Program-made: the position numbers and the translations under genes
The notes under the pieces: generated by a model
Told to the model about the DNA's origin: nothing
Databases searched by the model: none
What the model saw: only the letters and a program-made list of their open reading frames with translations
In this document: in pieces, positions 1-64,000 of the stretch
Layout: each line of letters starts with the position of its first letter
Position numbering within the stretch: the stretch's first letter is position 1
Source of the DNA: Octopus sinensis
Lineage: Eukaryota
NCBI RefSeq assembly: GCF_006345805.1
Contig: NC_042997.1
Span: 67,952,001-68,016,000 of the forward strand
Direction of reading: 5' to 3'
Length of the DNA stretch: 64,000 bases

Positions 1-929
1 ACCTAAGTTACTTATGTGAACAGTTTGCTCAGTTATGTAAACTGTTTATATACTCTTGTAAACCTTTATTTGGTATATGGTTTTAAAAGCATCATTTGAT
101 TTAACTGAAAAGAAGCAATCGGCAAACCAACCAGAAATAGCAGCCAAATCTTCCTAGAATCACATACAAACGTGTCAGAAAGGAAGACACATTCAATAAC
201 ATTTTCATAGATAAGTTATGCACTCAATATTTCTCAGTTTACACTATACCGTCTTAAAATAGAAAGAACTCATTAAATAATATATAGAACTTAGTGAGTA
301 GGTTTACCGTGAGAAGTGAAGAATGTAACGTTTCGTCCATTTGTCCTTTGTTGAATGAAATGAAAAAAAAAAAGGATAGCAGTTTCAGTGCATAGTAAAA
401 ATTAAACGCCACAGTGAGTTAGTTTGAATGGTTAAAGGAAGATAAAGATTAATAGCAGATATTATGTACAAAGGAAAAGAATCATGGTCAAGTGCACACA
501 AACAGTGGCATAAACGCATATGCAAAGATGCTATGGAGAATTAGGAGAAAGGTTGGTAGCGTGAGCTTGAATGTAGAACTGAAGAATGACAAAAGAGAGG
601 GTCTAAAATTAAATAATGCAATTTGTACCGGAGGTGAGGGTGATAGATACTTTGTGAGGATAGGGCTTATATATCTGTTACAGTCGTATACACATTATAT
701 ATAGATAACTGCATACAGTATATATATTGTTATACCTCATTTATTGTTATTGATTCTTTAGAAGTGCAGCTTTAAGTAAAAGAACATAAAGCAAAACCAG
801 TTTTATCATAGGCTCAGTGATTTGATTACGGTTTACGTCCCTATATTCTTAGAAATATTCAAAACAATTCTAATATTAAACATGAAAGTATATATGTGCT
901 AAACAAACCTACACTGAAGTGGTTTGGAA

Positions 930-2300
930 TTAATTCTCATGTTTATCGTCTTTAGAACAGTGCGGTTCCAGGTCCATGAAAACTTCAGATATTTCTTCAC
1001 TACGTGTTTCAAATAACTCCACGACATTATCTTAGTTTATTTAATGAAAGTCAGCCTTGCACGCCAACCTTAGGGAACATCTTGCAACCCACTATCAGCC
1101 CAATGCAGTTTGAATAGATTTTACTCCAAACAAAATTGTTTCGCTTTTTCTTTTCATTTCTCGCATGTCCCTGTCAAATTTTCAATAGCATTCACGTTGT
1201 GTTTATAATAATCCTCCAGTCGATAGATTGAACCAAGCTGGTTGTGTTTGAAAGCAGAATGGCTTAAACATTATCTGTCCTTTCATCCAAGTTAGTTGGG
1301 TGACTTGGAGCACTGTCCGCAAAAACAAGGCTTTATTTTGAAGGTTCTTAGTCAGGCAATACTTTTTGACTGCTGGAAACACAAAGTAAACCAATATTGG
1401 AATATTGGTCTGATGGTTCACTTCACTATTTCTTTTATTTAATCGTTACTTAACAGGAAGATGAGATTTAGAGTAGCCTTCCATAGTTACTGGGCTATAA
1501 AACTGATAAAAAAACCCAAACAAGTGGCTTGAGTTTTAAACTCCTTGAGGTATTAACACCGTGAAAGAAAGCCATAAGATCTGTAGCTGCTTTGAAGCCG
1601 GGTGAAGCGTTTTTGCTTCAGAAACGCAAGTTCATTTTGATATTCGTTTCCAAAACGAATATTTTCGGTAAAAACTTTTGTGTGCTGTGTATCCTTCTGT
1701 AAAGGACACACAGCTGGAAATACCGTTACACAAAGCTGGAAATACCGTTGCAACTTCTTGGTCGGTCGTTACATGGTCATCTGAAATTCGTATCTTCTAC
1801 AAGTCACCTGGAATATGTATCTTCTAAAGTTATAAACAATTTAGGAAAGACTCAAGTTACAACAAAGTTTTACTTTCAGCAGTAGAACTCTTTGTTTTTA
1901 GACCGTCAAATAAACAGAAAACTTCCATTTGTATATGTAGCGATGATGGAATGTTACCCTGGAGCATGTCTTCCATCCTTGCTTAAAAGTCTTTTTGTAT
2001 TTTCCACTATACTGGTTCTATTCCTAGTTAATTTTGCAGTAAAGTTAATTTTGTAGAATGATGTTATGTTTTGAGCATAAACTTTAACTACTCCAGAATT
2101 TCAGTGAATTATTCGTACAGTTTGCTGGATGCAGAACGAGAGCTCTTCTAATGAATAATATATATAGTTCAATGTACATCATCAACTCTCTGTAAGACTT
2201 CTGTGGTAGTTTTTAATGCTAGACATTTTCTGTTTTATGTTTTAACTGGCTGTTGTGCTGCACTGTGCACGCTTAGTCGAATTTTCAACAGAGATAAATC
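930..2300 (-). mobile_element. Degenerate Tigger/pogo DNA transposon (CENP-B HTH + DDE_1 transposase pseudogene)
   Basis: Manual minus-strand translation across frameshifts gives LTRNRTSIVENTKRLL (HTH region), SPGFKAATDLM..NTSRSLKLKPLV, FPAVKKYCLTKNLQNKAL..DSAPSHP and SNTTSLVQSID. These match Tigger motifs PGFKAAKDRLT..KLKPL, DNAPSHP and PNTTSLIQPMD. Confidence 0.85.
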
Positions 2301-2949
2301 AAGGAATAAATTTTTACGATGTGAAACTTGTAGTAGCACTTACCCCCAACATTTCAAAAGAAAAAGAAAAAACTGTCCTCCAAAAACAAACGAAACACGA
2401 GAAGCAAAACAAAAACAAACGTTAACAAAATTTGGTTTGTTTTTCAACTGGCAGGCAACGTAACAGTTTGCCGTCCAGTTGCTTTGTGTGAAATTGTACA
2501 CTTTCCTTTGCAACATTTATTCATTTATTTGTTCTACTTTATTGTAATTATCATTTAATGTCATAACTAAAGTAAGAGGCATCCTGTTAGAAACACTTTT
2601 TGCGCTCAGCCCGTCAAAGGATGCAGAGTTACATATGAACAGTTTGAGTGGGTTAATAAAAATGAAATACATCTTGCTTTAGAAGTGTTTTAATTTGCAT
2701 CTGATAAGTACAATTTCGTCCTTTAATTTACTTTGCATTGGTTATTGTATATTATAAGTACTGTCTTACCATGAAGTAGATAGTAGAAACATATTATATC
2801 TTAGGGGGACGATCGTAAAACAACAGAATTTTTTCATACATTCTAGTGAATTGGAAAATATAAAAATATAAAAGCTTACTAAAGAACGAAAAGGAAAAGA
2901 AAATAAAAAAAAAACAATCAGTATTAGGGATGCACACTTTACGAATTTT

Positions 2950-3600
2950 TATTTTGAAGTATGCGTCGAGGTGGCGAACAGGTATAATCGGGCAAAGTGC
3001 GGTAATACAGCTGATGGCTTGGGGCTGGTGGAGGGCAGCGTGAGTAAGTAATGCATTTGTTTCGACATGGAAACAATCGGAGTTGCTACTGCAGAGAAAT
3101 TGAGGGAAAAGGTGGCAAGTTCGGCGTGTGGGATGTAAGGAAGAAAAGTTGAAGTAGGAATGAGAGTTTGTAGATTCGCAGCAGGCCAAGGTGGAGAACT
3201 GCTTGGTTTAGATGGAGGCAAAGAGTCTAGGATGTGGATGAAGGTGTTAAAAGTAGGGGGATGTTAATTCCTGTGTGAGGTGTAAAATATTGATAAAGGA
3301 TATAAAAAAGATGAGTTGATCTCTAATTAGTGAGGTGTTACTAACTTTACCATCGTTGTAAGGGCTGTATAGACAGGTTTACCTAGTAAATTGAAAGAAA
3401 CTTTGGGCCTTAATGTGGCCTACAAAAAGCTGATGCAATTGTGTACTATTTTAGTACTCAAGGCAACTCCACTTGAGTGTGGGTAGAAATCAATCGAGGA
3501 GGAGAAGGAAGAGCATTTTAAACGAGGACAAGTTCAGCAAGGCAGAGTGGTTTAGAGAAGAGAGTTCAAGGGCACGTATTTGGAAATTCTACATGGTCGC
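2950..3600 (-). mobile_element. Highly degenerate Penelope-like reverse transcriptase fragment
   Basis: Minus-strand fragments LAELVLV*NA, SGVA..TK, FFVGHIKAQ and ESTNSHSYFNFSSLHP resemble PLE RT motifs (GVAMGTKMGP..LFVG, YKPTDSHSYL..SSSHP). Confidence 0.6.
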
Positions 3601-4276
3601 CCAACTCAGTAGAAATAATAGTCAAATCTCCTAAAATTACAACTTAGCATCTTAGAAAGAAATGAAGTATTCCAAGATGTATAAAAAGAAACAGGCACAT
3701 CTGGAACACCTTTCATCAGCTGCTCTATTGGAGTTGATCTGGGGTCAAACAACACTCCGTACTCCATGAACCAAAGAATATTCATCTTTTTATATTAACA
3801 GCACTTTGCTTCTCTCTGTCTCTCCCTCGTTCTTTATCATACTCATGAACACACACGCACTCGTATGTGTTTAGCGCACAGACTAAGCTCACTACAAGCT
3901 AGATTAACAAAAGAAAAATGTTCCAAGTACACGAATGTACACCTTATTAATACAAGGACTCGCAACATCTCACAACACAGACTCCCATAGATGCATGCAC
4001 GCGAATAGAACTAATAGGTCTGCGTATACAATGTTAAAGCCTGTAAACGAAAACACATGTAGTACAATCTAAATAAGCATATTGAAATATAATTATAATT
4101 CTTTAAGAGATTACACGGAAAACATTTCTGGGATTGTAATTAACTTGATATTTTTACAATCATAATATATGTACGTATGTATTGCAAAATGCAATAACAG
4201 ATGCGATTGTAACTTTCTGACCGATTATATGCCAAAACCAGGAATATACTACTTGACAATATAAAAGTATAATTGC

Positions 4277-7080
4277 TCAAATTCTATTTTCCTCTAGTAC
4301 TAGGCGCGTGGCCTTGGTGATGAAGTCAGTCTTGAAGCATTCATTTATCCGTTCTCTATGTTTCTCTACCCAGTGTTTGATTGCTTCTAGGCCTAAAGTG
4401 TGAAGTATATTAGTATAGAGATCGGTGACATCAAAACTTGCGAGTATAGTACCTTCTGCGACAGAGGGAAGGATGTGTTGGATGAAGTATATGCCATCCC
4501 GTACATAGCTGGGTATTAAAGGGTACAAGCTTGAGGTCCAGCAACGATTGGTCTTAGTTTGAGGTCAGCAGGCCTTAGTATATATATACGTACTGGTTCT
4601 TCTGCCTATTTATGGCACTTTGAATTTCGGAGCTTTTGTAGATTTGGGGTAATCCGTAGAAATTGTTCTCTTTGATTACCAAGTTGCATATATAATATTT
4701 CTCCTTGTTTGTGAAGGAATCTTGGAATTCATTGATTAGTCTTCTGATTTTATTCATTATTGTTTTTCCCGAATGTCTTGGTTTTTCCTTGTAGTAGAAT
4801 TGGAAATGTTGTTAACATTTCCAATATTTTATCTTTATAATAGTCCTTTTCCATGATTACTATCGCCCCTCCCTTATCGGCTTCTTTTAGGAAGATTGGG
4901 TTGTCAGTTTTCAGTGTTTGTAAGGCCTCCTTTTCTTCTTCACGAAGGTTTTGTTTGCATATATGGGTATTTAGGTGAAATTTAGAAATTCGTGTCTATA
5001 TACGCGTCTAAATATTTGTCCTTTCCCTTGTAGGGGCTGAAACGGGATTTATTTCTGACTATTGATTCATCATTTAAATCCTTATTGTTGAAGAATTCTA
5101 TAATTCGAAGGTGCCGGTTGAAATGTTCAATATCAGATTTCAGTTCAATGAGATTAGGGGTGGATGTCGGGGTAAACTTGAAACCTTTTAATATGAGGTT
5201 GATCTTATTCTTGTTGAGGTTCCTATTTGACAAATTTATGATCTTCGGGTCTATATCTTATGTGTGTTTAGTTAAATTTTGTGTATTATCGGATCCGGTG
5301 CGTGGTTTTGGTATTTTCTTCCTAAAACAGGAATTCTGTTACCACGTCTCCGTTTTCTGATCTCGGCGTTCTGGTTTCCATGTGGGTGAGAGGATGGTTC
5401 ATGTCTTTTATACGAATTCCGTTGGTTATAAGTTTTCTTTTCTTCTCATCTTACATGCTTTTTTCGCCATTCAGGGTAAATGGGATTTTTGGTCGTAAAT
5501 CGTGGTTTGCTTGAGTTATGATGATTATTATTCCTATTATAGTACCTGTGCTGTCTATATTTTATTTGTTTTTTCTTCCCATGTATTCATCCATCTGGGA
5601 TACATGTTATTACGGGTTGGTGGTTGTTTGTATGTTATTTGTATTTCATGTCCTTTTTCCTTTGTATGTGTTTGGACTTATGGGTTGATGGTTGTCTTCT
5701 ATTATTGTTCTATTATTGTTCTATATTCAAAGCCACAGTCGAACCAATCCTACTATATGGCTCAGAAACCTGGACGTTATCAAAGAAGCTTGAGAGGCGG
5801 TTGGATGGAACCTACACTCGCCTCCTTATGAGAGCTCAAAATCTCTCGTGGAGGCGCCATCCAACTAAAATGCAAATATATGGGAAATTACCACCTGTGT
5901 CATCTCTTGTGAAAGGTAGGAGAGTCCAGTTTGCTGGACATTGTTGTAGAGCTGAAAAAGAAGTAATTTCTACTCTTCTCCTCTGGAAGCCATCTACTCG
6001 CAACACCAGAGGGCGCACACTCTCCTACCCTGATGTAATCTCCAGGGATACAGGCATCCAGCAACAGGACCTCCGTAATGCTATGATGGACCGTGAAGTC
6101 TGGCGCAACATGGTAAATTCCATTGTCTCGACCACGGTCGAACAATGATGATGATGTCTTCTATATTTCATTTGTTGGTTATTTGCAATGTTATGTATTG
6201 TAGAATATGGGTTTCTAGTCTGTACTTGGGGTGAGATGGAGGTCATTTCCGCGTATGTTCTTGGGTAACTAGAGGTTTGATACCTCAGTTCGGTTCCTCT
6301 GGGGTTAGTGTCTAAGTTTGTTTTCGATTTCCTCGTATTTCTTTGTTGTTGTGGTTTCGTTTTCATAATGGATTTGTCTCCATAGTTTTTTTCATAGTTA
6401 GTGAACCACTCTTGTTTTTCCCACATTTTTATGGATTTTTCTTCTTCCCGCTTTGTATCTTCTTTTCATTTTTTTGCAGTTCTTCATGACATTGATTATC
6501 GCTCGCTCAGCAATTTCAGCAAACATAATTGCGTCAATATTTTTCACTTTATCTTCGTGTCTTGTTTTTCGCAATTATAGTAGAGTGATTTCTGTTTCCA
6601 GTCGGCATAGAGCTAAATTCGCACGTATCCTTGTCTCTTCCAGTGATTCATTTCTTATTTCTTTAATAAGAAATTTTCTGGGCAGGGTTGGGCTTTCTTT
6701 ACTTCGCCAATTCTGACAGGCGTTTGCTGTATTGTTGCATCGAATGCTCTTCCAATATGCATGTTTCCTTTGATTCAAGAGTTTCTTCTAGAGATATGGT
6801 TTAAAGGTATTATGTTGTTGTACTTTCAGAGAGGTAGTTTCAAGTGAGTTTGTTCTTACTACTTTCTTATTGTTTGTCTCTGTTGTTGGAGCACCTTCTG
6901 TATGGGTACCATTCACAGTTCTATCTGTATTCGTGAAATACTGTATTCTTGAAATAAGTAAATTTAACTTATATATTTCTGTGAGAAGTTATGTAGTTTT
7001 GGCGTTTCTCGGCTGCGAGTTTGATTGTGTTCCATTCATTCTGGCATCTTGTACATCTAAGGAGATATGTATAGAGTGTT
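4277..7080 (-). mobile_element. Penelope-like element, 5' portion (long N-terminal region + start of RT), interrupted by an RTE insertion
   Basis: ORF pieces NLILKGFKFTPT, KEADKG, NFYGLPQIYKS, LRPIVAGP and ILASFDVTDLYTNI are PLE N-terminal/RT motifs. The upstream T/N/K-rich frames at 5400-7080 are inferred to be the same element. Confidence 0.8.
5728..6158 (+). mobile_element. 5'-truncated RTE-type LINE 3' end
   Basis: ORF 5624..6148 carries ATVEPILLYGSETWTL..RLDGTYTRLL..FAGHC..AMMDREVWR, followed by a (TGA)n tail. A candidate 9-bp TSD TTCTATATT lies at 5719-5727 and 6159-6167. Confidence 0.9.
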
Positions 7081-8839
7081 AGGTGTGATGTACAGAATTG
7101 AATATTGAGGAAAAAAAGTCGTCAGAATTTTGGAAAAAAAAATCCTTTTATTTCTTCATTATTATTAGCCCTTTCGTTCCTTTCTAGAATTTGTCAAATA
7201 TAATTTTGTGGATGTACAAACAACTTGTTAATTTATATAAAACAAATGTTTTTTTGGATTTTGTTCAGAAGAGAACGTTGTTGTTTTTTGTGAGGTTCCA
7301 AGACAATGGAGATGGATAGATAGAAATATAGGTAGGTAGATAGGCTGATAGATAGATAGATAGATAAATATATAGATATATAGATAGATAAATGGTTAGA
7401 TAGATAGATAGTCAGACAGATAGACAGATGGGTAGAGGAACAGAGAGAGAGAAGGATTATCCACCTTCCTATTCACCATTCACTCATTTATTTATTTTTC
7501 CTTTACTATTGTATTGGAATGAGTTTAAGGATGGTGACCACCTAAATAAATTATAAAAAAACAGGTGTGGTTTGGTCATCACTGAAACTTTATTTGCTTT
7601 CTTTCGATCTCTCTTTTTTCCCTTTCTTCTTTCCTTTTTCCTTCCTTTTTCATCCTTTCTTTCTTTTTCTCCTCTTTGAGAATCCATTCTAAACGTTCGA
7701 ACACTATAAGGACACCATAATTTATCCGTCGGGTTCAAAACATTGATGATGATACTGGAAAATCAATGAGGACCATTGCCAAAGAACTTTTAGGATTGTT
7801 CCATCAGCTATCAATACATGGAATTTTCTTCTTTTCAAACCCCTGAACGTATAAAAGTATTTTAAAAGTATGAGGTTCCATTTGCTAATCACATTGTTGT
7901 TGTTGTTGTTGTTGTTGTTGGTGGTGGTTAGTCAAGAGGTCGCTGTCCAAGGATATTCAAGTTTTAAAGTTCCTAATTGTCGCGCATTGATTTTCGCCGT
8001 TCTGAGCTACCACACAAAATGAGAACAATGTTCAGGGGATTAAAAAAATATTTACAGTAGTTTTGAATGCTGTATCTTTACATATCTATACTCACCATCA
8101 GATGTATTTTCAGAATATATATATATAGCTTTAGCTTAGTGGTAAACCTTACTATCCTGGTTCAAAAATTGTGAAAAAAAGACCGCACCTAATTTTCAAA
8201 CTTTTTCACCTTATCCCCTTTTTGATAACCGTTGCACAAGAAAAAAGGCTTTTGAGTAAGTGAATTCTTGTGTTCTGTTAAGGTTTTAGACCTTATTGTA
8301 AGATTAGAGAAGACGGGACGCTCAACAACTGTTGTTATTAAGTAATAGCTGCATAAATTTGATTGTTTTAAAAATAGACATGAATTTTTTGCAATTTTTC
8401 AATTTGTATTTTTTCTACATTGACTGAGTTAAAAGAATTGATCGTTAGGAACTTGAGAGGGTGGGATTTAAAGAAACAGAATTTCCAAAGTATTGTATCA
8501 AATCTATTTGGAATGATGTGCCTCTAAAAATGAAAGAAATTAAATATTTCGAAAATTTCGGAAATTGTCTAGAAATTTAAGTGATCATAAAATCTAATTG
8601 GTAACAAATATAGAGCTGAAATTTTCAGAAATTACTCCTCTCACCGATACTGACAAATGAGATAAAGTTGAACAAAATCTTCTCGACTGATCCTTATTGA
8701 ATTTTAATGACGTGATCCAAGTGTACATATCTGCATGCGCGCGCGCGTACATGCAACCATTTATATATGCGAGCTCGATTACATATAATAAATGTTTCTC
8801 CATTCACATTTCGTGAATCTAACTTCGACCAAGTAGGAT

Positions 8840-9460
8840 TGATGTCATTAGACGATGTCCAACAATCATTGGGTGGTCACACCCTGAACCATAACATTCT
8901 CACACTTGTGGGTGGATAATGGTAGCCAAATCATTTGTTCATCTTCTGCTCTCCTCTGTCTTGTTCCATAACCCTTAAGAAACTCTTTCTACTGCCTACG
9001 ACATCTTAGACACAGCTGCCTTACTCTCTCCTCCTCTTAATCCGTTGGCTGTAAAAGTTCTCCCTACCGGCTGGGCAGCAAAATCCTCTGCAGCTAAACT
9101 CAACTGAGAAAAGCCTACCAGCCCTTCTTCCTGCAATCCTATAAAAGATTCTGGTATTTTGCGCTTTTTCCTTTAAAATATTAATCACGCACTTTTTCCA
9201 ATGAAACTGTAAGCTCCATAAGTATTATCTTCTGTGTCTCACCAAACCACAAAACAACATAATACCTCAGGGCTGTCTGGACGACCTGCAGAAATTGCAG
9301 CTTTCTTCGTAGGTTTATATTCATAATCCATTATTGGGCATGTAGTAGTAATCTGGTTTTTCCTTCTGCTGTAGTCAATGACTTTTTTACATCCCTCACA
9401 AACATGACTGATGGTGATGTTTTCCATTGTTCTTAAGGGTTCTTGTGTTTCTCATGTTCA
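8840..9460 (-). mobile_element. HERO-type (R2 superfamily, restriction-like endonuclease) non-LTR retrotransposon 3' fragment
   Basis: Minus-strand translation LQFLQVVQTALR..VVLW..TQKIILMELTVSLE..KSAKYQNLL*DCRKKGW..VEFSCRGF..AVER..GLW matches the HERO C-terminal pattern (RPDIVLWS..IELTVPWE..K..KY..VEVGCRGF). Confidence 0.75.
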
Positions 9461-10677
9461 AGAGTATGAGCGAAAGTTAAGTTTGAAAATGGGCGAGATG
9501 TTATAGTGTCATATAACGAAAAACAACAAAAGTCACTGTTTACACTTTGTCACCTAACTCTCTTTTCGCTCTGGTCCGCTGCACCAAATTGTAATTAAGC
9601 AAAATACGGAACAAGTTAGGGATATTCAAAGAGATTCTGAGATTTAATACCGTCATTAACTGGCGTTAAGTTTGCCTGCAAATCATTTAGAGTAAAACGG
9701 CACCCCCCCCCCCCAAAAAAAAAAACAAAAAAACAAACGAGACCAGCAACATTACATAAAAAATGAAGAAAAGACGGAAGTTTCTACGTAATCGCTGGCT
9801 TTCCTAAAATTAACAGCCGAATTTTCTCTACAAGACAGCCTATTATGTCAGGAAATATATAAGGACATACTTAGTTAGAGCACTGCATCAGTATTAATAT
9901 CAGTTCATTCTGTTCAGATTGGGCTGCGAGTTGACATACTCCGTTTCAGCTGGCGGCGGTTGTGATTTTGGCGTCTCTCATGTACTTCTACTTGGTTAGA
10001 TTAGTAACAATTTATACGTGTGTGTGAGTGTGTGTGTGTGTGTGTGTGTGATTCTGGTGTTTCATGCCGGGTATGAATATTCATGATCATTGAATACATT
10101 TTAAAGAGAGTCAGCACAATAGCACTTAGCGAAACTATCACAGAAAACGACTGAATTTTGCAGGTCACATACTCTGGTTTCCAGAGCGAAGCAAATGTAA
10201 AAGTGCGTGATTACGCTGTTAATAATCGGTAGGCTTTTGGACACCAGTCTGCTCAAACAGAGCTAAACAGGGGCTAAATAACATCAACAACAGAAACATA
10301 GTCGATAATAAAAACAAAAACGTCATCATCAACAGACAACAGCTACGATAGAAGCTATATAATTATGACGTGCATGAAACGTGAAGCCATACTGTATTTG
10401 AATTGAAAATTTAGATTGCTTTTAGCATTTAAGCTTCTGAAAATAACTTTCTCAATACGACTCAACCCACTATAAAACTACCGCCCCATTGGGGTTAAGT
10501 GACAACATTCAGTTGCATGAAATATTTATTTAAAAACATGTAATGGCGAACAGAAAATTTACGAGATGTGATTTAGAAGCTCAGGTTTCCAATAGCCGAA
10601 TGGAATGGCCTCTGGTATGTATGTATCATTGTGCATGTATGGCAGCATGTATATATATATATATATTATATATATAT

Positions 10678-10754
<77 letters not shown>

Positions 10755-10837
10755 GTGTGTGTGTGTGCGTGTGTGCGCGTGTATTACCAATCCAAACACG
10801 TAGTAGTACAAATGATATAAATGAATATGAATGTGTA

Positions 10838-10876
<39 letters not shown>

Positions 10877-10971
10877 ACACATATTTGCATATAACTGTGT
10901 TCGTATTTATACATGTAAGAATGTGTGCATGAGAACATCTGAAACGCACATAGATCTCTTTAGATCACTCA

Positions 10972-11015
<44 letters not shown>

Positions 11016-11023
11016 TAGATACA

Positions 11024-11897
11024 CAGGGTGCGGTGAATGAATAGTCTAAATTACGCAAAAATGAAAATAATATTGACATCTCATTTTAACAGATATATTT
11101 ATCAAAAATTACATAGAAATATCTTGAAATATTAAAGAGTAAATTTATTCAATAAAATTGCCGTGGGCTTTAACCACGACCTCCAGATGACTTTGGAATC
11201 CCTTGCAACTCTTCTGGACGGCCATCTTGTTTAAGTTGGTGAATGCTTCCATAATCCTTGCCTTCAGTTGTTACAAAGAGTTTTGTTGGTCTCTCGCTCA
11301 ATTGCGCCCCACACATAATAATCAATTGGGTTGCAGTTTGGGGATTTAGGTGGTCAGACGTTAGGGGTGATGTGATCGTAGAAAATATCTGACAGCCATG
11401 ACTAAGTTCTCCTGCTTGTATAGCAAGGTGCAGAGTCCTGTTGCCAGACATAGGATTTTCCAACAGCCATCCACCCCCTAGACCCATGGTAACATTACTT
11501 CCTCCTCCAGGTAGTTGATGTAGGCCTCCGTGTCGAGTATGAGGCCGTTTAGGAACATGAAAGGAGGCTTAACGTCGCGATCACTAGTTATCACTCCAAA
11601 CACGATGATGTTGACACGATGTTTGATTTTTATCATTCTTGGTACATGTCCTCAGATTGCACTATCTTCAGATTGACGCCCGACACTCTGAAATGTTCGT
11701 ATTGGACTTTCCGGCGTGAATGCTAAGCAGTAGTTTTCAAATTTCTGGCAGAGTGAATTGCGTCATGGTGCAGTTTTGTTCCCAGACGGTGCCCAACTGA
11801 CCCTACTATACTGTGTAGACGACAAAATCCAAAACAAACAGTGAGCATACACGAAATTAAAAATATGAAATGACGACAATCTATCCATCACACCTTG
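11024..11897 (-). mobile_element. Internally deleted maT-family (DD37D) Tc1/mariner element
   Basis: Imperfect TIRs CAGGGTGCGGTGAATGAATAGTC / CAAGGTGTGATGGATAGATTGTC. Minus strand reads WQQDSAP-...-PPKSPNCNPIDYYVWG with 37 residues between the last two Asp. Confidence 0.85.
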
Positions 11898-11907
11898 TGT
11901 ATATATA

Positions 11908-11947
<40 letters not shown>

Positions 11948-12092
11948 GCAACAAAGATATCCAGAGGTAATGCATTATCTCTGGATAACCTTATTTTGAT
12001 TATAATCACTCCATTTTGAATTATATGGATGATACAATACTAAATTGTTTAACTTAAGTACCATATTCAACTGAATCTAAATGTTTACTGAA

Positions 12093-12193
<101 letters not shown>

Positions 12194-13342
12194 GGTGAAG
12201 ACTTATGGTGAAACTCTCTGCAATGGGTGTAAGAGACGATCTCTACAACTGGTTGTCACAGTTCTAGAACAGCACTCTTCACCCTATGAGATGACACCTG
12301 GTGTACCACAGGGATCTGTTCTTGGCCCCCTTTTATATATTGCATAAGTCAATGACATAGATTCCAACTTAAAGAATGCCACAATGCTGAAATATGTAGA
12401 TGACATCAAGCTGTACCTCGAAATAAAAAGGTAAGATCCTGTACACTATAGATCTTTATTGCAATCAGACCTGGACACAATGCAGCAGTGGATCATGGAC
12501 TGGCAACTCAAGCTGGCTGTGGACAAATGCACCACCATGCATTTTGTGAGGAAAACCCCAGCGTCTACTTAATCCCTCCATAATACTAATCTCAAAAAGT
12601 CTTCTTCTGAACGTGACCAGGGCATTATTGTCGACAGCGATTTGCGTTGGACAAAACATATTGCTAAAATTGCCAAGAAGGCTGAGGGTGTCTTGGCATC
12701 ACTCACCAAGTCCTTTGTGAGCCGCTCTCCGGCTATCTACCTGCGGCTTTATATAGCTATGGTGCGACCTCACCTGGTCTGGAACCCTTATCTTGCCCAG
12801 GATATTAATCAACTGGAAGCCGTTTAGCAACGTGCAACCAAGAGAATACTCTCCGTCAGGCATTTGCCATATTCTGAACGCCTTACTTCCCTGGGCATGG
12901 ATACATTGAAACTCCGACGTCTGGCAGCTGACTTGGCAGACACCCATAAAATTATTAACCATCTTACAAACAATAGCTCTGAGCACCTTTTCAAACTCCA
13001 TCTGTCTAACACCCGTGGACATGTTTACAAAGTCAGAAAACAGCACAGCTCCCATGACTTTCGGAAACATTTTTTTCACGCTAAGAGTTGCTGAAGTATG
13101 GAACAAACTGCCGCTATCAGTTGTTAGCTGTCGGAGCACTGCATCCTTCAAAACTGCCATGCTTCCTGAGATTCGCCAACACTACACTTGATTTTCTTCT
13201 CTCCATACACACGCAAACATGTATCTGACTCATACGCTGTTCACTTTCCAGACATTTGCACATTACTGCATATGCTTTATATGCACTTTTGACAAGTTGT
13301 GGTGCACCTGAGCACTGTATACAATAATTTCATTATCATTAT
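12194..13342 (+). mobile_element. 5'-truncated CR1-group LINE (RT C-terminal half + 3' UTR)
   Basis: GVPQGSVLGPLL, KYVDDIKLY, MVRPHL..WNPY, QQRATK, NTRGH..K and RVAEVWNKLP motifs, with stops and frameshifts. Ends in a (CATTAT)-type tail. Confidence 0.92.
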
Positions 13343-13650
13343 TGTATGTATGTATGTATGTATGTATGTATGTATGTATGTATGTATGTATGTATGTATG
13401 TATGTATGTATGTGTGTGTGTGTGTGTGTGTATAAACAAAAATAAGAAGACATTAATGATATATGAAACCTTATTTTGCATTAATGTATCGAACATATAT
13501 GTGTATATACATGTATGTGCGCATATGTATCATTGTATAAATACGGATACAGATGTGTAAGTACAGGTATGGATAATGTTTCGTAAGTGACCTTGTTTGT
13601 GTGACTATACGTATATCTTTGTATGCATTCCATGTTTATTTTCTAGTGAG

Positions 13651-14370
13651 CCTTACATATTTTCACAGTTGCATTAACGGCTTTTATTTGTAATTTCCCG
13701 AGCTTATGTTAACGTCAGCTGGTCAAATAGTTTTTACTATTTTCTACTGCAGAGCCATATTTCTGGCGTGCCTTACATATTTTCACAGTTGCATTAATGG
13801 CTTTTATTTGTAATTTCCCGAACCTTATGTTAACGTCAGGTGGTCGAATAGTTTTTACTATTTTCTACTGCAGAGCCATATTTCTGGCGTGCCTTACATA
13901 TTTTCACAGTTGCATTAATGGCTTTTATTTGTAATTTCCCGAACCTTATGTTAACGTCAGCTGGTCAAATAGTTTTTACTATTTTCTACTGCAGAGCCAT
14001 ATTTCTGGCGTGCCTTACATATTTTCACAGTTGCATTAATGGCTTTTATTTGTAATTTCCCGAACCTTATGTTAACGTCAGCTGGTCAAATAGTTTTTAC
14101 TATTTTCTACTGCAGAGCCATATTTCTGGCGTGCCTTACACATTTTCACAGTTGCATTAATGGCTTTTATTTGTAATTTCCCGAACCTTATGTTAACGTC
14201 AGCTGGTCGAATAGTTTTTACTATTTTCTACTGCAGAGCCATATTTCTGGCGTGCCTTACATATTTTCACAGTTGCATCAACGGCTTTTATTTGTAATTT
14301 CTCTAACTTTATGTTAACGTCAGGTGGCCAAATATAGTTCTTATTGTTTTCTACTACAGAGGCATGTCTT
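13651..14370. repeat. Minisatellite, 121-bp unit, about 6 copies
   Basis: Unit starts (CCTTACATAT...) at 13651, 13771, 13892, 14013, 14134 and 14255. Inner copies are nearly identical; terminal copies are more diverged. Confidence 0.97.
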
Positions 14371-14564
14371 TTTCCCATGTCCTGGCGGGAGACACGTCAT
14401 ACACTCACACACGCACGTACATACACACACACACGCACACACAGACATACACACACGCACACACAGACATACACACACGCACACACAATACAAACATACA
14501 GCATCTGTATGACTGCATGTATTATATATATATATATATGTCATGTACAAACATACACATATAT

Positions 14565-15385
14565 ACGTGAAGGTAACCAGTGGTAACCGGAAATGTAGTT
14601 CAGGCTTCCGCCGCTAGAAACCCCTTGATGCGACCCTTAGGCATCAGTCTGCCGACTGGCGTCATGGACTGCAGTTGTACTGCCATGTGGTACGTCTTTG
14701 TTTTGCAGTGCTCTACCCTTGTTCGTCGATTTTTGCGATGACTGAAAAGAAGGAACAACGTGCTGGAGAAAACGGTGACCAAACAGTTGTCGTGCTTCAA
14801 ACAGCTTACAAGGACGCTGCCATGTGCAAAACACAAGTTTACGAGTGGTTTTCACGCTTTAGGAATGGTTACTTGTCGCTTGAAGACCAATCTTGTTCAG
14901 GGCGACCGTCGACCTCCCGAACGAATGAAAATATCACGAAAATTCATGAACTGATCTTGGAGGATCGTTGCCGAACAATCGACAAACTTGTTGATATGAG
15001 TGGTGTGTCTTGGAGCTGCTGTCTACGAATTTAGTGCGAAGAATTAAGAATGAAAAGAGTTGCAGCAAAGTTTGTTCCTCGCTTGCTCACGGAAGATCAG
15101 AAGCAGTTACGACTGAATGTATGACCTTTCTCAACAACCCTCCCAATTCACCTGATTTTGCTCCCTGTGACTTGTTTTTGTTCTTGCGAACGAAAAAAGT
15201 CCTTAAAGGAAAACGTTTTGCAGATGTGAAAGAAGTGAAGAATAAAACGACAGCAGCGTTAAAAGTCATCACTTCGCAAAAGTTCCAGGACTGCTTCGAA
15301 CAGTGGAAAATACGCCCTTGGCCGATGCGTTGCTTCAAATGGAGAATACTTTGAAGGTAATAAAAGAGTAAACATATAAAACTTA
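14565..15385 (+). mobile_element. Internally deleted mariner element
   Basis: MTEKKEQR..KTQVYEWFSRF..SGRPSTS, KFVPRLLTEDQK joined directly to PPNSPDFAPCDLFLF..LKGKRF..GEYFEG; the catalytic middle is deleted. Confidence 0.9.
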
Positions 15386-15830
15386 TTCAGTGGCAAACCT
15401 CACCTCCACAGTGCCATATCTTCTCCTTCTAATGTAGAAAGTCGCAGTACTTTTCACTTGTTCCATACATTTCTCTGATGCCATCTCCATTTTCTTATTG
15501 GTTATAGACAGCGTTCTATATACCACTGTCCTCCTTCTCGTTCTGCTAGTTACTTCCTCTGGAGGGGTCAGCCTTAAACTTGACCCCCGCCTTCTGGATC
15601 AGTTCCTTGCAACTCTCCAACTTCTCTCTTTCAATTTTCACCTGCCGCACTTCCAGCGCATTCGTCGCGGTAGTACAGCTTCCAGCCGCCGAAGCATAGC
15701 TCTCGGCATGGGTTCTTTCCGGTTCGCCATTCAGTTTTTTCCAAGTCTCTTCGCCCCCAAATGAGGAAAGAAAACAAACAAATACACAGGTCCAAAAGCA
15801 AAACAACAACAGTTTTCAACAAAATTCAAC
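15385..15830 (-). mobile_element. Probable LINE (Tx1/L1-like) ORF1 5' fragment
   Basis: ESYASAAG motif and RTVVYRTLSITNKKMEM..RG.RYGTVEVRFATE are homologous to the fragment at 40630-41250. The LINE-ORF1 assignment is from recognition only. Confidence 0.5.
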
Positions 15831-16302
15831 AATAGCACCTAGATAAAGAAGAATATTTGACGGGATCACAAAGATTTAACCAAAAGCTATTATTTATCGT
15901 CGTTCGGTTAAGTCTATTCCCGCAGGGGGTGTCGCGACACTCGCCACAAAACTATCTATATGCCCACTCACATAAACCGAAGCATATGAGTTGTATCAAG
16001 CATACTTCCACCGTTGTACATCTGTAGCAATGTCTGGCTGTGCTTTGCTGAAGTTTGGTCGTAAAAACTGGTTGTATTTTCGCTCTCCTTTGTTATTAAA
16101 ACTTAAATAAATAAGATATATACAATTTCATTTCCTTTTACTAACCTTACTAGATCGTTGTTGATGCCAGTTGGAATAGCGGCTGGAGTTATTGTTCCAC
16201 TTCCTCCTCTGCTCCTCTCCTCCTTCCCTCCTCTCCCCTCCCCGTCCAACCCACCAACATATATATAAAACCACCATCATATATATATATATATATATAT
16301 AT

Positions 16303-17549
16303 AAGGTTGTTTCACATGAAATGTCGCATTTTTAATTGTTATTTCAGTCATTTAAAAACTCAATTATGTATACCTTGCATTTTATCTTGACACTTTTTCT
16401 TTCCCAACAATATTGGTATACAAAATTCGTACCCACAGACCATATGAAAATAATAACAACCAAACTATGTTGAGTGAGTTTCTCGTATAAGTACAAACTG
16501 GGTCACTCTGCCGCAGGAGCTCTTCGGAATATCAAGTGGGCCTTTGGTAATGGTTTTGTTGACATAAGAACTGTTCAGAGATGTTCCTAATCTCTCGTTC
16601 AGGAGATGATAGCCTTGAAAGCAAACCAAGGGTTAGCCAAAATCAGTTATTCGGCATAATGGTTTTAATGCTTTGGTAGAACAAAATCTGAGAGCAAAGG
16701 TTCGAAAACTTTCATCAGAACTTCAAACATCTCGCAAAACTGTTTTTGGGCACTTGTAAAAAATTGGAAAAGTCAAGAAATCAGATTGGTTTGTTCCACA
16801 TCAACTGAACAAGATTAAAAAAAAATAACAGACGCCTCGAAGTTTACTCCTTATTGCTTTATCGACTGGAAAATACCATTTTTGTATCAAATCATTACTT
16901 GTGATGGGAAATGGATACTCTTTGACAACAGCAGGAAAACAGGACAGTGATTAGATGCAGGAGAGTCACCTAAACACTACCCAAAAACACCATTGCACCC
17001 TAAAAAGTTAGTGGTCACTGTATGGTGGTCTGCGAAGGGAGTTATTCATTATTTATTTTTGCAACAAGGTAAAACGGTAACAGCAACATCGTATTGCTAG
17101 GAAATTGGTTGTATGCATGAGAATTTGAAAAAGAAGCAACCCGGACTAGTGAATAGAGATGGCCCAATTTTGCTCCAGGACAATGTACGTCCTCACACTT
17201 CTCAAGCTAACGTCCAAAAGTTGCAAAGCTTGAATTATGATATTTTGCAACATTCTCCCTATTCCCCTAATATCTCTCCTACTGATCATCACTTATTTAA
17301 GCATTTTGAGATTTTAATAAGCAATAAAACATTCTTAAATAAAGAAGAGGTAATTGAAGCATTCGGTTAGTTTATCACAACAAAAGATGATTTGTTTTTT
17401 TAAAGATGGACTATATGCATGGAGAAACGTTGGGTATACGTCATAAATGAACATGGATCATATTTTGATTAAATAATTCAATTCTCTAACACTTCTGAAA
17501 CATTTTATTGTTACCTTTCATATACAACATTTTATGTGAAACAACCAAA
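16303..17549 (+). mobile_element. Full-length degenerate mariner (DD34D) element
   Basis: TIRs GGTTGTTTCACATGAAATGT / ACATTTTATGTGAAACAACC in TA context. Motifs FVPHQL, IITCDGKW, LLQDNVRPH and YSPNISPTDHHLF; many stops. Confidence 0.92.
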
Positions 17550-17871
17550 TATATATGATGGAGTGTAACTTTTAAACATTTTGTATTGAAAACACGACAC
17601 GACTATGCTCCAGCTTTACTTTTTTGCTGGAACGTTTGCACATGTTTGTATGAATTTTTTCTAGGTTTCCGATAGTTCAACATATTCCAGTTTACCCATC
17701 ACAAGCCATGTCGTCCACATATCTTGTGTATGATATATGTTGGTGATTTGGTACCAGTCTGTATATATTCTTTAGTATCTATTTAGAATGGCAAAGGGAG
17801 ATTATATTATTTTACTTTCTTCTCCTTGTTTCAGTCATTTGACCGTGGCCTACTTTATGATTTTTATATAT

Positions 17872-17952
<81 letters not shown>

Positions 17953-19127
17953 TTTATATATATATGTTTATGTATATATGTATTAGCTATCTCTATATAC
18001 GTATTTATGTGTGTGTGTTTGGGTGTATGTATATGTGACTATGTTATATGATATCACATACTTACAACCTGTTAGGCTTTTCCAATAAATTATAAAAGAT
18101 TATAATGAGTAAGAAAAACTGAATATATTCTGAGCATCATCTTCGTTACTCCTCGATTTAAAATTCAAGCATGTAATCCCACTATGTTTAATCTTGAAAT
18201 GTTTATCTCCCTTACAAGAACTAACTGCTGAAAACACAAGGTATAATAATTGTACTTTTGTATAAAATGGATTTGGAAGTATCTGATGACCTTATCTGAT
18301 ATGTATTCTTTTAAATGTATATAAACGAAAATTAGGTTTGTAAGTTGGCGAAACATAATTACACCCATTACCGACTGCATAATTTACAGTTTATACTCTG
18401 TTACCTTACGTTCTTTATCGATGGCCAGCAGCGACAATATTTGACAGACACAATGCAAACTGGAAAATCCAATAAGAAACGTTTCAGAGATACTCTGAGA
18501 TATTTTAAAAACTATGAATCATCAATAAGTGTTCATTTTGCCTGAAAATCATTTAACCTTATACAGCCAAATAAATAAATAGATAAATAAATAAATGAAT
18601 AAAACAACGATAACAACACCATGCCAAGTCAAACAGGGGACGGCTATGTAGCAGTTCAAGCTGTTAGAAATAACGGTCTAAGTTAAAAAAAACAGCCACA
18701 CCGTTTAAAATAGGACATATAAGTTAATGTTGTACTTGGTAGACTGGACCAAGTAAAATACGGAATGGTCACGACTGGGAAGTCTTTGGCTATAGGCTTA
18801 AGTAACAGTTAAGCCGAAACTACACAGCAACAATAACAACAATGATATCATAACCTTCTGTCATGAAATGTGATGACGTAGCGTATTTAAATTTCAAATT
18901 CAGCTTCTGAACACAATACCCCCAGCATGACTCAAAATCAATATGACCATACAACTCGACTAAGGCTAAGAATCTGCCTAAGTCAATGTCTTCTCTTCAC
19001 TCATTATTCGAACATTTATAGGCAGGAAACACTTATTTATTCAAACAAATATAATGGTGAGCAGAAAATTTACGAGATGTAATTTGAAAGCTTAGATTTC
19101 AATAGACGTAACATAGAATAGCCTGCA

Positions 19128-19129
<2 letters not shown>

Positions 19130-19158
<29 letters not shown>

Positions 19159-19290
19159 TGTATGTATGTATGTATGTATGTATGTATGTATGTATGTATG
19201 TATGTATGTATGCATGTATGTATGTATGTATGTATGCATGCATGCATGTATGTATGTATGTATGTATATATGTATATGTATGTATGTAGT
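19130..19290. repeat. (TATG)n microsatellite
   Basis: Tetranucleotide array seen directly. Confidence 0.95.
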
Positions 19291-19440
19291 TATGTCATTA
19301 TTCAGTTTATTTCAAGATTTCTTGCCAATAGAGAAAGGTTCCTTCATTGGAATTTCGACATCAACAGGGTATTTTTTGTGTGTATGTATATATGTACAGA
19401 TTTGATTGTTTTATGCATAGAGTTACATATCTAGACATGC

Positions 19441-20875
19441 TCATATATATTTAGATAATAAACTTCTGGAAAGTTTTACAGATTGGATCTGTAGTCTTCG
19501 AATTAACTTTCTTCTTTCTGGTTTTGAGAAGCTTAATTTCTCAAGTTTGGTATTTAGGCACTGTGTTACATATCCCAGGGCCCCAATAATTACAGGTATA
19601 ACCCTGAACTCGTAATCTGGATAGAGTAACTGTAGATTTCTCAATAGTTCATCATCGGTGTTCTCTTTTTCACTGATCTTCAGCTTTATATTAACATCCG
19701 CTGGTTAGCTAATTTCCACAACTGCGCACAGTTTCTATTCTCTATCCCAAATCATTATATCAGGTCTGTTGTGCTTACATTTTATTGAGATCTTCACTGG
19801 TACATTCCACCAGTATTCCTTTTCATTATGAGTGGCTATGCTTCTACTATATTGTGATTTTTTATTTCTTTGTCCTCGAGATTATCCTTCCAGCGGATTT
19901 CATTATAGATTGTCCTAGCTACAACGTCATGTCTCATCTGTAGATAATACCGTGATGACATTTTCTGACAACTGCTTATGATGTGGGTGATATCTTCAGT
20001 GAGAACTCCACAAAGTCTGCATCGGTTGTCACATTTTACGGCTTTTACCGCATCTCTATCCCTTTTGTGCATCAGGTACTTGGTTGATATTTCCTGTTCC
20101 TAGATTGCAAAAGCATACTCTTCAAAGTGGGAGGTAATAATCCGGCTATTCGTCCATAATACACTGCTTTGATGATCTATGTTACTATCATTACAGAGCT
20201 TTCTACTAATATATCCACGCATAGTCTTCTGCTCATATAGGCTCATCTTTTCATCTGGTGATACGTTGCAGTAGAGTCGTGCGACTTCTTTGGGCATGTA
20301 TTCTAGGTTATCAAAGAGTGTTGCTCAAGGAGCTGCCTTCCAAGTTTTATAATGTTAAGCCTCTGTCCCCTTGTTTACGTTTTAGGTAGAGGCGGTCTAC
20401 ATCACTGTTTATGTGGAAATTATGTGTGCTTGTTAGTATTTTTCGGGTTTTCACATCAATGGCTTGGATTTCATCAAGCGTCCAATCAAGCAGCCCAAAT
20501 GTTGGTATGAGTACTGGCACTGCAAACACATTGTCGGCCACTGTTTTTTGAATGCAGAAACTTCTGAGGTCCAAATTTTCTTTATTCGGCTGTAATATTC
20601 TTTAATGACACATGTTTTGTTACAGGTACCACTGTAAGATATATTTTAATCCACCCCTAGATACTTGAAAAATTCCTCGTCAGATACAGGGGAACAGTTA
20701 AATTATTGATGCTACTAGCCTGGTTTATAGTTTCGCCCCTTTTCACAATCATAGGGCAACATTTATCCTGATCAAAGTCCAACCCTACATCCTTTGAGAA
20801 TGTTGTAACTAGGCCAAGGCTCTTTTTCATCTCATGCATATTCTTTGCATAAAGTTTTAAGTCATCCACGGGCAT
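19441..20875 (-). mobile_element. R4/Dong-like RLE non-LTR retrotransposon, 3' portion (RT end, CCHC zinc knuckle, restriction-like endonuclease)
   Basis: VDDLKLYAK, SDVDRLYLKRKQGDRGL, CRLCGVLTEDITHIISSC, RHDVVA, HNRPD and IPVIIGALG motifs across frameshifted ORFs. Confidence 0.92.
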
Positions 20876-20876
20876 A

Positions 20877-20940
20877 AGGTGTTGTGGTTAAGAGGGCGGG
20901 CTACTATCCCCAAGATTCCGAGTTCGATTCTAGACAGTGA

Positions 20941-20946
<6 letters not shown>
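20877..20946 (+). mobile_element. Short tRNA-derived SINE / tRNA-like pseudogene with (AAT)n tail
   Basis: A-box-like TGTGGTTAAG and B-box GAGTTCGATTC at tRNA spacing, followed by a long AAT array. Confidence 0.65.
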
Positions 20947-20979
<33 letters not shown>

Positions 20980-21000
20980 AAATAAAATTTAAAAAAAAAA

Positions 21001-21032
<32 letters not shown>

Positions 21033-21046
21033 TAATAATAATAATG

Positions 21047-21113
<67 letters not shown>

Positions 21114-21130
21114 TAATAATAATAATAATT
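20946..21130. repeat. (AAT)n microsatellite
   Basis: Trinucleotide array seen directly. Confidence 0.95.
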
Positions 21131-21544
21131 AAGGCCAACAGGCCAGATATAGAGATCATGAAGAAAAAAAATGCTTTCTAATTGATGTATCAATACCGGC
21201 AGATGACAACGTGTCTCTAAAAGAAATGGAGAAAGTCTCAAAATACAAAGACCTGGAAATAGAGGTAACCAGAATGTGGAATCTGAAAACAGAAACAATC
21301 CCTATCATAGTAGGTGCATTAGGCATGATAAAAAAATATTCAGAAAAATACATAACAAAAACACCAGGACTTACAAACACATATAACATACAGAAAATTG
21401 CACTACTAGGCACTGCACACATCCTACGCAGAACACTTTCCATACAATAACCATCAGAGCATCACGACAAATCACAACACATACCCAAGGCACACAGAGC
21501 TGCGCTCGGTAGTGAAGTGAAAGCACGCTATAAAAATAAAACTA

Positions 21545-21550
<6 letters not shown>
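21131..21550 (+). mobile_element. 5'-truncated R4/Dong-like LINE 3' end, embedded in (AAT)n
   Basis: KANRPD..LIDVSIP..EKVSKYKDLEIEVTRMW..IPIIVGALG..IQKIALLGTAHILRRTL*, short 3' UTR, AAT repeats on both sides. Confidence 0.92.
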
Positions 21551-21600
<50 letters not shown>

Positions 21601-21636
21601 CTTAGGAATGAGAATCTAGGTTCGAAATTCCCCCAG

Positions 21637-21682
21637 GACACCTGATGAAGGCTGGAGAGTACATGAGCCGAAACTTTGTGTT
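21637..21682 (+). ncRNA. Minimal type I hammerhead ribozyme motif (degenerate stem III)
   Basis: GACAC-CTGATGA-A-GGCT..AGCC-GAAA-CTTT-GTGTT: stem I GACAC/GTGTT, stem II GGCT/AGCC, intact core. Confidence 0.6.
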
Positions 21683-21776
21683 AACAACAAACAAGATGAG
21701 GACAAATATCCGTCAAATGTAAATATTGTAAATAATCTACATATTTTCTCATCTCTCAAATATAAAACTGTATGCT

Positions 21777-21890
21777 CATATATATTTAAGTGATAAGCTT
21801 TTGGAAAGTTTTACAGACTTTTACAGTTCCAGAAATGGATTTGATCTGTAGTCTTCGAATTAGCTTTCTTCTTTCTGGTTTTGAGAAGCC
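21777..21890 (-). mobile_element. Second short 3'-ORF fragment of the R4/Dong-like family at 19441
   Basis: Near-identical to 19441-19533 (GGAAAGTTTTACAGA..ATCTGTAGTCTTCGAATTA..GGTTTTGAGAAGC). Confidence 0.85.
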
Positions 21891-22081
21891 TCGAGAGATA
21901 GTGGCAGGCAGTGGATGTTTTGGTCTGAGGGAGGCCTGCGTTGCCAAATGGTGCCATAGTTATCATATGCACAGCTGTCCAACGTCCTAAAATCGATTTT
22001 ATTTATTCATCTTTTGTCGTCGTAAGTGCGATTTTATTAATTTGTCTTTTGTCGTCGAAGTTGCATAGGTCGTTAGTTGAG

Positions 22082-22161
<80 letters not shown>

Positions 22162-22228
22162 GTGTGTGTGTGGTGTGTGTGTGTGTGTGTGTGTATGTAT
22201 GCATGTATGCATGTATGTATGTATGTAC

Positions 22229-22272
<44 letters not shown>

Positions 22273-22486
22273 TTGCACGTTGCTTAATCATCGGTATATT
22301 ATTGTTATTTTATATTTAATATTTTTATTATATGCAATTTTCTAGATGGTGTAATTTAATTGTTCATTTTGAATTGATAAAAGGTGTTTTTTTCTAATTT
22401 TTATATATATATTATATTTTGTGAAATTTGATTTAGTATTTCTAAATTGAATTTTCCCCTGTAAGTTAGGAATAATATTCCCTCAA

Positions 22487-22558
<72 letters not shown>

Positions 22559-22564
22559 TATTTG

Positions 22565-22777
22565 CTCTCTTTTACTTGTTTCAGTCATTTGACTGCGGCC
22601 ATGCTGGAGCACCGCCTTTAATCGAGCAACTCGACCCCGGGACTTATTCTTTTGTAAGCCCAGTACTTATTCTATCGGTCACTTTTGCCGAACCGCTAAG
22701 TAACGGGGACATAAACACACCAGCATCGGTTGTCAAGCAATGCTAGGGGGACAAACACAGACACACAAACACACACA

Positions 22778-22823
<46 letters not shown>

Positions 22824-22987
22824 CGACGGGCTTCTTTCAGTTTCCGTCTACCAAATCCACTCACAAGGCTTTGGTCGGCCCGAGGCTATAGTAGAAGACA
22901 CTTGCCCAAGGTGTCACGCAGTGGGACTGAACCCAGAACCATGTGGTTGGTTAGCAAGCTACTTACCACACAGCCACTCCTGCGCCT
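22565..22987 (-). mobile_element. Full-length tRNA-derived SINE (family A) with internal (TA)n and LINE-like 3' tail
   Basis: Head GGCGCAGGAGTGGCTGTGTGGTAAG..GGTTCAGTCCC (A/B boxes). Other copies at 26508, 58566 and 59210. The 3' tail matches the adjacent LINE 3' end. Confidence 0.9.
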
Positions 22988-23018
22988 ATATATATATTTT
23001 TATTTTATATATTTTTTT

Positions 23019-23619
23019 ATTTTATCTAGTTTCAGCTCACGAGCTGTGGCCATGCTGGGGTACCGCCATCTGGTGTTGCTACATGGTTTTATTTCACGAA
23101 TGCTTTTTAGCAACTGCCATTTGGTGCATGAGAGAGTTCGATGCAGCTGCCCTCATCTGCACCTCCTGTCGTGAAGTTGGTTCATCTGGGATACCTGACA
23201 AGAAGAGATCCAGTTTCATTTTAAAGACATCTGCATCCACCCCATGCAGGTCTCTTAGGTTCTTCGGGAGGATATTGAAGAGCTGTGGGCCTCGGAAGCC
23301 CAGGCTATCACAGTATCTTGTCCTACATATTGATGGCAAATTTGGAGTCCTTGGCATCACGCAGTGGCGCCCAGTTCTGGCATTTGTGTAACTCTCGATG
23401 CCAAAGTTTGGGACAAGTCCTTCCAGGATCTTCCAGATGTCTATTATGGCATATCTTTCTCGCCTACGCTCCAAGGAATAGAGTTTTAATCTCTTGAGTC
23501 TTTCCCAGTAGCTTATATGCTGCACAGAGGCTATCTTCTTCGTGTAGCTACGTTGGATCGCCTCAAGTTCTGTGATCAACTTGACACTGGATGGTGACCA
23601 TAGCTGAGAGCAATAGTCA

Positions 23620-23620
<1 letters not shown>
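23019..23620 (-). mobile_element. 5'-truncated CR1/L2-group LINE 3' end
   Basis: DYCSQLWSP..LEAIQRSYTKKI..YWERLKRLKLYSLERRRERY..GPQLFNILP..FKMKLDLFL open to the stop at 23094, then a short 3' UTR. Confidence 0.92.
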
Positions 23621-23687
<67 letters not shown>

Positions 23688-23688
<1 letters not shown>

Positions 23689-24951
23689 GAGGGGCCTTCA
23701 ATACAGTAGAGCAACGAAACTTGGCACAGTTATTAGACTTTTTCTACATAGGAACCACCAAGAGTTACGCATTTCTCGCATCGTTTGATGCAGCTCTGAA
23801 GACCGTTTTTGTAGAAGACCCCAGCTTGGTCCTCCAACCACGACGTGACTTCAGAAATCAAGGCTGCATCATCTGGGAAACGCTTTCCTTTCAAAAACAA
23901 CTTCATGGCTGGGAAGAGGTGAAAATCAGAGGGTGCAAGGTCAGGAGAGTAGGGGGGATGGGGGATGAGTTCATAGCCGCACGACTGTGCTTCTGATCTG
24001 GCGACACGCGAGTTGTGAACCGGAGCGTTGTCCTGCAAGAGGAGGATGCCTTTGCTGATCTTGCCCCGCCTCTTGATTTTGATAGCTTCTCTTAATTTCC
24101 TCAAAAGTGAAGCATAATAGGCTCCTGTAATTGTGGCACCCTTTGCCAGGAAATCTGTCATTAGTACTCCGTCCTGGTCCCAGAAGACTGTGAGCATGAC
24201 CTTGCCAGCAGAGGGCTGCACCCTTGCCTTCTTTGGAGGAGGTGAGTCACGGTGTGTCCACTGCATTGACTGGGCTTTGGTCTCTGGATCATAGTGATGG
24301 ACCCAGGTTTCATCCTGTGTTATCAGTCTTTTGAAAAATTTTGACTCATCTTCTTGGCACATCTCCAAATTCATCCTCGAGCAATCGACACGTTCTTGCT
24401 TCTGGAAAGATGTGAGCAACCTGGGAATCCATCTGGCAGACACCTTTTGCATATGCAAATGGTCATGAATGATAGTTTCCACAGACCCGGTACTAATCTT
24501 GACCTCATGGGCTATTTGGCGAATAGTTATGCGTCGATCTTCCAAAATGGCAGCCTCAACATGATGGACAGATGCCTCATCAATGGGAAAAGGGGGCGAC
24601 CAGATCTGGGAGCTGTTTCCACAGAGTTCCGACCATGTTTGAATTCACGATGCCAGCGTTTTACAAGGTCATATGATGGGGCATCATCACCATAAGTTAC
24701 TTTCATTTCATCAAAAGTCTCCCGTGGTGTGCGTTCTTTCAAATACAAAAACCGGATCACTGCTCGACACTCAACAGGCTCCATTTCACACTCGACTCAG
24801 TTCAAACATCTGTAAATAAGAAACCACAATTAGTTCAGAGCTGTAATTTGCCACTTAATCTATAAAGATATAAATAATTGTACATGCAAAATTTCAGCTA
24901 AATCAAATAACTGCAAGTGGGTCATGAGCATTACTTATTGAACGCCCCTCG
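23688..24951 (-). mobile_element. Near-intact mariner (DD34D) element with one frameshift
   Basis: TIRs CGAGGGGCCTTCAATA / CGAGGGGCGTTCAATA flanked by TA. ORFs 24527..24784 (HTH, SGRP) and 23733..24545 (WIPRLL, DETW, DNAP-34aa-D, YSPDLAPSDF). Confidence 0.97.
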
Positions 24952-25411
24952 TATATATATATATTAAAAACACATTAGCGGGTGCGTTTCTATATAATCT
25001 TCTTACATGTAGAGGAGTTTATTTCACATAACAATAAAGCAAACGCTTTTCATTCTATGGCACTCAACATTTCTTGTTTCTTTTCTTTCCTTTCTGTCTG
25101 TCTCTATATGTCGGTTACTACTTACATACAGCATGCAAATATTTGGAGACTGTGAGCCAACGCTAAAGACAGTCTGAAAAGTGTTTGATCTACTAAAAAA
25201 AGGAATTCGTACTAAGCAAGAAAATTTCAGCAAATGTTCCTGTGTCGGTACTGACTTCAATATGTACATATCTATACAATTTATACTTAATAAACCATGC
25301 ATATAAACGTACAAATGCCTCTACAAATCCACACTAGACATAGATCATATGCATACAAAACACTTACAAACGCATTTGTGTTAGTGTGTGTGTGATCCAT
25401 TTAAGTATAAC

Positions 25412-25457
<46 letters not shown>

Positions 25458-25480
25458 TATTATATATATATATATATATA

Positions 25481-25529
<49 letters not shown>

Positions 25530-26507
25530 GGATATCCGACGGTTTAGACGATGAGCATCCAGTTGTCCAATCAACTGAACTATCTTCTCATTGAATTAGT
25601 GCGCGCGCTTGCATCTCTATATACATTACTTGACCTACTACACTCACGTTACCTTCTGTTCACCATCCTATTAACTTAGTTCTTAGCCACCTTAATTTAA
25701 GTATCTAATTATAAGTGTTTGATCCATTCTGAATAGCATTGAAAAATATGTCCCAGGATGTATGACATTACGAAGGTAAAATGAAGCACCTAACTATATA
25801 ACACTCTTGTGTGTTTTCAGGTAATTAAGGTGTTGCACCTTTACTTTGACAGAAAGAAACCGAGGTGGTGGTGGTGTTGGTGACACATAAATTTTAAAGC
25901 CACTTCTTATTCCTTGTATGGTGACTACAATAGAACGCCTTTGGTGAGTTATCTGTTCTATCAGGGCTAACATGGAAGAGAAAAAAGAGGAGAAGAAGAG
26001 CAAGAAAAAGAACAATAACAACATTGACAACAAAAACAACGCAAAAGTTTGCTACTATTTTTGAATTCAAGTAGGATATAATATCGGAGAGTTGAATAGC
26101 TCTCATACATACATTTTTTTTCAGCTGTCATAACTCTTATATACTTCAAGAAAAAAACAAAGTAATCCCAACACCAGCGACCTATTTGGGAAAGTATCTC
26201 CGAAAGAACGAAAATGAATTCATAAACAGGAAAGTTTTCACTCACAATTACTCTTTATTTGAAATAACAATGTTGACCTAATAACCGGGGCAGTGATATT
26301 AAATTACCCTGGTCGTTTCTTTCCAAATCTAATAACGTACCTCAAGAAACAATAACCACTCAACGCCACTGATGCATACATACATACATACATACATACA
26401 TACATACATACATACATACATACATACATACGCACATACATACATACGCACATACATATATCACTTACATATACCTCGATGTAAGCGTATGCATTGTTGC
26501 GTGGTAT

Positions 26508-26668
26508 AGGCGCAGGAGTGGCTATGTGGTTAAAAAGCTTGCTTCTCAAACAGATGACATTAAGTTCAATTCTACCGCGTGGTAGAGTGTCTTCTGCTGT
26601 CGCTCCAGGGCGACCGAAGCCCTGGCAGTGAATTTCATAGAAATTTTTTCATGAAAAAAGCCCGTCAT
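26508..26668 (+). mobile_element. SINE family A, 5' half (diverged)
   Basis: Homologous to the head of 22565-22987 (GGCGCAGGAGTGGCTATGTGGTTAA..CGACCGAAGCC..AAGCCCGTC). Confidence 0.8.
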
Positions 26669-26735
26669 ATTTGTATGTATGTATGTATGTATGTATGTAT
26701 GTATGTATGTATGTATGTATGTATGTATGTATGTA

Positions 26736-26768
<33 letters not shown>

Positions 26769-26813
26769 ATGTATGTATGTATGTATGTATGTATGTATGT
26801 ATGTATGTACGCT

Positions 26814-27868
26814 CGAGGGGGTTCTGAAATGTTCCTGGCTTTGGGTAAAAGAAAATACAGGAGGATCAGTTAATTATGATTTTATTCAACACTAGTAGTA
26901 TTGCCCGGCTCGTGCGCTCGTGCGTTCTATGCTCGCGCGAATTAAGTTAAACTTCGATGAAGTTCAATCAAAATTCAATTATTTTGGTTTTAAAATCAAG
27001 CATTTAATGCCCTCTATTTTTGCGCTTATGTGTTCCATTTCCTCAATAGGAAGTACGTAGAAGCGTTTCATAAATTTTTGTTGATCAAATAATTGCATTG
27101 TTGAATTATTCTTTTAGATCAGTATTTCTCAACGGGGATTTCAGGGGAGAGTTTCAGGGAGTCGCTGGCGATGTATCGTGATGATCAAAAATCCGGCCTG
27201 CTAAAATTTGGTTAAAGTGATTCAAACTGCAGACTCAACGCAAAATGGTCACATTTAATTCAAAGCGTTAAAATTGTTATGAAAACAATTGGTATGTGTT
27301 CACAAAGTCCAAACGATTAATACGAAAAAAACCCTCCAGGCTACATCCCGAAAATTCATTTCTTTGCCGAACTTCTACAATGTTTACGGCGATTCGTTTT
27401 TATATCTTGATTTTTTAATTATTTTTCATGCAATTTACGCATGCTTGCACGCGTGGTGAACACAGTTCACGTTAAACAGCTGACTGAGTAAAGGTCACTA
27501 TTCAATGCATGGGATAAGGCCTAGACAAACACATTATCGATTTTTGCACTTGCGAGATGAATTTCGGAACAGAAATAGCGCAGTTCAATTTTCATTTGCC
27601 TAAACTTTAAGTGACCCATTTTTGGTGGTTCTACGATTTGTTGGCTAGGAGGAGATGTGCCGGGAAGTTAAACACACAGATACGCACACAGATACACACG
27701 CAGACACACAAGTTGAGTTTTATGTATATAGATATTCCGCTCTCAGATTCACACACTTATTGCAGCAGTACTTCAGCTTCGAAGCCCTGTAAAAAACCTC
27801 GGATGGTTGGGCGTCCAATTAGGCCTTTCGCGACACCCTTAAAGCCGGGAATTTTTCAGTACCCCCCT
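26814..27868. mobile_element. Mariner-derived MITE (~215 bp) split by a Helitron insertion
   Basis: Imperfect TIRs CGAGGGGGTTCTGAAATGTTCCTGGCTTT and AAAGCCGGGAATTTTTCAGTACCCCCC. The halves are 26814-26891 and 27733-27868. Confidence 0.75.
26892..27732 (-). mobile_element. Non-autonomous Helitron
   Basis: On the minus strand it starts with TC (TCTATATACATAAAA) and ends with CTAG, with a GC-rich subterminal block. It is inserted between A26891 and T27733 without a TSD. Confidence 0.8.
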
Positions 27869-27886
27869 TATATATATGTTTATGTA

Positions 27887-29169
27887 TCAGGTCATCCCAT
27901 AAGTTCTGTTCGATTTTACCTTTTTTAGAATTGAATGAAATTTAATAGTATTTTAGAATGTCTAATGGAATTAAAAATTATTTTTCTGCATTTGTGTGCA
28001 TTTAAACTAATTAAACATTATTTTACAGAATAATAGAATTCGAATTTCTTTGATTAAAACCCTTTATAACACGGAAGTATCCAAAGAGCATTTAAGGCAC
28101 ATAATGCTTTATGAGCACATAAAATGATTTTGCTGCCGAAGCGACTCGAAACATACACTCAGTTTATGGGAAATAATGTTTGAATGAAAGAACTTGCAGA
28201 AGATGGTTTGCAAAATTCAGAAGTGGAGATTTCAGCCTTGAAGATAGAGATTGAACAGGACGTCCAGTTGAGTTTGATGATAAGCTCCTTGAGGCATTAC
28301 TTGAAGAAAATCCTGCATTATCAGTTGAAGAATTGGCAACAAAGCTTAGTTAAAACCATACAACTGTTCATCGTCATCTTCAACAACTTGGAAATGTTCC
28401 TAAACCTGGAAATTGGGTGCCTCATGAATTGTCCGAAAGCAACCGCAAATCCCGAGTCGACATCTGCTCTTCTCTCCATTTTCGTGAACTCATTTCACCC
28501 TTTTTGTATAGACTTATGACTGGTGACGAAAAATGGATCTTCTATCGAAATGTTAAACGTCGTAAACAGTGGTTTGGTAAAAGGGAAAAAGCTCAACCAC
28601 AACAGAGAAGGGAACTTCATGGAAAAAAGGGTCTTCTCTCTATCTGGTAGGATTGCAAAGGAATAATTCACTTAGAATTGTTACCACCTAATGCAACAGT
28701 CAATGCTCAATTCTAGTGTCAGCAATTAGAGCGTTTGAACCAAGCTTTGAAGAAAAAAGACCCGCTTTAGTGAATCGAGAGCGAGTGATGTTTCATCAGG
28801 ACAACGTGACCCCACACTGCAAATATCACATCACAGAAGATCGAAGAGCTCGGTTGGGAAAAAATTCTTCCTCAACCTTATTCTCTCGACCTTGTTCCTT
28901 CAGACTACCATTTGTTTCGTAGTTCACAGAATCATTTGAGAGACATAACTTTCGCAAGCCAGGAGGAGGTCGAAACTGACATTTCAGAGTTCTTCGCTTT
29001 GAAACCAAAAGAGTTTTACATTGATGGGATTAAAAAGCTTGTAAATAGACGGAAGGAAGTAATAGATAACCAGGGAAAGTACATTGATGATTAAATTTCA
29101 ATTAAATATAACATTTGATCACTTGTTTTCTTTATTCAAAATTTGGACAGAACTTATGGGATGACCTGA
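27887..29169 (+). mobile_element. Full-length degenerate mariner (DD34D) element
   Basis: TIRs TCAGGTCATCCCATAAGTTCTGT / ACAGAACTTATGGGATGACCTGA with TA on both sides. Motifs WVPHEL, TGDEKW, FHQDN and YSLDLVPSDYHLF. Confidence 0.95.
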
Positions 29170-29689
29170 TATACGTATGTGTTTGTCCCCACCTCACCGT
29201 TTGACAATGTTGGTTTCTTTACGTGCCCGTAATATAACGGTTTGGTAAAAGACACCGATAGAATACTATTAGGCTTTAAAAAATAAGCTCTGGAGTCGAT
29301 TTTTTCGACTAAGCCCTTAAAGGTAGGGCCCAACGTGTTTCCAAAGACTGAAACTGGTAAAAATTAATAGAGATTCACAAAAGGAAATCACTGACACACA
29401 CACATATACGCATAAAAATGAATACTGAATATTCGGTTGTTCGATTAATTGAACCACCTCCTCATTTAATTTGGTATCTAAGTGGCTGAATATACCAAAT
29501 ATAAGTGTACCCTTTATTTGCTTCTCAGGCGAAATCAGTGTGACAGTATGTGTTATAAGGCTAGACCTTTTAATTACAGGTGCAAAGTATCTGGGGAGCT
29601 TTCGGTGCATAGGTTGACTTGCGGTTACGGTAAAAGATACTTGACCAAGATGCCGTACAGTATATGTCGGAGGTATTCAAATGTATCAA

Positions 29690-30350
29690 ATAATTCCACA
29701 GCATTTTTTACATACTACCCTAAACTATTTTTCTCTGATTCAACACAATCGTGACAATTGATCAAACCTCTCCCACTCTTTCTTTTGGACAAGTACAACC
29801 AGTCACTGTCACTCTTAGGATGGAATGCTCCTCCCTTGCTATGCCAATAATTTCCGTATCTTCGTATCCATACTCATCAGTTTATTCTTTTGCCAGTTTA
29901 TGGTTCCAGCTCCATTACCTAAGTGATGCTATCGCCCATGTATTTACTCCTTGGAATTTATTCCATACAATCTATTTTGAGCGCGACACCATTCGTAGTC
30001 TCCGGAAATACACTTTCTTCAGCAGTTCTTTCATTTCGCCCTCCATGATTTCATTGAATTCTAGTATGCAAAGATACTTATAGTCTTCCTTTTAAATTAC
30101 TCCCCTATTTGGTAATTCTATACCTGACAGGGACTGTACATTACCTAGTTTCAGACTCGTTACACATTTCTTGAGTCAGAATTTCATCTTAACATCAGCA
30201 TTAAAACAGTGGACTGTGTTCATTAACAAACTCACTTGAACCCCATCCTTGCCATACAGCTTCAAATCATCATTGAAGAGGAGATGGGTAGTTTTTTGTG
30301 TTTTTCCCTTGAACTGATATCCCAGATTCACTTACTTCAACACCAAGGTG
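29690..30350 (-). mobile_element. R4/Dong-like LINE RT fragment
   Basis: Minus-strand THLLFNDDLKLYGK, YKYLCILE, VNTWAI and HPKSDSDWLYLSKRKSGRGL. Confidence 0.85.
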
Positions 30351-30371
30351 AGAGGGATCACGCAAAGTACA

Positions 30372-30452
<81 letters not shown>
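30372..30452. repeat. (ATT)n microsatellite
   Basis: Trinucleotide array seen directly. Confidence 0.95.
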
Positions 30453-30453
<1 letters not shown>

Positions 30454-30771
30454 GACAATACAAAGAGCATGATGCGATCGCAATAGATACTTTATTGGTT
30501 GAACGATATTTCGACAGCAAACCTCTCTTTGTCGAGTGCAAAATGAAAAGTGAAAAAATTCAAAATTATAGAAATTCAAATCTAAAATATAAACGAGATC
30601 AACCAGCGTCCACAAGATGATGGAATGACATCATCCATTTCAATTTTACAACTGGCAAAAAGAAAAAAAAAAAGAAAAAAGCGAAACAAAAGAAGAGGAA
30701 AGCAAAAGAAAAGGAAAAAGAAGACTATTTAATCAAACAGTTTTGTGCAAATTTGTTGAAATTCTGTCATT

Positions 30772-32640
30772 TTATTCGTTCATCCAGGGCGTGATAATAA
30801 TCCGCAAACATTTCTCCTGATGCATTTTGAGCACTGAAATTGTAGATGATTCAGAATATTTTCTGAGAATATGCACTTTCAAGTCTTTTTCAAAATTATT
30901 GCCGTTTGATGCAAAATGTTCAGCAAGTTCTGTCGAACTACTGTTCTTGTGCCAGACGTCATATCTGTGCCCATTGAATCTTTTGTTTAATTGTTCTGTT
31001 GTACAACCAACACAAATCAAGTTGTGTTTCGTGAATTTTGCTGCGTACACCAAATGGGAATCTCTACATGTCCTGCCTTCTGTATAAATCATAACATTTC
31101 TGTTATGATTCCTGATGAGATTCACTTGAATCATGTTGTTGCATAATGAACAGTGCTTATCTGTCTTGCGACTATTTTCCAAGGTACAGCTTGAAGATAC
31201 TCCAATGGTAGATTTCTTGGAGTCAGAAGTAGAGGTTAATAGTTCTCTTATATTTTCATTCCCTCTAAAGGCTACAATAGGCGGCTGAGGAAATATTTGT
31301 TTGAAACGAGTATATTTTCCCTCAACATGCAGGTAACTTTCATGCAACACTTTTGAAATGCCAGCAAAATTTTGGAGCCAGTTGATCACTAAACGTATTC
31401 TGTCACATTTTGTACTGTGTTTGCTAAAATTATCCATGAAGGTTTGACTTTCTTTGCTAATCGTAGCTATGTCATTTGCTATTTTCCTTTAATGGTATAG
31501 AAAAGTATTTGCATGTTTCCAGTAATCTCCTATGTCCGTACAAATCCGTTTTATCCTCAAAAATTGGGATTTCCGATTTGATCGGATTATATGATGTGGA
31601 TGATCAGAACGGCGGTAGAGGTAAATGTGAGATGACATGGGTTTGCAGAAGAACTCTGCCACTATTCTACTTCCAGAAAACTTAATTTTTGTGTCCAAAA
31701 ATACAATGCTAGTTTATGGAAAACTAGACGTAAATTATATGTTGGACTTAAAGCCATAGTTTTTAGTATAACAGTCACAGAAATGCAAGAATTCAACTAA
31801 ATTGTCTTGTGATCCTTCCCAGACAAAAAAGACGTCATCAATGAACCGTAACCAGACTATTGGTTCATGACCATGTAGGAGTTTGAATGTTTTCAGTAAC
31901 TGTGTCTCGAATTTCATCATGAAGACATTAGCGAAATTAACCGCCATGGGGGTACCCATGGCGCAACCCCTCGTGTGGTGGTAAAATTTATGTCCAAACT
32001 TCATTGTGTTACTTTGTAACACAAATCTCAATAACCTACAGGGAAAATTTGATAAAATATTTTTGTTTGACTGTTTTTTGAAGACATTCATGTATGCTTC
32101 TACCCCTTCATCGTGGTCAATATAGGGATATAAAGAAGAAACATCCATGGTTACCAAAAAACAGTTTTCGACATGGCTTCGGTGTTTAAAAAAGCTGTTG
32201 ATTTCAAACAGAAGATCAAAAGTATTCCGAATATAGGAACTTGGTCTTTTTCCGACAGTCATCCAGCCACTCCGAAATTTTAGCTGTACAACATTCATAT
32301 CCGCTGAAACTTATGCGCATTGGAGAAAATCTTTCGAACTGTTTGTATATGTTGGGGAGACCATAACATACAGGTGTTCTTTCTGACTGTTAAATCCTGG
32401 ATTTGGCCTTATCAATGAAATTGTTTTCCTCCGTTTCCAGAATTATTTTGTAACTTCCTCTCTGTAATTAGGGTTTGGACCGAGAGGTAATGTTTCATAT
32501 GAAGTTTTGTCATTTAAAACTTCTTCACAAGTCGAATATACTCACTCCAATGATAGTTTTCTCGGAGTCAGAAGTAGAGGTTAATAGTTCTCATATATTT
32601 TTTATTCCGTCTTGGTGGGGGAAGTTTATTTCATTGGATA
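30772..32640 (-). mobile_element. Penelope-like element: RT + GIY-YIG endonuclease (frameshifted)
   Basis: LVTMDVSSLYPYI, GCAMGTPMAVNFANVFM and WLRFIDDVFFVW (RT); PPIVAFR, CxxC and LVY..C(Y)VGCT..LNKRFNGHR..LAEHF (GIY-YIG). About 60 bp of the linker is duplicated at ~32545-32605. Confidence 0.93.
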
Positions 32641-32694
32641 ATTACTGTATAGACTGTGTTTTGTGTTTGTGGGTTATTTTGTTTAGGTTTTATT

Positions 32695-33115
32695 AGTGAA
32701 TCGATAGTGCCTTGCGTAGGATGTGGGCTGTTCTTAGTAGGGCTATTTTTTTGGATAAAGTGTAATGTTGCGGATCCAGGTATAGCTTCTACGTTTTTGC
32801 TCATATGTCTTTTTTTTTATCATGCCCAATGATCCAGTTATTATTGGTATTGTTTTCACCTTCATAGCCCACAACTTGAATCCTTCAATTTCGAGGACAT
32901 TGTACTTTGACAATCTCTTCACTTCGTTTTGGACAATATTTTGATCAGAAGGGATTTCAAGGTTTATCAGTAAACAAGTGTTTTTTCCTAATCCTGGATT
33001 ATTATGTCTAGGGGATTAGCTTTTATTTCTTTGTATGTTTGAACCGGCATAGCCCAGATAATTCTGGCCTGGTCATTGTCTTGTACCTCATTTGGCACAT
33101 GTTTATATAATCTAT
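32695..33115 (-). mobile_element. R4/Dong-like LINE 3' end (degenerate)
   Basis: Minus-strand IKANPLDIII, LSKYNVLEIE, TIPIITGSLG and ALLRTAHILRKAL; homologous to 21131-21450. Confidence 0.85.
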
Positions 33116-33171
33116 TATCAGTTTTAATGTAGTATTGGCATATGGTCCTGTGGATAACAACAACAACAACA

Positions 33172-33244
<73 letters not shown>

Positions 33245-33249
33245 TAAAT

Positions 33250-33445
33250 GCGGCGAGGTGGTAGAACCGTTACCACGACGAGTAAAAAGCGTAGCGGCAT
33301 TTCCTCCATCTTTACGTCTTGAGGCTGACTTTGCCTTTAACCCTTTTGGGAATCGGTGAAGTAAGGAGCAGTTGAGCACTGGTATCGATATAATACACTT
33401 GTTCTTTGCGCCGAAAGTGCAGGCCTTGTGCCGAGATTTGAAACC
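33250..33445 (+). mobile_element. SINE family B (diverged copy)
   Basis: GCGGCGAGGTGGTAGAACCGTT head and GACTTTGCCTTT..GGCCTTGTGCC body; reverse complement of the copies at 53187 and 57241. Confidence 0.7.
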
Positions 33446-33473
33446 ACCACCACTACTACTACAACAACTACTA

Positions 33474-33526
<53 letters not shown>

Positions 33527-34494
33527 TATGTAAATGTTGCCGAGCTAAGAAAGAATGGTACTCAGTTTAGTAAATGAAAGAAGTAGCTTTTTATGTCTTT
33601 GAGTTCTAACAGAAGTGCCTTAATCCGTTAAGTCGCGATCTCATTCCGAAGTAGAAAGGCTCGTCTTTGACATTGTATTTCTCAATGCCTTTTATTTTAA
33701 AAGTGACCTTTGGAATTGTTATATTTTTCTTAAAATAGCAACATCAGTGGTGACAGTCAGAAGTGCTTGTCACAATAGCAGATGTTTAATAGCAAAAAAG
33801 CAACTCCCTCTTCAAATACAAACAAATACATTTGAAAATGATACATGGTAAAATATCTGAATAAATAAACAATAATACAAAGAGGAATAGTTAAACAAAA
33901 AAAAAATATAGTGTTAAAATGATCAAACTGAACAACACAGTGAAAACAGTCGAAATAATGGTAATTGTTTTCAATATAGGCTCAAGGTCAATGATTTCGA
34001 AGGGAAGACACTAGTTGTTTCTATCGCCCCAAGTATTGGACGTGTATTTTGTTTTATCGACGTTAGAAGAATGGAGTCACAAGATAAGCACCAGCCTGCC
34101 ACAATATATCACAGAAGACCGCGGGAGGAGACAAATAATCTACACGTGCTTTCTTAAGATCATCGGATCTTTTCTTGTTACTTGTACGAGATGGAATCAG
34201 CTCTGGCACACACTTTAATTGAAATCCCCCACTCTGTATGTATCCACCCTTAATCCCCTACTGCGGGAACAGCAAATGCTGAGGGATAACCCTCGCGAAC
34301 TACGATGTGGAAAAACCGTGTCAGCTTAGGCGGACAACGTTTCCGTCATAATGTCAGACATTAAAAATCACCGGTGATTGGTAATGCTCTAAGGGACTAC
34401 GGGGCGGTGACAGAAGTCAATGTCAGTGGGCCTGCATCTCGGTAACTAGAAAGGCAGGCCAATTCCGTCGAAGTGTGTCATGGGTCGCAAGATT

Positions 34495-36330
34495 TATGAA
34501 GCAATTAAATTACTCGGAATCTGGTTTGATGGGCCTTTCTTCCCACATCGGTAACCCATCTTAACTTTCCCAAGTGTCATTGTTATGGGTATAGGTGAAA
34601 TTACAAATAGTAACGGAGAAAGCGTGTCACCTTGGAAGATGCCCCTTTTAATATTAGCTTCTCCAAGGAATACATTACTTGAGTACAATTTGGTTTTCCA
34701 TTGTCATGCTATGCAGCAGAAAATTTGTGATGTTATCAGCAACACCAAACATCAGCAGGCATTCAACGATCCAAGAATGAGGCATCATATCATATGCCTT
34801 CTTAAAGTCAATCCAAGCTATAGATATGTTTGTATGATGTTTTTTTACAATGCCTCAAAACTGTTTTATCGATGACCAGGTGATCCTTGGTACCCTGAAA
34901 ACTCTTCCTACACCCTTTTTGTTCCATTGGTAGTATTTCCTCCTGTGCCAGGAAAGTGTATGTCTTTGCCGCACATATTCCAGTGATTATCTTCCAGATT
35001 ATGTTTAGGCATACTATGGGACGGTAATTTTCCACAATATTACCCTTACTTTCATTAAAAGTGTTGTCCTTCCAGTCATCATCCACGCGGCGACTGTACC
35101 TTTCTGGATACACTCATTCAACTGGGCTGCTAGTCTTTCATGCACCACGTGGCATTTCCTCAGCCAGAAGCCATGAATCCCATCTGGTCTGGGTGCTTTC
35201 CAATTAGCCACTTTACCCACTTGCTCTTTCACATTACCCGTACTTATGACAATATTCCTTTGTTTCTTTTCTCCTTGTAATTCTGTCTTGATAGTTCCTA
35301 TCCACATTGCATCCCTTTTATACATCACATTGTTTCCCTATAATTCGTTCCAGAACTCATTGGCTTGATTTGCAGCAGGAACAACATTTTCCCCATCGTC
35401 TCTGTGTAACATTCGGAAGAATTGATTTGGGTTATTTTTGAACAATCTGTTCTCGAACTGCTTATTTCTGTTCACAAATCTTTTTGTCCTGATCCTCTGT
35501 TTTAACTGCTCTGCTACAGCATCAAACCCGTTCTTCCGTATTTTATATTTCTTCTCTAATTTTTCTTGGTCGGTCTTTTTCACATTTTTCCAGTTTCCTC
35601 TTAACCATTGCTCAGTTTTTCCTAGATCTTGCCTTACTCGCATTATGTCACTTTCAGTATGTCCTTTCCACCATGGTTCTTTTGCTCCGCCATTTTTTGT
35701 TCTCTTAAGTTATAATTTCTCCTCAACAAGTAGTGCAATAGCTCGAAGATTCTTTGTTTGTGTTATGTCCTTCGTCTGGAAGTATGGTATGACAGTATTT
35801 ATCCTTTGTGTTACTTTATTTATCATACTCCTATCTATCTACCCTTTTTTTCTTCTTCTGGAGCATTTATCAAGTTGGCGAGTCGTCTTTGAATTTCAAG
35901 CAATTCATTATCTAGTTGTTTCATTTCCCCTGCATGTCCACCCACCACATTATCAGGGTTCACTGTATAATGTTCCTGTTCCTCATCCTTTCTATGTTCC
36001 TCTTGTCTATTCTTCTCTCTGCTTTCAAGTCCGACCATGCTTTGTACTCCATCGGCAGGGTCTCTCAGACTCTCACTAATCAGATACTTCTCTCTATATA
36101 TATAACGTGCTTGTATTGAGTCGCCTCTATAACCACAGTGTTTATCATTATTACCATCGTTCTACCTATAGCATTTATAAATATCAATAATAATATGGCA
36201 CCTGGTATATTGTAGCAGATCTTTGTCACTATCAAATACTCGCCAAGCGTTCTCCTTTCACTCCTTATACAATGGTCTATACTAATTAGTCCTCTGCCAC
36301 TATTCTTTCTTTTCATATACAGTCTGTTTA
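34495..36330 (-). mobile_element. R4/Dong-like LINE: N-terminal region and RT first half, plus a displaced post-RT fragment
   Basis: NWKAPRPDGIHGFW, MTGRTTLL, NYRPIVCLNIIWK, EQKGCRK..GTKDHLVID and RGIFQGDTLSPLLF. The segment ~36200-36330 encodes RLYMKRKNSGRGLISI. Confidence 0.92.
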
Positions 36331-36353
36331 CGTTATTGTTATTATTATTATTA

Positions 36354-36394
<41 letters not shown>

Positions 36395-36953
36395 TATTAT
36401 TATTATTATTATTATTATGTTTTCATGAAACCTAAACGAAATGTCAATCCATTCATGTTTATCTATTCCCTTCAACGCAGTAGTGAAAGCATCCACACTA
36501 TTTTGGCTTCATTATGTTCTTCGCATTCTGTATTATTTTATCTTGCAAAGAATATTCCCTTCTCATATATAGATAAATAAATCCATGGAATTTGAGAAAA
36601 GCTTTCGTATTTTCTCCGTTCCACAAATGGTTAACTGATAATTGTCAATGTGAATTATTTGAAACTCTGCAGTGATACGACTGGAGTCAAGCAAATATTA
36701 GTATTAGTAGTAGTAGTAGTAGTAGTAGTAGTAGCAGTAGTAGTAGTAGTCAGCAGCAGCAGCAGTAGCAGGTGCGGCAGCAGTAGTAGTTGTAATGGCA
36801 GTAGTAGTAGTTGTAATGGCAGTAGTAGTAAAGGTGGTGCTATTATTGATAGCGGCAATACTGGTTGTATCAGTAGATGCAGAATAGAATAGTCACATTG
36901 TAACACGAGTGAATATTTGAATTATTGTATGTATGTACGTATTGTGTGTGTGT

Positions 36954-36991
<38 letters not shown>

Positions 36992-38229
36992 CTCTATGGA
37001 TAAAATAGCTTAAAGATAAAATATGGCTTCGCCTAGAATTTACACATTTTTTTCTTGTATTGATAGGTTTTCAAGATTTTCAAGGTGCAAAGTTGGAAAT
37101 GAAGAATGTGTTTTTATTTACAGTTTGATTGTCAATGTAATTACTTTGCAGATATATTGGTTCTGTAAGCTGAATTGTTCGAGATTACAGTACACGAAGA
37201 CGAAGTCTTCTGTTATACACATAAATACTTCTAAATTTTGTTTTCTCTAAATGCTATCTCTACAAACGCTTCTGAATTGCGTTTCAAGGATGTTTCTCAG
37301 ACATTTTTGCATTGTGTCGTTAAATAATGCTTCTGCTTAGACTTCGAAACCGTACCTCTAAATAGTGCTCCTAAAACATCTCTAAGCTGTATCTTAAAGT
37401 GAAGCCTCTACAAACATTTACAAATTTGCCCCTTAATGCTTCCTAAACAGTGTCTCTAAATAGTACCTCTATTGTACCTTTTACACTAAGAGGAACGGAA
37501 TGACCCGTTACGACTATGATTTTCCTATTGTCGTGTGCTTTCTCATAAATGGGCACGGTAAATTGGCGAGATCAAGAATAACGATAGCATACATTTGTAA
37601 ATATATTTTGATAAATAGCGCAAATAATAAAGACAAAAAAAACATGAAAATGTTAAAATTGGGAAGTAAACATATAAAGTGATGCGAGACATCCTATGCT
37701 TAACCTGTCAGAAAATACAGCAAATCTGGACTCATTGGAGAAAACGACAGTGTCCCGAAATGCTAGTGGCCTCTCCACCATCTCACTGGCCCAATCGTTT
37801 CTCCACTTGATATTGGCTGGTCAAAGAAGTGGCTTCCTTCTTGCTCCTCTGCCATAGTAACCAAGTTTCTGGAGATACCTGACAGCTGTTCTGGGACTGA
37901 CATCAACGTGTTCTGCCGTGTTAGGGGCCTTGCAACGAATATTATCCTTCACACTTTTCTTAACAAAGAGAAAGGTCCTGTCAGAGAGTCCTGGTCAACC
38001 TGGGCGAAGTGATATGGACTCCTTCCCCACTCTGGTGAATTACACAATTACTCTATTAAATGTAGAAGGCTACGATCCTAAGGCTTTCTGTGACTTTACG
38101 CTGACTATGTCCACCTTCAGATTGACCCACAATATGCTCTTTTTGAAATTTAGACAGTTCCAAGGCTTCTTTTGTACCTGGCGTGAATAAACAGTCACAT
38201 ATAAAACCTGAGACATAAAACTGTCACTT

Positions 38230-39420
38230 GATGAAAAATTAAAACCTTTACAAGTTAGAATAAAAATAAAACGATATTTTATGGAGTGTCTACTTCTGTC
38301 ATGTCTGTGTACACGAGGACAGTGACATCCTCTTTCAATTGGTACTTGAAGAAGTTGATGATGGCTTTGTCTGAAAGATGTATGTCCTCAAGCCCTTTAA
38401 CCACGTCTTCCACACAACTTCCTTCACTGTTGTCACCAGATATAGGAACACTGATTCAGTCTTTACAACATGATATATTGTAATATCTGTGCGAGTGCTT
38501 GTCGGACAATTTCGCCATCCGGGTACATCTAGAACTGGTTCGGTTGCTGGACACTTAAACTCGGCCATTACTAAAGTTTATCCCAAACAGCCAATGCTTC
38601 TGTATAGGACTACCAAGCCAATCCAAGCCAAGCACTTTTGGAAGTTGTTCTTCAAAAGATTCTTCTGAACAGAAGAGACTGGGACTAATGACATTTAGAG
38701 CCACTCATATTCGTCACTAATGCTCGACAGAAGACGTAAAGGTTCTTTCCACCGGCCACATAGCATAATTAATAGAGTGCAGGGAAAGATTGACAGCACT
38801 CCCAATACCTAGGTCCAACTTTGATTTGGCCTTGACAGCAGCCCAGTAAAAAGACGAGCTTCTGAAAAGCATGTCATGAACAGTGACTATATGTTTATCG
38901 TCATCATTGTCGTCGAAGAATCTCTGCAGATATGTTAATCTTAACCTGTGGTTCTTTAACCACGTCATTCTGAGACCCACTTGTAACGTGTGTTGGCAAC
39001 ATGTGAATTTCCTAATCATCAGGACCTGTTATTCTATTAGAAGGGAAATAATATAAGCTCTAATCTAGCTATGTGTTTCCTTTAGACAAGGTATGATGGC
39101 CAGGCGATCTTACATCACCGAAGAGACAAGGTTGTTACCTAATTCCGTCCTATGATATCCTATGAGGATATCTTCCTCATAGCCAATTTTTGAGTGACTT
39201 TGACCATCCTGCTCGCTACTTCTCAGTTATTATCCACCTGAAGGTCGGGTACAAGCCAAATCCCAAACACCTAGAGTTTTAGTTAAGTGACAGATATACA
39301 GTCTCAGGTGATATTCCAATTGGAAATACCTCTTGGAATTCGAAATGGAATTCATCTGAGACAATGTAACGCATTTCATCTGCCTACAAAGTTTATAACT
39401 CTTTATGGTTCCTCCATCTT
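38230..39420 (-). mobile_element. Degenerate Tx1/L1-clade LINE ORF2 3' part
   Basis: Minus-strand LGIWLVPDLQVD, NNFQKCLAW, YTEALAVWDKL, VFLYLVTTVKEVVWKTWLKGL and IINFFKYQLK resemble the Tx1 post-RT/zinc-binding region. Confidence 0.7.
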
Positions 39421-39849
39421 TGGACGTCGCTAAATCGGTTAGTTTTATTTGAATAAAGTATTTTGTAATACTAGTACTATTCGAGTTCTAGCCACTCCTT
39501 GAACAATAGCACTGACTATATAGTCAATTAATAAATAAATGTGTATACTTAGTTTCGGATAAGACTGAAATTAGAATTGAAAGCTGTAATCCAATCCCCT
39601 TTTTTTGTTCTCTAAGAAATAGAAAAGGTATTTGGTTACTTTTCTCTCCGTGCAAATAATTACACAATGAAGAATAGATAAAACTTGTATTGATTATCAA
39701 TATGTATATCACTAACTTACATTTCGGATTATGTAACACAAGCTATTAATTTATAATTAATTAATTGACTCTGTTGCCAATGAAAGCATTATTATACAAT
39801 TCGAATTTACTAGTTTAACCTTGTCCTAATAAGCTAACAGCCATATTTC

Positions 39850-40511
39850 TTTCAGTACTTACATGAAGAGGATACGCGACTTCTGGCGAGATTTGAATTG
39901 AAATCGAAACAGGTTTTCTTTTTGCAGAGATAAAACAGACATTTGTTTGCATTTTTACACGTGTATTCAATTGCAGGTAGCAACAACAGTCTTGTAGTGT
40001 TCATCATAAATTATGCTCTACATAAAATTTCAGATAAGCCAACGTACATTGCATAGGTATCATTAATTATTTTATGTAAAAATACTGTAGTTTTTAGCCC
40101 AAAGGTGAACCACCAGAGAGAACATAAACTTGCCATCATTTTCCGTAAGATAAATGACAATCGCATACTAATTGTCACCATAGCAGTACCAAATGTCTAT
40201 AATATACAGTTAAGAGTTGAATAGGTAAAGGACCACACTGGCCTCGTTGTTGAATTAAAAACATCAAGGTAGTTTTAATAATGTGTTTATCATTCCTTTT
40301 ATAATTGGCTCAATCGCATTGATGCACCATTTTTTTAACGTCGTTGGCAGATGATGAGGATAAACAAAAGCATGTTCCTGAAAACTGCAATACTGTAAGT
40401 TTTGTTAACTATGAATATTTTTCTTACCCTTAAACATATTTATTAAACATAGGACCACTTCTTTTTATTATATATTTCAACAACAATGACGTTGCCGGGT
40501 CATAGTGCTAG
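39850..40511 (+). mobile_element. Possible highly decayed Helitron (Rep-like remnant and 3' end)
   Basis: 3' terminus GACGTTGCCGGGTCATAGTG-CTAG followed by T. Upstream there are weak Rep-like pieces (EIETGFLFAEI, NNVFIIPF). Confidence 0.4.
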
Positions 40512-40629
40512 TGCATGTATATAAGTGTACATATTACATGTACAACTATATATATACATCTACACATAAAATACAAAATACAAAGTTATATCTTGATATC
40601 GCTGGTGATAACAATACTCAAAATATATA

Positions 40630-41250
40630 ACAGACTGGAATTGTAGGCCCGTCTCTTGCAATTTCGATCAATTGTATCTTGTCCTTCCTCTTGTAGAAAA
40701 GTGTGGCTACAATCCAGCCTACCTCAACTTCTGGGGGTATATTTTAAATTTTTATCCGAGACGTCATACGTCCCAGATATAAAGGTAAAAATAAAATATT
40801 TCCACTTTGCAAGGTTCGAGTCGAGTACTCCTTTGCACGCTCCGTTGACTCGAACTTTGCTTCTATTATGGCGAATTTACCGCCTCTGGTGAGATATCTT
40901 TCATAGTCGCACCAAGACACTTTTCGATGGTGCTTTCCTCCAGGTGTTCAAATCTTTTTTTCTTCTCTACATTGTATACTTTGTAGACAATAGTCTTTAC
41001 TTTAATTTAATTTTTTATTTCGCTTGGTGGTGTTATCCTAGATTCACCGTCTTTGTCGGTGATCAATCCCAAATAGGTTTGTATTTCTTCCATTTTAATT
41101 TTAACGAGTTCGCGCCCCCCGACGGCTGCAGCGAAATTCATTTTTGGACTTTCTTCTATCGAAGGCATTCTAACAAAAATGCTTCCGTATAAACGGTGAA
41201 AATATTGTCAATTTCCTCAAACAGGGACACAATTCAATTTTTAAACAATA
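40630..41250 (-). mobile_element. Probable LINE ORF1 5' fragment (same family type as 15385-15830)
   Basis: Minus-strand NFAAAVGG, KTIVYKVYNVEKKK, YLTRGGKFAIIEAKFESTE and LPLYLGRMTSRIKI*NIPPEV. Confidence 0.55.
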
Positions 41251-41566
41251 ACCAAAGCTCCTTCTCCCAAAGGGGGAGGGTTACAGTTTACAATTATTTA
41301 ACAAATGCAACACAACAACGTTTCCCTTACGAGGAACCAGCAAACGTGATAACAATAGTTAAACAGTAATAATAATAACAACAAACCTTACGGTGAATCA
41401 AAAAGCAGTGCGCAGTTGAAGCTATAGTCCTTTATGTACAAGAAATAAACCAATAGCAGTACTCAATAGAAGCGGCTGTTCGAGAAAACAGGTGGTGCTA
41501 TTAAGTTAGATATGGCCTGGGCCAATACTGACCAAAACCTTTCTAAGTTATTCTAAGTTATATAAG

Positions 41567-41640
<74 letters not shown>

Positions 41641-41656
41641 CATATACATATACATA

Positions 41657-41688
<32 letters not shown>

Positions 41689-41753
41689 CATACATATATA
41701 TATGTGTGTATATATGTATATATATATATACATACACACATACATACATATAC

Positions 41754-41829
<76 letters not shown>

Positions 41830-41831
41830 AT

Positions 41832-42365
41832 AAGCAAAATAGCTTGTTATGAAATCTCAAGAAGATATAGAGTAGTAACGTATATTAAACAGTAAAGTGA
41901 GTAGCCACATCTAAGTGGTAGATGAATGTTACTACTAACGCGGCTAAGGATGAGTCAATTGGCTCGAAACTGGGCTAGTTCCGCGATCCTGTTAGCTGCT
42001 GAAGTGTAGTAGGGGTTCGCTCCTCTTGTTAGCGGTGTGTTGTATATAAAGGGTGCAGAGCTTGCACCGAAAACCAGCTGGCAGAGAGTCCGCCTGGGTT
42101 TAAACTAGTAGTAACATTCAACTGCCCTTTGATGTGGCTACTCACTTTACTGTTTAGTATACGTTATTTCTCTATCCCTTCCTGAGATTTTATAACTAGC
42201 TATTTTGCTTGTTGCGAATCAGTGACCGATGGTCACTTTGTTTACAATATATCGCTGGCAGAAACATATCTTAGCTATCCCTCCACTGTTGCTGCTGGAG
42301 TGTAGTAAAGGTTCGTCCTCCCTGACCGATAGCTACTTTGTTTCCAATACATCGCTGGCGGATCT
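41832..42365. mobile_element. Non-coding hammerhead-bearing element with ~80-bp inverted duplication (retrozyme/Penelope pLTR-like)
   Basis: 41832-41910 is the reverse complement of 42131-42210. HHR motif at 41939-41985. A second copy of the family lies at 43630-43885. Confidence 0.65.
41939..41985 (+). ncRNA. Type I hammerhead ribozyme motif (G5A mutated)
   Basis: CGCGG-CTAAGGA-T-GAGTCAATTGGCTC-GAAA-CTGGGCTAG-TT-CCGCG: stems I, II and III can all pair. Confidence 0.65.
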
Positions 42366-43629
42366 AATCATTCTCATTCGCAAAAAGGGTACCCGTTAGT
42401 ACTGCTCAGATTGTTTTCAATTTTGGTGTATATATGCAACTCTGAATTTTGGTTACGATCAACCAATTGCTTTCTCTCGTAAATTAAAGAACTTGATGTT
42501 ATTTGGAATTAAAATTGGGTAATTTTAGCCAATCAACAGACAGTATGGCATTAGCAGCTAGTTACCATAACAACCGCACGCTGTGTTGTTGTACACAGTT
42601 GTTTGTTGATTTTTCACACTTGATTCTTCACACCACAAGATTATTTTCACCCGCGTGTTTTGTTTTAATTTTTCCGTGTTACTATATTACATATCTTTCT
42701 GTGCTTCTCTGTGTTAGTATTTTTCTGTCCTTTTTCTTTGTTATTATTTTTACATATTTTCATTTCATATATTTTGGGGACTCATTGACTCAGATAGCTG
42801 GATTTATGATTTCACTAGCTTAAATCCGTTAGCTTCACATTTCAACAGCTTAACTGAAATTTAACCCACGTAACAGGAACTGAGAGGGATATCGTATAAC
42901 AGAGAAACTATGGGTGATACATTAAGTTTTTAATTCTGCTTGCTAAAGCGTATAAGATACAGGTATACTTTTCTTTGGAACACATTCTTTGTTGACCAGT
43001 ATTATTCTTATCATAGTTTACAAATCCAAGCATGAAAACGTTACACAACTTTGGAGTTTTGGAGATAGACGCCCTCTTCACACACACACACACACATGAA
43101 TGCATAAATGTACATATAAACTTATATATGAATACATACATCCAAATGTACTCATATATTAATGATGTACACAAATACATGACAGGTATACATAATACTA
43201 AAATACGCATAAAGTAAACATATGCAGACAAATAGATTAATGTAACAAATTAAACAAAATAATAAAATTATACAATCAATGAAGGGACAAAAGAAACAGT
43301 AAGATGATACATGTTGATTTTATTAGGTATTCCCGTTTATTTAGAAACCTACAACGAACAGGTCAGAGGCTAAACTATAAGTTTTACAGGGTATAACCTT
43401 AAAGTTGACACAACTCAGCTAAATGCAGAAAATTTCTGTCTCGCTATTGGCTAAAATACACTGTTTTTTCAATTTTTGAACCTCTGTAACTTTTTCCCCC
43501 AAATTTTTTCTCCACATCATCATACCTTCAAAGCAATGAGACTGGAAGGCTACATAATTATAGCCAATTTTCAGATTTTTTAAACTTCCTTTTAGAAAAT
43601 GCATATTTTGCAAATGAAATAAAAAACTA

Positions 43630-43885
43630 AATCCTCGCTGGCAGAATCGGATCTTAGCTATCACTCAACTGCGCAGGTGCGCGTGGGTGAATATGACCCA
43701 AATAGCTCGAAATTGGACCAGTCCCGCGATCCTGTTAGCTGCCGGAGTGTAGTAGGGGTTCGTTCCCCTTGCTAAAGAATGCAGAGCTTGCACCGAAAAC
43801 CAGCTGGTGGCGAATCCGCCTGTGGTTAAACTAGTTGTAACATTCAACTGCCACTATTATGTAGCTATTCGTCTTACTGTTTGTA
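43630..43885 (+). mobile_element. Second, more decayed copy of the 41.9-kb hammerhead element
   Basis: Aligns with 41939-42160 (GCTCGAAA..CCGCGATCCTGTTAGCTGC..GCAGAGCTTGCACCGAAAACCAGCTGG) and with 42250-42290. Confidence 0.75.
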
Positions 43886-43937
43886 TATATATATTATATA
43901 TATATATAGGGAGGTAGATATATATATATATATAGGG

Positions 43938-44004
<67 letters not shown>

Positions 44005-44226
44005 TAGTAGAGACGAAAAGCAAAATATTCAATTAGGAGTGTCACCTTATGATTTTACAATATGAAGCCTCGAGGTTAGCCGCTTTGATGAAAGTGGTGG
44101 TGGTTTACTGTAAATATTTTTAAAACTAAAGCATTTTAAGCATTTAATAAACCTTACTTGTAATATCCTAAAACAATGCATTTTATTTTATACTTTTAAA
44201 TATATTTTTCTGAAGTGTCCCGAAGA

Positions 44227-44432
44227 TTTTAGAAGAATCTAAAATGTTTTTCATAAGTTTTATCAGATCTTGAAAACGGTCTGCAAATTTTACCAGAGTT
44301 TGAAAAGCGATCTAGATGTTTGATTAGACTCTAAGAAAATGTCTTTAGGTTTCAGCAGACTCTGAAAAAGAGTCTGTAATTTTCACCAGATTCTGGAAAA
44401 TGATTCATACGTTTCCCCAGATTCTGTAGAAG
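44227..44432. repeat. Degenerate ~31-bp tandem repeat, about 7 copies
   Basis: Units start near 44227, 44258, 44288, 44319, 44350, 44381 and 44412, with consensus TTTCANCAGA(C/T)TCTGAAAA..GTCTG. Confidence 0.7.
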
Positions 44433-45376
44433 TTGTCGATATAAAGATGACTGAGAACTATTTAACTGTAGAATATAATGAAAAGTTATTTTTCTTTTGC
44501 TACTGTCTTAATTCTTGAAATTATTTCCGTGTGATCTGTTACCATCTTCTAGTTGTAATTAAGTTTCCTGCTAGAAACACGTAAAATGAAGAGGCTTGTA
44601 AGAAATAAACAGTAGAGATTAACAAAATTCATTGTCCTGCAAAATTTATTGTCCTACGAATTATTTAATGTTCTTAGACGAAACACATAAAATTAAGTCC
44701 CTTGATAAAATCACGTGGAATGAAGTGTCTTGTAAGACTCGGGGAACTGTCTTACTGAAACCAATCACTTGATATTTAATCTATTGACTGCTACGTGTTT
44801 TAATTAAGTTAGCTGGGGGAAAGGATTTGGAAGAAACAAGCGAAGACCAGTCGGTTAGCAATCTGGGCAAATGCAGGAAAAATGAAAAAAAAAAAAATCT
44901 TTACGTTTTAATTTCATACTCCAACGTGGTCAATTTACCAGTGAAATATACGGTCAATCTAACTGATAACACCTCCACATCCTCACAACTTTGTGGCCTT
45001 GTGCCAAAATTAGAAATCTCGATGAAGAAGAGTAATGCTTCAAGCTGGGTCGCTTAGATCATTTCATAGCTAATGGAAAGTCGTTTTGAAATATTCTCTC
45101 TATCTCATACATTTCCTTGTTATTTTTTCTATGTTATGCTATCATTTTCTTTCTTGTTCCACTATCTCTGCATCCTCCTCTTACTATTATACATAATTTT
45201 TTATACTTTTCAATACTTTATTTCGCGTTATCAATTCTCCTCTCTTCTAACGTGCGTAACTGTCTCTGTCTTACCTCGCATTCAGTTTCATTTCATCTAC
45301 AGTATGACTTCCTTTATCTTTCAAGCTGCCTCTTTATCTCTATCTTTCTAACTGGTTCATACACACACATACACTC

Positions 45377-45461
<85 letters not shown>

Positions 45462-45633
45462 TTACATACATGTATATATATCTTCCCTTCCATCCTGAGC
45501 GTCCAATAATACTATATTTGTTCCACGTCCTCGCGTTGTTGTGTTTTCTCTTTGTGTTTTCATGTTTGGATTAACTTTATATAGATATATAGATATATAC
45601 ATATATATATATGTATGTATATGTAGGTACATG

Positions 45634-45732
<99 letters not shown>

Positions 45733-46749
45733 CATATACATACACATACACATACACACATATATATGCATATATGTATACACGTGTGTATATATGTGTG
45801 GATATATATTATATACATGTATAGAAATATCTATATATATTATATTATACACACAAGGACGCGTCCCCATGCACACCTACGCGTGAGTACACGTATATTC
45901 CGTTAGCCTTAATCTTTCTCTCAAATTTTAAGTATGGATTCAGAATTTCTTTCTTTCTTTCTTTCCATCCAAGTCTTACTTCAGTTTCTCATTGTATTTC
46001 ACTGTTTTCGCTCTTCATCAATTCTTCTCTTCTATCCAGTCGCTTCCCTTCCATTCATTCGCCACATGATGTCCATCTGTTCTCGCGATTTTCTGTAAAG
46101 ATAATTGTAATTCTTCACAAAAATAGTTCTAATCAATATGTCTCAATTTGAAAGAAAAACGGAAAGAAAATTGGGAGAGCGAGAGAGAGATAGAGAGAGA
46201 GAGAGAGAGAAAGTGACAGTGAGCGAGAACGGGAAAGACAGAGAGAAATGGGGAGAGAGATGGAGATATATATATATAGAGAGAGAGAGAGAAGGAGAGA
46301 GAGGGAGAGAGAAAGTGATATAGAGCTAGAGGGAAAGAGAGAGAGAGGGAGATATGGGAAAAGAGATAGAGATGGAGAGAAAGAGTTAGAGAGAGAAAGA
46401 ATTAGATATTAATAGTCTGAGAAAGAGGAATGTATATTAAGAATATGACGTATTATGGGAAACTGGGTAGAATTAGGTGAGATGCAGAGGGAAAAGTTGA
46501 AATGGAGGAAAAGTGAGTGAGAGGGTGAGAGAGAAAGCGGCGTGAAAGAGAAATATAGTTTGAAAGAAAAAAAAGGATAGAAAGGGAATATTTGTGATTG
46601 AAAGAGTTTCAGAAAGAAAGGGGAGAGAGAGTTTCAGGACAGTATATAGGGGAAGATGTATGTATGTATGTATGTATGTATGTATGTATGTATGTGTGTG
46701 TGTGCGTGTGCATATATATATATATATAATATATATATATATATCATCA

Positions 46750-47598
46750 ATCGCACATGCTTAATGTATGTTTCGTTTGTTCGCCAGATTCGCTGCGGGA
46801 TAGCGCATAGGAACAACTCCTGCTAACGCTGGGTGTTAAGACAGTTGAAAGTCATGATCAGAAGAGAAAACTCGCCTCGGGTCGAATTCAGGAGTGATGG
46901 ATGCTGATATATTGCCATATTCGTGACTTATCAATGTTGCGTGCATGAATCGAACCGGGGACGAATCGAATCGACAGTCTATGACTATATATAAATAGGG
47001 TAAGAACCATTTGCTGATCTGCCACAGCGATGCACATGTGAGATCAAATTCAATAAAATATTAAAAGCAGTTCTGGTGGTGTATATATAATCGAGTGCAC
47101 ATACTCAATGTATGTATTTTGTTTGTTTGCCGGATTCACTGCAAGATAGCGCTTGGGGACGACCCCTGTTAACGCTGGGTGTTAAAACATCTGAAAGTCA
47201 TGAGTAAGAGAAACCACTTACCTCGGATCGAATTCAGGAACGATGAATATACGGTAGATAATGTTTACCTCACTAGCGCTGCTTTTAATTTATTATTGAA
47301 TTTAATCTTACATGTGCATCGCCGTGGCACATCAGCAAATGGCTCTTACACGACTTATGTATAGTCATAGATTGGAAATTCGATTTGTCCCAGGTTCGAT
47401 TTAGGTATGTGATGTTGATGACCCACAAAAATGGCGAAACATCGGTGTCCATCAATCGTGAATTCGATCCAAGACGAGTTGTCTCGCTTGTCTATAACAT
47501 TCTGGTATTTTAACATCCAACTTTATGAGGGAGCTGTGCCACAAGCGTTATTCTGCAGCGAACTGGCGAGTAAACAAAACATACATTATGTGCGATCA
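46750..47598. mobile_element. Non-coding element: 344-nt monomer + partial tandem copy + inverted copy, with hammerhead motif
   Basis: GCACAT..AATGTATG starts at 46753 and 47097. The segment 47270-47598 is the reverse complement of 46750-47078. Confidence 0.8.
47410..47454 (+). ncRNA. Type I hammerhead ribozyme motif (C3U)
   Basis: TGATG-TTGATGA-CCCACAAAAATGGC-GAAA-CATCGGTG-TC-CATCA: stem I TGATG/CATCA, near-palindromic stem III, GUC site. Confidence 0.65.
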
Positions 47599-47778
47599 AT
47601 AATATTTATACCAATAGCGTTATTGGTTATTGAATGCACACACGCGTGCGCGCGTAGCCCTTTTGTAGCTTACTTTGTACCTTCCCGCATTATTCTGGCC
47701 TTACACAAAAAAATCTCTTTACACACACACACACGTATATATATATGTGTGTGTGTATGTATATAGATGTGTGTGTGT

Positions 47779-47779
<1 letters not shown>

Positions 47780-47824
<45 letters not shown>

Positions 47825-47926
47825 GAGAGAGAGATGCCATGGGTATAGTTAAGAGGAAAAGAGAAATTGAAAGTAAAACAACGATAAGAAGCAGAGATAG
47901 ATACATAGATAGATAGATAGATAGAT

Positions 47927-47969
<43 letters not shown>

Positions 47970-48102
47970 GTGCGTGTGCGTGCGAGGGGAAGAGAGAGAA
48001 AGAGGGAGAGAGAGAGAGAGAGACAGAGGAAGAGGCTGGTATAGTTAAGATGAGAAAAGAAGTGACAAAAAAAGTAGAACAAAGATAAAAGCAAGCAGGC
48101 GC

Positions 48103-48140
<38 letters not shown>

Positions 48141-48239
48141 AAGTAGACAGAAGGAGAAAGAAATACAGATAAAGAGAGAGTTGCATGTGTATAGGCGAGA
48201 GATAGGGGAGAAAAGCAGTAATAGAAAAATCAACAAGAG

Positions 48240-48281
<42 letters not shown>

Positions 48282-48480
48282 AGATTGAGAGAGAGAGAGA
48301 GAGAGGGATAGGGAGAGATAGAGGTAGGAAGGGGTTGATATAGTTAAGATGAGAAAAGAAATGACAAAGGAAGTAGAACAAAGATAAAAGCTAGCAGGCG
48401 CGGTTGAGAGAGAGAGAGAAAGCGAGAGAGAGAGAGAGAGAGAGAGAGATGGGGGGAGAGAGAGTGAGAGGGAAAGAGAT
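47780..48480. repeat. (AG)n/(AGAT)n-rich block with a ~75-bp unit repeated
   Basis: TATAGTTAAGATGAGAAAAGAA..AGCAGGCGCGGTTGAG occurs at ~48039 and ~48339, with a diverged copy at ~47844. Confidence 0.85.
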
Positions 48481-51419
48481 CTTGTAGTTGAAATCTCAAA
48501 AGAAACAATATGAAATAACCGGAAATGAATGGATTAATTGATCGATGGGTTACATGAATATGTTTATTTGGAATCTCTCTAGCACCGGAAGGACTAGATA
48601 ATTCTTCAGAAGAATCTGATGGGCTCTAGAAATAATTCATAATCCCTATTCCCATTATTTTCTCTTTTTGCTCATTTCTTTCTCTTTATATCGCAATCCT
48701 TTCCCCCTCTCCAACTCACCCAGAGAAAAAGAATAAAAGCTTGTGTGATACATTAAAAACATATCCAGTATTATCTTTTAACAGTCGGTCGCTATGGTAG
48801 AAGAAAAAGATAAAACTTCCATCAAACTTGGCCTGTTTTCTAATTCCAGTTCCTGGTGAGAAGCATTTTTATTTTTAAAGATTATCAAAGCTTTTGGGTA
48901 ATGTATGGATTTATGGAAAGCATAATTTTCATTCGAACTTACACGCATGTTTCTTTTGTCTTTTTCTTGATCCAGCCATTGGACTGCGACCATACTGGGG
49001 CCCAATCTCGAAGAACACATCGACCCCAATATATATAGATAGATAAAACTTACTTGGAAATGGGTGATGTGTGGCGTTCGATCATATAATAATATAAATA
49101 ATGTATATATATGCATATATGCACACATGCATGTACATGCCTACATATATATGTATATATACATGCATGTATGGGTACAGGACGTAAAAAAACGTGAACA
49201 AAATGACAAACGAGAACGTAAAAACCAAAAGCATGGAAAACGAACTTTTTTCGAACAAGGAAAGAAACAAATAGAGAAACGAGACAGGCAACATAAAGAA
49301 CATTTTCTTCATCAGTGTTCACCACTTCACCTCGTTACGGCTTCACAACCCTCACCGTTTGTTTTTATTGTTTTGTTCTTACTGCTCTGTTTTTGTTACC
49401 ACTTTAACCCTCCGCAAAAAATGCAAAATTTTATTTAATTTGATTTGCGTGAAGGACTGCTTTAACGAAGTCGCGTCTTGTCTCTACCTTCGAAATTGCG
49501 GAGTAGATAAAACAGGGGACAACTGATGAAGGGAATGTTCTTTATGTTTAAATAGTGTCTAGTTTGCCTAAATTTGAAACCAAGGTAAGTCATTTCTCAG
49601 AAAAAAATGTGGATAAACAATCGGTGTATTGACTGACGTCAGCAAAACGCAAATCAATGAAGTTTTTTCAATACTCATCAAATTGACAGATGACGTTAGT
49701 AAAAAGCTGGCTACTAAGGTTGTCAAACGTACATCAAATCAACTGATGATGTGGGCGTTGAACTGATCAATCAAAGTTGTTGGCTGCAAATTAGTAGAAC
49801 CTTATATATTTTCCTTTACACAGAGAGAGAATAGAAGCGGACGCAATGAAACGTTCACATCGATGGATATTTGAGTGTCAGCGGTTTGTTTTAACAAATA
49901 GTCTGGCCAACAATGAGATTCTACAATACGAACTATATTTGCTAAACTCCTAACTTACAACTAAGGCAGATGACATCCGAAGTGTACACTTTCTCCTCTC
50001 TATCCACCACATTTTCTATTATGTCTACAGTTGCACAACATAACCATTTAGTTAGATGAAATTGACTACAATATTTTATCAAGCATTACAGAACCAGTCA
50101 ACATCTACATGATCAAATGGAAATAACTTTATTTATTTCTTCCTGCAGTTCTCTATCAGACTGACATGTTCGATGTCGTTTTAACAATGAACATATTATG
50201 AATTAAAATCTCGACTTTTCAGTCATCCATTTTTATCCATTTTATTGTTAAACTTTTTACTCACCCATCTAAGAAATGAAGCAAACAGCTTTATTTCCGA
50301 CATGCGACACCTGGTTAAGAAAAATATGCACCCTACAACATACACTGCGTTGTAACTGGTGACCCTCTACCAACATATGTGGAATGTCGACTTCTATCTG
50401 ACTTGGCGTTGTCCGTCCATTACTCATCTGTAAACGTAATTCTACTGGTTATCAACTACCTCTTCATCTGGAATTGTTAAGCAACATTCCATTGTCAATT
50501 TCAATGCATAAGCTTGCGCCAAAATGTGAATAAATCTATAAAATCAGTATGACTCTTGTCATTGGCTATAACTGGACAACCAACACGGTTTAGCTATTTC
50601 TCAGCAACTTCTCAGACCATCAAGTAGTATGTAAGGAAGCTACTTTTGGAAACTAATTAGAAAGAGGTGGTGCTAGCTCAGCTTATGGTTGATCCCCCAG
50701 ACTGGCGTATATTAATACGTATACACACACACACTATCTTTTACACTGTCAGTTCGTCTGCCTTGGTCAGTGAGCCTCGAGTACATTAATACACATATTC
50801 ATACACTCGCTTTCTCTTTCAATCGTTTCATCTGTTTTCAAAAACATTAAAGAAATGATAAATACACACTGACATTATGAAAGCAAAACATGACAAACAC
50901 ACTTCTTGTTCGAGAACTTTGCTGTCTTTATCAATATGTGAGAAATATTTGTTCTAAAACTCAGTCATTTAACTTTATGAACTGAATTTAGCTATTGTTC
51001 TCAATATAAAGATTATTTTTATGATAAGAGCATTTCTTCCTTTTCTTGTTGCTCTTTATCGTGTATCGCATCTGATATAAATTTACTTTGCTATGAATAA
51101 AAAGGAAAAGTATTGATCCAACAGCTCGATTCCTTTCGTCTTACTAAATATAATGTTGTTAAACATGTATCAGTGCTTTTGTTTTCACTGTTACACAATT
51201 TCGATTAAGTCATGTATTGTTTCAATCGAGATAGTATTATCATAGAACTCAGTTACTTAGTGTACAGTTTAGTACATAGATAGATAGATACATACATACA
51301 CACTCACACACTCACTCACACATACATACACGTATACATATACAGATACCTACATGCATACACACATACATTCACATACATATATATATATATGTATATA
51401 TATTAATTCTTCTTTTTAA

Positions 51420-52472
51420 AGAATTATAAATTTTGAGATAAGTTTGAAGTCGATGGAACTGTTCAGAATGTCCACGAGAAACGTTCTGGAAGACCATGCA
51501 CATCGACAACCCCCACAAAGCAAGAAGGAGTGCTGGAAACGTATCACTAAAGACCAAGAAAATCAATCGAGGTAAGTATATCAAAATCTATGTGAGGTAA
51601 GTATATCAAAATCGTCTGACCAACGCATTTTGAAATGTTGTCAATGGAAAAGTTATGTTCCAAGATTAGCCCAAGTTATTAATGATAATGATCCAGACCG
51701 AAGAGTGCAGTATTGTAAGTGGTACTTGGCACGATATGTAGAAGATGCACACTTTCTAACGAAGATAGTATGGAAGGATGTGGTCTCATTCAAATTAAAT
51801 GGTTCAATTAACCTCTACAATTGCACCTACTAGGGACCTGAGAATCTGCATGTTATGGTGGAACACCATGTTAATTTCCAGGAGTTACAGTGCGGTGTGA
51901 TTCACCTAGAAGGTTAATTGGACTATTCTTTTTTGACGCTATTGTAACTGGTCCCGTTTACTTGAACTTGCTGCAACTGTCTGTCATGCCAAGCGCTTGA
52001 TAAGACTGAGGATGAGAAGTTTTGCTTTCAGCAAGATGGGACACCCCCACTCAACCATTGTGATGTTACCTTCTTCCTTGAGAACTTTCCAGCCAGGTGG
52101 ATTGGACGAAGGTGTTTTGTTGAATACCCTTCTCATTCATCATACCACATACCACTAGACTTTTTTTGTCATAGGGATACCTAAAAGACAAAGTCTACAT
52201 TATGCAACCTGCGACAGTCGCTGATTTGAGAGCAGAAATTGAACGAGCAAGCATACAAATACAAAACAAATTCTTTCGTGATGTTTGCGATTCCATTGCT
52301 TCTTCGCGTTGTCAGCAGTGCTTGGAATAGAATGGACGTCAGTTTGAAAGCAAGCGTTGAAAAACAATACAATAATGTCTCTAGATTCTATTAAATTTTA
52401 AAATGAGATGTATTTTAATAAATACCTACTTTACTATTGTTTAAAGTGTGTATGCATTTTATGGGGATACCA
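51420..52472 (+). mobile_element. Degenerate rosa-like (DD41D-type) Tc1/mariner element
   Basis: [56 protein letters not shown] (40 residues between the Asp here) and GYLKDKVY. Confidence 0.85.
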
Positions 52473-52513
52473 TACACACATATACATACATACATACATA
52501 CATACATACATCA

Positions 52514-52539
<26 letters not shown>

Positions 52540-52591
<52 letters not shown>

Positions 52592-52907
52592 GTATACATA
52601 TATAAATGCATATACATATGTATATATATATATATATTTATATATATATGTGTATATATTTATATATAAATATATATATATATATAGATTTATATATAAA
52701 TATATACACATATATATATAAATGTATATATATATATATATTTATATATAGATATATATATATATATATAGTTTTATATATAAATATATACACATACATA
52801 TATAAATATATATATATCTATATACATATGTATATACATTTATATATGTATACATATATATATATACATATACATATATGCAAATATTTTCATATATATA
52901 TGCATAA

Positions 52908-52948
<41 letters not shown>
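52540..52948. repeat. Long degenerate (TA)n array
   Basis: Seen directly; it explains several spurious YI-rich ORFs. Confidence 0.95.
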
Positions 52949-52950
<2 letters not shown>

Positions 52951-53063
52951 ACCACGCTGGAAATAGCAGTCAAAACTTGACTCTAAAGTCACATTAAATG
53001 TTTATACAGCACCAGGAGACAAAACAAAGAAACGAAATAAACTAGCAAAAAACTAAGTGGATA

Positions 53064-53122
53064 ATTCCAGATCCCGGATTTCTGACTTTGCATAAGAAAT
53101 GCTTTGCCTTCATCAGTGGAAT
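53064..53122 (-). ncRNA. Minimal type I hammerhead ribozyme motif
   Basis: Minus strand: ATTCCA-CTGATGA-AGGC..GTCA-GAAA-TCCGGGA-TC-TGGAAT; 6-bp stem I, near-palindromic stem III, AUC site, weak stem II. Confidence 0.65.
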
Positions 53123-53186
53123 ACACTCAGATAGCACATAAGTACAAATATATATATAGATATATATATAGATATATATATATATA

Positions 53187-53410
53187 TTTCTTTACTACCC
53201 ACAAAGAGCTACACACAGAGGGGACAAACACGGACAGACAAACGGATTAAGTCGATTATATCGACCCCAGTGCGTAACTGGTACTTAATTTATCAACCCT
53301 GAAAGGATGAAAGGCAAAGTTGACCTCGGCGGAATTTGAACTCAGAACATAACGGTAGATGAAATACGGCTCCGCATTTCGCCCGGCGTGCTAACGTTTC
53401 TGCCAGCTCG

Positions 53411-53414
<4 letters not shown>
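53187..53414 (-). mobile_element. SINE family B
   Basis: Head GGCGAGCTGGCAGAAACGTTAGC..GAGTTCAAATTCC (B box) and conserved body GCCTTTCATCCTTTCAGGGTTGATAAATTAAGTACCAG; multiple copies in the window. Confidence 0.88.
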
Positions 53415-53444
<30 letters not shown>

Positions 53445-53759
53445 AAAAATACAAAACACGTCTTAATATACACGCATAACCAACTTTTATATTTTACATA
53501 TTACATCACTGTACATAAATCCCCTACTAAACAAGGTCTTTTTTTAAAACCTGTCTCTTTTCTGTACACATATTTATTCCCCACCCATTACCAAAACCTG
53601 AACAGCTATCTCCCTTACACACAACAATAACAATAATAACAACCAATTACTTCCCTTTATTTGTCTACTTGTGAAGTCATTCACTCGTGAATTTCATCAC
53701 ACCCAACATGGACCAAATTTCTTCTTAAGAAAAAATATATATTCATATAAATTAAACAT

Positions 53760-53796
53760 TATATCATGAATAGCGACAGCGAAACCGGTCGATATA
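53760..53796 (+). ncRNA. Minimal type I hammerhead ribozyme variant (A3-U8)
   Basis: TATATC-ATGAATA-GCGACAGC-GAAA-CCGG-TC-GATATA: stem I TATATC/GATATA, stem II GC/GC with a tetraloop, palindromic ACCGGT stem III, GUC site. Confidence 0.65.
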
Positions 53797-54189
53797 TTAA
53801 AAATTATATTAAAACCATGTAAGTGTGCGTATTTTTTAAAAAATTTCTTATATATATATATATATATATATTGAAAAATATAAAACACGTCTTAATATGC
53901 ACGCATAACCAACTTTTATATTTTTACATGTTACATCACTGTACATAAATCCCCTACTAAACAAGGTCTTTTTTTAAAACCTGTCTCTTTTCTGTACACA
54001 TATTTATTCCCCACCCATTACCAAAACCTGAACAGCTATCTGCCTTACACACAACAATAACAATAGTAACAACCAATTACCTCCCTTTATCTGTCTACTT
54101 GTGAAGTCATTCACTCGTGAATTTCATCACAACCAACATGCACCAAATTTCTTCTTAAGAAAAAATATATATTCATATAAATTCAACAC

Positions 54190-54220
54190 ATCATGAATAG
54201 CGATAGCGAAACCGGTCGAT
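54190..54220 (+). ncRNA. Second copy of the A3-U8 hammerhead variant (stem I shortened)
   Basis: ATC-ATGAATA-GCGATAGC-GAAA-CCGG-TC-GAT. Confidence 0.55.
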
Positions 54221-54292
54221 ATATTAAAAATTATATTAAAACCATGTAAGTGTGCGTATTTTTCTTTTTTAATTTCTTATATATATATGTAT

Positions 54293-54601
54293 ATCACCGT
54301 GATCACCGTGATCGACCAGGCTATCAGATGTTGCTACACATCGCTGGTCACAATGCGCTTCGCATTGATTTAGCCTTCCAACGACGCCACCCCGCTGGTT
54401 AAGCGAGCGTGCCAACAGAAGGAAGAGTGAGAGAAAGTTGTAGCGAAAGAGTGCAGCAGGGATCGCCACCATCCCCTGCCGGAGCTTCGGGGAGCTTTAG
54501 GTGTTTTCGCTCAATAAACACTCACAACGCCTGGTCTGGAAATCGAAACCGCGATCCTACGACCGCGAGTCCGCTGCCCTAACCACTGGGCCGTTGCGCC
54601 T

Positions 54602-54603
<2 letters not shown>
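54293..54603 (-). mobile_element. tRNA(Arg)-like-headed SINE (family C)
   Basis: Head GGAGGCGCAACGGCCCAGTGGTTAGGGCAGCGGACTCGCGGTC..GGTTTCGATTTCC with TCG at the anticodon position; 3' tail of repeated CACGGTGAT. Confidence 0.8.
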
Positions 54604-54664
<61 letters not shown>

Positions 54665-54910
54665 TATATATATAATATTAATTTAATTTTTTATTTTTTA
54701 TTTTTTATTTTTTATTTTTTATTTTTTACTTTTTATTTTTTACTTTTTATTAAAATTTTATGTATTGATTAAGTCTTTCCTTGTTTGTTTTGCAAAATAG
54801 TGGTTTTGTCTCTAATTAATATTATATAATATTTTACTATAAAATTGGATTTAATCCTAAATCTGATTTTTTTCCCTGTAAATTTGGATTTATTCCCTAA
54901 TATTTATTAT

Positions 54911-54955
<45 letters not shown>

Positions 54956-55059
54956 ACATACGATATACTTACATACACGAACGTATACATACATATATAT
55001 ACACGTATGTACACGACCAGTTTAAATTGCTCGCCTTAAAACAGCTCATTGATATTCGC

Positions 55060-55575
55060 GTGGAGGGACCTAGTCGATGGTCAAATGGTACTTATTTCAT
55101 TGACCCCGAACAGAAGAATGGTAAAATCCATCTCGGTGTGTTAACGATTCGGCCAGATCATCGTCTTTCGTATGGGTGAATAATGGTTTCCAATTTTTTC
55201 ATGATGCCAGCAATTTTCGAGGTGGAGTAAGTCAATCCTGGTGCTCAAGTGGTAATTATTTTTTCGACCCTAAAAGGATAAAACACAAAGTCGACTTCGG
55301 CGGAATTTGAGCTCAGAACGTGATGACGAACGAAATGCTCCTATGCATTTCGTCCGGCGGGCTAACGATTCTGACAGCTCGCCGCCTCTTACAGTTAAAT
55401 AATTCCTTTCTATTAAAGGCATAAGGACTGAAATTTTGGGGAAGGGGACTAGTCGATTATATTGACCCCACCGCTTGAATCGCACTTGATTTATAGACCC
55501 AAGAAAGGATAAAGGGCAAAGCGGAATTTGAACTCAGAACGTAAATGCTATCGATTCTACTCACTCACCGCCTTG
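55060..55575 (-). mobile_element. Cluster of 2-3 diverged SINE family B copies
   Basis: Repeated GACCCC.AAAGGAT.AAA..CAAAG..CGGAATTTGA.CTCAGAACG blocks. Confidence 0.8.
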
Positions 55576-55953
55576 TGCAGTTAAGTGATGCAAAGTCAAA
55601 TATAACACAAAAGTTGAAGATAAAATGTATTACGTCTACAATGGTAAAAATGCTTGGAAGAGTGAAAATTAGTAAAACAGAAAGTTGAACGTAAAGATTT
55701 TGAAATATAGCGATAAACAATTCATTACTTGACAAAAGGGAATTGTAAAGAAAAAGCCTAAGCAAATATGACGTCAATGTGACAATCGAAAAAGTAAAAT
55801 ACATAGATAATATGATGACTATATTAAGCAGACGCAAACATAGTTACGCGCGTGCATGCACATACACACGTCGGTGCAAGCAGGCGCACATACATATAAT
55901 GCATATATATGTATTTATGAATCTCTCTCTCTCCTTCTCTGTATATATACATA

Positions 55954-56311
55954 CAGGGTGATTCAAAAGTCTCCATACATAGGAAAAATTTATTTTTCTA
56001 TAAGTAACTTTTATAAGATCCTCTAGATCCCTCTTGGTTTCTATCTTTGGGGGCATTTGAAAGGCATGGTGTATCACGGAAAGATAAAAGGCATAAATCA
56101 TTTGAAGGAACGCTTCACCAACTCATTTGCAGACGCATCATCAGATGTGCTATTACGAGTTCACAATGTGTGGGGTAAGTGTATTGCAACGTATATTCAA
56201 AACAATGGTAACCATATAGAGCCTGATAAATAAAAAAAAAAGTATTCTTATAAACAGTTTCTTATAAAAAGATAAATTATTCCTATGTATGGCGACTTTT
56301 GAATCACCCTG
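55954..56311 (+). mobile_element. MITE-like deletion derivative of a rosa-like Tc1/mariner element
   Basis: ~50-bp TIRs CAGGGTGATTCAAAAGTC.CCATACATAGGAA with TA on both sides. The interior encodes the transposase C-terminus FYLWGHLKGMVY..NNGNHIE. Confidence 0.92.
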
Positions 56312-56320
56312 TATATATAT

Positions 56321-56905
56321 ATTAAAAGAGGTTACTAAAATGACAAATAGTATTGACTAGCACCACTTTTGCTAAAAATAAGAGTTAAAATAATTTAAAG
56401 CCACAAAAGCACTGAACTTAATGACTGATAAAGGGAGGTAAGTCCATTGCGCACATAGCCGGATCGCGATTTCAGATTTTGATGTAGACCATCTTAATCT
56501 TCATCAGCGGCAATTAACGCCAAGAGTCACCTACCTCTATCAGTCTTATAAGAAAAACCATATTAAAAAGGGTGGCTTATCAGTAATTAGAACCTAAAGG
56601 CAAAATTAATAGAGGTCACAAAAGTGACAGGGTTTTGACTAGCACCACTTTTGCTAAAAATAAGAGTTAAAATAACTCAAAGCTACAAAAGCACTGAACT
56701 GAACGACTGATAAAGGGAGGTAAGTCCCCAGCGTATATAGCCGGATCGCGATTTCGGATTTTGATAGTGCTTTTGTGGCTTTGAGTTTTTTTAACTCATT
56801 TTTTTTTTAGCAAAAGCGGTGCTAGTCAGTACCATCTATCACTTTTGTGACCTCTATTAATTTTACATTAGGGTTCTAATTGCTAATAAGCCACCCTTTT
56901 TAAGT
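56321..56905 (-). mobile_element. Retrozyme-like element: 282-nt tandem unit plus inverted partial copy
   Basis: GCCGGATCGCGATTTC occurs at 56458 and 56740. The segment 56766-56902 is the reverse complement of ~56565-56695. Confidence 0.85.
56458..56511 (-). ncRNA. Intact minimal type I hammerhead ribozyme
   Basis: Minus strand: GCCG-CTGATGA-AGATT(aaGATGgtctaCATCaa)AATCT-GAAA-TCGCGA-TC-CGGC; perfect core, palindromic ATCGCGAT stem III, AUC site. Confidence 0.85.
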
Positions 56906-56929
56906 TGTTATATATATATATATTTATAA

Positions 56930-56994
<65 letters not shown>

Positions 56995-57077
56995 ATATAT
57001 ATTGTCATTAATCCAAAGAAGTGGAATTACTGAAGGAATGAAGAAATTCAACTGAAAATGTACAAAGAATATATTAT

Positions 57078-57473
57078 TTTCTACTCTAGGCACAAGGCCC
57101 GAAATTATTGGGGAGGGGTCCAGTTAATTAGATCGACCCCAGGACGCAACTGGTACTTAATTCATTGACCCCGAAAGGATGAAAGGCAAAGTCGACCACG
57201 GCGTAATTTGAACACAGAACGTAAAGACAAAAAAAAATACCTATTTCTTTACTACCCACAAGGGGCTAAACACAGAGAGGACAAACAATGACAGACAAAC
57301 GGATTAAGTCGATTATATCGACCCCAGTGCGTAACTGGTACTTATTTAATCGACCCCGAATGGATGAAAGACAAAGTCGACCTCGGCGGAATTTGAACTC
57401 AGAACGTAACGGCAGACGAAATACGGTTCCGCATTTCGCCCGGCGTGCTAACGTTTCTGCCAGCTCGCCGCCT
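57078..57473 (-). mobile_element. Two adjacent SINE family B copies (one full-length at 57241-57473, one partial)
   Basis: Near-identical to 53187-53414. Confidence 0.88.
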
Positions 57474-58469
57474 TGTACAAAAAATATATAATTAATTAGG
57501 TATCACTGGCTTTGTTTATAAGACGGTGATTCTAGGAGTTCTGGTTTGCTGCGTTACCGTTTATATTTCTCTGTTGAATATAATGATATTCATATCATAC
57601 AATATCATAAATCCGCTTCAAGCGATTTTACCAATCAAGAACTTGAGGGGAAAACGCAATTCTATCACTGGTCAGAAGGGTTGGCATGAAGAGTATGCCG
57701 AAGGCAGTATGTTATTGGAAGTCAGAAACTATCGCATCTCAGAGTTAGGTCTCTCCTAAGCCCATGCAGTATGTGACCGTTCGACACTTTTATATTGACA
57801 ACGTTTCGAACGTATGTGTTAGGTATTTCATAAGATATTATTTCATAGATCTACTTATTAATTGGTGGCAAGACCACAGCATTTCGTTTTGTAGCCATAA
57901 TATTCTACCAAGTTTATTACAGATTTACAAATCAATATTGTGTCTTAATTTTTGTTAGCAGTGCGATGTTTTCACTTTTAAGTTTGTTGATTTTATACAT
58001 GTACGTACCAGTTGCTAGGAATGTGTTTAATATGCAAATTGGTCTATCCAACAGTGTTAGACCACTGAACTCGATGGATGGTGATGATGAAAGAATAATA
58101 ACTTTTGAAATATGCATTATCTACTTTTCTATCTTCGATCGGGTCGTTTGCATAGAAGCATTTGTTTACGAAAAGCAATAATTTCCAGTGTTGGCTTTGA
58201 ATCCTATAGAAAATCTATTGACATAAACTCAGAAAAACATAGATTTACTAAACAAGAAGTTCTCCTTAACTGCCCTTTGATCTCTATAGACTCGAAGCGA
58301 TGGCAATATCGAAAGGGGCGAATGGCTGCACACTCGATAGCTTAGGAAAAGTCTAACTCATAACCTGAAAGATGTAGCACTTGCTGGTGAATAGTGGCAG
58401 AGAGACAGTGCCGTATATATCCCATTAGATCTTCTGATGAGTGTCGGTATTTGTTTTTTTTTCTATCTA

Positions 58470-58556
<87 letters not shown>

Positions 58557-58565
58557 TATATATAC

Positions 58566-58728
58566 AGGCGCAGGAGTGGCTGTGTGGGAAGTAGCTTGCT
58601 TACCAGCCACATGGTTCTGGGTTCAGTCCCACTGCGTGACACCTTGCGCAAGTGCCTTCTACTATAGCATCAGGCCGACCAAAGCCATGTGAGTGGATTT
58701 CGTAGACGGAAACTGAAAGAAGCACGTC

Positions 58729-58730
<2 letters not shown>
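58566..58730 (+). mobile_element. SINE family A, 5' half
   Basis: Near-identical to the reverse complement of 22823-22987. Confidence 0.88.
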
Positions 58731-58780
<50 letters not shown>

Positions 58781-59304
58781 GTGTGTGTGGTGGAATGCAT
58801 ACACGCGCACGTAAGCATACAAACAGACACAAACTTACAAATTTGTTGAAGTAATGTAAAAAAAATGCTGTTATAAAACCTTAAATATTCGCACCTGTTA
58901 CATATAGTATAAGAAATAATGATTAATAAAACCGCGACATTTACAGGTAGGAAGCTAAATATTATTACGACATCTGTCGGATATTTTGCTTTTCCACAAC
59001 GAAAACTCATTCTTACGCATACACATAATCACATAGAAATTGACAGCTTTTCTCCGTCTCACTCTCACAGCTATTTCTATCAATATATGCGCGCGTGGTG
59101 TTGTATGAATATGTCCATACACACACACAGACACGCGCGAGCGCACACGTATATGTATGTGCGTGTGTATGTGTGTGTGCGTGTGTGTATGTTTGCCTTT
59201 GTGCATGTATGCTGTGTGGTAAGAAATTTTCTTTCTAACGACATGGTTTCGAGTGACACCTTGTAAGTGGATTTGATAGACAGACACTGAAAGAAGCCAG
59301 TCGT

Positions 59305-59359
<55 letters not shown>

Positions 59360-59363
59360 TATA

Positions 59364-59411
<48 letters not shown>

Positions 59412-59691
59412 TTATATATATATATGAAAGAAGTGTTGAAAATGCAATTTTAAAAGATGTTTATTACTTGACCGGTTCACTTTTTTAGAAAAAGATGTCA
59501 AAAGTAACATGTAAAAGCTTGGTTGTTTTAGGTACTGTTGGTACATGTCACAAAAATTACAATATATATATACATTCTTTAAATCTAAAGTTCACCTTGT
59601 TTTATGTATCATATCGATAGATATCTGTATTTTTATATTTAAATATTTAGAATTTTTATATCAGGTTTATATCAGTTTTAGAAATGTAGAA

Positions 59692-59772
<81 letters not shown>

Positions 59773-60046
59773 TATATACTTGATTTTGTCTGTGTTATTA
59801 CTGATGTTCCTCTAGTTTCCGCTTGCATTGCCTCCATTCAGATTATTAAGCGGTATATATATACCAGAGTAAGCACATAAATGTGAGACAAGGTGGAGAA
59901 AATTGTACTCGAATACCAGAGGTAGAGTAATATGCTTTATTCATAAAGCTGCAGAGACATTACAAAGACTGTCACTCAGAGTCTCATGTTTCCCTTCGTC
60001 GGATCGTGAAACTCTGCGTAACAGCTTTTGTGATGTCTTTGAAACC

Positions 60047-60121
60047 TTCTTCTTCTTCTTCTTCTTCTTCTTCTTCTTCTTCTTCTTCTTCTTCTTCTTC
60101 TTCTCTTCTTCCCTTCTTCTT

Positions 60122-60192
<71 letters not shown>
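60047..60192. repeat. (TTC)n followed by (ATT)n microsatellites
   Basis: Seen directly. Confidence 0.95.
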
Positions 60193-60193
60193 A

Positions 60194-60228
<35 letters not shown>

Positions 60229-60464
60229 ATATATATACCCTCTAGTGTTTATGGGTATATATACATATTCACATTCGTACACATGAATAGGTAAATATAC
60301 GTACCACTTTTACTTGTACATACATATATTGAAGCGCGTGTGCATTTACACACATATACATATCTCTATTTATCTCCTTTCTTGCGCGCAGGCTCTCACA
60401 CGATCACTCCCATATATGTAAATGTACATACACACATACACATCCATTTGCATACACATACGCT

Positions 60465-61203
60465 AAGTTTTAACGCTCTAGCTCACTTCTGCTGTTTACA
60501 CCAGTGCTTTTAAGTAACATGTGATCGCTGCATTGACCATGACAGAGAAAGGTGTCATGGCTATACCTGCTCAGAGGCCTATGCAAAGTTGCAGAAAGTG
60601 TACGGAGAGGAGTGTATGAGCCGCACACAAGTGTACGAATGGTTCAGACGTTTTCAAGATGGCCGAAACATGTCGATGGTAACAAACGTTCTGGGAGACC
60701 TGCAACAAGAAGAACTGAGGAAAACATCGCAGATGTGCGTATATCTGTGGAAGAAATCGTTGAATCACCATTCACGAGATGTCAGAGGATGCGCAGATTA
60801 GTTACAGATTTGAGTATGAGATGCGTGTCTGCCAAATTTGTGCCAAAACTGCTTTCAGCTAACCAAAAAAGACACTCGGGTTTCAGTTGTACAAAATCTC
60901 CTTGATAGTGTCAAGAATGATGAAAACTTGAAAAATTTTCATAGGCCTCGGAATCGCTAGCTTTTGGCAAATTTTGATGCAGAATTCTTTGCTCAGCTTT
61001 CTCTGTCATGGTCAATGCAACGAATAAACGATACGCACGTTACTTCCAAGCACTGCTGTAAAGAGCGGAACCGAGCTAAACTTTAAAACTTAGTGCGCAT
61101 GCAACGTAGAGTTCACGGTCAATCTGTGCCAAACGGCTTTACTCTGCGTGCCTTAGCGTCGTTACTATGGCAACAGGCCGGATACCTATTGTTCAGACCA
61201 CGT
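60465..61203. mobile_element. Mariner fold-back remnant made of two convergent 5' ends
   Basis: + strand: MSRTQVYEWFRRF, RSGRP, SAKFVPKLLS. CATTGACCATGACAGAGAAAG at ~60531 is inverted at ~60997-61018; the minus copy extends to a TIR-like end at ~61203. Confidence 0.8.
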
Positions 61204-61394
61204 ATATACATAGAGAGAGAGAGAGAAATGAGAGAGAAAGAGAAAGAGAGAGAGAGGGGAGATATTCGGATATGAGCAACCAGGCAAACATACTTATATA
61301 GAGAGAGGGAGAGAAAAAAGGAAAAGAAAAGAAAAAGAGAAAGGATGCGTCACTTCGGACGAACACTTAGACAGGATTATTATTTTACAGTGTC

Positions 61395-61655
61395 TAATCT
61401 TGCGAATACATGTTTGGTGCGGAGAGGACATCACGGATTTTTTTTAGAATGCTTGTTTACTAAATTTTCCTTAGCAGAATGCATAAGGCTTCCTCGAGGC
61501 AGAGGTCACATGTGCTGGAGAGAGTATTTTCATGGGTGTAAATTTTTTTAATTATTGACCATTCTATTAGGTATTTGATTTTTGCATCTTTCAGTCTCCA
61601 TATTAAGTCCGCTGATGAAGTTGCGTGTCGTCTGTTTGCCTTTCGAAATGATGAG
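61395..61655 (-). mobile_element. Penelope-like GIY-YIG C-terminal fragment
   Basis: [43 protein letters not shown] matches the PLE endonuclease C-terminus. Confidence 0.75.
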
Positions 61656-61720
61656 ATATGGTTGCGTGTGTATATGCATACATTTGTATGTATACGTGTA
61701 TGCATATAGGTGTATATTTT

Positions 61721-61778
<58 letters not shown>

Positions 61779-61783
<5 letters not shown>

Positions 61784-62022
61784 CTATTTTAAGGAATGGC
61801 CCTGATAGGCTATTCGACCACTAAAAAGAGCAGCCAAACTCAAACCGCTAAATAGTTGTAATTCTGAAATCAAAGGAGAAATAAAAACATTTACCCTTAT
61901 AAAGGGTAATGCTTTTATTTCTCCTTTGATTTCAGAATTACAATTATTTAGCGGTTTGAGTTTGGCTGCTCTTTTTAGTGGGTCGAATAGCCTATCAGGG
62001 CCATTCCATAATGTTGTTGAAT
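61779..62022. repeat. Near-perfect spacerless palindrome, ~120-bp arms
   Basis: GGAATGGCCCTGATAGGCTATTCGACC..AAAGGAGAAATAAAA..TTACCCTT is mirrored about ~61900. Confidence 0.95.
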
Positions 62023-62225
62023 TTATATATATATAGTCTGTGACTATTTCTTTCTCACTAAACCGCTGGTGGCGAATAATTTTTCTGAATTTTTTGCTGC
62101 CCTTATATTGATATATATATATATATATTATATATATTATATATATATATATATAATATATTTACATATATAGGAGTGATCGTGTGAGAGTCTGCACGCA
62201 ATATTGGAGATAAACAGAGTATGTA

Positions 62226-62257
<32 letters not shown>

Positions 62258-62967
62258 TGAGTAGAAGTGTAGTTATGCACATGCGCTTCGCTATATGCAT
62301 GTACAAGTAAAAGCGGTAGGTCTATTTACCTATGTGTACAAATGTGTGTATATAAGCATGTGTACGGGAATCTATGCACATATATATGTGAGTGCGTGTA
62401 CGTGTTTGTATGGGCATATATATATATAGGTTTGTGTGTGAGAATGTATGTGTGTGTATATCTGACCAATGAATACCAAAGGTTAGAGAAGGAAATCCAC
62501 ATGTGCAGCCAACAATGAAGAACAAGCCTGAAATACAAACAAACAGAAAACAATACTACTGAAAGGCTAGCCTGTGCCATACTCTACCTTCCGTAGTTGT
62601 CGGACAAACGCGCTCTCACAGCTCACACCATGAGGATTACAGCCACAACCAATTTCAAACTACTACATGCAGAGAGAACAGCCTTGAAGTCGAATATTTT
62701 AAACTAACGGAGACAGCACTTATATATCGCTCGAGAAAATACAACTAGATCTCATTATCAAACAAACAGTAATCAGATACCTGTATTCTTGGAGAACTAC
62801 TTTGTGTCGAAACAATTGTAGAGAATGATAGACAAATGTCCAAACGTACTCCCTCTTCTTAGCTCCAATTTCTTCAATTGTATCTTTCCTCCGAGCGTCT
62901 GCTAATAATTTACATGTACCACGTCCTCGCGTTGTTTTTTTTTGTGTTTGTTCTTCTTTTTTTGATT

Positions 62968-63009
<42 letters not shown>

Positions 63010-64000
63010 ATCTTTCTCTCTCTCACTCTACCTCTTTCTATCTATTTATCTATCTATTTTATCTATGACAACAAACGAATGGCTTATACGGTATCGCTAC
63101 ACTCGTTTTATTAAGAGATGCTATTGCATTGTAACATCGTACACGCAAATAAAATAGAGTTGAACATCTGTGAGATACTGAAATGCACAACAGAAAACTT
63201 CTTAAATCATTAGGCTGGAACGTGTTGTGAGAAGAAATATCGAGGAACCGCTTGACGACATACTCTTTCGGGATGTGCTGTGCAAATCAAGAAAACCAGA
63301 GACCAAAAACAGGAGAGGAGGCTAGAATGTAACCGGCCAATCGGAAATCTATGTGGTTTAATTAGGTTGTCAGAGATAGTAGACGTTAGAAAAGCGAGAG
63401 GGCAATCGCATAAGCAATTGTTGACTAAACATTATTCATCAGAATAAAAAAAAAATAAATAAAGGAGTCAGAGAATAGAGAAAAGATAAATGACATTTCC
63501 TATCTCAAACTTTCAATGATTGTGGTGACATTCCGCAGAGTAAGTGTGTTTTAACTATTTTCAATAACGTCGAATAGAAATTTTATTTGTTCAGTTCTTT
63601 GAAGCATGCCGCGGTCGTTATCTACAAATAAACAAGCTATTTAGTTTAATTAGCTTATTTATTAGCTTAATTTGAAGGATGTCGAGTGGGCGGCAATTAG
63701 GCCTACAGTATTTGTCTTACATAATTATTTTAAATAACAATAATAGTTATGGATGCAACCAGCATAATAGAACTGCATTGCCAAGGATAATACGCAAGTG
63801 TTAATTAAAAGATCTTGTTAATTATTATATAAAGTTTTTCAGTGGAGATATCTAAAAACACCATAGAAATTTAGCTGAGAGAATATAAAGGAAAGAAGAA
63901 AGAAAGAAATGAAATGAAAGGATAAATCTTAGAGATACTTATGGTGACAATGGCACAAGCAATTTGATGAGTAAGATTGGTCCGGGAAAAATCAAATAAA

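Follow-up and report, generated by a model that had tools for sequence, protein, structure and literature searches.

Minimal hammerhead ribozymes have been described in the pLTRs of Penelope-like elements (PLEs) (Cervera & de la Pena 2014, PMC4209133), and non-LTR retrozymes are known from animal genomes (Cervera & de la Pena 2020, PMC7229834; Li, Clavereau & Pollet 2026, bioRxiv 10.64898/2026.07.22.740005). With these three reports, the general claim of hammerhead repeats tied to PLEs is already published. Octopus elements may figure in the supplements of PMC4209133, PMC8557442 and bioRxiv 10.64898/2026.07.22.740005, and the words "octopus" and "cephalopod" are absent from the main text of PMC7229834. 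A related system is that of SM-alpha and Sj-alpha of Schistosoma, SINE-like elements in which a Pol III-type promoter precedes a hammerhead (PMC6765202). In octopus, the tRNA-derived SINEs OK, OR1 and OR2 have been reported (Ohshima & Okada 1994, cited in PMC4758252), together with 893 unclassified SINE families listed as recently active (PMC13282606). The annotation of O. vulgaris attributes 6.83% of the genome to PLEs, in 190 families (PMC13282606 supplement), so that the octopus tails described below are probably present in existing libraries.

The window analysed here is a stretch of 64,000 nt of Octopus sinensis (NC_042997.1, 67,952,001 to 68,016,000 of the forward strand). Ten motifs flagged in an initial annotation of this window correspond to eight dispersed repeat families (A to H), each with a hammerhead-like motif. 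The reading that we consider probable is that of eight mostly decayed families, A, F, G and H being tails of coding PLEs and B to E closed units for which Penelope enzymes likely provided the copying in trans.

Hammerhead motifs and repeat families of the window

As initially claimed, a hammerhead-like motif is present at every one of the ten flagged positions, all of them in dispersed families. In each search, 40 candidates were scored from 362-4494 first-look candidates, these totals not being copy numbers. The copies of B to E are old and decayed, with 70-92% identity to those of the window. Intact type I hammerheads (N3-U4-G5-A6-N7-N8-A9 ... GAAA ... UH, paired at 3:8, with stems I and II) exist in all eight families. 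Conservation of the family cores, on which the initial annotation had made its proposal depend, was found column by column in seven families (A to G; per-column counts) and is visible in copies of H, intact examples included.

In the window itself, a strict descriptor passes three of the ten copies, at 53064, 53760 and 56458 (cores 53116, 53766 and 56507), the chance level being a mean of 0.15 per window in 20 simulated sequences. The seven other copies are damaged. Stem III has changed from ACGT to ACTT in A, the first B copy (41939) carries G5A and the second (43682) a mismatched 3:8 pair, the 10.1-11.1 pair is broken in C, stem I is shortened to 3 bp in the second F copy (54190), G has two 1-nt deletions, and the H copy is a fold-back in which GAAA has become GAGA.

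Stem III is palindromic or near-palindromic across families, as had been described. These palindromes pair with one another as duplexes (-1.7 to -10.1 kcal/mol) and give no hairpin when alone; the hammerhead fold is absent from the minimum-energy folds of the three intact window copies. The qualification of the motifs as minimal holds for A, F and G, but not for B to E and H, in which a stem III of 2-4 bp is possible. Since stem III is short and palindromic in A, F and G, their RNA is predicted to cleave only as a dimer. No hammerhead model occurs among the 150 Rfam matches listed for the window, out of 195, and those listed are almost all microsatellite-driven, and none of the Rfam hammerhead models reached its gathering score in 20 loci spanning all eight families; an intact B copy (L091) matched HH9 with an E-value of 0.0014 and 21.8 bits, below the gathering score of 52.

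All four Watson-Crick pairs are found at core position 3:8 among the hammerhead families of the O. sinensis genome, with A3:U8 in 24/25 copies of F, U3:A8 in C, G and the family of the element at 30772, and G3:C8 in one family outside the window. This set, A3:U8 included, may be a detail without known precedent; A3:U8 or G3:C8 cores may already be listed by Lunse et al. in 2017. Descriptors fixed on C3:G8 or U3:A8 would miss families such as F, and hammerhead censuses may therefore undercount. The U3:A8 variant and an extra nucleotide after A9 (here in A) also occur in PMC4209133, whereas for A3:U8 and G3:C8 no mention was found in the accessible part of that paper.

Inverted upstream copies were detected in 14/25 loci of A, 4/24 of B, 4/23 of C, 4/25 of D, 10/26 of E and 5/19 of G, as well as in 17/20 of H, the query of which is itself a fold-back. 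The inverted copies reported next to the units are thus recovered in every family but F (0/24). The 3' ends are preferentially located ca. 140-250 nt beyond the predicted cut site, often adjoining (TA)n, end positions above 450 in family D being artefacts of matching to (TA)n.

Tails of coding elements and the tRNA-like head of family A

Four of the families, A, F, G and H, consist of the 3' ends of protein-coding PLEs, truncated on their 5' side. In the window, family A (+ strand) comprises a tRNA-like head (20866..20944, first G at 20870), an internal (AAT)n (20945..21599) and a tail (21599..21772) with a minimal hammerhead at 21637-21682 (core 21642). The (AAT)n is interrupted at about 21130-21547 by a LINE 3' end that we take to be Dong/R4-like, of the restriction-endonuclease type; a similar LINE insertion was seen at another locus (L232). 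Among 30 loci fetched, of which 6 were not oriented, the tail follows the endonuclease stop codon in 23 of the 24 oriented loci and the head is present in 22 of them. Homologues of the parent ORF carry RVT_1 and PF26215.

Family F (53450..54258, +) consists of two coding-PLE 3' ends spaced by 430 nt, with an intact, minimal A3:U8 hammerhead at 53760-53796 in the first. A sense PLE ORF lies upstream in 19/24 loci, with Pfam matches to GIY-YIG (5e-5) and RVT_1 (2e-4), and its linker is of the Neptune-type CX2CxxC, the clade labels (Poseidon, Neptune, Hydra) being putative and drawn in part from the linker motifs of PMC8557442. The G tail (59425..59537, -, core 59501) terminates a PLE whose UTR measures ~2 kb; an ORF link was found in 3/24 loci, which are collinear over ~1.3 kb between a GIY-YIG piece and the G UTR. 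One of these loci (L449) extends to the tail. The H tail (59864..60043, -) is a fold-back with core CCGACGA at 60002 and corresponds to the 3' end of a long-UTR PLE, its upstream module being found downstream of the endonuclease in 8/25 endonuclease-selected loci. The H ORF has no Pfam match and is assigned by motif and Atlas neighbours alone, the latter including GIY-YIG clusters (11% and 27% of members). PLE-type ends (fixed 3' end, 5' truncation, inverted neighbour) occur in A, G and H, and in F without the inverted copy (24 loci).

The proposed tie between hammerhead repeats and PLEs is upheld by ORF-to-tail links in A, F and G and by collinearity in H. The eventuality, raised in the initial annotation, that its units are solo pLTRs of autonomous PLEs proved to be the case for these four families, including the motifs at 21637 and 53760/54190 and both motifs described as weak, and the non-autonomous status that it favoured is retained for B to E as candidates. 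Its tandem units of 282-428 nt did not stand: the 428-nt unit opens with the last codons of an endonuclease ORF (IEKYKTRLNIHA*); that of 282 nt is a family E monomer with a deletion, the true E unit being 320-340 nt. As in the pLTRs of PMC4209133, the hammerhead of the four tail families and of the 30772 family has a palindromic stem III and lies at the 3' end of an element coding for RT/GIY-YIG, most copies being solo and truncated; the tRNA-like head of A and UTRs of up to ~2 kb are differences.

The four Penelope remnants of the window (2950, 4277, 30772 and 61395) all display the expected motifs by eye. Pfam recognised only the RT at 31738-32310 (RVT_1, E 6e-10) and, weakly, the GIY-YIG at 30775-31488 (E 0.11) of the remnant 30453..32310 (-), in which a separate hammerhead of the U3:A8 type is present in decayed form (core 30535). 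There was no Pfam match for the RT remnants at 2797..4995 (-; thumb-like 2797-3207, DKG motif and RT core 4280-4995), which share 35% identity with the RT of the F parent (E 6e-15), or for the motif-based endonuclease C-terminal remnant at 61395..61651 (-), presumably of the Hydra-type clade. The latter was ruled out as the H parent, the sole family-reference match of its 18 relatives being an A insertion in L400, and the 30772 element was ruled out as parent of any flagged family by its own, different hammerhead. None of the remnants could be linked to a flagged family as a parent, nor as the mobilising partner first proposed.

The head of family A, whose A and B boxes are separated by 34 nt in copies of the family, is located directly behind the endonuclease stop codon, inside the 3' UTR. 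Compared with 27 tRNA sequences of the same genome, it is best matched by Arg-TCT, with a score of 58 that none of 300 shuffles reached (z 7.2), and it was not called a tRNA by ARAGORN or Rfam covariance. The 5' ends of 19/29 copies, taken by genome position in a sample in which position 0 had to be present, lie at -10..0 (rough binomial 1e-11). Genome-wide exact-motif counts are 3041 for the head versus 937 and 1030 just upstream, the motifs differing and that of the head permitting two CpG variants. In short copies the whole unit equals the 3' UTR of the partner, so that the 3' end is common to this autonomous partner. Together, the pile-up of starts and the head suggest a SINE-like transcript issued from a Penelope tail, the head likely serving as its own promoter. 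By this second route, Pol III would likely read the head to give a ~300-nt SINE-like RNA to be copied by the enzymes of the parent. The location of the head behind the endonuclease stop, with starts clustered there, may be a detail without known precedent.

It is quite possible, the case being nearly balanced, that a coding PLE acquired a tRNA gene within its 3' UTR, from which it issues a Pol III-made hammerhead SINE, ~2:1 over longer parent copies, with all four 3:8 pairs genome-wide. A substantial possibility, somewhat short of probable, is that the pile-up reflects not a Pol III start but a point at which RT stops, at which RNA is processed or at which templates are often switched on the CATATG palindrome, given that an inverted partner accompanies 14/30 of the copies sampled and that CATATG/CCC microhomology is found at many junctions. 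Nevertheless, copies with no detected inverted tail also end at -7..0 (e.g. L455, L461, L465, L467, L468, L470, L474), and the ends coincide with the 5' boundary of the head, at which a Pol III start is expected. As read from sequence, the head retains both boxes and has lost the acceptor stem that RNase P requires; a TTTT terminator was not found in the three complete copies checked. The inferred order of a Pol III-type promoter and then a hammerhead is shared with SM-alpha and Sj-alpha as described in PMC6765202. Family A differs from these in that its promoter-like head is located inside a coding PLE of the same genome, namely in the 3' UTR, and also by its minimal hammerhead and its dispersed copies. 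Family A also resembles OK, OR1 and OR2, by description alone, as an octopus repeat with a tRNA-derived head, and could overlap with these or with one of the 893 SINE families of PMC13282606.

Closed non-coding units

Families B to E form closed non-coding units of 320-570 nt that are candidate non-LTR retrozymes with non-minimal hammerheads. The first B copy (41833..42288, +) has an inverted piece (41833-41938) followed by a 350-nt unit beginning at the hammerhead (41939-41985); the second (43635..43881, +) has a hammerhead with a damaged core at 43682-43728. Loop 2 of this family (CAAAUA) resembles that of the schistosome ribozyme. Family C (46746..47608, +) is composed of an inverted part (46746-47249) and a sense part (47252-47608) with the hammerhead, damaged here, at 47409-47455. 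Family D is represented by a fragment (52948..53145, -) with an intact hammerhead (53064-53122), the family monomer being 566-569 nt, and E (56322..56896, -) by a partial tandem (56322-56765) with an intact hammerhead (56458-56511) and an inverted piece (56809-56896). No RNA data set was listed as containing the D unit. Contigs of four runs, not on record as RNA, contain many divergent D pieces covering part of the unit, which do not bear on expression or circles.

In all four families, what precedes the ribozyme is the downstream part of the unit itself, at offsets that recur in independent loci: 350 and 356 for B, 343, 344, 347 and 350 for C, 566 and 569 for D, and mostly 320-340 in 11/26 loci for E. 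Two 5' cores one unit apart were found in D (L151) and E (L003, L004, L008), of which the strict descriptor listed one per pair; no such locus was found for B or C, whose closure rests on the offsets. Only dimers, and no long arrays, occur at the loci examined. Pairwise, B to E have no similarity longer than 20 nt, so that the initial description of the elements as sequence-unrelated stands for these closed units. Circular folding is marked in some monomers of B (z -6.6), C (-3.8) and D (-6.2 and -4.6), weak in E (-0.8 to -2.3) and unremarkable (z above -2) in 7/13 B-E monomers. B to E resemble animal retrozymes, as presented in the two reports, in that they are non-coding, have a G+C content below 50%, carry a type I hammerhead, occur as monomers or dimers and are found together with PLEs. 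Family D (567 nt) exceeds the 150-450 bp of PMC7229834 and falls within the 51-972 bp of bioRxiv 10.64898/2026.07.22.740005; further differences are that neither long arrays nor a sister pLTR were found, and that B to E are known here from sequence alone.

The Penelope RT/GIY-YIG protein would prime at AT-rich or microsatellite targets, and the template of B to E would be a multimer, or a circle produced by hammerhead cleavage and a host ligase, which would account for copies exceeding one unit. That B to E are instead coding-PLE tails like the others, appearing closed through partial tandems and with long parents unsampled, is unlikely. G and H did have hidden parents with 1.3-2-kb UTRs, the F pair of the window is a partial tandem of the PLE-insertion kind, and the sample is small (23-26 loci per family). 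The test for the absence of a nearby ORF (14 query fragments, 1.5-kb flanks) is itself weak because G (1/19) and H (1/20), also negative in it, proved to be PLE tails. However, the same unit length recurs in independent B-E loci, and copies continue beyond the usual 3' end into pre-ribozyme sequence, whereas the tandems of F, A and H are single cases of arbitrary length (430, 291 and 719). No PLE tail resembling B to E was found in 153 ORF-linked loci.

Still less probable is a spread of B to E by DNA-level satellite-like amplification or MITE-like movement with hammerheads as passengers, for which the inverted-repeat structures and the old, diverged copies could speak, since the PLE pattern of PMC8557442 is matched by the preferred 3' ends, by 5' truncation to variable extents, by the inverted copies lying upstream and by (TA)n as target. 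Finally, that all eight families are independent non-autonomous retrozyme-like elements, as the majority of short, non-coding copies with PLE-type ends could suggest, is hardly tenable, ORF-to-tail continuity being direct in A, F and G and collinear in H; this reading is refuted for A and F and strongly disfavoured for G and H.

Implications for hammerhead repeats in octopus

The families described here add octopus members to two published kinds of element, the hammerheads of PLE tails and the non-LTR retrozymes. Among the latter, family D, in which intact ribozymes are numerous, is a candidate cephalopod circular RNA. As to how retrozymes and hammerhead SINEs acquire a promoter and arise from PLEs, family A offers a parent together with its derivative in the same genome, and a start site that can be tested. 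If the capture of a tRNA gene by its coding parent is true, family A would represent, in visible form, an intermediate step by which Penelope-dependent SINEs and retrozymes, for example schistosome SM-alpha, come into being.

Hammerhead families and their cores

The genome measures 2.72 Gb; the window, at 36% G+C, contains many microsatellites. A strict type I hammerhead descriptor (paired core positions 3 and 8, stem II of at least 2 bp, stem I of at least 4 bp and a palindromic stem III) passes three sites in the window, with cores at 53116 (-), 53766 (+) and 56507 (-), against a chance level of 0.15 on average in 20 sequences simulated with a first-order Markov model of the window from which microsatellites had been removed. 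The remaining seven flagged copies are damaged and relatives were found for each. A C3:G8 core occurs in families A (21637; C3 in 40/43 copies, G8 in 42/43), B (41939 and 43682; 24/26 and 20/26), D (53064; 32/33 and 30/33), E (56458; 28/40 and 37/40) and H (59970), in which intact copies have CCGACGA or CTGATGA cores. The U3:A8 core is that of families C (47410; U3 in 24/26, A8 in 22/26) and G (59464; 22/22 and 21/22) and of the family of the Penelope remnant at 30772, while A3:U8 is found in family F (53760 and 54190; A3 in 24/25, U8 in 25/25). Since the damaged copies have relatives in which the family core is kept, the weaker motifs at 59464 and 59970 are decayed members of real families, and their initial annotation as hammerheads is borne out. 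Rfam hammerhead models gave no match at cut-off in 20 loci covering these ribozymes; the best family B copy reached E 0.0014 against HH9. In the family B alignment, 14 of the 26 copies lack 1 nt near core position 9, and loop 3 is 1 nt shorter in many; these length variants possibly represent subfamilies.

The fourth pairing, G3:C8, characterizes a repeat family found only in flanks (9 copies). Its loci (L158, L218, L249, L266 and L306) all lie outside the window, and its hammerhead core reads GTGAACA ... GAA AATATT T, with a stem II of 5 bp and inverted partners. Across 454 loci (1.47 Mb), the strict descriptor returned 158 distinct matches. They form 50 core/stem III classes and many belong to none of A-H; the genome contains far more hammerhead families than these eight. 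The published record already includes a U3:A8 core (PMC4209133; PMC3088659) and, in a viroid, U4C (PMC3088659). The term A3-U8 occurs in neither of the two papers listed by a full-text literature search, the most relevant paper (Lunse 2017) being outside its reach.

Tails of coding Penelope-like elements

Families A, F, G and H are tails of Penelope-like elements (PLEs). In family F, a sense PLE ORF with RT and GIY-YIG domains lies upstream in 19 of 24 loci, and the first bases of the 430-nt "unit" seen in the window are the last codons of such an ORF. For family A, 30 loci with the endonuclease end were fetched and 24 could be oriented; in 23 of these, the endonuclease end runs on into the tail. 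A stepwise upstream walk in family G found 3/24 loci that share a collinear 1.3-kb stretch (ca. 77%) leading out of a GIY-YIG piece into the UTR; one of these loci extends to the G tail. In family H, one locus (L353) connects an RT-thumb/endonuclease-like ORF with the H UTR, and the family's upstream module lies downstream of the ORF region in 8 of the 25 loci fetched with that region, at 1.2-1.4 kb in seven of the eight. This ORF has no Pfam match; its Atlas neighbours include GIY-YIG clusters. One element's ORF is 73% identical to an Octopus sinensis protein. Based on motifs, A would be Poseidon-type, F and G Neptune-type and H Hydra-type.

The RT/EN remnants of the window, initially proposed as partners of the flagged families, do not appear to be the parents of A, F, G and H: the 30772 family has a U3:A8 hammerhead of its own. 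The decayed hammerhead of this remnant is located at 30453-30552 (-), the family having an ATAT stem III. The non-autonomous reading of the initial annotation fails for A, F, G and H, these being tails of coding PLEs, an outcome it had itself named as contrary, and stands for B-E as closed units.

Family A also has a tRNA-like head of 75 nt, ca. 30 nt past the endonuclease stop, with A and B boxes 34 nt apart. It is present in 22/24 ORF-linked loci and in the window (20866-20944), where a LINE insertion separates it from the tail. Its best alignment is to tRNA-Arg(TCT) (score 58, z 7.2; top of 300 shuffles, 47) within a set of 27 tRNA sequences of this genome covering only Arg, Lys, Thr, Cys, Phe and Ala; neither ARAGORN nor Rfam called a tRNA. 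Family A 5' ends fall at -15 to +5 of the head start in 16/32 matches and 21/35 of a second set. When 30 loci were chosen by genome position, 29 copies could be placed, of which 19 begin at -10 to 0 and 6 extend at least 40 nt upstream of the head. Exact genome counts are 3041 at the head start, 937 at about -27 to -8 and 1030 at about -46 to -27. This pile-up would be explained most simply if Pol III transcribed the tail and the parent element copied the resulting RNA; alternatively, the ends may mark a reverse-transcription stop or template-switch hotspot. B-box-like GGTTCGA motifs also precede the C and A ribozymes by ca. 15-25 nt, at 47389-47398 and 21618-21630.

Closed units and their proposed mobility

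Families B, C, D and E are closed units, the sequence upstream of the ribozyme being the family's own downstream sequence. Offsets in independent loci are 350 and 356 for B (a shorter 272 was also seen), 343-350 in four loci for C (also 268) and 566 and 569 for D; in E, a direct repeat occurs in 11/26 loci, mostly at 320-340, with shorter offsets of 282-313. PLE protein matches nearby are rare (B 2/24, C 1/23, D 0/25, E 1/26) and none is continuous with a unit; since this test overlooked the parents of G and H too, the argument rests on closure. The 3' ends cluster ca. 140-250 nt past the predicted cut, at AT-rich spots and often against (TA)n, so that the inserted template reaches past the cut site. 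As their stems III can form 2-4 bp, these ribozymes are not minimal, contrary to the initial annotation. Of 13 natural B-E monomers, 6 did better than shuffles when folded in circular form (z < -2; the best were B at -6.6 and D at -6.2). Identity to the window copy is 70-88% for B, C and E and ca. 90% for D, levels at which the copies are taken to be old. A further D fragment, lacking the ribozyme, lies at 54954-55040.

The anatomy, the ORF-tail links and the closure of the units are observed; the steps of priming, cleavage, circle formation and copying in trans are inferred from PMC4209133, PMC7229834 and PMC8557442. The PLE RT/EN would prime at AT-rich targets and yield 5'-truncated copies, often inverted and partially tandem. 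For B-E, the transcript would be a multimer that the ribozyme cuts; the host would ligate the product, and copying would take place in trans.

Other repeats and relation to described elements

Restriction-endonuclease-type LINE remnants, presumably Dong/R4-like, occupy 19444-20860 (-), 21130-21547 (+) and 32746-36161 (-); one sits inside the family A (AAT)n, as is also seen at another locus (L232). A minisatellite (13650-14365; 121-nt unit, 5.9 copies, 95% matches) contains no hammerhead by the strict scan. Mariner-type transposase remnants were recognized by eye at 23736-24796 (-), 14618-15386, 17101-17367, 28354-29091 and 60514-60902, one keeping an open stretch of 303 codons. A near-perfect, MITE-like long hairpin with arms of ca. 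70 nt lies at 61824-61975, where a MIR847 match, below cut-off, is spurious.

Of five papers that contain the terms hammerhead, Penelope and octopus, the four listed do not deal with octopus ribozymes by title or abstract start, and no tRNA-headed Penelope tail appears among the papers listed there or for SINE/tRNA/Penelope, retrozyme and PLE-hammerhead topics in a limited library. The giant squid genome paper already gives 235 hammerhead matches. The finding is real. B-E probably add members to a class already described, and the tRNA-headed tail and core variants are a modest variant of what is described.
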